64,000 nucleotides of DNA from NCBI GenBank assembly GCA_963924565.1, contig OZ004608.1:33542001-33606000 (forward strand). Direction: 5' to 3'. Each line of letters begins with the position of its first letter. Positions within the stretch are counted from its first letter, which is position 1. The stretch comes from Ascidiella aspersa. Its lineage: Eukaryota. Below are positions 1-64,000 of this stretch, one piece after another. Made by a program: the position numbers and the translations under genes. A model generated the notes under the pieces. The model saw nothing but the letters and a program-made list of their open reading frames with translations, searched no databases and had not been told where the DNA came from.

Positions 1-375
1 ATATATTTATGAAAAATTAAACTAAACTTACTAAAACCATTCCTCTCTTTAAGTTCTAATCTGAAGCTTTTTCTTCTCCTCTTATCTGTCTTTGGCTCAA
101 TTAAGTCATTATTATTTCTTTTCTGGTTGCCTCTTTTTCCCATTTGATCTAATCTATGGAAGTCCCCAACTAGTTGACCAGAACTGCCACTTTTCGGTGC
201 ACTTTCCTTTTTCATTTTAGGCTTCATTTTTATTTTTTATCGGTTGTGTAGACAAACAAACCAAACACATGCATTTATAAATATTGTAAATGTTATGCCA
301 GTTTATAAGTGATGTAACAATGAACACAAAGGCCATTGTGACGCCACTGCTTGGTGATTCACAAAATTTACTCAC

Positions 376-2260
376 ATCATCTGAGGGGGTTGTGCCGCCT
401 GGAAAGCCTTCCCAAATCTGTTCTTTGGTGTGGATTTTCGTCAACTGGAAAATGTCCATTTTTAATTCCAGGACGGTTTTCGAGCCCTCGCACGACAGAA
501 AATGCTGCCTTCCTGGCTCTTCGTCCCTGACTTGGATTCTGTAGGTTTTTGTGAAGTCAATTATGCCACTGGAGTTGTGCCTGAAATTAAAAGGAGATGT
601 TTAGCTTATGAATAACTCAAGGCATTCAGTCCTAATATTAATAAGAAATGTTAATAAAAAATATTTGAAACAGTAGGCATAACTATAATAGGTTACACTT
701 ACACACTTTTAAAGCAATTCCTAAAATAAAACACTATTAATTACTAAACTACTATAAAACAGGTAAAAAACATTTCTAAACATTTTCCAAACAAATACAT
801 ATAATTTCTGTATTAAAAAAAATCGTCAGCAATATTTGATGTTTTCAACCTGTTTTATAAAACATACTGAAGTGTAATTTGGCTTAAAGCAAGAACCTTT
901 CTTTTACATTTTATGTCCTACTAAATTTAAGTACAAAAGAAAAAAACAACCTAATAATATATTTGTAATAAACAACTTACCCAGAATAAGCAGCACAGGG
1001 TACATACAAAGGTGCATCATCGTTGGTATCGAGGCCAATAGAAACACCAGAAATGGGGCTTTGCATTTTGACAGTCAGTTGATTAAAGTGTGGTAATGCC
1101 ATCGTTGACAGAACTGTGTTATCGTTTGGGTGGCGAACCGCTGACTCTTTTGGCCAGCTTTCAAAGTTAGTTTCGCCGGTTGAAATTCCAAGTTCAATAG
1201 AAGCTATTTGTTTTAAATCACCTGAACAAGAAAAAGTTAAAAGAATGTTAACTCAAATTACCAAACAAAGCTAAACACTCCCAAAGAAAAAGTTTTTATA
1301 TATTTACAAGAAGAAAACAACAAAGTTCATTAGGCAAGAAATTTCAAAAAATTTAGCAAATCAAAATACATTTATTTATATAAAAGCATCAATACAAAAG
1401 AAATAAAAGTTGATCGTACCAACAGTACTACTGTCATCAATCATAACATCTTTTGTGGTTTCACCAAGTCTACAGGAAAACGTTATCATCTTTCTCTCAC
1501 TCATTGCATTTTGAAAGCTACACAGAACATATTTTTTTTAAATTAATCAACAAATTTCAAATTTTTAAATACCAAATAAAACATTAAAAAACCTGTTTGC
1601 GGTTGGGTGGTCTTCTAAAGCTGCTGAAACAGCTCTTTGTAAATCCCACTCACATTGTTCCAATATTGCCATACATTCTCCAATGTCATCATTTCCAGAA
1701 CAAGCCTGCATGCATAAGCATAAAAAACAATTAAAACTTTTGGGTAAATTTGCTAACTCATATTTGCTTGCACTACAATCCGGCGCTGGTCTAGAATCCT
1801 ACCACAACGTTGAAATGATTATTAAGCAATGCATAATATGTGGGTTAGGGTGTCGGTTAGTGTTTGGGTGTGGGTAGGTCAAGTAATATTGTTTAACACT
1901 ATTACTGGACTCACCCAAACCCAAACGCTAACCGGCACCCTAACCCAAATAATGTTTCGCCTGCAATCCTGCTTATGCCAAGTTAAGTTGGTTAAAGCCT
2001 TTCTGAGGGCAGCTATACTAACTCTTTTTATGTATTTACCCCATGTTTTTTTATGTATACAGTTAAATTAGTTGACACTATAATTTAAAGGAAGGATAAC
2101 ATTAATCCAAAAAATAGTGTTATATAATAATTACCAGTAAAAATACAGACATACAGGTATGTAACTACATGAAAAAAACAAATGTATCAACAACTGCCAA
2201 AGAACAAAAACTAAATTAATACGGTACCTGAAAATTGGCCAAAATCTCGTTTCTATCCAT
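376..2260 (-). CDS. FAF1: FAS-associated factor 1 (UBA-UBL-UBL-UAS-UBX protein), first 5 coding exons; gene continues beyond the left edge
   Basis: GT-AG exons 2228-2260, 1593-1705, 1420-1517, 981-1221, 376-580 splice in frame to MDRNEILANFQ|ACSGNDDIGECMAILEQCEWDLQRAV...GDLKQIASIELGI...KTVLELKMDIFQLTKIHTKEQIWEGFP. This matches the FAF1 N-terminus as I recall it (vertebrate MDREMILADFQACTG...LEQNNWDL) followed by two ubiquitin-like domains. Confidence 0.88.
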
Positions 2261-4249
2261 CTCCTAGTTTAGAGGAGGACTTCAGCTAGTGCTTTGACAC
2301 TATAGGCCTATGCTTGTCTGTTTTAAACCGCTTCGTATTATTCTGCAAGTTTTTCTTCTGAAAATAGGAACTCGGATAACTGAAGAAATTCACACCTGAG
2401 TTTTGTGTAACGAACTGAACAGCTGTTTACGTATTTGCTGTGGTTTATAACGCAGGCAATATAACGCTTTGTCTGTCTCCAATGAACGAACAAAACAACC
2501 GCAGATGATAAGGGGGAATTGAACGCACTGGATGAGACAAGAAACAAAATAAAGAATATCGTAAAGAAGAACTGAAACCCTATCTCAGTTGGACAAAATC
2601 ACGTTAACATTCAACAAATGAAAGCTTGACGATAAATCCTTTGTTGCTACGTGAAAGTAAATTAATCACTTTTCTTTTATAACACATTTATGACGTAATA
2701 ACGGAACAATCGCTGTCGCGAAAAAGGGGAAGTTTCGCATCGCGTTCTTCCCCTTTGTTCAACAAAACAAAAAATCCTAATATTTATGCAACAGTGCACA
2801 TCTTGTGTTCAACTAGTCCTTCGATATACTGCGGCCGCGCGTATATTATTACTAGTATTACCTTACTTTTGTTCGTTCAAACTGAAAAACTGCAAAATGA
2901 GGAACTAAACACCGAAAGAGTGCACGAGAAAAGACTTTCCCCCGAAAATTCCCCACCCGCAGCCCCCAGAAATATAATCCCAATAAAAAACAACCGAGGT
3001 TAATCACCGAAACTAGCTATAGACAAACAACAATGGCAAGAACAAAACCCCTAAACTCCTAAAGAATAACGACCCAGAATAATTCATTGGCAACAACGAT
3101 AAAATTATGGCTGAAAATCTATTTAAAACCAAACATTATTTATCCGAATTTGAACTTAACTTTTATTAATTAGCGACGCTCGTATCAATTTCATGGTAGA
3201 GTTTATACTCTTCATGCGTAAAAGATGTGAATTATGCCATTTTATATGCAATTTTGTAAATATGCATTTTTTCGTTTATTTTATGACGTAATTTCTCGTT
3301 GTTATATTGTTCGCGTTTCCTGTAAAACTTGTTATTTTCCGAAAGTACGAAAGTATATATTCGCATGAACTAGGCCTAATACCCGCAAACACAGGCTAAT
3401 GTTGCTATAGTAATCTGGAAATATGCCCAATTTTTTTTTTAAACCTTGATAAACAGGATAAAAAAATATTCAGACCGCTTCAATAATGCTGACGAAAAAC
3501 GTCAAATGCATGAAACAGACGAAAAAGGTCAAATGCCTGAACAAAAAACTCATCGCGCAATGTAAGGTCGAGGTAATTTTTCAATTTTCGTTTAAAAATG
3601 TTATACATTAACTCTCTTGCTACGTGAAAATCATTGTATTGCATTTATCGCAACTTAACATACTAAAAATCCTTAACCCTTAAAACGGTACTATGTTTAC
3701 ACAACCATAGGCTTTATATGGCTTGTGTGTTTTAACTTCTTTAGAATTCCTAATGTTCCTGCTGAATAACAGTATCCTTGATCGTTTTTGTTGCATTCTT
3801 TGCAATAGAGTCGAACCAACATATAATTTTGTATAATGTTCTAAATTTATTTTTTTTCAAGGATTGGAAAAAGCAGCCGAAAAATTCGCGTTAAACGTAA
3901 TTTATTTACATGTGTTTTTGCCAAGTAAACGTTAAGGAAAGTGTCTAATGTGCTCCAGTTATACGTATAGCAGCAATCTTTGTAGATTTACACATAGCGG
4001 TTTATTTATCCGCTAGGTGAAGACAAAGGCCCCATGTTTGTCACGATTCGAATGTTTTTAGCAGCCTTTGAATGTGAATATATTAATCAAAACAAAGTTC
4101 ACGAAATATTTTGTTACTACTGCTATTCTTGATATTAAAGAAACATAAATTTACTGAATTACGTGGAAAGTGTGACTATATTTTAAGGTTTTAGACCAGC
4201 TTTCATTTGTTTTTTGTAAGTTAAGCCACTTTAAAAGAGTCTTTTAAAC

Positions 4250-4776
4250 CAGGGAGTCGAACCGTTTGACTTTTCCGGTTCAGGTTCGGTTCGTGTTCAA
4301 GAATTTTTTCGGAATTCGGTTCAGTTCCGGTTTCAAGCATTTCAAAAGTTCCTGGTTCAGCTCCGGTTCGACTAAATTTATTTTCAAAATCGGTTTATAA
4401 AGTTCCGGTTCGGATGCAATATGAGATAAAAATGTGGGTCAATAAATGTTGAATTACGTGAAGTAAACAAGCAGCTCGTTGTTAAAATATCTCAAAAATA
4501 AAAAATCAATGTTTTATTTAATCAGTAGGCCTATTCATTTTTTTCACAAAATTTCGAACATGGCGTAACTCTGTGAAATAAAGGTTGTGACGTCATTCTG
4601 GAGTGAACCGCTTTTGTTGACAGGTTCGGGTTCGAATATGCTTCCGGTTCTTTCAAAATATTCGGTTCAGTTCCGGTTCGGCTCCTTACAATCTTACATA
4701 AAACGGTTCAGGTTCGGGAAAATTTGGACCAAAACCGGTTTATAAAGTTTCGGTTCGGTTCCGGTTCGACTTCCTG
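4250..4776. mobile_element. hAT-type MITE, GGTTC-rich family, copy 1
   Basis: Ends cagggagtcgaaccg / cggttcgacttcctg; TSD ttttaaac/ttttgaac; homologous to 20942-21528. Confidence 0.85.
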
Positions 4777-6663
4777 TTTTGAACACAAAAGCACCGTAAT
4801 ATATAACGGCACTTTAGCTAAGTCATGTCAACTTACATCAAGACAACTTTCAGTGTGTGTGTTCGGCAAAACTAAAAAACTTTTCACTGACGTATAGGCT
4901 GTATAAATTGTAGAAGTAAAGTCAAGTTGGCAATTTACCTATAAGGCAAGTGAAAGCAAAGGGTAACGTAGCTTACTCAATTATTTGGTTAAGTTCATTT
5001 ATGCTGGCCGCCGGGTGTAAATTTTCCTGCTGTAAAACCAAAAAGCGCATATTTTGGGATTATAGCAATTTTTAAGTTAACAATATTGTCGTCGTTAAGT
5101 TGTAGTCTCGAAAAAAGACAAGCAGTTAAAATATATATAGGCCTGCGTAAAGTATTTGAACACTCCTGATAGTTGAATGTGCTTCCTTTAAAAGCAACAA
5201 GGAAAATGTCCTTGGTTTGTGTCGGGCACCATGTGTAAATTATCTGGTTAAAACCTTTATTAGCTGCTAGAAATGACATTCCTTATGTTACATTTACAAC
5301 CACGTAGATGTGGTACCATACTGAACTGATTCTTTTTTTAATTTTATCACATTTTTAACCTTACAATTTTGTATTTAAATTAAACAATAGAAGCCCACAA
5401 GAATGTAGCCTCTCACTTTTAAAAAATAATTTCCTTTTTTTAACGCTGAAAATTGGATATATTTTATTAGTGCAAAACGATATTTTTTTGTAAGATTTTT
5501 TTATCTTCAATCAATGCGGATGCGTGTTGCAATAACGAAACTCAGTCACGACTTTTGCGTAATGTTGAAAATTTATTATCAACAAGTAACTCCGACGAGA
5601 TACGTGTTTGGAAAACTTTTCTGTTCACATTTCGGTACTTTTATCCTGATATTCAGTATACACAAAGTTTAGCTGGTACAAAAATTCATACAATCAAAAA
5701 TGTTCATCCTGCCACGTTTGTTTCATTGAAACTAAATTACGGGCATTAACATGTTTAATGGCAATGGACACGTCAGAATCAAGCAAAATAACTCACGATC
5801 GACCACTAGTAAATGCCCCCAGGCAAAACGTTCAAATCCGTTGCCACCGGTTGACGCAACATTCACAAACCATGATATTTGGTTGGACTTTAATCAACGT
5901 TTTGTACATGTAGAAAAATACCACATACTAAAGGCTGTTAGGTTTGTTTTACTTTTACACATAAATAACGAGAGCGGATTTTAACGACAAATATGCTTCG
6001 AATAGCAAATCGTTTTTGTTGAACATTTATACATTGAGGTAAGTTATGCGTAAATCCTGGACGACGGTTTGCCAATGTTCACCAATCGTCTTTTATTCGG
6101 GTGTAATTGGGATTCTATTTCTGGGTTACTTTACAACAAACGTCACCTACGTGTCTAAACAATAAACATGGGGCCATTACGTAAAATTAACCCTTCGTTG
6201 CGGGCTTATTTACACGGCAAATGTACATGGATTATCTAGTGTATGTAACATAAAAATCTTGGCAAAAAGTTTGAAGAGCAAAACAACATTTAGCTCACAA
6301 TATTTGTTCGATTCACCCATACGTATCTAGACGATGAAAAACATATAAACAATACCACTATTTGCATGCATAAATATAGTGTCAACGAAATTTCCTATTT
6401 AAAATCGGACAACACATTCGGGCAAAAATAACACTGCCAGAATGCGTCTATAGGAGGGTGATATGGTAGTATGACTTATTGCCTAAACCCGTTCTACTCG
6501 AGACTGCTAAGCAAAAATTTTTAAAACATCAAGAAAAAATGACAAAAAACGTCATATTTCACCACAAAGTTTTCCTCCTACGAGAAACACCCCACGCTAC
6601 ATGTTAGATGTGAAAAGCTACTGTGACTTGGATATTGCACCACCAAATGGCAACTGTGACTTT

Positions 6664-9112
<2,449 letters not shown>

Positions 9113-12100
9113 TTTTATCGCCCGCGCTAGGCCTAGAACCTTTAATACGGGAAAAGCGCTATAACTTGAAGTACAGCGAACACGCAGGCATGGTAATAAT
9201 GACCAGCTGGTAAAACGTCACAGACATCATTGTCGGCAAAAATGTGTTTTGGGGATTTTTTTGGATTTTTTAATACCGTTTACCATTTCTGTATTAAAAG
9301 GTATGACACAGTCCAGAGCGAATTAAAATTGCTCCAATGCTTAATAGTTTTCCAGTAAAATATATTTTTAAAGACTATCATTTTTGTAATGACATAGGTC
9401 AAGAACTTTACTTAAGTTCACTTAATGACTGTTTTCACATTACTAGACTCAAGTCTTTTGAGCAAAATAACTTGAATTGATTAATTTCTTTTTGACAAAT
9501 ATTTTCACCAATTTTTGCGCGTAAAACAATTTGCTTCTATACATTGCTTTTTTGTTATTTTTAAGTTAAGATATTGATCACACACGAAAGAGTTTACCAC
9601 ATTTTAAGTAAAAACGCTATTTCTAACCACATGAATAAGAATAACGGTATGACAATTTATGGCATTGCTGGATAAATCGCAATCTGACGCACAACCTTCT
9701 GATTAATTTTCATATATTTTCTAGGTATTTCTTAGACGTTAAAAGCTTCACCCAACCACGTTATTTCATTGTTTGTAGTTTCCCACTTTATTGGCTGCAA
9801 CTTGTTTTGGATAAACATTTGAAATTTGATTTCTTGTAACTGCTTAATAAATAGATAATTAACTCGTGCTGTTGTGATATAAACGAGTGATGTAATTAGC
9901 TCACTTGGTAGAAGGGCTTAAATTAATTGATTTACCTTATTTATTCAAGTATGATTCGACATGGCAAATTATTTTAACTAAATAACTGGACGACTGGACG
10001 TATTTCATGTTAATTTCTTTAACAGGTTAGCCTAAAAAACGTGAAAACTTAATACGACTAGTTGAAACCATGTTAACAAAACAATAAAACCGATTAAAAT
10101 GCAAAATTAATGACAAATTTTCTCGAACTTAGCAAAAGTAACTGTGTTTGTGCTCGATTGGCATCTAGCGGCCGTAAAGAACAAAATTGTTATCCGCTAA
10201 GTGGTAAATTATTTATTTACAATATGCTTGGGTTACTAGGCGACAAGTGTTAAAAGTGTGTTGAGCACCTTAACGTACGGCTAATGAGCCTACGAAAAAA
10301 AGAGTTCGCAGATTTTCACTTTATTTTCTGAACTCAAAATAAACTTTTTATAAATGTTTCACGGAAATTAATTTAGGCAAAATATCAGATTAACAGCTTC
10401 TTGAGTAGCCTGCACTTTAAGCAGCATTGAGCTTTTGTTTGACACACAATTTTCAGTACCAAAAAAGGGACTTAATTAACTGATTTTTTAATCCTTATAA
10501 ACACTCCTTATCCTTGTTTACACCAGATGGGCGATTTATGCCAATTGACTTGTTACCCAAGTTCACATATCCATGAAAAGAGAGCATTTTACTTATTTCA
10601 ATTCCTTTGGACTGGATTTTAGTTGGGCACAAACAACAGCGGGTCTAGGCTCATTGACCTACTGGAACCTCGGTAAATATGCGACCCCGTTGAAATCGGA
10701 CCACTTTTGTTTGCTTGTCGCTTTACCGTACAACTTTATGTATTTCGCACGTAAATTAATAATAGCCGCAAAACCTCCCGCTTACGCTGACAGCCTGACA
10801 TATTGTTTGCAGTGGTACTCGTCCGATACTAGGCTAGTATCGGTGCTTATCCGATACTACATTAACTGTGCATTTTAGCCATGTTGTGCGATGTAACGCA
10901 TCGTATTTTACCTTGAAATAGGGATTTTCAGCAAAATAGTGAAGTACAGCCGAAAAATAAAAATGTTCTGAATCGTATCGGCACCGACGCCATCCTGTTA
11001 TACAATGCCTATCATTCTGGGTTGTAAGAGATATAATTTTCTCACCGGAACGAAGAAAAATTTTCCTACCACACTTTAACATTTTTAAAGAAGAGAATTA
11101 ACAATAAGAATGGCCGTTTACTTGCATACATTCAACGTAAAAACATTTCATTTTCAATTAACTCTTTTCTTTGAAAAAATGATTAGTTTTCAAATAAACA
11201 CTAATATTTGAATTAGGCCTTAATGGATCGCCTACAACTTGTATATGTACTCCCAAGGGTCATAGATCCAGTTTAAGAACCCCTGTGCTTGACATAGAAA
11301 GAGGATAAAAACATCAGCAAGGGATTTCACTACGCAGTACGGCAAATGACGCAAGCGAGAAATTGCGTCAAAACACTTACAAATGACCCTTGTCCCGAAC
11401 CCGCGTGACTTAAGGCCGCTAAATAGGTAATTGGACTTTGACTCGCAAATTGGCGATATTTTTTTACGTTCTGCAACAGTCCGGCGCCACTTTGACAAAT
11501 ATATGACGACCAAACAGGTTTAGGAATCACTGTTTGCTGTGTTTGTGAATGGATGAATCTTTCACAGGCGGCAACGACGCAACCTTTGTACAGGAATTAG
11601 CGCTAATTTACTAATAAAAGTGTGCTTGCTTAAATCAAATAATTAAAACCTTAATTTAATGAGCAATTTGCTGCTGTCGTTTTGATATCATACGTGCTAT
11701 ACGTGCTTCTAGTAAAGTTTTTTTTACATACAACTGGTCTTAAAGTTAAAGACTACGAGTTGTAGCCTACTTGTAAACAGTTGGGCACAACACTTGCAGC
11801 ATTGTGACGTAAATAAAGTCCAAAGTAGACCATTCTATGTTACGTCACCACAAATTAGGGAACTGGCGAAGTTCTAAATTTGATGGACAAGCCTTTAACA
11901 TCTTGCATTTTGCAATTCAGATATAAAATTGTAATGTATTTGGCGGTCGACAGAAAAGTTGTCGCGGACCGGCACCGGCGGTTGAGAACCACTGCTCTAA
12001 ACAACAGATCTTAACCCATATGCAAACAACAACAATAATCTAAAAAATAATAAAACGTTACGATGCAAACTTTTTGTATTTACTAGAGCGATACCATTTA

Positions 12101-12147
12101 TGACATAAGACGCAATATGCATGATTGGAAATAAAAAATAACAGTAT

Positions 12148-15100
12148 TTACGCCTCGTCCACTTGACAATGCTTTTCGGTTTTGGCGCTAGACACGATCA
12201 TCATTGCTTGCAGAATCCTCCAGAACCAGTAGACGTTAATTGCGTCGATAATAACTCCACCACCGAGGAATCCACTAACCACAGCGAAGTTGAGCCTTTC
12301 GAAAATGAAAAAAGTAATCGTTTTGTTTTAGTTTTAGTTTAACTAAGATACACTTTCTGTATACTTTTCTTATTATCTCGACTATTGCCAAAAGTTCGCC
12401 ACGGTTATGTTAAAACGTAATAAGAATATCAAAGCCCATACAGAAGTAGGTGTCATTTTGAACGTTTCGAATATCTCTTTATTTATGTTCAACACGATGG
12501 TGAAACCTACTTCTGTATGGGCTTTGATATTCTTATTACGTCTTACTACAACCTCCAACCATTATGCTCCAAGGTTATGTTAAAGTTTCGCGTTTTTTTA
12601 GGAAACAAAAACATTTTTTAGAGTTTTACTAATATCAATTAAGTTTGTAGTTGTGCTTTGTAAAACTAGAAGTTATGCTTTGTGATGGCCATATCAAAAA
12701 CAAAACAAAAACTGTTAAAAACAATGAAAGTGTTAGTGTCGTATCTGTTAGTACAGTGCTTCTCAACCTTTTTGCTTTCGTGGCCCATTTACGTTGCAAA
12801 AAAAGTCTGTGGCCCAATAAATATTTATGGAAGAAATAACTGTAAAATAGGTTTAGAACAAAACACAGCAGAACTTACTGCAACGTACCGGACAACCCTA
12901 ATACAAATTACCTGTGAAATCCTTCGGTGCCCAAATCTTGGTAAACGAAGTAGTAATAGAAAGGAAGGAAAAGGACTCGTGTGATGGTGAAGAGCAATGT
13001 ACCGACGACATCGTTTATGAGCCGCATTCTTTGGCTAAATATATCCATTTCCTTGTAAACGCCTCTGCGAAAAGAGAAGACCAGTGTAAAATGACAAGTT
13101 AAAGCAAATTATCTTTGGCGATCGCCCTTAACAACTTAACTCCCTTATGGAATACAATAAAACCGGAAATGGTTTAAAACGAACGACATCTGTAGCCGTA
13201 TTGGCCGATATAAGAAAACACATTATCCAATACGGTAAACTGAATGCATCATTATATAATATCATAAATTGTCAGTGTTGTAAATAAATCCTTATGAATT
13301 GACTTAGGTCCCAGTCAAGTCATTTGTAAAATAACTAAAGGCATAGTAAAGTCTTTTAAACAATGAGTTCCAGTCAAAGTCATTAGTTGCTCAAGTAAAG
13401 ACAAGTTAACTCCAAGTGAAATCATCGATGTAAAAATAAAAGGCTTAACTATTACAATCGGTAAACTTTACCGATTATGAGGAAAAACTCAACCAAAAAA
13501 TAACGAAAAACACCATACCAAGCTATTTAAACGCAAAAAATAAGATAATTTCCCTAATTGTATAAAAAAAGTCGTCGACTTAAGTCATTACAACACTGGA
13601 AATTGACCTCAACTTTTGTCGCTATTTGTTCTTTGTTGTGTTTTTGCAAATTTGCGAGTCGTGCAAGTAAAAGCATTCATTGTAAATAAGATTTAACGCA
13701 ATATTTGCTCACCTCATCAGTACGAAGGGCGTTGAAAGTTCCGTCACCAGCCTTAGGACTGCAAAGAAGGTACAAGCCTGGTACACCTGTGTGCAAAAAG
13801 AGTCAATTAAAAACCTCTACGTTTCATAAAACAGGCTTTTTACGTTTAACCTTCATTTCACGCTTATGAAGCAACCAAAAAAGTTTCGTGAAACAGATCA
13901 TTAATATTTAACAATACACAACTCACAAAAAGCTGGAAACAGTATTCTGGTTTGAAAATGTCATCCAAAGCATTTTATTGATATTAAATACGTTGTGTTT
14001 CATGTTCCAGAAATACTAAATTTTACAGTTATTAGTCTTACCACTTGCAGTAGGTAGACGTAAGTAGCCACGCTATGGTGGACGTAAGTTAATAATGGTG
14101 GGAAATCAGCATACTGCAGCAGAAACAGGTCTAAAAAAACAAACAAAAAGCTACACTTGCAAGTATTTCAGCAACGACAGGAGATCTGCAGCCTATTTTA
14201 TTACAGCTTACCAGCTACAAAGAACGCTACGCATGCGGAAATGAGTGCACCAGATTGCCAGGAGTAGCCCCTGTCGATAAAATTGATACATCGGTTAGTA
14301 TTTAAGGAATTTCTCGTGAAGATTTCACTTCCTTACCATAAATGGTCGCTTTGTAATTTGGCGTCCGTGGAAATTTGATACAGCGCAGCCAATGAGCAGC
14401 ATGCCGAAAAAATGATTCCAGTGACTCTGTAAACGACGGTCGAAAGCAATTCATATCGCTATTTATGTTTTATTAAGTACACTTAAAAAAGTATTTCGTA
14501 TAATAGTCTGTATTGCAATAAAAATATAAAGCTAGAACGATCGCTAAAATCATCATTTTTTTAGGATTTTTTTTAATGGTTTGGTTGATATATATTTTTT
14601 TAATTTGCTACGAAACCTAGTGATTGTTTCCACCATCTATGGTTTTAATTGGTGTTCAGCAGTAAGACCAAAATGGAAATAAAATGTAAGTGGAATAAAA
14701 CTTGAATCGATCCAATATCAAAATCAGACCAACAAGTAAGAACTAAGTCAAAACAAGGCAAAAATTAAGCCCGTAAAAATATTAGTCAAGTGGCTAAAAC
14801 ACGGCACGAGGCCAAAATGAAAGGCGCCAAAATGGCCGCGTTAAACCGTCTAATGCTCCATCCATAGGGTTATATAGGTCTTGTTTATTCCCGCTTAAGT
14901 TTGCTTGTGTGACGAAGCACATACAGCATAACCAGAAAGTATACTAGGCACTCCCACTACCCAAAAGCGCTGCAACCAAAGAAAAAATATTATTTGCAGG
15001 CCGTATTATAACGCTGATGTGAAGGTGTACATGTGTTGGGATGCTAAATCAGACACAGAAAATGTATTACTGTAATTTATTTATTTGCTTAGTTAAATGC

Positions 15101-16067
15101 AAAACTCGAATTTTGGTATTGTAATACGGTGTTATCAGTTACAGTACTTGCATGAAAATAAAATTAGAATGGTTTTCCTATTTAAGCAATTCTGAAAGGG
15201 GTGGGAAAATTGGTTCGTGATTTGAACGAGGTGCAGTAAGGAAAATGTTTAGGAATCACTGGTCTAATAGGACATATTTTGCCGAAATATGATAAAAAAA
15301 AACAACTTGCCTGAAGCCCTTAAAGTTTTAAACTGCACCTCTAAAGGAACGTGTTATTGTTCACATCAGGCAATACGTAAACAGGTCCGCAAAAATGTTG
15401 AAAAAGAAATAAACGCAAAAATCCATAACATCGAGGACCGCAGTTAAACGTTGTTGTGTCTGTGGCCCGGGGCGGTGTATTCAGCAGAGCATTGTTGCGA
15501 AGTGTTTTTAGAGTTACCAAACCACAACATGTAAAACACAAAAATAACACTTTGACTGAAGTGAAAAGTATTTTGAGGGAGCGACATTATTAAATTCTTC
15601 AAATAACATTATTTTCAAGTAAAAACAAACAAAAAACAGCAGAGACTTAACTGTACATGCTTATTGCTTGTGTCCAGTGTTTTTAATGTTGTTTGCGGAA
15701 CCAAATTGGTTTGCTATATTTCTTTAACAGCCTATTAACATTTTGCCTACATAAGTAACTATAGAGCTAGATTTATTTTTAAATACTTTAACAAAATCGG
15801 TTCGGTGTATTAAAATATAGTGGTCAGCAAAGGCTAACATTAAAAGACTGATGCATAACATTTATCTACACCAACTGTCCACTCACAAAACAATACAAAA
15901 TCAGCAGCTCTTTACCTGGTGTTCTGTACAACTTTCTTTTTCTTATCCGAAGCAGCATAATTAGAAGGTGCCAAAAAGCAGCTAATTGTTGGCGACACTG
16001 TGTATGTGAACACCAGTACCCCAAAAGACAAAAGGCACATGCACAGTGATGTCACAATGTCAATCAT
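12148..16067 (-). CDS. TLCD4: TLC domain-containing protein, TLCD4/TMEM56-like, copy A (7 coding exons)
   Basis: Exons 15916-16067, 14337-14426, 14212-14270, 14042-14130, 13713-13786, 12912-13064, 12148-12295, all GT-AG and in frame: MIDIVTSLC...QNTR|VTGIIFSA...SDHLW|GYSW...D|LFLL...YVHHSV...|...RLVTELSTPFVLMR|...ITRVLFLP...|...IDAINVYWFWRILQ...EA*. Intron positions fall at the same motifs as vertebrate TLCD4. Confidence 0.9.
12415..12541. repeat. Palindromic interspersed repeat with a 37-bp perfect inverted repeat; related copies near 43430-43545 and 54405-54560
   Basis: acgtaataagaatatcaaagcccatacagaagtaggt and its exact reverse complement. The other copies share the arms and the adjacent tail (reversed and more degenerate at 43.4 kb). 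Confidence 0.8.
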
Positions 16068-16937
16068 TATAAGAACGCTTGACTGAATTACTACTTTCAG
16101 CAATAGCTAACGGAACTACTGCAGTACTGGCGGTTGGTCTTAAATTTTTGCCTGTCAACCGTATGCAGTGATAGGTTAAGCACTCTGATTGAAATGTTGT
16201 GTCCTCAAACTCAATTTACCTCGATTAACGCGGAATAAATAAACCGCCTTGTTCAAGTGGCTTAGGGCTGTATCTCCTTTGTTTGGAAGGCAATACCCTT
16301 TTAAAAAATAAAAACTTTCTTGAATGTAATTTCGACTCTTTACTATAGTGCTATAATAAACGGGTTAATAAACGTTTTTTTTTTAATAAGATAAGTCGTT
16401 ACATTCTGCTTTTTAACCCAACGATTGTCATGGTTAAATGTCTTCTTTTACGGAATGAGTAAATTTCGGCCCAGAAAAAGTTGCTTAAGTATTAGTAGAA
16501 TTGGATCAGCAAATGTTTTTGCACTACCTGTCGCAAAGCATAATGTTTTTTGTTTGCGACCTTTGGCACTTCTTGCATGGTACGTTTATTGTTTATTAAT
16601 CTGCTTCCATAACAACTGTAATCACACTACAAATCTAGTTTGCACAATATTATAATACATATAGTTCACGTTGGGATGTCATTTGCCATATTGTTTGTTG
16701 TCAGAATAAAGGCCTAGAATAAAAACGGCGTTGCTAGTTAAATAAAAACCACAGTGCAATAAGCTTCAACAAATTCCTGTATTTGTTATTCGCGTTTGGG
16801 ATTTTGCAGATGAAATTTTTAGGTATTTCCCACCCCTTTTAGAAACTTGACTTAATTTTCACAACCTGTTGGTCAGACCACCAGCATATCATAAGCGGGA
16901 TTTTAGATAACTGTTTTAGTGTAATAAGATTCCTCGG

Positions 16938-17100
16938 TTGATAATCAATTTCAAAGCCAAAAAGGTCAAGTAGATCGAGAGCATCTTGATTAAGACGTTT
17001 CGATACGAACTTATATCATCTTCAGCTAGTGTGACTCGACCTTTTTGGGTTTGAAATTTATTATCAAGCTACATTACAGATCCGTGCATAGTGCACCCAA
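16938..17100 (-). mobile_element. Repeat with inverted arms and a minimal hammerhead-ribozyme-like core (possible Penelope-like/retrozyme remnant); copies at 28554-28674 (+) and 45435-45532 (-)
   Basis: Minus strand 17030-16989 reads actag-CTGAAGA-t-gatat-aagttc-gtatc-GAAA-CGTC-ttaat, enclosed by ~33-bp inverted repeats. Three homologous copies in the window. Confidence 0.55.
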
Positions 17101-18475
17101 GATTGCTCGTGTTTTGCAAAAAAAGTTTATCGACACATTACCTTTATTTTGCACTAAAAAATCCTACCTTTTAAAGTTTTTCAAGAAACTTAGTCTGCTG
17201 TGGTTAAAGGGAATTGATGTTTACTTCAAAGTAATAATCTAGAAATCTTAGTACAAGTTAAAAAAAAACAGCCGACACGTAAAATTGAAGGATCTTGCGA
17301 CAAACACAATTCTTTTTTATTTATTTTCAAATCGCAAAAATTGTATTTTAAACAAGGCAAGAAATAGCATTTCCCAAAGAACTGCAGAAGAGCGTTTATT
17401 CGACCAAATATATTTCGTTTTCTATGTTTTTATTTTTTGTACCGATCATTGTTTATGACGTAACAATGCTACTGTGTATTATCTTGCTATCTTTCAAATT
17501 GGAAGTCATTCAAATGTTTAGTTACTGAAAAACGTCTCAGACTGAGAGAAATGTAAAAGCTTGTAACTGTCATGTGAAAACCAGTTTTTAGACGTGCGAG
17601 TTATTAAGGGATTTGTGTATGTTAAAAACGCGAAGCCAATACTTTCAATTGCTATCTCGATCGATATAAGGTTTAAACTTTAAACAATACGCTACAGAAA
17701 CAAAAATGCTGTCCAGTTATATAGAAGGTTAGTATTTATGTTGTAAATTTATCAAGGGGCAGTATGTGTTGCAGCATTATTTAGCAAAGAGTCAGTATAT
17801 GTGCAGCAAAAAAACTTAGTTTATACGCGCTATAAAATCGGAATATCCTGATTGTAACCAGTTTAATTCTTAGAACAGTATATTTTCTGTTTAGTTTGTC
17901 TTTTCTGTTTAGTTTGTCCGCCATGTTGATATGTCATAGTAACATCACACTCACATTAAATATAAATTAAAACAACTAAAAGTAGAGCAGCTTATTGCAT
18001 TTTTAACTTAGATAGGCTGCGGTAGAACATTTTGTGATTTGCCATCCTGAAAGTGTAAAACCGTCTTAGTATTCTTTTCCAATAAAATTCCTAAGAAAAT
18101 CACGCAAGTTATAGGACGCAAAATAACCGCAAAATAGAAAGGTGTAGCACTGGAAGATAAGGTTGTATTTACTAGCGAAAAGCATAGTACAATTTTGCTT
18201 AAACAGGCTGTTAAACAAGTTACATAAGCTTTCCTGAGGATAATCTGTTTTTTGAACAGCACTGATAAAGAAAGTGCGTATTTTCACAGCTTTGTTTGTT
18301 TGGCGACCACGCGATATCATATTCAGGTAATAGTGATAGCAAGCTTTGTTGACCGATGTGCGTCCTTCATAATTGACGTCACAATGATGTTACTTTTTAA
18401 CACTTCTAACATTATGTTGTGTTGGTATTGGGTTCAAACTAAGTGCATTGTTGTTGTGTATAAGATGTGTTAAGT

Positions 18476-19047
18476 CAGGGATGTCCAACCTTTCAGCAGA
18501 ATGGGCCGCATTGCCACTTTAAAAATGTCGATGGGCGCAAAACCTGTCGAATTAAAGGGGTGACGCCATAATTTACGCCATAAAACAACTTAACTTACGA
18601 ACACCCGCTCTTCGAGACTTCACTCGCGCGCAAATATGCAAGTTAATCTCGGCCTTATATGCGAGTAGCCTAAATCTCGGCCCCATTTGTTTTGGCGAAG
18701 CGCGAAAAATTAAGTTTACGTGCCGTATCATGCCATGGTACGCACCTTTGGGCGGATAAATTTCCTTAAAACGGTCCGCAAAATCGCACAATGAGAAAAA
18801 CACACATCTTGCTTAACAATGATGTGTGCACAAGCGTTTGATGGATGTTGAAAATAAGAGACTCGATTCTAGTTTCAGAAAAAATATAAGAGGCCGACAT
18901 CAAATACTGCGCGTTCTACACGTTTTGGTGATAGTCGAAACAATTGTTTTAAAAAAAGGCTACTGTAACTGAGGATAAGTAGTGGGACGCACGTAAACAT
19001 CAGATGGGCCGCAATGCGGCCCGCGGGCCACGGGTTGGACATCCCTG
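18476..19047. mobile_element. hAT-type MITE
   Basis: TIR cagggatgtccaacc / ggttggacatccctg; TSD tgttaagt/tgttaggt; empty site (tgctaggt) in the paralogous flank near 24956. Confidence 0.88.
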
Positions 19048-19233
19048 TGTTAGGTGAACGGAATCAAAACAAACAAAACGATATAGAAAATAAACTTACG
19101 TAATTGGCTAGTTAGTAACGTGGTTACATAGTATTCGAATGGTATAAGGAAAATATTGTCTGCAATAGAATTATAACGACGAGGTACATGAATCAATTGA
19201 GCATGAAAAATAGAGATGGCAATAAAGCCGCTA

Positions 19234-22200
19234 TTAACTTTTTTTGTTCTTTGGTTTCGAGGAACCTAGGATAACTTGAAGTATCTTGTTAAACCAAAAC
19301 AAGTTCATGGCATCGACTACAAATCCACAGCCAAGAAATCCACTTTTCATGAGAAAGTTTAATCTGTTCGGCATACGGAATTTTTAGATTATGCCAAAAA
19401 CAATAAGCACAGTTGTTATATATTATTACAATCCAACACTACTACAAGTTAGGGTTTGGGTGGGTCAAGTAATATTGTTAAATGTTTTCCTCAAAATTCA
19501 TTTATTCCTTGCCATTTCCATTTTGACAACTGGTTTCGTTACTGTGACAACAAAGTGGTAGGATTCTAGACCAGCGTCTTTTTTATTATTTAGATAAGGG
19601 CTTGTACAAAATTTGTTTAGTTTGTTTTATGCAGTTTGTAACCTTTAACGTTAATCAATTTTCTTTAAATCACGAATATACCTGTTGAATGATTCCGTGT
19701 ACATTACGTGATATACGTGGTAGTTGTAATAAGGGATAGCCAGAATCCTCGTTATGGTAAATAACACCATCCCAATGATATCGCTTATCTGACGAGTCCG
19801 TTTGCTGCATAGGTCGAAGTCTTTCCATACACCTCTGGGTAAAAACAATATTTCTTAGGTGTTTTGAGCTTTGTGTTAGGCAAGTGGTGTAGCAAAATGC
19901 AGCTCGCTTTTATGTGGCTCTATTTCATTACGACACCAATATTTGACATTATGGCAAACATAGTAGACACGATCCGGTACCAAATGATGTCATTACTATG
20001 CCAAATAAACGGTCCTATCGACCAATGTCAATTTTTTAAGGCCATTACATTCAGGGTTCCTCTGCCAAATGACTTTCGTGCTGTGAAACTCATTTATCTT
20101 CCAAAGGTGATGTCAAATTTCTAATAAAATATATTTTTGGGAGTAAAATGGCTGAGTTGGATCTCAAACATTATTAAAATTGCTGACGAGTTCCGATACC
20201 AGGACCTGGATTTATGCATTTTTTAGTAAATCCCTCAAGCATACCCTATAAAACCTATATGATAGATCTTACTTGATCAGCAAAAAAGGTGTTGAAATCT
20301 CTGACATGAAGCGAAAGATTCCGAAAAAAGCGCACTCCTCGTTCATCTACGTAACAAAAAATAGTGGGTAATATATCAGCATTACAAAATATCAGTAACA
20401 AAAATTTGTACCATTTTAACGGGATTTATTTTTAACGTAACTTAAAATAGGGGCATTTGGACCCCGGGCGTTGGACCCTACTCTACTCAAAACTACCCAG
20501 GTACCGCGTCCCACAGGCGCATGCGCACTTGCAAGTTCGGAAAGCCGAATGCTGTAAATCGTGTACAAGCTGTCAAATTGTGAAGTTGTTTGACAGCCGT
20601 ATATCTGCATTGCTTTATACCACGCTATTTTGGTTACGAGAATGGGTGGAATACAGGGTTATGGAGTACAAGCATGACTCGACGGAAATGATTAAGTTGA
20701 CTGTACACTCAAAAATCTCGCGACCCAAAAGGTTGGGGTTATTTTATGTTCTATTTCGTTAAGCGGAGTCGGATTCGGGTTGTTTTAGGCCAGGGGTCGG
20801 CAACCTTTTCTAGTCGCGGGCCAAAACCAAACTGAGAAAGGTATCTGCGGGCCGCACAAAATTATAACTAAGAAATGTGTTATTGAAATGTTAGAACAAC
20901 TATGAATCAGGCGGGCATCGGATATTTTTTGGACTTAGATACAGGGAGTCGAACCGTTTGACTTTTCCGGTTCAGGTTCGGTTCGGGTTCAAGGATGTTT
21001 TCGAAATCCGGTTCAGTTCCGGTTTCGGTTCGGAGGAATTTAAAAGTTCCGGTTCAGCTCCGGTTCAACTATCGTTATTTCAAAACCGGTTCATAAAGTT
21101 CTTGTTTAGATACAATATAATTTGCGTTAAATCTCAAAATGTGGGTCGATAAATGTAGAGAATAATCTTTGAATTGTAAGTCATTTAATCTAAGTTACGT
21201 GACTTAAAACAGCAACTCATTATTAAAATATCTAAAAAATAAAAAATCAACGATTTTTTCATTCAATATTCACATTTTTTTCATTAAATTTCGAACATGA
21301 CGTAATTTGACTCTGTAAAATAGAAGTTGCGACGTCACGCTGGAGCGAACCGCTTTTGTTTACAGGTTCGGGTTCGGTTAAGGTTCAGGTACTTTCAAAA
21401 TATTCGGTTCAGTTCCGGTTCGGCTCCTTAAAATCTTATAAAATCCGGTTCAGGTTCGGTTACGGTTCGGAAAAAACTGACCAAAAACCGGTTATAAAGT
21501 TCCGGTTCGGTTCCGGTTCGACTCCCTGCTTAGATACGTATTTAATTACATTTACCGAGACAGTAAAGTGTTGACGCAAAGCGCAAAAAAAACGTTTGCT
21601 TGGTTAAAAATTCGAGTTGGCACGTTCGTCATCCATACTACTGATGAATAGTGTAATAAAACTACATCGAAGGAACGCGATAACACTTAAAGTTAATCTA
21701 GCTCAGTGTTTGTTAATCGTTATAAGTGAAAGCGCACCTGGCGAGCGAAGCGAGTGCGATTTTTTTGGGGCTATACCGGTATTTCTTTTAATTTCTTGCA
21801 AGCATTTATTACATTGCCAAAAATAAAAAATAAAACAATGTTAAAAAATATATGTCCAATATTTATTATTATGTTTTCCGTTTTTGCGCGACGCACTTGG
21901 CAACCTTCTACAGCGCAACAGTAAAGAAACGCTGATTTAGTTGAAAAGGCAGCATCAAAACGTAAACAAACCGGATGTTCGCGCGAAGCGCGAAAATTTT
22001 TCGCAATTACGTTCGGCGGGCCGGGGCCGTAGGTTGCCGACCCCTGTTTTAGGCCGACTCCTCAGCCTTGAAATTAACCAACGGAATTACATACCCTCGT
22101 CGCTCCCTTAAATAAGGACCTAAAACTCGTACGGCCACATTAACTTTTATGTCAAAGGCTTATAGTTATTAGCAGCTCAAACTTACCAAAACAAGGGAAT

Positions 22201-23612
22201 AAATATATATTCCCAAAATGTGATGAACGTAGGTTAGAAATGGATCAAATACGGAAAATCGTAACAGGTAGAGATCTAAAATTAAAATTAAAAAAGGTAC
22301 AACACAGATGCTTAACTAAAGTTACACTGCTCAGTTAAGACTATTTACATTTATCATTAAATCTATCAATGTTTTAGTCTACAAATTACCGTGTATTTGC
22401 TTTATTCTATTAACATTCAGACATTACAATAAGAAAGTCATAATTGCATATCTGGATAACAAAGCACAAATTAGCTGACCTGCTATAAAAAATGCTATAC
22501 ACATGGAAACTAGTGCTTCACCTTGCCAAGAAAAGCCTCTGCAAAAAGGTAATATATTTTAACTTTTAAACAACTTCACCTTAGACCACAGGCATGATAG
22601 CACACCTATTTTTATAAAAAAAAAACACAGATTAAGAAAAATTTAAACTTAAGGGCGTTTGACAGTAAAGTACATCAATTTTTTTTTCTTATCAACCACC
22701 CACAACTACAAGAAATGTAATCTTAACGTTTGCGCATTTTCTTACCTTACAAAGTCGTTTTGTAAATTGACGTCCGTACAGATCAGGTAAATAGCAGTCA
22801 AAGAACACGAAGCGGAAAAAACGATTGCGGTTATTCTGTAGATGTAAGGCGATGGTTATTAGTTGCAGAAAATTGGCAATTTAAAAGTGGTGCATATTAA
22901 AAAGCGTTATATTATACAGGGTCTTGACATTCTATAGGGTAACTTTGGGCCTCGAGTGATTGTGTGCCGCATAACTTTTTGTAATTTTGAAAAATAAGTT
23001 ATTTGTATCAGAAATAGGCATACACGCAAGCATTTTAGACATAGATAAGCACCACCCATTACAAATTAATCAAATTGAGAACATTTACATATAGTTTGTC
23101 GTGCGTTAAGGGCAAATGAACTGACTCATATTGTTGTTCTGTTAAAAGTTTGCCCCGGGCCAAAAATTTGGGAAACCACTGACTTAAATGGTTAAATAAA
23201 AACTTTCCCAGACCTTTGTAAAATTTCCAATTTGTCACCAATATGCTAAACGTATAGGACATTTATAGTATATCAATAGTTTAGTCTTTTAAAAATATTG
23301 TTAGGAAGAGCCAATTACCATTTGCTTTGTTGTAAATTTCGCCGCAACACAGTGAAAAAGTTAACTTTATCTTATGCTTATCACACTATGAACCAAAAAA
23401 AACAGCTGCATGTCCGCATTTGGGGTTCTTATGAGTCTAGCCAAATGAAATTCCCGAATCTACCTTGTGTTCTGTAGATCTTGCTTTTTCTTTTCCATCT
23501 TGGCGTAAACAGGTGCGAAGAAAGTGCATATGAGAGGGGCCAGCTTAAAATTAAACACGAGAAATCCGATTGCCATGCAACACATGCGCAACACTATGGC
23601 GTAGTGCAACAT
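19234..23612 (-). CDS. TLCD4: TLCD4/TMEM56-like copy B (7 coding exons)
   Basis: Exons 23464-23612, 22746-22835, 22480-22538, 22187-22275, 20273-20346, 19682-19834, 19234-19363. Spliced ORF: MLHYAIVLR...YVHHIL...FRFMSEISTPF...VDAMNLFWFNKIL...KS*. Confidence 0.9.
20791..22046. mobile_element. hAT-type MITE with a nested MITE, in copy B intron 4
   Basis: TIR caggggtcggcaacct / aggttgccgacccctg; perfect TSD ttttaggc; relative at 55248-56001. Confidence 0.9.
20942..21528. mobile_element. hAT-type MITE, GGTTC-rich family, copy 2 (nested)
   Basis: TIR cagggagtcgaaccg / cggttcgactccctg; perfect TSD cttagata. Confidence 0.9.
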
Positions 23613-24610
23613 TATTTAATCTTATAGTCTGGCCAGCCGTATTGTCACAGTAATACGTACTTAAAGGCGGAAACGCAATCTTGGTTTCTGACAACTGAAA
23701 GCTCTCCTATGGGTTATATAACTAATAGCCTATAGCCTCGGGCCCTAAGGCGCTAGATTGGTCGCGAAAGACAATTCTCGTGATGAGACAACACAGGGAC
23801 TAGCTGAGGACATTTTTTTGTTTAATTTAGGTGAAAGGTTGTGTTGGTTTCTTGTCGTTTCAAAACAAAAACATATTCACGTATATAACGAAAGCTCACA
23901 CAAAAAAGGGTTCATTGTTCACAGAATAAAGAGGATCGGTTGGTTTTGAATAAACCACCTTTTACCTGTAATGTCGCATCGATTTTCAAGGTTTGATAAC
24001 TGTGTATTTGTTACCATTTGACCGCCTTGAATGACCGAGTGAAAACTGCATTCATCAAATACGTGCAGCCTGTTTTGTCAGATTTGTTTGTGCTACGACC
24101 TTCACATGATACAGCAGATTTGCCACATGCAACTAAACCAGCACGCTCTGTTGACTGTCCTTCGCAATTGACGTCTTTCGACTTAAGTGTATTGTTGTTT
24201 ATTTGAGGCTTAAGCCGTGCAAACAAATTCTAAGTGTTTTGTAAACTGATGGTGCTATAGCCTATAGCTATGGCATAAAGAAGACTAAAGTGCCCCCCCC
24301 CCTTGCCCCCCGTGCTGGCGCCCATGACGCTAATAAAAACCCAAACAACTAAATGAAACTAAATTACGATGTATACTAGCATATAGTCAGTAAAATAACG
24401 TAACAACTGACAACAAAAAAAAACGCCATTTTTTTAGCTTTGCTGAGAATAATTTGGTTTTTAAACAGCACTGATAAAGCAAAGCACATATTTTCCCAGC
24501 TTTGTTTGTACGGTGGTCACATTATAACACATACAGGTAATAGTGATAACACGCATTGTTGACTGATGTGCGCCCTTCATAATTGACGGCACAGGGATGT
24601 TACTTTATAA

Positions 24611-24879
24611 CAGTGCTTCCCAACCTTTTTCAGTTTGCGACGCACTTTCAATGCAGGTTTTATTGTGCGACCCACATGATCAAACGAATAAAAAACAAGT
24701 CAATGAGAAACGAAACAATGCAATTTACTATTCATGCTAAACTTGAGCTTGCATATTGGGTTGTTACGTATTTGTTACATTGTTGTGTGAATGTTACGTG
24801 ATAGTGCAATAATTGCCTGGTCTGATGGGAAACTACAACATTTAGAAATGCTTCGCGACCCACATGTTTGGAAGAACTG
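24611..24879. mobile_element. hAT-type MITE
   Basis: Degenerate TIR cagtgcttcccaac / gtttggaagaactg; perfect TSD ctttataa; empty site in the paralogous flank near 18393. Confidence 0.85.
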
Positions 24880-25173
24880 CTTTATAACACTTTCTGACAT
24901 TAGGTTGTGTTGCTATTAGGTTCAAACTAGGTGCATTGTTGTTGTGTATAAGAGGTGCTAGGTCAACGAAATCGGGAAAAACAAAACGATATGGAAAATA
25001 AACTTAGGTAATCTACTGGTATGTAACTTCGCTACACAGTATTCGAATGGTATAACTAAAATTATTTTCTACAATGAAATGTTAACGATGAGGTACATAA
25101 ATAAATTACATCATTACATAAAAATAGAGATCGTAGTAAAACGATTTAAAGTGTTCCGCTTCAAATGCCGCTA

Positions 25174-28100
25174 TTAGCTTTTTGTGTTCTTTGGTTTTGA
25201 CGAACCTAGTATAACTTGAAGTATCTTGTAAAACCAAAACAAGTTCATGGCATCGACTACAAATCCACAGCCAAGAAATCCACTTTTCATGAGAAAGTTT
25301 AATCTGTTCGTTATAGGAAATTGTTAACAAAATACAATCCAACACTATTTTTGATAATATTTTTGGGCGCTGGTCTAGAATGCTACCAGATTTTCGTCCG
25401 GAGGTTTATATTGCTAACATGATTTGGGTTTAGGTTAGGGTGCGAGTAAATGTTTGGGTTTGATGTGTCAGGTATTTATTTTCCCATATTTATTTATTTA
25501 TTGCAATTTCAATTTTGACAACTCGTTTGGTTTCGTATAAGTGTTAGGATTCTAGACCAGCGCCGTTTTTATTATATTGCTACACGCATGTACGAAATTT
25601 GATTAGTTTGTTTTCTGCTGGTTGTAACCTTAAATATTATTAAATTTTCGTTAAATCACGAATATACCTTTGGAATGATTCCGTGTAAACCATTTGATAT
25701 ACGTGGTAGTTGTAATAAGGGATAGCCAGAATCCTCGTTATGGTAAATAACACCACCCCAATGATATCGCTTATCTGACGAGTCCGTTTGCTGCATAAGT
25801 CGAAGTCTTTCCATACACCCCTGAGTAAAACCAATGTTCTTTGTTTGTTTTTTTGTAACGTTATGTATGTTAGGCGAGTGGTTGGCAAAATGCGATTTGC
25901 CAATCATTTCGTGTGGCTCTGTTTCATTCCGACGCCGATATCTGTCATTTTGGGAAAACCTTTATAATCGGACGAGAGTTGGATCATTTATATTTTACAC
26001 GAATTCGGTTCAATTACAACTACTTTATTAAATGTTTCATTACATTAATAACTGTAATTAATTACATCAATTACAATTTTCGGCATTGAAACTTCGATTT
26101 TCTCAATATCAATGTATTGAGCCAAAATTTTAGCAAATTGCATTACAATTACATTGAAACCTGTAATTAATTGCATGACTTACAATTACAAATTACGATT
26201 GATCCAACTCTGATACCCATATAAGGACCTGACTTCATGTATCCACTCCGATCGATATTATAGGAAATTCCTTAAGAACAACCCAATATAGCCAACATCT
26301 TACCTGATAAGCAAAAAAGGTGTTGAAATCTCTGACATGAAGCGAAAGATTCCAAAAAAAGCGCACGCCTCGTTCATCTATTCATAAAAATACTGCGTAA
26401 AATAAGCATTACTAAAATATCAGTAGAAAATCCAATATGTCATCGGGATTATTTTTTTAACGTAAATCTAAATAGGGGCAATGTACTGGAAATTAACCAG
26501 GGCTGTGGGGTCGTAGCCGAACACGGGAGTCGAAGGAGTACGTTTATTTGGATAGCTTCGGACTCAAAAAAGACTATACTTGAGAAGTTGAGACTACCCA
26601 CGTCCCGCGTCTGATAAGCGCATGCAAGTGCAAATTTGGAACCGGTAAGCCGCATTCATGCTGTAAATCGTATACACATTGTTAATCGCACACACCTATT
26701 GTAGATGGGTGAGCTGTATGACAGCCGTATATCTGCATTGCTTTATACCACGCTATTTTTGCTACCGAAATGGGTGGAATACAGGGCTATGAAGTCCACG
26801 CAAGTCACAGGACTCGACGGAATCGGTTAATTCGGCTCTAGACTAAAAAATCTCGCGGCTCAAAAGTACGGGGTGACTTTATTTTTGATTTATTCGATCG
26901 GAGTCCCACTCGGGTTGTTTTAAGCCGACTACACAGCCTTAAAATTAAACTACGTAATTATATGTACGGTACTAATCGCTCCCTTATAACTAACTAAAAC
27001 TCGTACGGACTTATTGACTTTTATGTCAAAGTCTTATATTAGCAATTAAAACTTACCATAACAAGGGAATAAATAAATAATCCCAAAATATGATGAACAT
27101 AGGTAAGAAATGGATCAAATACGGAAAACCGTAGCAGGTAGAGATCTAAAATAAAATACAAATTGAAAAAGTTACAACCAGGAAGCTTAACTAAAGTTAC
27201 ACTGCTCGGTTACGACTATATCCATTTACTATTGAATATGTTTTAGTCTACTATAACAAACCACACATTGGCTGACCTGCTATAAAAAAGGCTAAACACA
27301 CGGAAATGAATGCCTCCGCTTGCCAAGAATAGCCCCTGCAAAAAGGTAATATATTTTTACTTAAAAACGACTTCTGATACCACAGGCATGATAGCACACC
27401 TATTTTTATAAAAGTACCGATAATGAAAAAGCAACCTTAAGCGTTTCGCGTTAGGGAACATCAATTGCTTTTATTCTAATCAACCACCCACAACTACAAG
27501 AAATGTGATCTTAACGTTTGCGCATTTTCTTACCTTACAAAGTCGTTTTGTAAATTGACGTCCGTACAGATCAGGTAAATAGCAGTCAAAGAACACGAAG
27601 CGGAAAAAACGATTGCGGTTATTCTGTAGATGTAAGGCGATGGTTATTAGTTGCAGAAAATTGGCAATTTAAAGCTGCATAACAAATTATAAAGCGTTCT
27701 ACTAAAACAGGGATTCTTAAACTGAGGGGGCGACAGGGGTTTGCAAAGGGCGCGAAAGATTGTTCGAGATTTTTTTGTTTCAATCTATTCAATATACAGT
27801 AAGGTTTAGCTAAATAAGGTATTGTGTACTAACCCCACTATAAAACCAAAACATTTGACATATACAGCTACATGTCTGCATTTGAGGCTCTTAAAATTGG
27901 GATCACATCAATGTAATGAAACATGCACACACATATGTGTGTTAACCACTGTGATCTAGCCCTTCTGGAGCTGCTTTTTGAACGATTCCGGCTTACGTAT
28001 CATTAGTGCACCGAAAGCCATCGCAGACTCACCGAATCTGTCGATTAATGCTGCCATGTTGCATCATTGATTAACAGATTCGGTGAGTTTGCGATGGATT

Positions 28101-28303
28101 TCGGTGTACACAATAATGTAAAGTGCAATCGTTAAGTAAAATTCCCGAATTTACCTTGTGTTCTGTCGATCTTGCTTTTTCTTTTCCATCTTGGCGTAAA
28201 CAGGTGCAAAGAAATTGCATATGAGAGGGGCCAGCTTAAAATTAAACACGAGAAATCCGATTGCCATGCAAAACATGCGCAACACAATGGCGTAGTTCAA
28301 CAT
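25174..28303 (-). CDS. TLCD4: TLCD4/TMEM56-like copy C (recent duplicate of B)
   Basis: Exons 28155-28303, 27534-27623, 27277-27335, 27057-27145, 26304-26377, 25668-25820, 25174-25303. Intact frame; alignable to B in exons, introns and flanks. Confidence 0.9.
25366..25564. mobile_element. MITE with ggcgctggtctagaatcc TIRs and internal gggtta-like motifs; partial relatives near 1781-1950 and 19445-19577
   Basis: ggcgctggtctagaatgcta ... taggattctagaccagcgcc; the same termini recur in FAF1 intron 1 and copy B intron 6. Confidence 0.7.
25974..26212. mobile_element. Probable MITE rich in attac/gtaat motifs, copy C intron 5
   Basis: Inverted ends agagttggatca / tgatccaactct; absent from the equivalent B intron; TSD not resolved. 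Confidence 0.55.
26498..26941. mobile_element. Older hAT-like MITE shared by B and C intron 4 (uninterrupted in C)
   Basis: cagggctgtggggtcg ... cgactacacagcctta with aaattaac/aaattaaa flanks. The homologous B segment (~20480-22070) is split by two nested MITEs. Confidence 0.65.
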
Positions 28304-31300
28304 TGTCCTATAGTCTAATCAGCCGTATTGCCACAGTAATACTAAGAGCGAAAACGCAGCCTTGTTTTAGACAACTTGAAAGCTTTTCCCTGCTTTATAC
28401 CACTCATAGCCTGGGGCACTAAAAAAGGCCTAGAGTGGACGCGAAGACAATTATCGCAACGTGACCCCTCAATTAGATAAGGACATTTTTATTTGTTCAA
28501 TTTAGGTGAAAGGTCGTGTAGATTTCTTATCGTTTCAAAAACGAACAAAAAAACTGAAGATGATACAAGCTCGTATCGAAACGTCTTAATAATCAAGATG
28601 ATGTCGATCTACTCGACCTTTTTGGCTTTGCAATTTATTATCAAGCTACATTACAGATCCGTGCATAGTGTACCAAAAAAAACATATTCGCGAACATAAC
28701 ATAAGCTCACGCGTAAAAGTACGGTTAAAATGCACCTGGTAATACAGACAGTTTATTGTTCACAGAACAAAGGGGCTGGGTTGGTTGTGGGATTACCCAC
28801 CGTTTACCTGTGATATCGCAAAGATTGTAAAAGTTTTCAGCTGTGTATTCGTTACCAGTTGGCCGCCTTGAATGACCGAGTGAAAACTGCAGTGCAATTT
28901 TTTCGATTCCCCGAGTCATCAAATACGTGCAGCCTGTTTTGTCAGCATTGTTTGTGCTGCGACCTTCACATGATAACATCAGATTTGCCACATGCAACTA
29001 AACCAGCACGCTCTGTTGACTGTCCTTCGTAATTGACGTATTCCGACTTAAGTGTATTGTTGTTGTTTATTTGAGGCTTCATAAGCCGCGCAAACAAATT
29101 CTAAGTGTTTTGTTAACTAGTGACCCCATTAAGCTCTTGCTATTTGGTATAAGTAAGATTAAACTAAGTACAGAACTTAGTAAACCGAAAAATAGTTTGT
29201 TTGGATGTTATATGACAAATATATTTCTCCACTAAAAACATCATCAGTATCTAAAAACACAATATAAATCAAGATGTACGCTAATAAAAAGCAAACCAGC
29301 TGTTCTTGGCAAGTGGTGCACTACACAAGCCGCCATTAAAGGACGAGTCAATTAAAATGACGTAACAACTGATAACAAAGATAAAAACGCGCCGTGAACT
29401 GAATTCGGACAGATTTCCGTAATTCGAAAGAAAATTCTGATTCTATGGTTTAAGAAAAACGCATTTTTGACGTGAGTCATGCGAAACGCGGGCTAGTTTA
29501 ACTCGAAAAATATTAAACGCTTATGAAAGTTAATCAGCGATTGGTAAGCGCTTTTTCGGCTTGTTTGCGTTTTAAATAACTTGCTGTCACTTGATTTGGC
29601 TTCGTAAACACAGGAAAAACATATTTGAAATCGACTCTATCGTATAATATATCCTCCTTTTTAAATTTATAATTGAGCATTAGATTTCATTTATTTATTT
29701 GCTACGAGTTTCCACGAAAAAATAAACAAGTACACAAACAAGAATACACAAATTAGAAAAGTATGTGATGGGAGTCAGAGAAAAGCCAAAAATGAACTAT
29801 TTTTGTAAAAATGGAATTCGTCATTAATCGTAAACTCTTGAAAAAGTTTTTGTGTGACTAAGATTTTAAATATTTTGCCAAAATTATAATTTTTAGTTTG
29901 GTGATTTGTTTTGTATGGATTAGGTTATTTTTTAAATTGGGTGATCTGTTGGAATTGTTTCAGGGCAAAATTAAAAATAAGGCATCTTTTTACTATACCA
30001 AACCATGCTTTTGATGTAGGTGTTACAAACGTTAATAAAAAGAAAATAACATCTGCTGCAACATGAACAAAAGTTAACCTTATATGCATTTTTCATGCTT
30101 TAGTTTTGTTCATGATTTAAAACAAACGTTTGTACTTTCACTGATAAAATTCACCATCGAAAAGTTAAGCTTTTAACGGTTTTAGTTCATTTACACAAGT
30201 CTGAGATTTAATTGAAATTGGGCGCATGGGACTTGATAATAGAAAATGCGTATATATTAAAAATGTATATTTGAAATTGTAGGCGATTAAGTTGTTTTCG
30301 TTTTTGGTTTATAAACCTGTGTTGAAGATGCTCAAGAAAGTCGTGAGGAATTTAGCAATTTTTGCGATGGGCTGAAACACCAAATTTGGTTTCCGAATTA
30401 CGATCAACATTTTTTTACGAATCACTCAAATAAACACATTTTGACGCGTTTGGAAAGCATGATATCGACTGCAAATGCATTGAAGTATTTCTTTACATTA
30501 TTTTTTAGCGAAAAAAATACTTGGACTATTTCGGTAAGTTGCATAACATTTTCCCTGGGTCGTTTTATAAATCTAGGTGTTTGTGACATAAAAATACTAC
30601 GGAGTCTTTGAATCTGAGGCTCTGATAGCACCAATAGTGGAACAGGTCTTATGTATAAGTTAAAACGATAAACAGTGTAAGTTGTTTTCTATAAAAGGGC
30701 GTATCTTTATGGAAGTTAAAACCATTGGCAGCAGGGTTTCTGCTTGTCGGTCACTTTTCCGCTGACGTGTATAACAAACGATTCCAGTATAGGCGAAATA
30801 TATATCCCTTAAAAATGTGTGATCCTGGTTTAACTCGTTTTTTTAAACTTTGAGTTTTATTGTTAAGGTGTAGTCTCTATTTGCCTATCTACAATCTATC
30901 GTTAGCGCTTAGAGCAGTGTTCCTCAATCTTTTTTTCGCGGCGATCGGAATCCCAACCGTACAAGTATAACAACAAAGCCCATTGAAATTTTTGTAAGTG
31001 AACAAATCTTAAGACATCATTCTCATAAGAGATTTTAATTATTGTGAGTCATGTCTTCGTATTTTACTCAAATTTTTGCTCAGAACCAATCTCAACATAT
31101 TTAATTATTTATTTAGCCATATAAACTACATACTGTAGTCGGCGATGCAACCGAATTAAACGGCCACCAGATTTCGGTTCCCGGCCCATAGGCTCAAAAC
31201 GACCTTTAGAGGAAATTACTTTGATTCATGTTATGTTTTAATCGACTTGTAAATTTTAGACAATGTTTTGATTAAAACATGGTGGTACCCAGCGACAGAA

Positions 31301-31409
31301 GATAACACTAGGCGACCAAAAACGTTCGAAAATAACTGCTTTGAAGCTTAAAAGGCGCTAACCATAGAGTTGACTATCATAGCTGTCTTTTGTCGTGTAA
31401 CAACAGTGT

Positions 31410-34400
31410 TTACAACTGAATGTCAGTCAACGTGTCCTTCTTTGTTAGCACTTTCACAGCTCCTCGAATGATTTCGTAAAACCACACCAGGTTGATAAGG
31501 TCAAGTAACGCTCCCCCCAAAAGCCAAGTTGCGATCAAACCGGAGTTTAAACTGTAAATTAATGTACAAACCCATATGTTATGTTCAAAGATATAAATTT
31601 AGTTTAAAAGAACAAGTACATATTTTAAATTAAAAGTGATTTTGAAAGTTATTAGGGAACGAAACTGTCTCTTCAATTTCTCCAACTGACTTTGACAAAT
31701 GAAGCGCATATTTGTGTTTACAGCATACAAAGAGAGTTAAGCGTTTGTTTAAGGGAGTCCTGTAGACTGTAATCTATACTTATACGCCCTACTATATAGG
31801 CGTGGCTAGGCTGTTGGTTTAAAAATTATTGGTGTTTTTTTATTCTCAGTGGTTGCTTAAGTTAAACTTTAAAAATAACCTGTTAATGAGTGTTAAGGGA
31901 ATTACATCTAGTTCTTTTATTGCTACAGAACCTCCTGAAGATACAAGTGTCCAGACTAAATACCACATTTTTACTGATTTTATTAGCCTTATAAAAAACA
32001 TTTCATTTTTACATTTTTAATTAGGTGAAAATGTTGAAGTGCTAAGGACCCTTAAACCTATCACAAAAGGTCGAAATAAAATATTTATAGCAATGTTCGC
32101 AAACGTTTTACATTTGGCAAAAGTCTGTTGAACTTGCGAAGCACCAAGCGATAGGAATTTCACTTTTTTTTATTTTTGTATTTATATGTGTTATCAAAAA
32201 ATGAAATACAATTGCTGAGCAATCACAACTGACTTATTAACCCTGAGGGAAATTTGGGCCTAATCATCCGAAAAAAAAAATCCGCTGAACGTTTAAATTT
32301 CATCTGTTTAACTTGTTTGAACTTAATAATAATGTCATCGCATCAGGTTGGATCGCAATAATTTGTACCAAATTTTTAGTATTGGTATCTTAATAAAATG
32401 TGTATAAGGGTATCCCTTAAATAATGTTTTCACGGATAACAATTAGAATTGTTCTAAATCATACGTACCTTTGCATTTCACCTTTTCTGAATTCTTTAAA
32501 CATTTCCGAGTAATAAAACGGAATTGTTGCGACACGGCACAAAAAGAAGGTCACCACAGAGATCAAACCGTTAGCCAGTCGAACTCTCGCGCCGCCCAAA
32601 TCCAAATCTTTAATTAAGGGCCTGAATACCATTTAGAAGTTAACATTTGGCTCGTCAATCGCTGTCGAAAATTTTTCTGAAGTCTGTGCATTTGTTAAAA
32701 AAACGTTGGGATTGCAAGTGAACCAAATTTTTATCTGTGTTACGTAGCCCTACCAATGTAAGGGAAAGTGCAAGTTTAAATTTTAGTTTTCAAATTAAAA
32801 GAAAGAGGATTATTCTTGTATTTTCCTTTAATATTGTGTTGTGTGTTTTTATGTATTTTTTTATCAGAGCAACGGTGACTGTTGATGGACAGATGCAACT
32901 CATAAAAATTTGCAAACTTAAATGTCGCCTCAAAAACAATTTTTGTGTGATTGGCGTGGAAATGCCATTGGTTTAATGGTATTTTATAGAGGCTACGTAA
33001 CACAGATAAAACAGTTACGGGATTTAATTGAAGATCTGATACACTTTATGTTTATTAGAATACAGATAAACGATATTTTCGGCCAAAATTACACCTGTCC
33101 GATGTGATATTAAACGGATCATTACTATATGGCCAAATAGGTAAAACTAATAAAATTCAAACTTGTTTTTTTTTTATGTTATTTGGCCCAACATTACTTT
33201 CTATTAACATAACGTAGATATTTTTTTAAAGTGAAAAAAAGCAAGTAAATATATCATACGTAAATACAATAAGATATATGCAATTGATATAATATAGCAT
33301 GTCCATTAGCATACTTGGTACTAATATGCTTACAGCAATGTCAAGAATGGTGTTGAAATTTCAGCAAGAACCCGGAAAATCACAAAATACGCGCAAACCT
33401 CGTATCTCTGCGCATAATAAGAGTATACTCATTATTCCCCACATAATATACTTATCACATCGGCTTTGTTACAGTGGTTGTAACATGGTCCTGTCCGTGA
33501 CTCTAAATTTTAGCAGTTTAGCTCGTTAAAATTAAATAGTTTAAGCTAATGTGCCTCGCAAAGGTTTGTTGCTTACTATGCTTGCTAACACAGTTGCCAT
33601 CACTAAAAAGTGATGTTGTTTCATCAAACGTGGCTTGACAGCAAAGTAAGGCATGCAATACGAATCTATAAAAACACGAGGTTATAATATATATCTTTTT
33701 TATTGTTTTATCGTTAATATTTTTATTTACCACCTTTAATTACAAGATGACAAATTTTTAATAGATTTTCGGAACGTAAAATAAAAAACTAGTTGATAGT
33801 TGCGCAAAATATTTCTCGCTTTCGTTGATTTTTTAGAACGACGAAAATAGTTTTTCATCAGTAATTTATTGAAACCTTGGCAGCCATATACGTACGTAAG
33901 GAGTTCGACCTTTTGTGATGTTTGACCAATTTCTTACCTGTGGCCGTTTGTACCAGCACACCAAGCATATTTAGCTCACACATCGTGGAGTAACCCCTGG
34001 AAAAATATCTCGTTTAAATCAGTTACAGCTTAATTAGGGGGTTCGTGAAAAAGTCGAATAAACCCCATGTTTTAAAAAGTGTGTACCTCCGTCTGTGTTA
34101 ATAAACAGCATTCTGGGTACAATAATTGCACACCGGGACAGCAGCTTTTTTATTGAATAGACTGAATTTAGCGTGCTGTGTTCAGCCTATACGAAAGCAT
34201 TGATCCACACAAAACAACAGCAAGCGCATATTTGACTTACCGTGAGATGCTGATCGTTGTTTAATTTACTGTAAGTTGTACAGAAATGAATACAAATTTA
34301 GAGGCTCCCAAATAGAAGGCTAGTAGATTGTTTACCATTAAGCCTTTATATTTACCTTATGTGGTCTTTATGGATTGATTCGTCCCATAAGAAGGTGCTG

Positions 34401-35117
34401 ATAGCCAATAGGCTTCCGTAAATAGCGTAGATAAACGTGTTTAAACTGTCATATAGGAATATTAGTAAGAGTCGGCGTAGTATCATAAGGCACACATATA
34501 GTGTGACCAATTCGTTCACGTTATTTACGGAAATATTATATAATGTGCACCCGAAAATTGATTTTATGTATTTTGTAAATGTTTAAGTAATACATCATCT
34601 AATGCACCCCGATCGTAAACCTAACTAATAAGGGGCTAGCGTGTACCCGAGTTTTCAAGTTGGAATTGCGGGAAAAAACCGATGCGCTTTGTTAGGTCGT
34701 TCACTGCAGCATGTCTTGTTACTAGCAACACAATAGATAAGCCGTACAAATCTATACATACCTGTCCTATACCGCATTGTGAAATTCACTTTTAATGATC
34801 GGTAATAATTAAGTGCACGGCTAGATATAATAAGTTTTAATCAATAATATAAAGCTCCTTTATAAAACTGATTAGCGTTTACTCACTTAGCGCCCATATA
34901 TGTCTAGTTGTCCACGTTTTCTCATGACCCACGTGTTTACGTTTATTACGAGAACAAGCAAAGCTTACCGGCATTTTACGACAAACTGATAATTTGTTGA
35001 GTACGTGCGAAACCGTGGCGTCAGCTGGTTACAAATGCGATCTCCCAGATGCACGGTTAACTGAAACCAAACTACACATGCAGCAACCGTTGCCAACAGC
35101 CTGCCTAAGTCAAACAT
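31410..35117 (-). CDS. TLCD4: TLCD4/TMEM56-like copy D (7 coding exons)
   Basis: Exons 34969-35117, 34356-34445, 33938-33996, 33577-33665, 33334-33407, 32469-32621, 31410-31551. Spliced ORF: MFDLGRLLAT...KQHHFL...FRVLAEISTPF...FFLCRVATIP...LLDLINLVWFYEIIRG...QL*. Confidence 0.9.
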
Positions 35118-35723
35118 CCTGTAAAGTTCTGTGTTAAAACTTTAAGTGGCATGCGGCTGACTCACTGGCGCTTGCCGAACAGTGTAAACACGCTACTCGT
35201 GCTGCAACTCCTTTTTTAGTATAATTCGTTCGCTTTGCAGGGCTAGAAATGAGGTTGGCTTTTAACGCAGCGCTGAAAGTTAGTAACATAGTCCTTACAG
35301 TCACATAGATTTGACCATCATAGCTTTGTATTTTCTTGTTCTAACGCGGGGGTTCCTTTTTTGTATGTTTTACCATTTTAGCAACGATGAACATCATATT
35401 TACACCCAATAAACAAAATGGTGCTCATACATGACGTAACAATGAAGTAACTAATAGATAAAAAGTATCAATTAGCGAAGCATAACGTTACCGACACTAG
35501 ACGATAAACAGACAATAGGCTTCGAGGCTACTAGGCTATAGCTTCGAATTAGCAGTTAATCTTGAAAAAGTAGGCTAACAATACCTATAGCTGGCACAAT
35601 TTTTCTGTTCCGCCAACTGATGTGGATTTTTATTGATAGCTCATTTACCTCTAAAACGAGGAAATTTACCCCCAGGGTTAAGAAAAGTCGGTTTTAACGG
35701 CAATGTTTACAAATACATGTCAT

Positions 35724-38700
35724 TCAACGAGTTTTTTCTTTTCTCAGCACTTTCACAGCTCCACGAATGATTTCGTAAAACCACATCAGGTTGATAAGGT
35801 CAAGTAACGCTCCTACCAAAAGCCAAGTTGCCATCATCCAGAATTTTAAACTGTAAATAAAGGTATAAACCTATATGTTATTTTCAGGAAATATAAATTT
35901 AGTACAAAATAAAATCAGCACTTATTAGCAGTATGTTTAGATGTTTTGAGGAAACGCAAAACATTTTTCCAACCGCCTCTAAAAAATAGCCTACTTTAGT
36001 ATTTCCTTTTTTAAACCTAAGCCTAAGTTTCAATTTTAACCCTAACCCAATTTAACCCCAGTTATTACCCCCTCAAACCCTAAACAAGGTCAAACAATCG
36101 CCAAAAACCGCGGCACCCGAACGGCGCCGGTAAAACTAGGGCGCCTAAACGTTGACACCAAAACGGCCGACACCAGACCGATCGCCCCATACACTCTCCC
36201 GTACAGTTTCAGGCGTTAGTTTTGCCATTTAGGCCTTATTCCGACGAATTTAGGACTTTTTTGACAGGTTTATTTCCGAATTCAGGCGATTTAGATCTTA
36301 TTCTTTCGTAGATATTACTATGTATTTAGCTTTAATATGTCGTTAGCTTTAATATGTCGTTGGACGCTATGGTATTATAAAGTATTCTGCTTTAGATTGT
36401 GTTGCCTTGTATAGGTCTTATTATGTGTTCCCCCCAAAAATGTTCAAACCGCCTCTAAATATATAGCCTGCTTTAGTAATTGCAACAGACAATTAGCAAT
36501 AAGTGTTTGTTTCCTCTACGTTTCCTACATACACTTTAACCTTCATTTCTACGCCCCGTTCACACCATGACCAGACTCTTGGTTTAGAAATTAGGGTTAT
36601 TTTTACATACTTAGTTTATTTCGATCCCTTCCATTTTCTTAATGGTTACTTAAGCCAAGCCATGTAACATGTAAATGAGTATGGAGAAAGTATGTTACCC
36701 GTGTTTAAGGAAATATATCTCGATCTTAAGGGAATTACATCGAGCTCTTTCATTGCTACCAAATCTCCTGAACATACTTCAGTGTCCTTCAGGCTAATTA
36801 CCAACTTTTTTTACTGATTTCATCGGGATTGTAATGACGTCATTTGATATCTGGCCGGATCGCGATACTTTTTATCTAAAATATCGGGTATCGATATCGT
36901 AATAAAATCACCAGTATCGGACATTGCATACATTATTGTATCACAAGCCATCTAAATCTCTTTGGTAACGTTATTATACGTATACCTTATGTGTACGTTG
37001 TCATTGATGAATTCTTTGTACACCTCCAAGTAATAGAACGGAAGAGGTGCGACACGACACAAAAAGAAGGTTACCACAATCATCAATCCGTTAGCCAGTC
37101 GAACTCTTCTGCCGCCCAAATCCAAATCTTTAATTAAGGGCCTGAATACCATTTAAAAGTTAACAATTGGATCATCAATCGCTGTCGAAAAAAAAAAGTT
37201 TTATCTATGCTGGGATTGCAAAAAAACTTAACTTAGAAATTCAGCAAGAATCCGTAAAATGAGAAAATACGCGCAAACCTCGTATATCTGCGCGTAATAA
37301 GAGTATACTCATGGTTTTGCTACAGTTGTTGTAACATGGACCACTCTGCATTTTAGCGGTTTAGCGCATTAGAAAAACAGTTTAACGCTAATGTACCTTG
37401 CTACTATTTAAACTGTCGCGTTTATCTTATACGCAAGAAGAAACTAGTTAAAATAACGTAAATTAAGTTTGATATAATATTTTTACCACAACTGTTGTAT
37501 AACACAAAGTTATAACTTGACATTTTTATAGAGCAAGTGGACTTTTTAATTCGTAAAATATAAAACAATAACTTTTGTTGCTTACCATGCATCCTACCAC
37601 AATAAATATCACTAAAAAGTGATGTTGTTTCATCATACGCGGCTTGTGAGTAAAGTAAGGCATGCAATACGAATCTATAAAACACGAGGTTATAATTAAT
37701 ATATTATATATTTTATTGTCCTGTCATTAATCTTTTTATTTACCAGAATAAAATATTAGTTTTAATTACCAGAGGAAAGTATTTTGCTCGATTTTCGCCA
37801 TGTAAAATAAATACCACGTTAATAAGTTGGGCAAAATTTTTTTATCGCAACCGTTCATATGTTAGAACAACGAAAACAGTTTTTCATCAGTAATTTATTG
37901 AAACCTTGGCAGCTATATACGTACAGAGTTTGAACTTTTGCAATGTTTGTACAATTTCTTACCTGTGGCCGTTTGAACGAGGACACCGAGCATATTTAGC
38001 TCACACATCGTGGAGTAACCCCTGGAAAAATATCTCGTTCAAATCAGTTACAGTTTATTTAGGGGTTCGTGAAAATGTCGAATTAAACCTATGTTTTAAA
38101 AAACGGTGAACCTCTCCCTAATAAACAGCATTAGTGGCACCATCGTTGTCTAACTGTAAGTTGTACAAAAATGAACAAACATTCAAAGGATCCCATGTAG
38201 GGCCAATAGATTAGGCCTTTGCATTTACCTGATGTGGTCTTTATGGATGACGTCATCCCATACAAGGGTGATGATAGCCAATATGCTTGCATATAGAGCG
38301 GAGATAAACGTGCTTAAGCTGTCAAATGGGGATAATATTAAGAGGCAGCGTAATACAATAAGACACAAATAAAATGGCAATGACATTTACATCATTTTGT
38401 GTTAAAGATTGGAAAATCATTTATTTGCGAAAATATTAACTCTTGCTGATTTAAAAATGGTATTTGATTATTTTTATAAATGTTTAAGTCACACATTAGC
38501 GCCCATCAATGCAACAGGGGACGTGGCGCTATTTTGCACAATGTGTACAAAAAAGTGCAAAAAATGTGCGCACATTTTAAACTGCCATAAAAAAGTGCGC
38601 ACTTTTTTTCACTATGTGCGCACATTTTAAAATGCCCTAAAAATGTGCCCACATTTGAAAATGCCTTCAAAGAGTTAGAGTTTAGAGTTAGAGTTAGAGT

Positions 38701-39016
38701 TAGAGTTAGAGTTAGAGTTTAGAGTTAGAGTTAGAGTTAGAGTTAGAGTTAGAGTTTTGACGTGCACATTTTGCGCACATTGTGCAAAAAATGTTCACAT
38801 CCCCGTCTCCATCAATGTCTGAATTTGCCCATGACCCATACGTTTACGTTTATTACGAGAACAAGCAAACCTTACCGGCATTTTACGACAAACTGATAAT
38901 TTGTTGAGTAAGTGCGAAACCGTGGCGTTACAAATGCGATCTCCCAGATGCACGGTTAACTGAAACCAAACTACACATGCAGCAACCGTTGCTAGCAGCC
39001 TGCCCAAGTCAAACAT
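35724..39016 (-). pseudogene. TLCD4-like copy E, unprocessed pseudogene (duplicate of D)
   Basis: Exon remnants 38876-39016, 38229-38318, 37963-38021, 37586-37674, ~37228-37287, 36986-37141, 35724-35850. Lesions versus D: 8-nt deletion (tcagctgg) in exon 1; loss of the 3' end of exon 5, its donor and most of intron 5 (reads RILAEFLS*); 2 extra nt near the end of exon 7. Confidence 0.88.
38512..38808. mobile_element. Inverted-repeat element containing a (TTAGAG)n tract, in pseudogene E intron 1
   Basis: Imperfect ~40-bp terminal inverted repeats (ggggacgtgg..ttttgcacaatgtg / cacattgtgcaaaaa..cacatcccc); ccatcaatg duplicated on both sides; hexamer tract ~38671-38756; absent from D. Confidence 0.7.
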
Positions 39017-40329
39017 CCTGTAACGTTCTGTTTTAAACTTTAAGTGGCCTGCGGCTGACTCTTCTTAATGTGCCTGCGGCTGGCTCACGAACAAGTGTCA
39101 ACACGCACATGGCCATGCCCCTTTTTCGCCAGGCCATCCCGCCATCTTCTTGAATGCATTAAAACTTATATTTCAGATGCACATTTGTGCACCGCATCGT
39201 ACTATAACGACAGGTTATTTGTTTTAGACCTTTTGTTATGGCGTAACTTTGGAACGTCATTTTTTAAAAATTTTATGCCGTTCGGCAAAAAAACAGTCCG
39301 ACAAGAACATTTTCCTGCCTTCACCCTTGGTACAACATAATTAGAAATTAACCGAGCTACATGCGTTATGTGTTGTTTCAAAACGTCCAAGCCACACATG
39401 GTCTATAGTGCTGTAAAACTAACTATTACCTACCCACTTAACTTTATTTAATGGACATAGGAAAGTTTTATTTTTTTGCAACGTAATGGCTATGTTTAAC
39501 TAAAATGCTCACCGAAACATAAATGTTTTGTGATTCGCTACAATTTATTTAGGCTGTCCTAGCGCAGGCTTGCCAGAAAAACAAACACCGCGTAACTATC
39601 AGATTTTGCAACATACTGTGCTGCTGTGACTGCTCCTCGGCGTGTTCCCTACTGAGTTTGTGTAATTAGGTTTGTAGAACGACGGTCTCGGTTTGGCCGA
39701 GATCGTGAGTTCGAACCTCATCTTCACGTTTTTCAAATTTTGAAACATTGATAAGAAATTGGATACACAGCACTTAATGGAAACGGTTTTCTTGAACAGG
39801 TTTTTTTTTAAGGTTTGGTTTGGTTGACCGCTAAGTAGTTTTAAGAGACCGCAAGTGTTTTTCATTTAAATTCCAAAAGTTGCAAGTCCAAAATTTGGGA
39901 AACCGCTGGAGAAATTTGGGGGACTGTTTAGGTCCCCCAAAACACCTTAAAAAAACACTGTTCTTGAATATAGTGAAGGAATGTACGAAAAATAGGATGG
40001 GCGCCGACAGCCGATGATAAGCGATCCAACGTAACATTTTTCAAATTAGATTTTTTAAGAAAAAATAAATTAAGGTATAAAATAACTATGACTTCCTAAC
40101 ACCAAATCGAATTTGCTGAACAGTCGAAGTATCGTTGTCGTTTCCATTCTTCTTGTTTGACAATTGTAAATAATATCATATAATTTAGGTTTGGATCGGA
40201 CGTTTATACATTTTGACAAAAAAAACGAGCATCGCAATTGGATTAAACAAAATATATCGGACGATAATAAACCAGGCATTTGTCACACCCATCAAACAGT
40301 AACTTAGAAACGTTGAAGCGTTGCTTTTC

Positions 40330-43300
40330 CTAGCTTTTTCCCTCGTCCTTCGTTGTCTGCATTGTTTGTAAGGGAATGTCGTTAAGGGAGTGCTTCTTGG
40401 TCAGCACATTCACAGTTCCGCGAATGAGCGCGTAGAACCAGGCGAGATTGATCGCATCTAGAATGGCTCCTGCTATGAGCCATGTTGCTGCTGTGATGAG
40501 GTTTAAACTGCGAATAGTAACAGTTAAAGTAGTCGTTCTTGACCTTTGCCAACCTGACGAACCCAAAAAACTATCTTTAGACCCCAATTATAGCTAAGTC
40601 ACAAAAACCAGAAAATTACAGCGCTTCATTATATAGTTGAGGCAGTTATTCCTAACATTCTCTAACCTGCTGAACCCAAAGTGGTTCTGCGAGCTTTTGT
40701 TGGACCCCAATTATCGCTTATTCCCAAAAACACAAAATATCTCGCTTTATTATCCTGTTGAGGCAGTTGTTTCTAACATTTTCTAACCTGCCAAACCCAA
40801 AAGTTTTTCTGCGTTTTTGTTAAACCCAAGTTTTCGCAGATTCACAAAAACAGCGCATTATTAACCAGTTGGGGCAGTTGTTCCTAACTTTAGCTAACTT
40901 GTTAAAGTTATTCTGTAAGCTTTCGTTGAACCCCAGTTTTTGCTATTGGATAACAAAAACGAAAAATTACAGCCCTTCATTAACCAGGTTAAGTATATAC
41001 AATATATAGTTGTTCCCAACCTTTTCTAACCTGACGAATTTAAAGTTATTCGGCTAGCGTTTCTTGGACCCTAAATTTTTATTAGTTTACGTGTTAGTTA
41101 TTTAGAGAACTTTGGACCAAGCCCATGAAGCAGGGTTTAATTTATCTTGAGTAGGTGATAATTCATTGATTCACACATGGTCATACAATCGGTAGGTAAC
41201 TTTCGGAGATTCAAATAATTCGGTGGACAGCTGAAAGCAAAATTTTTTATGTAAATAAGTCAACAAATCACGATAAACCGCACAACCGAGTACAATGCAT
41301 TGGTTTTTGATTGCGTTATGTTGTCTAGTATCGATAATACCACTTTCAAGACATGAGAAATTAATTTTAAGACATGAGAAATCAATTTTAAGACATGAGA
41401 AACGCAAATATATAAAGGCTAAAACTAGTACCCCAAAGTTTCGCCATTGAATACAACATGTGTTTTACTTATTGAGAAATGTGGTGAAAATACCGTTCTG
41501 AATGTGATCAAAATTACGAATCCAAGCTCAAATTATTATGGTTTGCTTAGCTTAGCACAAACCTTAAAATTCCACGACCAAACTAGGTGACGAGCGATTT
41601 TAGAGCGGTTTTGTGCGCGTGCTTAATTGGCAATCAATAATGTTTACTGTATTATTGTGGTGTTATAAACACAAGACCCGTCGTGATATATTAGATATAA
41701 ATATGCTAAGCGACCCAGAAATGTTGTACGTGATGTCCAAGTTTATCCTAAGTTTTATAAGCAGTGAATTGCGACCCAGTCGGACACTCCTTTGTACAGT
41801 CACTGCCTACAGTTGCTCGTATAAGTTTTGACTGCGTCATATTGCCTAGTATTGAGAATGACTCATTTACCGTTTCGACAAATAACACATAAGAAATTCA
41901 TAATTATGCACATATACAAAGGCTAAAACTATAGTATCCTAAAGTTTCACCATTTGATACGATATGTATATTTTGCTTACAGAGAAATATGGTAAAAAGA
42001 CCGTTCTATGTGTAATTAAAACTTGAAAATCCTGCCTCAAATTATTTTTGCTTAGCTTAGCACAAACCTTGAAATTCCACGACCAAACTAAGCGGCGAGC
42101 GATTCTAGAGCGAGTTTTTGCGCGCGCTTAATTGGCAATCAAAAAACGTGCAACGCCGGTGTTTGGCTTGCTTACAAAACGACGGACTAGATGTGTATCA
42201 AGCGTTGCGAAAGCTATTCTACAAATTAGACAGAAAAGATTGTGTTCCTGGTTAACACGTAAAAACTAATGAAGAAAAGTAAAACAAATAGCGGTTGATA
42301 TTTGTGTAGCAAAAAGCCAATAGTATAGCATTTATTCATACTTTTGTACTTTTGTTTCAACTTTAGGTTGCTACTTCGTAACTGACTAAAAATTACACTA
42401 AGTGGAAAAGACTTCAATGAAGAACCTGTTTAACGCAGTGCTGTGCGAAAAAATGCGCCAAGACAACTTTGGTGGAAAACGACAGACGGTAAGCTTGTTT
42501 AAGTAAAATTTGCTTGGTTTTAACGATTGGCAATTATATTAAGGTGTTAATCGTCACTGTTTGCTATTAGCCAAGCTTCTGGTCACATATACGGTTTTGA
42601 ATGGATATAATTTTCGTTAGGTGCCCTGTCCGGCTATAAATGTGGACTTTAAAGTTTGAAATTGCTTCATTAAACTTATATATTGCATGGACGCAATCAT
42701 TCAGCAATTTTAACTTTCATCTTTAATACATACTGACACAAATTAGCATACACGCAAAAGATACGTTTTATTGCAAAGACTGGTTCCTAAGGCGTCTTAA
42801 AAGTGAAGAATAAGGAGCTGTATTTACATACAATGAATAGTGCACTGAAAGCCATTGCAGATTCACCGAATCTGTCGATTATTGATGCAAGCAACTCGTT
42901 CCCTTCTGAGCCTGCCTAGCTTAGATGGTAGAGCGACGGTCCCAGCTTGACCGGAGGTCGTGAGTTCGAACCTCACTGCAGGCTAGTTGTTTTTCTAGTC
43001 TGCCCTGCTTGCATCAATGATCGGCAGATTCGGTGAAATGGCTTTCAGTGTACTATTGATATGTAAGCCATAATCGTTGGACAAAAAGCAGCTTCAGAAG
43101 GGCTATATCTCAGCTGTTAACACTCATATGCGTGTACATATGTTTCATTGCATACATACAATGAAGGCTTTAATTTAAAATGCCTATAGAAAAGTGATAA
43201 ACCAAAACAACGTACTGCTGTATTTGACCGTTGCTGATTTCTTTGTAGATTTCCGAGTAATAAAAGGGCAAAGGTACAACACGGCACAAAAAGAAGGTTG

Positions 43301-46300
43301 CCACCGCCACTAGTCCGTTAATCGTTCGAACCCTTTCACCACCCAAATCCAGATCCTTGATTAGGGTTCTACAGTAAAATTAAAAAGATAAAACGTTATG
43401 GGTCATAATGGTTGGGGGTCGTATAAGAAGTATAGTACGAATATTCAAGCCCATTTATAAGTGTGTGTCATTTTTAATGTTTCTTTTTATTCGAAACGTT
43501 CAAAATGATAGCGTCATCTGTGGGGCTTTGATATTTTTACTACATAAAACAGTTTACCGCTGAGTTAAAAGTGAGCTAGGTGGTAAATTATGCAAGGATC
43601 TTGTTGAGAGCCTATACTTTTCCGCGTACTTTTATATTTTTAAACACAGAATATAGACAGAACATATAGTTAGTTTTATTAGTATACCTTCTTATTGACC
43701 TGTTAAATCAGATGTTAGCCATAACTTTGGTCTATAGTAAATGTATAAACCATAGTAAAATTAATTTGCGGCCCAGTAGCGCATAAGTGTCAATTTTTGT
43801 TTGTTAATATCATACTCACGTCCATAAACCAACTGAATTCACTACAGTCACTGTAGTTATGGACTTGTTGCCACTATGCCACAATGTAAAAGCTACTTGC
43901 GAAACAGACAATAATTACTCCCAAGGACGAGGCAAAAGTGTCAAAACAAAACGTTGGGTAAGGTGGAAAGATGTGCTATATAGTTTGCTACTAATACTAA
44001 TAGCATTACAATACCATTGGATTGTTTATATCTAGCATGAAGTCAAAGACATGCGCATCACGGTGGCTTTAGCTAGAGATAGACCGATATATCGGTTTAC
44101 CGGTAATATCGGCCAAAATTTGACTTTTACCGATATATGAAATTTTAGTACGAAAATATGATATACTTCTTCCAGTACAACAAACAACTTACCCATTTTT
44201 TTATGAAAAAAATTAAGTTTTAGCATCACGCCAAGTTAATATGCAAAATAATAGCTTGTTAATTAATATAGGTGTATAAACTAAAACGTTAAGTTTTGAA
44301 TATTTCCCAGTTATACCAAAAAAATCGGTATCAGTATCGGGTATCGGTTGACAAATTTGTAAAGAATCGGATATCGGAATCGGTCAAAAAAGTGATATCG
44401 GTCGATCTCTAGTTTTAGCACTGTACTTGGTAGTCCTAATTTTTTTCTCGTTCTTTAGATAAACGTTAGCAACGATTCATTTCTATCAACTGTCACCAGA
44501 AAACGTCGCAATGCAAGTAAAATCAATTTGCTCGCGTCCCATTGAAGTTTCTCTCGCGTCCCCCTGGAGGTATCCCAGTTTAACATCCCCTGCGTTAAAT
44601 AGCCATTTCAAACAAGATATTAAATGAACCCATTGGAGTTTCCCATTTAACTTACTTTACCAAGGACCTACGCTAAACGCTAAACGGCTCTTTAAATGGT
44701 CCATGATGATTGTTAATTGATTGCTATGCAATTTTCTGCAGTTTAGCGGTAAAAACAATATTACAAATAAATTGTCTTGGAATGTTCACCAAAGCAATCA
44801 ATATATAATTAGGTCTCAGTCTATGGATAGAGTTAGTAAAAAAATACTCACAGCAATATGAGAAAAGGTGTCGAAATTTCAGTGAGAATGCGAAAAATTG
44901 CGAAATACCCGCAGACCTCATCTTTCTGCGTGTAAAAAGTGAAAAAAATAATTCCTTTTTTACCCTTATACATACAAAACAAAACCGAATGCAAAATAGA
45001 TTAACACTTATCGCATATAGTATAATATAGCGTTGTTAGTTGGCTTCAAGGGCGCTACTGAGTTTAAAACAAAAAACAAAACTCCGCCAAAATGACTAAC
45101 TCTACAAGTATTTTGTTTCAATTGCTAAAATAGTCTTGAGAAGTAGAGTTACTTACCATTGACACTAACAACAAGGCTATCGACGCCAAGTGATGTAGTT
45201 TCATCATGCTTGTCTTTTTTGCCGTAAATCGAATGCAGTACAAGTCTGTAATAAAACGATTACAGTTATAGAGGCGCATTTGTTTTTTCATTTTTTAAAT
45301 AAAAATAGTTGGACTCAGTTTCATTGTACCATACTTGTTGCCAGACAATTAATAGTGTTTTCTATTTTTACGAAATAATCAAAATTGACTTTTTTGATTG
45401 GTAAATGATAAACCTACAATTTCTTGAAAATTTAGCTTGATAATAAATTGCAAAGCCAAAAAGGTCGAGTAGATCGACATCATCTTGCTTAAGACGTTTC
45501 GATGCTTGTATTATCTTCCGTTAATGTGACTGAGAAGCAATTAAGGCATCACTTATAAGAGACGGGACGCAATTGTTTCTTTGAAAATATTACATAAAAA
45601 AATAGAAAAACTATTTTGGGTGGGCTTGTCTTTTAAAAGTTGGATGTTTTTTCAGTTTTAATCGCCTATTTTCGAGACTGATGGGGTATTTGTACACTGT
45701 CTTAAGTTAAAAGACTCTTAACAACTTGTTACCTGTGGCAGTGTACGCCAGCACGCCGATCATGTTGAGATCCGAGGTCGTAGTATAGCCCCTGGGTATA
45801 TTTTTGCGTTTAAATCAGTAGCTTTATATAGGGACGCGGTGTGGTAAGATTAATGATAAACTTTATTAAAAAAACGTTAATAAAAAACGTTTTTTTCAAG
45901 GATTATAACGCACACTAGGTTGCCGTTACAAGTATTTATATAAGATATTAGTTCAAAAAGCGACTAACCTTAAATCAGAATTAAAGTCATCGGCCCGGCT
46001 TTTAAGGTTAATCTTTACCTGATGTGGTCTTGGTGAATTGCGTTGTCCCATAAGAACGTACATGCAGCGAATATACCGGCATATGTGGCGTAAACTAATG
46101 TGCCAAACCTGTCATACGTTATTAATATGATTGTTACTTGATAAATTTGCCCGTTTTGGGGTTTGCTGTTAATTATGTTCTGTACATAAAACCAAATAAT
46201 TCCGAACAACAAGTAATCTTACCGGCATTTCACAATAAACTGATATTCCTTCGGGTAGGTACGATAACGAGGCGTCAGTTGGTTGCAAATTCTCTCTCCC

Positions 46301-46371
46301 AAATGTACGGTTAACTGAAACCAAACTACAGAAACAGCAACCGTTGCCAGCAGCCTGCCTAAGTCAAACAT
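40330..46371 (-). CDS. TLCD4: TLCD4/TMEM56-like copy F (7 coding exons)
   Basis: Exons 46223-46371, 46019-46108, 45733-45791, 45157-45245, 44852-44925, 43216-43368, 40330-40507. Spliced ORF: MFDLGRLLAT...KLHHLA...FRILTEISTPF...ILDAINLAWFYALIRG...GKS*. Confidence 0.9.
40545..41075. repeat. Degenerate tandem repeat of ~120-bp units, F intron 6
   Basis: Recurring gcagttgttcctaacattttctaacctg..gaacccaaa motif near 40640, 40760, 40870 and 41010. Confidence 0.7.
41413..42142. repeat. Direct duplication of ~230 bp (41413-41640 and 41915-42142)
   Basis: Both blocks run aaaggctaaaact...gcttagcttagcacaaacctt...gcttaattggcaatcaa. Confidence 0.75.
42910..42983 (+). mobile_element. tRNA-derived repeat (SINE-like head) inside a palindromic element (~42840-43160)
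   Basis: A-box tagcttagatggtagagc, B-box gagttcgaacc, cloverleaf-like pairing. Copies at 56618-56691, 56505-56553 (partial) and ~39675-39720 (partial) have different anticodon-loop sequences. Confidence 0.7.
44074..44411. mobile_element. hAT-type MITE (atcgg-rich)
   Basis: TIR tagagatagaccgatat / atatcggtcgatctcta; TSD gctttagc/gttttagc. Confidence 0.8.
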
Positions 46372-46422
46372 CTCCACGTTCTGTTGTTGTTTTTTGGCGA
46401 GACAGTCGTCTGCTGCTATACT

Positions 46423-46545
46423 TCAACTAATTGTGCAAACTTGCTCGCCCAGATGAACGGTTAACTGTAACCAAATTACAGATGCAGAAACCGTTGTTAA
46501 CAGCCTGTCTAGGCAAATAATCTCTACGTTCTGCTTTTTGCGAGA
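46423..46545 (-). pseudogene. Degenerate tandem duplicate of the 5' part of copy F exon 1
   Basis: Reads KQNVEIICLDRLLTTVSASVIWLQLTVHLGEQVCTIS* versus F QQNVEMFDLGRLLATVAVSVVWFQLTVHLGERIC. The ATG is replaced by ATT and the frame ends in a stop. Confidence 0.8.
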
Positions 46546-47549
46546 TGGCTGCGACTGCAGGTAATCTTCAACATATATGTGCCTTGTGTTTATATTTGCG
46601 AACGTCTGTCCCACTGACCTCTCTACTGTATTTGTCTGTTTGTTCAAAGAGCATTCGGGGCGAAAATAAATCAACACATACAACGTTTTCTGTGAGGAAA
46701 TGGCTATTTGACCGGGTCGCTCTTCTATGCTTGCACTATTGCGTAATTATACTGATTTGATTTGGCTTCGGGTAGGGATTAGCGTTCGGGTTTGGTTGAA
46801 GGTAGTATTAGAATTAATTTTCCGAGTTCTGTATAATTATAATGATTTTCGGAAATCGATTTAAATTACTTTGTTAGCCAGGTAAATAGCCTCAAGAAGT
46901 GCCTAAGGTGATTTGCATGGATCGCTCTTTTACGCTTGCACCCGTTAGTGATTATATGTCGATTTAAAGTACTTAGGTGAACGAACTCTTCTCACAGCAC
47001 ACAACTGTTCAAGTTGGGCGCAATCTTGTTATCATTTTTTGCTCTAGTCTAGAAGACTAACAAACTGGTTAGTAATTTGTCAAAATCTCTTAATTTTGGC
47101 TGTTACGTTACCCTTACGGTAGTTTTACCCAAATGTGCGCTACGCAATAACCGCGTGGATTATTTGTGATCATTATGAACTATATATACATGTAAATGAT
47201 GTAATCTACAACTTGTATTGTTTTTTAAAACATCTTGGCACGTGTATTGCACTGTACGTGGATTAGTGTTTCCCGTACATAACTGACATACCAAATCGCA
47301 TATCGTTTAGCCTGAACTTTAAGTCAAAATTTATAATTAACGCCACCAGATAAAATGTTGTTCTCAATCAATTTAGGCAAACATTGCTACCCTATAGTCC
47401 GCTTAAGCGATTGACGCTACCTTTATACTTACCTAAAATTTTAAAATCGTGAAAAATATAACAGTTAATTATATGCAAACTGAATATGTAAAAATGAAGA
47501 TATCTCCTCCCTTTACACAAATTAATGACGACAATGACTTCAAATGGTA

Positions 47550-47654
47550 GCAATATACTTTAGACTTTCTGTCTGAGTCAAAATCAGTCATTTATAAGTT
47601 CAGAACTGATAAATGACTGATTTTGACTCAGACAGAAAGTCTAAAGTACATTGC
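47550..47654. repeat. Near-perfect 105-nt palindrome
   Basis: 52-nt arms with 2 mismatches around a 1-nt centre. Confidence 0.9.
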
Positions 47655-48600
47655 AGTTGACTATACTTGTAAACTTATTTCATTTACCTTTACAAATCAA
47701 TAAGCTGGAAACCAGCTGACACACCGGTTTAAATTAAACTGTTAATTGTATATTGGCAAACACACCATAGGCTTTTTTGTATCAAGCACCTTTCGGTTTA
47801 TTTATGCGAGCGGTTTTACGTATTACGAAATACGAAACAATGACAAAACTGGATATACCGCACTTCATGGAAACGTTTTTTTCTCAGTTTAGTGTACGAG
47901 AAATTCGGATTGGGCCCGATGCAGATGATAAGCGGCCCAGCGTGTATTTCTTTTAAATGTATTTTTTGTAGCAAAAAAAAAATCCAACATATAAAAGTAA
48001 CTAAATATCTTCCTAATCGACGCTAACCTTATACTTATACCTGAAAATTAACTGGACCTAACATTTTCTACAATAAGCAGTTGACTGTACTTAACTTATA
48101 TCATTTACTTGTACAAATAAATAAGCTAGACACCACCTGACACTTTAAGTTAAACTGGTAATTGTACATTGGCAAACACTCCTAAGGCCTCCTTGTATCA
48201 AGCCCCTTTCGGTTTATTTATGCGAGGGGTTTCACGTATTACGAAATACGATACAATGACAAAACTGGATATACCGCACTTAATGGAAACAGTTTTTTCT
48301 CAGCATACAGTGTAAATTTGGCCCGATGTAGATAATAGGCGACCCAACGTATCATTTTTTGAAATGTATTTTTTTGAGAAAAAACAAATTCAACATATAA
48401 AAGTAACTAAGTCTTCCCAACACTTGAGCGGATTTACTCAACAATCAAACCGCGCTGTTTAAGCGATTGACGCTAAACTTAAACTTATACCTCAAAATGA
48501 ATGGACCTAAACTTGTAAAATAAGCAGTTGACTATACTTGAAACCTTATATTATTTACTTGAACAAATCAAAAAGCTGGACACCACCTGACAATATTTTT
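47653..48600. repeat. Tandem duplication of ~430-bp units (about 2.2 copies) between G and F
   Basis: Units start gcagttgact near 47653, 48078 and 48524 and share attggcaaacac...cgtattacgaaatacga...ggatataccgcactt. Confidence 0.75.
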
Positions 48601-48877
48601 AAACCTGACAATTTGTTTAAATCACCCTGACAATTTTTCAAACTGGTAAAAGGTATATCGGCAAACACGCAGGGCGAAAACACCAAATGGAGTTTGTCAA
48701 TAATTTATTGCTAAAAACACAAAATGAAACTTGATGTATTCTTTGGCAGATGACAATTTGATTTAAGACACTGTAATTAGTTATAACAATAGTGTACAAT
48801 CGAGATTTTCCAACAAAACATTTATGTGTAAGTCGACAATGAAACAACTGATTCCATAACAAGTGTAACAAAACATA

Positions 48878-51800
48878 TTATTTTACGTAGCCATGATATT
48901 TCATTTTTTTCAAAAATACGTTGTAAACGGCCTGTATCATTATCGTAAACCAAACGAAGTTAAAGAAGTCCAGTAATCCGCCGGTCACAAGCAACAGAAC
49001 GAGGTCTGTGACGGGTAAGCTGAAAATATACAAAAAAAGCGATTAAAATATTTTCCGCCTCTCTTTTAGCGATACAAAATCAAAACGAGGGGGGGTTGGA
49101 TCTAGTTTTTAGGATACCTGTTATTATTGACACATTTTATTCGTTTGGTTACAGCAGGTTGAAAAAAATTGGGAAAAATACAGGCATAAGTTGTAGATCA
49201 GGGCTGTCCAAACCCAATGTGGGCGAAAACATCGATTTGCTTTTAATAAACTTTGTTCTACACTAACGTCAGAAGAAATGTTCTCAAAAATATACAGAAA
49301 GAGAAAAACGTATTAAAAATAACAAACGATTTTATTAATACAGGTTAAAAAGAATTATTTCAGTACTTATGTCAGTGTTTCTCAACCTTTTGCTCGCGGC
49401 AACTGGAATACTAAGCGAAAAAAAAACAGCGAACTTTGGCGACCCGATTCTATTCACCGAACGCTTTATAAGGGAACAAAACATAAGACAAATAGCATAT
49501 ATAAGTTCGAATTTAATTAATAGAAGTCACGACTTTGTATTTATCCGTCAGTTTTCTTAAAAGTTTAAAAAAATTTCGCTCTGGAACAGGGGCGGGCAAC
49601 TTTTCCAATTGGCGGGCCAGATAAGGGAAAATGAAGTACTTGGCGGGCCGGATTAAGTACTGCCAAATCTTGCATGTTTTGTCGCATAATGGCGGCTAAT
49701 GTTGTACTCTTTACACACGGTCACACTTTCATTGCACATTAAACATACTAATACTTCCCGAAAGAATAAACTAAGTGCAGAACTTAGTAAACCGAAAATC
49801 AGTTTGTTTGGAATTTGATATTATAAGATAACAATATTTCGCTGCTAAAAGCATCATAAGTATAATGATTTTAGTAGCGAAATGTGGCAAAATAAAGCCG
49901 CGGGCCACAATATCAATTAAGGCCGGAAATTGTCTGCGGGCCGCACAAAATCCCGTCGCGGGCCGTATGTTGCCCGCCCCTGCTCTGGACTGATCTCAAT
50001 AAATGCAACTAAGTAAACAACTGCAGTCAGCGGTTCCAACAAACCAAACGGTCACCTAATTTTAGGCCGCGACCCATGAGTTGAGAAGCACGGTGTTATG
50101 CAGTCTACTGTATACTTATCCTGCAATCAAAACGCAAAAAAATACTGTTATTGCTGATCTAGGTAATCCTGTGGTTATTTACTGCGTTCAGCACTATTGT
50201 CTAGTTTCTCATAAACTTTAAAATAAATGTGTGTCCTGTTTGGTGCGTGGGTTTAGATTATTCAACTTTACACATTTGGTTGCAAAAATGTTTTACTCGC
50301 TTTGGTTTAGTAAACCTAACATTGATTAAAAAACTGAAAAGAAATCTAACATTGATTAAAAATTATGGTGTTTTTTTTTGATGACCAAATAATTGCAACA
50401 CGCACATATCATATACCCTACCTGGGCCCGTCTTTTGCGTTGAATAAACTGTACATTTGAATGTAGTAGTAGGGTAACGGCAATATGCGGCAGGCAAAAA
50501 ATACGAGAATGGAAAACGCGCCAATGGTAATGCGAGATGTCTCGCTGCCTACTTCCAAAATATGCAGGAACGTCCTGAAAAGTAGAAATAGGGATAGAGT
50601 AGGAGTTTAGGGGGTTCGAAAATACAATTTAAATGAGATGAAAAAGAAAAACAGATAACTGAATCTTTATTATCCGTGTTTAGTGGCAGTTTGGGGGTTT
50701 CGAAAATACAATTTAAATGACATGAATACGAAAAACAGATAAATAATTCTTTATTATCCGTGTTTAGCGGCAGTTTGGGGGTTTTGAAAATACAATTTAA
50801 ATGACATGAATACAAAAAACAGGTAAATAATTTTTTTTTTATTATACTTGTTTAGTGCAAGGTTTTGAAAGTTTAACTAAACAGCACAAGGTTTTGCAGT
50901 TTTTAACTAAAATTTATAATTATCGTTTTATGGCGATTACAAAAAACGATTTTAGCAAAGTGAGCGTGATAACTTTGGGGAGTATTACAAACCTCTAAAT
51001 TTGGTTTGACTGTTTTTGAAGTTTATGTTTTACTGATTTTTATGTGCCCATAATGTAGTGGTTCCCAACCTGGGGGTCGCGACCCCAAAGGGGGTCTCAA
51101 GGGGTTATCTGGAGGGTCGCCGTGTAATATTTGATAAAGAAAACTTCATAAGAAATAAGCAATATGAACGAAACGTTTAGCAGCATAGAAGGAGCAAAAG
51201 CAACCGCCAGTCTAACATTTGTGTTAATGTGGCTCTTGCTGCAGTAGACAAGTCGTGTTCATGACGTCACGATTACATTTTTCAATTAATGAATCAAGCG
51301 TAGCTTCAATCAAACCATGTATAATAAAAATGAATAGACGCTTAAACCGTAACTTTATAGCTAGTTGTGAATACTTAAATCTGAACATTTTAGCCAACTT
51401 TTGGTACAATCCGTCCTGATTTTTCCCCATGTTAATTTTGCCAATTAAAAAAATGTGTTTTTTATTGACTGTGGTTTACGTATCATACACTATAATTGTA
51501 GGGGTCGCGCAAGTTATCGAAAACTTAAAAGTGGTCGCGAGAAAAAAAGGTTGGGAACCACTGCCATAATGAAACCCAAAATCACCCCAAGAACAACTCT
51601 TTAGCACAGTGGTTCTCAACCGCCGGTCCGCCAAATATATTACAATCTTAAATCTCAACTACAAAATGCAAGATGTTGAAGGTGCTTGTCCATCAGATTT
51701 CGAACTTCGCCAGCTTCGTAATTTGCAACATTGTGACGTAACATAGAGTTAATGGTCTACCTTGGACTTTATCGTACGACACAATGCAGGTGTTGTGCCC

Positions 51801-54150
51801 AACTGTTTAAAATTAGGCTACTGATCGTTTAAGTCGTAAATTTTAGGACCAGTTGTACATACGTATGATATAAAAAAAAAACAGCAGCCAATTGCTCAAT
51901 GAATTTAAGTTTCCACTCTTTGCTTTTAAGTTGCATACTTTTGTCATATTTGCATTTTGGGTTGATTTTGATTTTTGAAGTTCCACCGGTCCGCAAAATT
52001 TGTTTTGAAATTTTACCGGTCCGTAAGATAAGGTTGATAACCACTGATTTAGCATATATGATAACAGTGTTTACACCCCAAATATAAAACCTTAGGATAA
52101 AGCATTTTATCACACATTATCTTACCTTATACATACCAATGGCGATGAAATTTCGCAAATCAGTCTAAAAATGCCGAAAAATGTGTACACTTCGCAAGCC
52201 TTTAACAGAAATGGTTGTTAAACTTATTGACGTTTTTCAAGAAAAATTAGTAAGACAACACATGAAGTAAATACCATGTTCCTTAAAATCATGACTAACG
52301 ACACAAAATGATGATGAAACACGAACTTGATCCCTCTAGGTAGCTTGGTCATGATGTACGTTTCTGAAACAGAGTGGCTAGAATCATATCACAGTTTTAA
52401 AAAGTGTGTTTGTTCATTTTTTAAGTCGTTGATATGGTTCTGATTCGGATTGACGGACAAATTAGCTGTAGAAAAATAAACACAAGTGTATTTAAAATGA
52501 ACGTTTAGTGGCATTTTAACCTATAGAACGTCTGTTTAAAGTTCCACGTATATATATTTATTTTGTTGACTGTTATTTAAGTTTATCTATTTTGATTAGA
52601 GCATTCAGAGAATGTAGATACGCCCGCCCAATCTCTCTTATTTGATAAACAAACGTTGGAAAAAACACAAACGGACATATTCATGCAAATGTAAATACGG
52701 TAATCTATAATATACACGATTTAAAAGGAAGTTATAACTATCATGTTTTACCTGCGACTATGTAGCTGACGACAAATATCATACAATTCTCAGAAAGCGC
52801 AGAGTAGCCCCTATAAATGTACATGCAAAATTGATTTGTGCGTTAAAGTTTGTAATGTATTGAAAATTAAAAGAACTTACCATATGTGGTCCGAGTGGAT
52901 TGCATTGTCAAACCAAAGTGTGTAAAGGGCGAAAGTAGCTGCCAAGAGGGAGTAAATTGAACATGCAAGACTGTAAAAACATAAGAACGTTAACTTTATT
53001 AATAGGCAATTAACAACAAAAGCCAACACTCGCAATTACTAAACAAGTAAATGTGAATACGCATTTATCGTTAAGCATAATTGGGAGCTAACAGTCAATC
53101 GTATACCCAAGATGTAGGACTGGTAAACGTTTGTTTAACTTTGAAGTCCGGGCCAATTATTCGCTCGCTTTGCACCAGGCACTGATTTTCAGGTTTGTTT
53201 ATAGTTAGGTTGAGTGTTTGTGCGTAAAAGTTCACGCGTGTTGAGTGCTTGTGCGTAAAACTTTTCGCATGTTGAGTGTGTTTGTGCGTAGACGTGCCAA
53301 ACACAACCATTGTACACATTGTTTGTAGTATATAAGACCTTCAAGTTTCAGTGATCAAAAAAAGCAAGGAGCGGCACCAAGGCGAGACTCACAGTCGAAC
53401 AAAGCATAATAAAAAGTTCGATGCCATCAATGTTGGGTTTAATCGGTAATGAATTTTGCGTCACATTATGCCCCATAGCACGCTTTGCTACACACAGCGT
53501 ATTTTGAAGCGATGTTTTTGCGAGCATGTGCCTGTGGATTGATAAGACTTCATTATTCTTTATCGCATTTACTTTCGCTTGTGTTCTACTCCGTGCATTT
53601 TAATTGCTTTTAATTCTACTTTGATCTGATAAAGCACGGTTATGCGAAAGCTTATCGAGCATTCTATACAATTTGTCTTTACATAGGGCCACCTGATCAC
53701 CCTATTGTGCACAATGAATCGATTCCCCTGCAGTTCGAAAATTCAACCACTCTTGGGTCTTGGCGCCTATCAAGCATGAGTTAATATGTTGACGTATGTT
53801 TCAACGTCATAAACGTTTGGTGTGTTCATACGTTCCATTAAGTTATTTGCACTACTTTAAGCTCAAGAACATATTCCTGGGCAAATTGGCTCAACATACC
53901 AGCATATAACTAACGCTAACATAGCGTGTATTAATCAAATTTTAGCACAAAAAATAATAGCGTATAAACCTACATAGAAGTTTACCTTATCATTTTCAAA
54001 TTACCTGTTTCGTACAATTAGCTTCTTATCGCCATCGAGAACATCGTACTTGCTCGAACATTTCCTGCAAATCCACTCCGACCAATACGTAAACCACAAC
54101 CAAACCACTGAGCCCGCGCCTATAACTAGCAACCTCGCTACGTCCAGCAT
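48878..54150 (-). CDS. TLCD4: TLCD4/TMEM56-like copy G (7 coding exons)
   Basis: Exons 54005-54150, 52881-52970, 52752-52810, 52275-52363, 52126-52199, 50422-50574, 48878-49019. Spliced ORF: MLDVARLLVIG...VFHHHFV...FRLICEISSPL...FFACRILPLP...LLDFFNFVWF...VK*. Confidence 0.9.
49373..50093. mobile_element. hAT-like MITE (outer, degenerate) with a nested MITE
   Basis: cagtgtttctcaac ... gttgagaagcacgg; TSD degenerate (acttatgt/tgttatgc). Confidence 0.6.
49587..49982. mobile_element. hAT-type MITE (nested)
   Basis: TIR caggggcgggcaac / gttgcccgcccctg; TSD ctctggaa/ctctggac. Confidence 0.85.
50575..50860. repeat. 84-bp tandem repeat, ~3.3 copies, abutting the acceptor of G exon 6
   Basis: aatacaatttaaatga recurs at 50621, 50705 and 50789. 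Confidence 0.8.
51056..51563. mobile_element. hAT-type MITE
   Basis: TIR tagtggttcccaacc / ggttgggaaccactg; perfect TSD ccataatg. Confidence 0.88.
51607..52046. mobile_element. hAT-type MITE; partial inverted relative near 11750-11995
   Basis: TIR cagtggttctcaacc / ggttgataaccactg; TSD ctttagca/atttagca. Confidence 0.8.
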
Positions 54151-55247
54151 GCCGCTGGTAAGTGCTTTTCAATTGGAGCAGCGTTTTGTCACCAGTGTGT
54201 GTTTGTATCACCCGAGGCCACCACTTCCAGGTTTTTTGTTGTTGTGTGTCGTTATCGGCGTAAAGGTCGCGTAACTTTGCTTGACGTAATTTGTTGACTG
54301 AACTTTTTTTGCGGTTTCCGTTCTTTGTTGACTTACAATCGTGATGGCGCCACATTTAACCAGAATATGCATGTGTGGTGAAAAAGGCAAACAACTGAAG
54401 TATAACGTAATAAGAATATCAAAGCCCATACAGAAGTATCATTTTAAACGTTTCGAATAACTCTTATTAATGAATGTAAAGAGCTATAAAGACTTAATCG
54501 AAACGTTGAAAATTATACCTATACGGGGTATGGGGTTGGATATTCTTATTAGGTCTTACTACCACATCCAACCATTATGCTCCAAAACTGAAGTACACAT
54601 TAAACTTATCTTTGTGAATTTAATAAGTTAAAATAGTAGTTTCCAACCGGTTTGTTGTCGTGATCCCCTTTTCAGTTTTTGAAAACTTACGCGACCCTCA
54701 GTTTTGGTGTATTACACATTTATATCGAATTAGCAAAATTTTCACATTTCTATTAACAGATTGTTTCAGAATTTAGCAAGAATAACCGGATTTACGACCA
54801 AAATGTGCACAACTAACTGCGGTTTTGGGTTATTTGCGTCGGTACGACTATTTCGACCTAGCAAAGTAAAATGTATTGTGCGCTTCTGCCTCAACAATAT
54901 GAAATATAACTTCATGTCCTAAATTAACTTAAACAAAACAACAAATATTGATTTATCCCAGTTTTGTACTTATAAAAAAAGTATAAAACTAAAGAGACCT
55001 GAATATGTATTATAAATGAATATATTTTATAGGACTAAAAATGTATGAACTTATATTATCTTGATTTTCTATGAATTTGAAAAAAGTTAAAAAAAACAGG
55101 AAAAAAGGTTAGTAACAGGAAAATTGAATTGTGCATAAATGTTGTTACTGTGAGTTTTATCGATTGTCACAATACGGGTCCTCGGGGATCCAATGACCAC
55201 TGTTTCTAGAAGAGGCTACTTCACTAAGCTACACTTAAGCCTCAAAC

Positions 55248-56001
55248 CAGGGGTCGAAAGGTCTTTGCGGGCCGCACAAAATGTTAACTAAGAAATGTGT
55301 TATTGAAATGTTAGAACCACTGTCAATCAGGCAGGCCTCGGATCTTTTAATGCACTCAAAAACAAAAATTACATTTAGGGAGGCAGAAAAGTGTTGGCGC
55401 AAAGCGCAAAAAAGAGTTTGTTTCGTTTAAAATCAACTCGCCGTCGTCCATTCAACTAATGAAAGTGTAAGGTTGGGAACCACGGCCATAATGAAACCCA
55501 AAATCAACCAAAAAACTACCCAAGTACCAAACGCGATACCTTTAATAGTTAATCGAGTTCAGTGTTTGTTGACCTTTGTAAGTCAGTGCACACATTGCAA
55601 GCGAAGCGAGCGTGATTTTTTTAGGTTTACCGGAATTTCTTTTAAATTTATTGCAACTTTTTATTACATTGCCGAAATTAAAAACTAAAAAAACGTTAAA
55701 AAATATATGTCCCATACTTTTGAATACGTTTTCCGTTTGTTCGCGACGCACTTGACAGCCTTCCACGGCGCAACCGTAGAGAAGCTCTGGTCTAGTTCAA
55801 ACGACAGCATTAAAGCGTAAACAAACCGGACGTTGAAAGATCCTTTTCGAGAAGCGCGAAAATATTTTGCACTTACGTAGTTAAAATAGTCAAAGAGTGT
55901 TTGAAATGGACTCGTGTGTCGAAGAGGCGGCGGGCTGGATGATTTACTTTGGCGGGCCATGATTTACATCCGGCCCGCGGGTCGTAGGTTGCCGACCCCT
56001 G
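55248..56001. mobile_element. hAT-type MITE, same family as 20791-22046
   Basis: caggggtcg ... aggttgccgacccctg; long internal similarity to 20791-22046 without the nested element; TSD cctcaaac/ccttaaat. Confidence 0.75.
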
Positions 56002-56225
56002 CCTTAAATCATTGGATATATGTGTATTAATGACGTTATAAACATTTGGTTCACTGAAGCCCATACGATAAACTAAAAAAAGTCAAGGCGCATTTTCTAG
56101 CTTCTACATACGTATGGTAATTTGGTTTTTATTGGCGCACTTGCGACTGATAAACACTTCAACCGTACAATGAACTGCTGCATAAATGGAGCGATGAACG
56201 TATCTATAGTAATCGTGTGCGCGAA

Positions 56226-59200
56226 TCAAAGTTCGATGTTCTTCCTTTTTACTAGACTTTTGAATACGACTGGAAGCATCATGGAGAACCACGTTAGGTT
56301 GATCCAGTCCAACATGCCGCCCCCAACCAGCCAAATAACAGTGGGAATCGAGGACATGCTGTCAATCACATAAAGAAATGTAAGAATGGTTATGCTGTCA
56401 GTAAGAATAGTTTATTACAGGGGTCGATACGGCCGACTTGCTATATTCCCCCGACTATTCATATTTTGCAAATGATTCTTAAATACGGTTAGTACACCAA
56501 AAGCCACGATCCCGGTATGACCGGAGGTCGTGAGTTCGAACCTCACTGCAGGCTAGTTTTACGAACAGGATGTAGTTAGCATTGGCGTATAGTTGTTTCT
56601 CGAGTGCTCCTCTTTAAGCCTGCATAGCTCAGTTCGTAGAGCGACGGTCACTGCTTGACCGGAGGTCGCGAGTTTCAACCTCACTGCAGGCTAGTTGTTT
56701 TTCTAGCCTGCCTTGCCTGCATCACTGTGTAACAGATTCGGTGAGTCTGCAATGGCTTTCGGTGTACTAATTATACGTAAGCCGTAATCGTGGGTCAAAA
56801 AGCAGCTTCAAAAGGGCAAAATGTTTTTGAACACATACATGGGTGTATCGTTTATTGTAAAATATGGTTAATTATACTATACGAGGCAAAATGTTTGCCA
56901 GATACAAAACTAAGCTAAATTTTGTTGAAATATTAAACTAAAGGGCAATTTTATAAAGGTCAGTAAAAATAAAAATACGAAATTCTTATCTATATCCTTC
57001 GTTTTACAAAAATAAAGTCAAGGTCAAAATAAAGTTTATATCCAGTCAGCAATCTCCAATCGTTAACAGTTATCTTGTCCGCGACTACCAGGTATGCTGC
57101 TCCTAAAATATTTACAGGGCTTTTTAACTAAAAGCAATGCCATAAATAAGCTTTTGTCATTGAGCCGCGAATGGTCTTAATGTTGTGTCGTGCACGTTTT
57201 ACTGTACTAATACTTGGGTCCTAAATAGCACTTCAACGGGACAGCAAGGGTTGAAAATCATCTAAAGTTTGGGGATTTTTATTTGCAATCTTAGGCTGTT
57301 ATCCATGAATAAACATACGCAGGATATACCAACTGAATATAACAGTTCAAGGCAACACCATAGACTAGAATTTCATGTATGCTTACCGGTCCTTGGGTAA
57401 TTTTTTTATTTTTCACTGGCAGTAACAAAACATTAGGAAACACTGTAATAGACCACTAACCTAGATTTACCGGCTTATATAGTGTTCTGTGTTAAGGATT
57501 GCCTACAACAAGTATAGGATGTTTGCAAAACAATAAACCCATATTACGTGTTCTTACCGATTATAGTCTTCCGTGTTGAAAACGTCATAGACCTGTGCGT
57601 AATACCAGGGTAGCGAAAGTACGCGACAACACATGAAAAGAACGAAGGCTAATATGGCAGTAACTTGTCGAAAATTTGCACTTGCGATTTGAAGCCGTCC
57701 AAGAAAGTACCTAAACGTAACAACAAAATTAAATTTGTATTTTGTATGCTGAATAATGAAAAAGTTCCAACAAAATCACAAATGCTTCATACGTTTAATG
57801 ATTATGAACTAGCAACTTTCAAAGGTTACGCTTACGTAATATATTTTGTAGGATTAGTTTGCACTGTATTTCTCGTATTTTTCTATACAGATCAGCTACT
57901 TTAACTTGCAAAGCGAAAATATAATCCTGGCGTTATGGCCCTGGTTTGCTTTCCTAAAAAACGTTTTTGTTTCGATTAAATTTATTCCATCTTGAATAAT
58001 AAATAGGAGTTTCGTATAACGGCCCTACTTCAATTGCTTATAACTCATGATGTATTCAACCGTCTTAATAATTGCTTTAACAAACTTTTTATGTGTTTTT
58101 TTGACAGCCTATAACAGCTATAGTGTCGAAGGCCCCACAGTTTGTCAAATGGCAATAATAGCGAGAAATGTGCATATCTTTTATCTGTCCTCAAAGAGTC
58201 ACATCCCTCTCTAAATTGGTAAATAGCTGTTTTTTTCCCTTTGTCGCCTTTTCTTTAACTCCGAATGTAAAACAGGTGCCTTAGGCTAACTTATTTTAGA
58301 GCGCCAAAGTATGACGTCATATGGTGTGTAATTGGCAACCTTTCTTCCCGGCCCGCCACAACATTTTAGCTTCTCAAGTGGCCCGCTGTAAAACATAATT
58401 ACCCACCTCTGGTCTAAACGTATTGACATATCTACATTTGGTTTGCTGGCTCGAGTCTTTGTAATAAATACTCTGTAATAACTTTGTATGTGTACGCTTA
58501 CCTCGAACAGACAAAAGGCGATGATATTTCGCCTACGATTAAGTTCTCACGAGCAATTCGAGCAATAGGCGTTAAATAATAAAAAGGGACTGCCTAACCA
58601 CATCAATTTACCCCAAATGTGGTTTCCTGATTTATCGAAATATATGCTTTAATCCAGGGGTTCTTAAACTTTTTTTACCGCGGACCCTAAAATTTTTTTG
58701 GGGCCTTGCGTGGACCACGGTAGGGAAAAAAAATTAAAAATGACGTCATAAATTGGCGTCACAATACAAATTAACTTCATAAATCTGCTGATTTCGGTCC
58801 AAAAATGTGAAAGTGAAATGGAGTCTAAAAACATACAGTGCTAAACCATTTTATTATTAATTAAACTGTTTTCTTCGAGAAAATGGTAATTTTAAAATAT
58901 ACACGAATATTTCAATTAGGCCTTCGTGGACCCCCTAAAACTAGTTCACGGATCCCCAAGGGGTCCATGGGCCCCAGTTTAAGAACCCCTGCTTTAATCT
59001 CAACTTTTCATGTCTCTTACCTCGAACAGACAAAGGGCGATGATATTTCGCTCAGCGTTCGGGCGACTCCAAAATAAGCGCAGCTCTCAGAAACCTGAAA
59101 GTGAATAAAGTTTAAAGCACTTCAAATACAATTACTAAAGTAAGGACCGCCGGTTTAACGTACCATATTACCAAGTACCAAAGCCACCACAACAAAGTGG

Positions 59201-60588
59201 TGCTGGTACATCAGCTTCGTGACGGACGGCATTCGCGTCAAGAGATATGTATCTAAAATAAAGGCACCATTAAAGCGTTTTAAGCTTAAATCAATACTTG
59301 GCTGGGTGGGAAAACGGTATATTTTGCTGAATTATTTTTACGATTTTCTTGGAAGACATATGTTGTTGCAGGTTTTCAGTGACAAGGAGCAATTAAGCCT
59401 TCCTGTGTTTCTTTCTTTAAAATTGGTATTCGATTCTTTCGTACCCTCCAGCTGTTTGGTTAAATTGCCACAATATATAATTTTCGCCATTGTGTTGGCT
59501 CTATATCCAAAACAATATTACTAGAAAGTTGTTATGTATTTTTGACAGTAAGTCAATATACATTTTTACAATGGCATTAAGTAAATTTGCATTCGGTATT
59601 TATCCAAGTCTAGGCTGCATTGCAATGGGACTCGACAGCAAACAGTTATCCTAAATATATAAAATCTAATCATTTAAATCTACAATGTTCTTTAAAAAGG
59701 CCGCAACTTTTATATAGGCCTGAAATGACTAAAACGACATGATTTAAGAAAAAAAAATTTTACCTGCTACAATATAGCTGACAACAAACATCAGACAGAA
59801 CTCTGAACGCCATGTGTAGCCCCTAAAAACGAAAATTGTAATAGGTTATTATAAAGAAAAAAGGAATAACAAGCATGGTCAACTGCTGACTTGTACTTAC
59901 CAGATGCGGTTCGTTTGAATCTGATCATCGAACCAGAAGGCATATACGGCGACAACGCTGACGCAAAACGAGTATATCGTTGTGGTTAAGCTGTGAAGTA
60001 GCAAAATAATGGTCTGATAAATAACAAAAAGAGAACAAATGGTTGCCGTTTTGATTGTAGGCTTAAGGTGGACAAATTTAACGATTAATTTTAAATCCTA
60101 TTTACAACCCTTTAAAACACCTAGGTTTTTAAGTAACACATTTTATTTGCTGGAAATCTCGTTCATTAAAATAAGTTTTTAAGACAGAACTATATTCGTC
60201 AATAAACTTGCGTTGGTTTATTTAGGCCAAGGCTATTAACATGTTGTTGCTACCAGGCATACTGAGAAGAAGTTATTTTAGTTCTGATTTATTTTATCGG
60301 TCAAAGAACTGATTTTAAGTTAAACTAAGACTGTTTGTTAAAGTACAACTATTTAGTATAAAAAAAACGAAAAAAAACATTATTTTTAACATAATTTTTT
60401 CCAATAAACGCACACTCGAACTAATTAACTTATTACCCGCTTCTAATTTGAATCTGATGCTTCTCGGATAGCGCCTTATACAGCTTGTTGGAAACCCGGC
60501 TGCAGATCCGTTCAGCGCAAACCTGTGTAAACCAGAGCCAGAACAAGGCTCCTGCCCCTATGTAAAGCAGCCTGCTTGTGTCCAGCAT
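56226..60588 (-). CDS. TLCD4: TLCD4/TMEM56-like copy H (7 coding exons)
   Basis: Exons 60437-60588, 59901-59990, 59764-59822, 59164-59252, 59021-59094, 57558-57710, 56226-56358. Spliced ORF: MLDTSRLLYIG...YQHHFV...ARTLSEISSPF...MLDWINLTWF...EL*. Confidence 0.9.
56618..56691 (+). mobile_element. tRNA-derived repeat (SINE-like), second full copy
   Basis: gcctgca-ta-gctc-agttcgta-gagc-ga-cggtc-actgctt-gaccg-gaggtc-gcgag-tttcaac-ctcac-tgcaggc, followed by the same 3' body as the 42.9-kb copy. Confidence 0.7.
58655..58991. mobile_element. hAT-type MITE in H intron 5
   Basis: Perfect TIR caggggttcttaaact / agtttaagaacccctg; perfect TSD ctttaatc. Confidence 0.9.
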
Positions 60589-62001
60589 TGCTACGGGTGT
60601 CAATTTGCTTTGAACAAAGTTGCGGACGCAAGCAGTTTGCACACGCGATGCCACAGTGCACTCCTAGGCCTACGGGTGCAAAGTACGAGACAATTTTTTG
60701 TTATGCTAGGCTGCGCAAACAACGTGATTTACTTCTTCACACCTTACATCAGTTATTCTTAAACTATTTGCCGCGGCACAGTATGTACCGCTTTTAGAGA
60801 TTCCTAAAAGAGAGGTACCGCTGAACTATTTAGAATTTAAGAAAATAAACTAATTTTATTATTCATAGACAAGAAAGCAAGCGTGCCAGATTTAAATCAA
60901 CAATTTCATTCGGAAAACTGACAATAATATTATATTTATATATAAATGCCGTGGCGTTTACAGACGGCGTTTGTCAATTTTGGCAATATTGTTTTGTAAA
61001 ACGGAACGTGCCGCGAACTTTTTTTGATTTTCCTGGTGCCTAAGGCAAAAACACAAGAACTGCGTAATTAAACGTCTGGCGCCGCGCCCTGTTTAACATC
61101 ATTTTTCGGGACCCGTGTCTTAATAGGTTTAAATTGCTGCAAACCCAATTGTTTTCATTGGTGCTTTTAAAGTAAAATAATCTGAATATTTCAGCCAGGA
61201 TTTTCGACTAATACAGCCAGCATTTTTGGACTAATTAGGGCGTTTAAATGCAAAATGTCGCTAATTGGATTTTCTCAGTAATTCCTTTGCAGCCCCATTG
61301 CTAACTCGTCCCGCCCCCTAGTTTAAGGACCCCAACACTAACACATTTTTACTAGAAGAAACGTTTTAAACTTCCAAATATGCGCATAAGGGTTCACATG
61401 AAGTCGATGTAGTGTTCTACTGTAACAAAATATCAAAAGCTGTTTGTAAATGATTGTAAATTACACAGTGTATCTTCCGTTGCTTGTGTTTCAATCAAAT
61501 TTGTCGTTACTGCATTAATTCCCGTTACAATGAGCTACAACAAATAAACTCGCTACATCAGTGGTTTACAAACTTTACCTACACGCGTACCATTTTTTGT
61601 TGTATACAATGTTCTTGTACCTCCTATGTTTAGACAACTCGACTTCCTTACGAGAATACGATGCTTGGCCAATCTTCCTGTTTCGTTGGCAAATAGTGCT
61701 AGTTTTGTCCAAGCATTATCGACATACGTGCTTAGTAACTCGGACCTTGCCGGCATGATTTGTCTCCAAATGGCGTTTAAGCATCAAAAAAACAAGAAAT
61801 TAGAATTTAAAGTAGAATAGTACACATAAAATGTCACTTTCTACTTCATTTGAGTAAATTTAAACAGATCATTTACGATGATTTGGTTTAAATTTAATAG
61901 GCTGCTCGCGTACCACTACGGACACCTTTGCGTACCACAAGTGGTACCCGTACCATACTTAGGAAAAACGTTATAATTTAAAATCATTTGAACTGCTTCT
62001 T

Positions 62002-62144
62002 GCCATACGCTATCCGTCAGTGCTTCGTACAACTTCTTCGCTACTTTTCTGCAAACCCAAAGTCCAAACCGCCCAAACCTGTGTTAGCCATATGTGAACT
62101 GCTGTTCCCAAACCCAAGACCAGTAACCTTAACGCGTCCAGCAT
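62002..62144 (-). pseudogene. Orphan frameshifted exon 1 of a further TLCD4-like copy (G/H subgroup)
   Basis: MLDALRLLVLGLGTAVHIWLTQVWA, then after a frameshift WVCRKVAKKLYEALTD. Aligns to H exon 1 (MLDTSRLLYIGAGALFWLWFTQVCAERICSRVSNKLYKALSE). No downstream exons recognised. Confidence 0.75.
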
Positions 62145-63209
62145 ATCCCAACAACACTACACGATGACGATATACAGTAAAACGTGGGTGTCGACATGCC
62201 ACTTGGATGTATGAGTTGTATCCTGTTGTAAAAATCTGCCAACCGCTTAGCCTGAATGCTGTTTATGGCTTGAGGCATATGACTGCGATGCTTCACGTCT
62301 TCGATTTCACGTCCTGATTAGAGATTGATTGCCCCTCGTATGGCAGAACTCGGACAGATGGAATACAAATTTGCCCGATGAAAAAAAAGAGACACACGCC
62401 TAACCAAATTGCTAAAAACATGTGAATACAACGCCTTATGCACCATTTCTAAATGCCATTAATAAAGAAACCCTTTTGGTTTAAATTAGATTAAAGATTA
62501 TTATGAGTAGGAAATTTACTATTTTCTGAAAATGAGCTGGCATTGTTAACAACTTGTAATACTGCTATTACCCAAGATTACTATATTTTCGAAACAGTAG
62601 TATATTTTATATAGATTGTCATGCTTTTATGGTATTAACATTTTTTCGAATTTTTCCATATTAAAATAAAACTAATCTAATAATCAGAATTTTCTTTAAA
62701 ATAACAGAATCTGCCTAAATCCGAATGCTGAAGACAAAAAAATATCCTAAGCTGTAATAATTGGCCAACATTTTTGACCTATAGGCTCAGTAAAATATTA
62801 TCAGTAAAAATCACATTTTTTAGTCTGAAATAAAAACAAGATTTATAACAACTAACCCAAAGGAAGTAAAAATCGCATTTTTTATTCACGCAGCGCTTAA
62901 CTCCAATTCGATGTTGTTCCGTTACCACTTTTATTTAACGTATACCTATGCGTTGATTAATAACGGGGGTCAGACGCTTGATAAGTAACATCGGCTAACC
63001 ATAGCGGTACTAAAACATTCATTAACCATCACGGTGCCACAATTTATGTACCTGTTACTGTTTATTTTATATATATCAATCAACGTCAAAGAAAAATACC
63101 ACAATAATGCCAAATTTTAAAAGGAACGACAAAGGCATGGTAGGTGGTTTAAAAACTGATACCTATGACTTGACAACATGTTACATAAGAAAGAAGTATA
63201 GGCTATAGG

Positions 63210-63699
63210 CAGTGTTCCCTCTAAGGTGCGCAACTGCGCAATTGCGTAGCAAAATCAGACAATTGCGCAGTAAAATTTGCTTTTGCGCACTTACATCATT
63301 CTCAAATTAAAGCTAAAATATCTTCACTTTTTTGGCACAATAGTGTGAGCATTTCGCATTGTTTTTTTTTCGTTAATGTTTGTTGCTTAAACAAATCAAA
63401 TCCGCATTGAAGATTGTGACGTAATAAATTACTTTGTCTGATCGGTTTTTATCATCCATGCTGTGTATGTTCTTGTTGTCTCGCGTAGAATTAAAAGTCT
63501 ACTCAGGAAAATCAAGCTTAAAGAAAAAAATGAGTTTATAACAGTGCCAATTATGAAACCGATTTCTGTGCAGATAAAGCTGTCCACAATACAAAAAACA
63601 TTGATCGGTCGCGGGCCCCTGCCAACGCAGCCTTCAAATATTCTTGCGCACTATAAAAAAATATTTGCGCAGTAGAAAATTTCCTTAGAGGGAACACTG
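63210..63699. mobile_element. hAT-type MITE
   Basis: Perfect 17-bp TIR cagtgttccctctaagg / ccttagagggaacactg; perfect TSD gctatagg. Confidence 0.9.
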
Positions 63700-63964
63700 G
63701 CTATAGGTCAACATAAGCAAATCGTTTAAACAGTTTCTAATCGTCGATCTTTTTGGGGGTGCGTGGATTAGTTTTCAAGGCCCACACAGGTTCAACTGAA
63801 ATCTTAGCGTATAGCGTGTTTTACAGTTTTGGCATGAACTTGAACAAATGCAGAAGTTATTTGAACACTTTTTGATTAACCGCCAAGATTTATTGTAATA
63901 GATTTGGTTGTACAATAATTGAAACAGAAAAATTCGTGTGTTGCACGTCAAATTTTGCAACACA

Positions 63965-64000
63965 GGTAGCGTGGCCGAGTGGTCAAAGGCGCTGGTTTAA
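63965..64000 (+). tRNA. tRNA-Leu (probably AAG), 5' half only, cut by the window edge
   Basis: GGTAGCGTGGCCGAGTGGTCAAAGGCGCTGGTTTAA matches the eukaryotic tRNA-Leu(AAG/TAG) 5' half with A-box. The anticodon begins AA at the edge. Confidence 0.8.

Follow-up and report, generated by a model that had tools for sequence, protein, structure and literature searches.

The minus strand of the 64-kb window of Ascidiella aspersa DNA analysed here carries, between positions 12148 and 62144, an array of genes that arose by ordinary local expansion within a known family. It comprises seven intact seven-exon genes (A, B, C, D, F, G and H), which encode proteins of 247-263 amino acids, together with one pseudogene (E) and two orphan first-exon relics. 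That the array represents the tandem expansion of a divergent branch of the TLCD4/TMEM56 proteins that is restricted to ascidians, and that its products may act in lipid acyl transfer, is as a joint reading probable. The first-pass annotation had singled the array out as a candidate for an undescribed system, which overstates the case: the copies are paralogues added to a known family, and tandem arrays are frequent in this genome.

Gene models, pseudogene and relic exons

The array extends from the stop codon of A (12148) to the ATG of the second relic (62144), and its components are as follows, with exons given from high to low coordinates.

12148..16067, minus strand: gene A, intact, 254 aa, open frame with six GT-AG introns, 49-50% identical to B and C; exons 16067-15916, 14426-14337, 14270-14212, 14130-14042, 13786-13713, 13064-12912, 12295-12148
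19234..23612, minus strand: gene B, intact, 247 aa, spliced model, intron 4 (1840 nt) with repeat insertions; exons 23612-23464, 22835-22746, 22538-22480, 22275-22187, 20346-20273, 19834-19682, 19363-19234
25174..28303, minus strand: gene C, intact, 247 aa, spliced model, 91% identical to B; exons 28303-28155, 27623-27534, 27335-27277, 27145-27057, 26377-26304, 25820-25668, 25303-25174
31410..35117, minus strand: gene D, intact, 251 aa, spliced model and a processed pseudogene on another chromosome; exons 35117-34969, 34445-34356, 33996-33938, 33665-33577, 33407-33334, 32621-32469, 31551-31410
35724..39016, minus strand: pseudogene E, a D-like copy with several frameshifts; exon 1 with an 8-bp deletion; exons 2-4 intact (38318-38229, 38021-37963, 37674-37586); exon 5 (about 37293-37236) with a 1-bp deletion and with its 3' third, the E-x-S-T-P codons and the donor destroyed; exon 6 (from 37141) with indels at its 3' end; exon 7 (35850-35724) with indels and an early stop
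40330..46371, minus strand: gene F, intact, 263 aa, spliced model, 65% identical to D; exons 46371-46223, 46108-46019, 45791-45733, 45245-45157, 44925-44852, 43368-43216, 40507-40330
46434..46540, minus strand: relic 1, a partial copy of F exon 1 (~80% DNA identity), ATG destroyed
48878..54150, minus strand: gene G, intact, 250 aa, spliced model; exons 54150-54005, 52970-52881, 52810-52752, 52363-52275, 52199-52126, 50574-50422, 49019-48878
56226..60588, minus strand: gene H, intact, 249 aa, spliced model, 42% identical to G; exons 60588-60437, 59990-59901, 59822-59764, 59252-59164, 59094-59021, 57710-57558, 56358-56226
62013..62144, minus strand: relic 2, probable G/H-type first exon, ATG at 62144, open for 44 codons

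The joined models, which were also used for the local alignments, the blastp comparisons with fetched proteins, the trees and the dN/dS estimates, have GT-AG borders at 42 of 42 introns and no internal stops. In each of the seven intact copies the internal exons measure exactly 90, 59, 89, 74 and 153 nt, are bounded by AG and GT, and do not vary in phase. When six-frame ORF pieces were compared all against all, exons 2, 4, 5, 6 and 7 each formed an eight-member family lying on the minus strand throughout, and these exon families, together with the splicing, bear out the earlier count of eight same-strand gene models, seven intact and one a pseudogene. The shared exon sizes do recur in every intact copy as had been claimed, but they are not a hallmark of the array, because the 59-, 74- and 153-nt exons are inherited from the family. 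Two conventional TLCD4-like genes that lie elsewhere in the genome, L008 (C2:26.5 Mb) and L007 (C5:31.9 Mb), have the same intron positions and phases as the array and both contain the 59- and 74-nt exons; L008 also has exons of 90 and 153 nt, whereas the corresponding sizes in L007 are 96 and 147 nt. Relative to TLCD4, exon 4 of the array genes is three codons shorter (89 versus 98 nt).

The two relic first exons that had been reported differ in standing. Relic 1, which is placed about 60 bp upstream of the true F exon 1, holds up through its DNA match to that exon, while relic 2 is only probable, since its likeness to exon 1 of G and H exists at the protein level alone (52% over 25-27 aa, E 6e-4 and 0.003) and it has no usable donor: the homologous position offers none, and the relic is followed by no other exons. 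For pseudogene E, none of the variants listed from the DNA reads of whole-genome sequencing run X6 is an indel at the exon 5-7 lesions. The array is flanked by a DNAJC25-like gene and then a FAF1-like gene, the neighbours that the first-pass annotation had named. A scan of the 64-kb window with Rfam returned a single tRNA and nothing else.

Family placement and duplication history

When the exons are scored singly against the TLC profile PF03798, whose curated cut-off is 24.6 bits, exon 6 alone reaches 15-22 bits over profile positions ~113-179 in five of the eight copies, and exon 7 of A reaches 15 bits over positions 171-197; the “Transmembrane protein 56-B” of Phallusia mammillata (UniProt A0A6F9DVE0) scores 95 bits on the same profile. 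In local blastp comparisons the array models match this Phallusia protein at 104-141 bits (E 1e-30 to 1e-45), named TLCD4 proteins of vertebrates and a starfish at 66-97 bits, and TLCD2 at no more than 40 bits. The array and Phallusia TMEM56-B form one clade with support of 100/99 on a long stem branch (1.41), and the TLCD2 clade is set apart with support of 100/100. The tree was computed without TLCD3, TLCD5 and CLN8, and it omits the long eukprot row and the ceramide synthase of an initial tree that suffered from long-branch attraction; a separate alignment of exon rows covered exons 6 and 7. The blastp scores and the tree support the TLC-domain, TLCD4/TMEM56-type identity proposed earlier, and among the families represented in this tree, which excludes TLCD3, TLCD5 and CLN8, the copies group in a single clade (100/99) instead of being distributed over separate ancient TLC subfamilies, which was the outcome specified in advance as contrary to the proposal.

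Phallusia TMEM56-B is, at 251 aa, similar in length to the array proteins and has in common with them the clade-specific replacements H71Y/F, G152E, L154C and N159I, but its identity with individual array copies is only 29-36%, and it is a single transcript-derived entry from a species for which no array is described. Its distance to each of the three subgroups of the array (A-C, D-F and G-H) equals the distance among the subgroups themselves, so the three subgroups may predate Ascidiella aspersa; an AU test (p = 0.47) leaves the Phallusia protein and the three subgroups as a polytomy. The earlier designation of the expansion as lineage-specific is consequently retained at the level of the ascidians and not at that of the species. 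A HMMER scan with an exon-6 profile gave 13 matches, of which half were low-complexity repeats and one was a full-length ascidian relative, and a homologue search started from Phallusia TMEM56-B found no protein beyond the query.

The best named relatives of the array are vertebrate TLCD4/TLCD4-B (TMEM56) and a starfish TLCD4-A-like protein, which are 22-32% identical to the array proteins over nearly their full length and have the same core of HH, E-x-S-T-P, R and D..N..W; vertebrates have one or two TLCD4 genes, as against the eight tandem copies found here. L008 and L007 are single-copy genes that retain the canonical TLCD4 residues and branch outside the array clade, and L008 groups with the metagenome protein jgi71 (support 96/92).

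Amino acid identity is 91% for B/C, 49% for A/B, 65% for D/F and 42% for G/H, compared with 22-33% between subgroups, so neighbours are most alike, in agreement with what had been stated previously. The three old subgroups arose by repeated unequal local duplication, and the array contains duplications of several ages: the three subgroups themselves, then the splits of A from B and C, of D from F and of G from H, and then the recent duplications that produced B/C and D/E. Across introns and spacer, the units of B and C align colinearly at 72-86% DNA identity; they also have a common tract that is 100% identical, and gene conversion between them is ongoing. These identities, the lesions of E and the colinearity of B and C bear out the birth-and-death process with local duplication that had been suggested.

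Conserved core and candidate function

All seven intact copies keep HH, D86, D117 (E in G), R161 and E165-x-S167-[TS]168-P, as well as R204, P209 and D244..N247..W250, and this core is conserved despite the identity of only 22-33% between subgroups. Of the positions at which conventional TLCD4 proteins are invariant, six (H71, G152, N159, N172, W175 and K184, numbered as alignment columns) are replaced in all or most array copies, and several of these six are replaced in Phallusia TMEM56-B too, which places the array on a divergent sister branch rather than within orthodox TLCD4. An AlphaFold model of Phallusia TMEM56-B (pLDDT 87.7, pTM 0.85) has ceramide synthases as all of its eight best PDB matches, at TM-scores of 0.61-0.71, and a search with a TLCD4 profile recovers solved CLN8 at E 1e-14; a phmmer search of Phallusia TMEM56-B against PDB sequences gave no significant match, with CLN8 and CerS absent at E <= 10. 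By proxy of this modelled relative, which is 29-36% identical to the array copies, a multi-pass helical TLC fold is predicted for the array proteins.

Ceramide synthases (CerS6, yeast Lag1/Lac1) and CLN8 are the TLC-fold acyltransferases whose structures have been solved, and CerS, TLCD1 and CLN8 have each been found to be acyl-CoA-dependent acyltransferases. The array proteins have the catalytic His-His dyad in common with the ceramide synthases but, unlike the solved enzymes, lack a homeodomain and long termini. To our knowledge no enzymatic activity of TLCD4 has been established in any organism, and we know of few other TLC-domain proteins that still lack a defined reaction.

Acyl-histidine intermediates occur in CerS6, TLCD1 and CLN8, where the His-His residues are catalytic and the mechanism is ping-pong (PMC13661276). 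By analogy, the function of the array proteins would be acyl-CoA-dependent lipid acyl transfer or the modulation of ceramide synthases. Each copy would be a multi-pass membrane protein of the ER or Golgi with a ceramide-synthase-like TLC fold, in which the first histidine of the dyad may take an acyl chain from acyl-CoA and pass it to a lipid acceptor, and the divergence of the subgroups may reflect different preferences for acyl chain or acceptor, or different tissues.

The alternative that survives best is that the copies are non-catalytic TLC-fold partners which tune ceramide synthases or other lipid enzymes, in which case the tandem copies would serve as alternative regulatory subunits. 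In the one functional study, mammalian TMEM56 binds CerS2 by co-precipitation and alters hexosylceramides without a demonstrated activity of its own, a result compatible with a regulator no less than with an enzyme (PMC13147617). The genome also contains three intronless CerS-like genes whose products are possible partners, and the replacement of several TLCD4-invariant residues in the array points in the same direction. A pure binding role would not, however, obviously conserve residues that are catalytic in CerS6, TLCD1 and CLN8, and the dyad and the polar core persist in seven of seven intact copies at 22-33% identity, so that a purely regulatory array is unlikely, if still a serious contender.

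A stronger form of the acyl-transfer reading, which must be considered doubtful, is that the ascidian TMEM56-B branch has been neofunctionalised and that the subgroups are acyltransferases of differing specificity which make lipids peculiar to tunicates. If this were true, the array could serve as a natural test set for what TLCD4-type proteins do. The seven natural variants keep the catalytic core while differing at ~70% of other positions, and the set could help to map the determinants of specificity or, through comparative lipidomics, reveal substrates. Otherwise the array is a routine tandem expansion of a gene family.

Selection, expression and assembly

The intact copies are under purifying selection, with a dN/dS of ~0.2-0.3 where it is measurable (0.29 for B/C and 0.2-0.33 for D/F); in the older pairs synonymous sites are saturated and dN is 0.37-0.9. 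An intronless fragment at C1:3849467-3849790, 77% identical to nt 260-613 of the D coding sequence, joins exons 3/4, 4/5 and 5/6 without interruption exactly at the predicted D borders. This processed pseudogene on another chromosome shows that D-type mRNA was spliced as modelled, and at least one D-type copy has therefore been transcribed and spliced in this way, in past germ-line expression.

These results bear on the proposal that the array is mostly debris, its seemingly intact copies being untranscribed or decaying and functionless at present. The one pseudogene and the two orphaned first exons are what such decay would leave, and RNA reads over D and E are nearly nil: in the 6% of RNA-seq run X7 that was read, the interval 31405-37400, which takes in D and half of E, drew 19 reads and not a single splice joint. 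Seven frames of ~250 codons and all of the splice sites nevertheless survive while synonymous sites are saturated in most pairs, and this survival, the dN/dS values and the past expression of a D-type copy make the proposal very improbable.

It is scarcely credible that the array is an assembly artefact in which haplotypes or collapsed repeats have been laid in tandem, as the 91% identity of the B and C proteins and their one fully identical tract might suggest, given that B and C match at only 72-86% across introns and spacers and that divergence is much greater among the remaining copies. That the array exists as real DNA is borne out by run X6, which covers D and E evenly at single-copy depth, and by contigs from two further runs of the species, which carry the array stretch.

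Gene models, pseudogene and relics

Stop-to-stop pieces of the six-frame translation were compared all against all, and in this AT-rich DNA (window G+C 34-39%) eight-member families of pieces were recovered, on the minus strand only and in identical order across eight successive units. The pieces were scanned for AG...GT-bounded exons at the lengths named by the first-pass annotation, and exactly one fit in homologous phase was obtained for each of the 90-, 59-, 89-, 74- and 153-nt exons in seven units, while homology served to place the first exons, which run from ATG to GT over 146-152 nt, and the last exons. In the joined models of the intact genes A, B, C, D, F, G and H an uninterrupted frame leads from the ATG to the stop codon (247-263 aa), with GT-AG boundaries in all 42 of their introns (66-2708 nt). 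The exon scan and joined models bear out the array as it had been described, with eight same-strand units of common internal exon lengths, seven intact and one a pseudogene (E). The closest likeness is indeed between neighbours: amino-acid identity is 91% for B/C, 65% for D/F, 49% for A/B and 42% for G/H, compared with 22-33% across the subgroups A-C, D-F and G-H. Two relic first exons that had been proposed were also recovered, the second graded only probable because its similarity is confined to the protein level and the donor is absent at the homologous place.

Pseudogene and relic first exons
35724-39016, minus strand: pseudogene E, resembling D; four or more inactivating lesions
E exon 1: 8-bp deletion
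E exon 5: 1-bp deletion; 3' third and donor gone, removing the E-x-S-T-P codons
E exon 6: indels at exon end
E exon 7: indels
46434-46540: relic first exon, about 80% DNA identity to F exon 1, ATG lost
62013-62144: probable relic first exon of G/H type (E 6e-4, 0.003 to G/H exon 1)

Whole-genome reads (run X6) cover 31405-37400 evenly except for two repeat spikes, and the stretch is present in contigs of two further A. aspersa runs with point differences only; no indel variants listed from the reads fall within E exons 5-7. Genes B and C are colinear, introns and spacer included, at 72-86% DNA identity, a divergence too great for haplotypes. A tract of about 160 bp comprising exon 2 and its flanks (22708-22867 in B, counterpart around 27534-27623 in C) is 100% identical, and since the DNA around it has just 65-85% identity, it carries the signature of recent gene conversion. 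In the adjoining exon 3, at 80-90% DNA identity, 6 of 19 residues differ.

Family membership and age of the duplications

Database searches were made exon by exon, with joined models used only in local comparisons. Five of the eight copies match Pfam TLC (PF03798) through exon 6 alone, at shared profile positions and with E values of 1e-4 to 1e-2. When the seven exon-6 peptides were built into a profile and searched with HMMER against 1.8 billion proteins, one full-length relative emerged, the Phallusia mammillata protein P0027; it scores 95 bits on PF03798 itself, and its existing UniProt entry carries the automatically assigned name 'Transmembrane protein 56-B'. A further profile search, started from P0027, window exons 6 and 7 and a TLCD4-A-like protein of a starfish, brought up named vertebrate TLCD4, TLCD4-B and TMEM56 proteins. 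Local blastp gives each model 104-141 bits against P0027, 66-97 against named TLCD4 and at most 40 against TLCD2, which together with the exon-6 matches upholds the TLCD4/TMEM56-type identity.

The array is not the genome's sole TLCD4-type locus. The exon-6 profile found only the eight array copies and one fragment on contig C1 in the genome, while P0027 and the starfish protein, used as queries, led to two multi-exon TLCD4-like genes, L008 and L007, whose first exons were not found. These genes keep the canonical TLCD4 residues, and the array exon 4 is three codons shorter than theirs. Both genes have the array's intron phases and its exons of 59 and 74 nt, so the constant exon lengths of the array are inherited from the family.

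Other TLC-type loci in the genome
L008:4489-6620 (contig C2, about 26.4975-26.4996 Mb): TLCD4-like, exons 90/59/98/74/153 nt
L007:280-7660 (contig C5, about 31.853-31.861 Mb): TLCD4-like, exons 96/59/98/74/147 nt
L001:1176-1907: TLCD2-like intronless TLC gene, 243 aa, 58% identity to a Phallusia mammillata protein, 50% to one of Ciona intestinalis
L002:888-1955; C3:21353489-21354070; C3:21363256-21363837: three ceramide-synthase-like intronless ORFs; the genome scan gives open frames of 356-374 aa

The one ceramide-synthase-like ORF of the three that was checked (L002, 355 aa) combines a homeodomain with TLC; two of the three lie just 10 kb apart.

A maximum-likelihood tree (LG+C20+F+G4) was computed from 27 rows comprising the seven models, P0027, starfish and vertebrate TLCD4, two database proteins without names (jgi71 and lgn69, metagenome/Logan), L008, L007 and a TLCD2 outgroup. 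The seven copies and P0027 form one clade (support 100/99) on a long stem of 1.41 changes per site, separate from vertebrate TLCD4 (100/100) and from L008; the copies thus belong to one clade rather than to several ancient TLC subfamilies, in a tree built without TLCD3, TLCD5 or CLN8 sequences. Within this clade (A,(B,C)), (D,F) and (G,H) each have full support, and the tree gives no supported order among the three subgroups nor a place for P0027; monophyly of the window copies is neither rejected nor shown by the AU test (p = 0.47). Paths between subgroups (2.5-3.8) are as long as those from subgroups to P0027 (2.6-3.1), while the TLCD2 path from this genome to Phallusia is only about 0.8, which suggests that the three subgroups date from around the time when the Phallusia lineage split off. 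The proposal of a lineage-specific array would accordingly hold for the younger duplications, which alone are inferred to be specific to the A. aspersa lineage, and not for the three subgroups.

The array represents a known family that has expanded in tandem within a restricted lineage. A search of one literature library found nothing connecting TLC-domain, TLCD4 or TMEM56 genes with ascidians, and the value of the array, which is modest, lies mainly in providing a natural panel of variants for an orphan TLC protein.

Conserved residues, expression and proposed function

The dN/dS ratio is 0.29 for B/C (dS 0.15) and 0.2-0.33 for D/F; in older pairs synonymous sites are saturated and dN is 0.37-0.9. 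Each of the seven intact copies retains D86, G98, D117 (which is E in G), the H137-H138 dyad, R161, E165-x-S-[TS]-P, F200, R204, P209 and D244..N247..W250, while six invariant positions of conventional TLCD4 are replaced in the array, several of them likewise in P0027.

The C1 fragment (L006:5467-5790, equal to C1:3849467-3849790, plus strand) is an intronless D-type sequence with 77% identity to nt 260-613 of the D coding sequence. It crosses the 3/4, 4/5 and 5/6 junctions of the model without a break, and contains deletions and stops. Since it is intronless there while the introns are ancestral, it is a processed pseudogene, which shows that D-type mRNA was produced in the germ line and spliced as modelled. 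One 22-bp deletion takes out its HH codons, and its end falls exactly at the exon 6/7 border. In 6% of one RNA-seq run, 19 reads fell over D and half of E with no splice joints seen, a few of them at D exons 1-2 with mates oriented as expected of transcription from the minus strand.

The AlphaFold model of P0027, taken as proxy for the array clade, is confident and all-helical (pLDDT 87.7, pTM 0.85), and the eight PDB entries that match it best are ceramide synthases from yeast and human (TM-score 0.61-0.71); with a TLCD4 profile, the solved chain of CLN8 is found at E 1e-14. CerS6, TLCD1 and CLN8 transfer an acyl group from acyl-CoA to a lipid acceptor by a ping-pong mechanism, with a covalent acyl intermediate on the first dyad histidine (PMC13661276). 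This precedent and the ceramide-synthase-like fold favour a reading in which the array proteins would perform acyl-CoA-dependent acyl transfer with substrates specific to each subgroup. The main rival is that they are non-catalytic modulators of ceramide synthases, as suggested by the only functional study of TMEM56/TLCD4 reported, in which the protein localises to the Golgi, binds CerS2 and alters hexosylceramides, with no reaction assigned (PMC13147617).

Neighbourhood and repeats

The window lies at 33.54 Mb on contig C2 of the 308.6-Mb assembly. A DNAJC25-like gene lies directly downstream of gene A, on the array strand, with FAF1-type exons beyond it, in keeping with the FAF1-DNAJC25 neighbourhood named in the first-pass annotation.

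Flanking genes and repeats
7706-9112, minus strand: DNAJC25-like gene, DnaJ match 65 bits
220-1798, minus strand: FAF1-type UBA-like and ubiquitin-like exons, beyond the DNAJC25-like gene
20942-21534, 21674-22012, 4250-4782, 55530-55878: interspersed repeats, 76-78% identity between copies
35405-35604, 36205-36404: high-copy repeats between D and E, DNA-read depth spikes 5- to 10-fold
47653-48592: tandem duplication in F-G spacer, about 0.5 kb x2, 76% identity
40577-40852: tandem duplication just upstream of F last exon, 121-bp repeat, 2.3 units
50604-50836: tandem duplication in G intron 5, 84-bp repeat, 2.8 units
42909-42985, plus strand: tRNA-Ala(AGC), Rfam 42 bits and ARAGORN

Intron 4 of B owes its larger size (1840 nt, compared with 679 nt in C) to the interspersed repeats. 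Around 36227-36258 many reads step back by 21-32 bp, a sign of a minisatellite that varies in length. The tRNA lies within F intron 6 on the opposite strand, and may belong to a tRNA-derived repeat, since pieces near it recur in the window.
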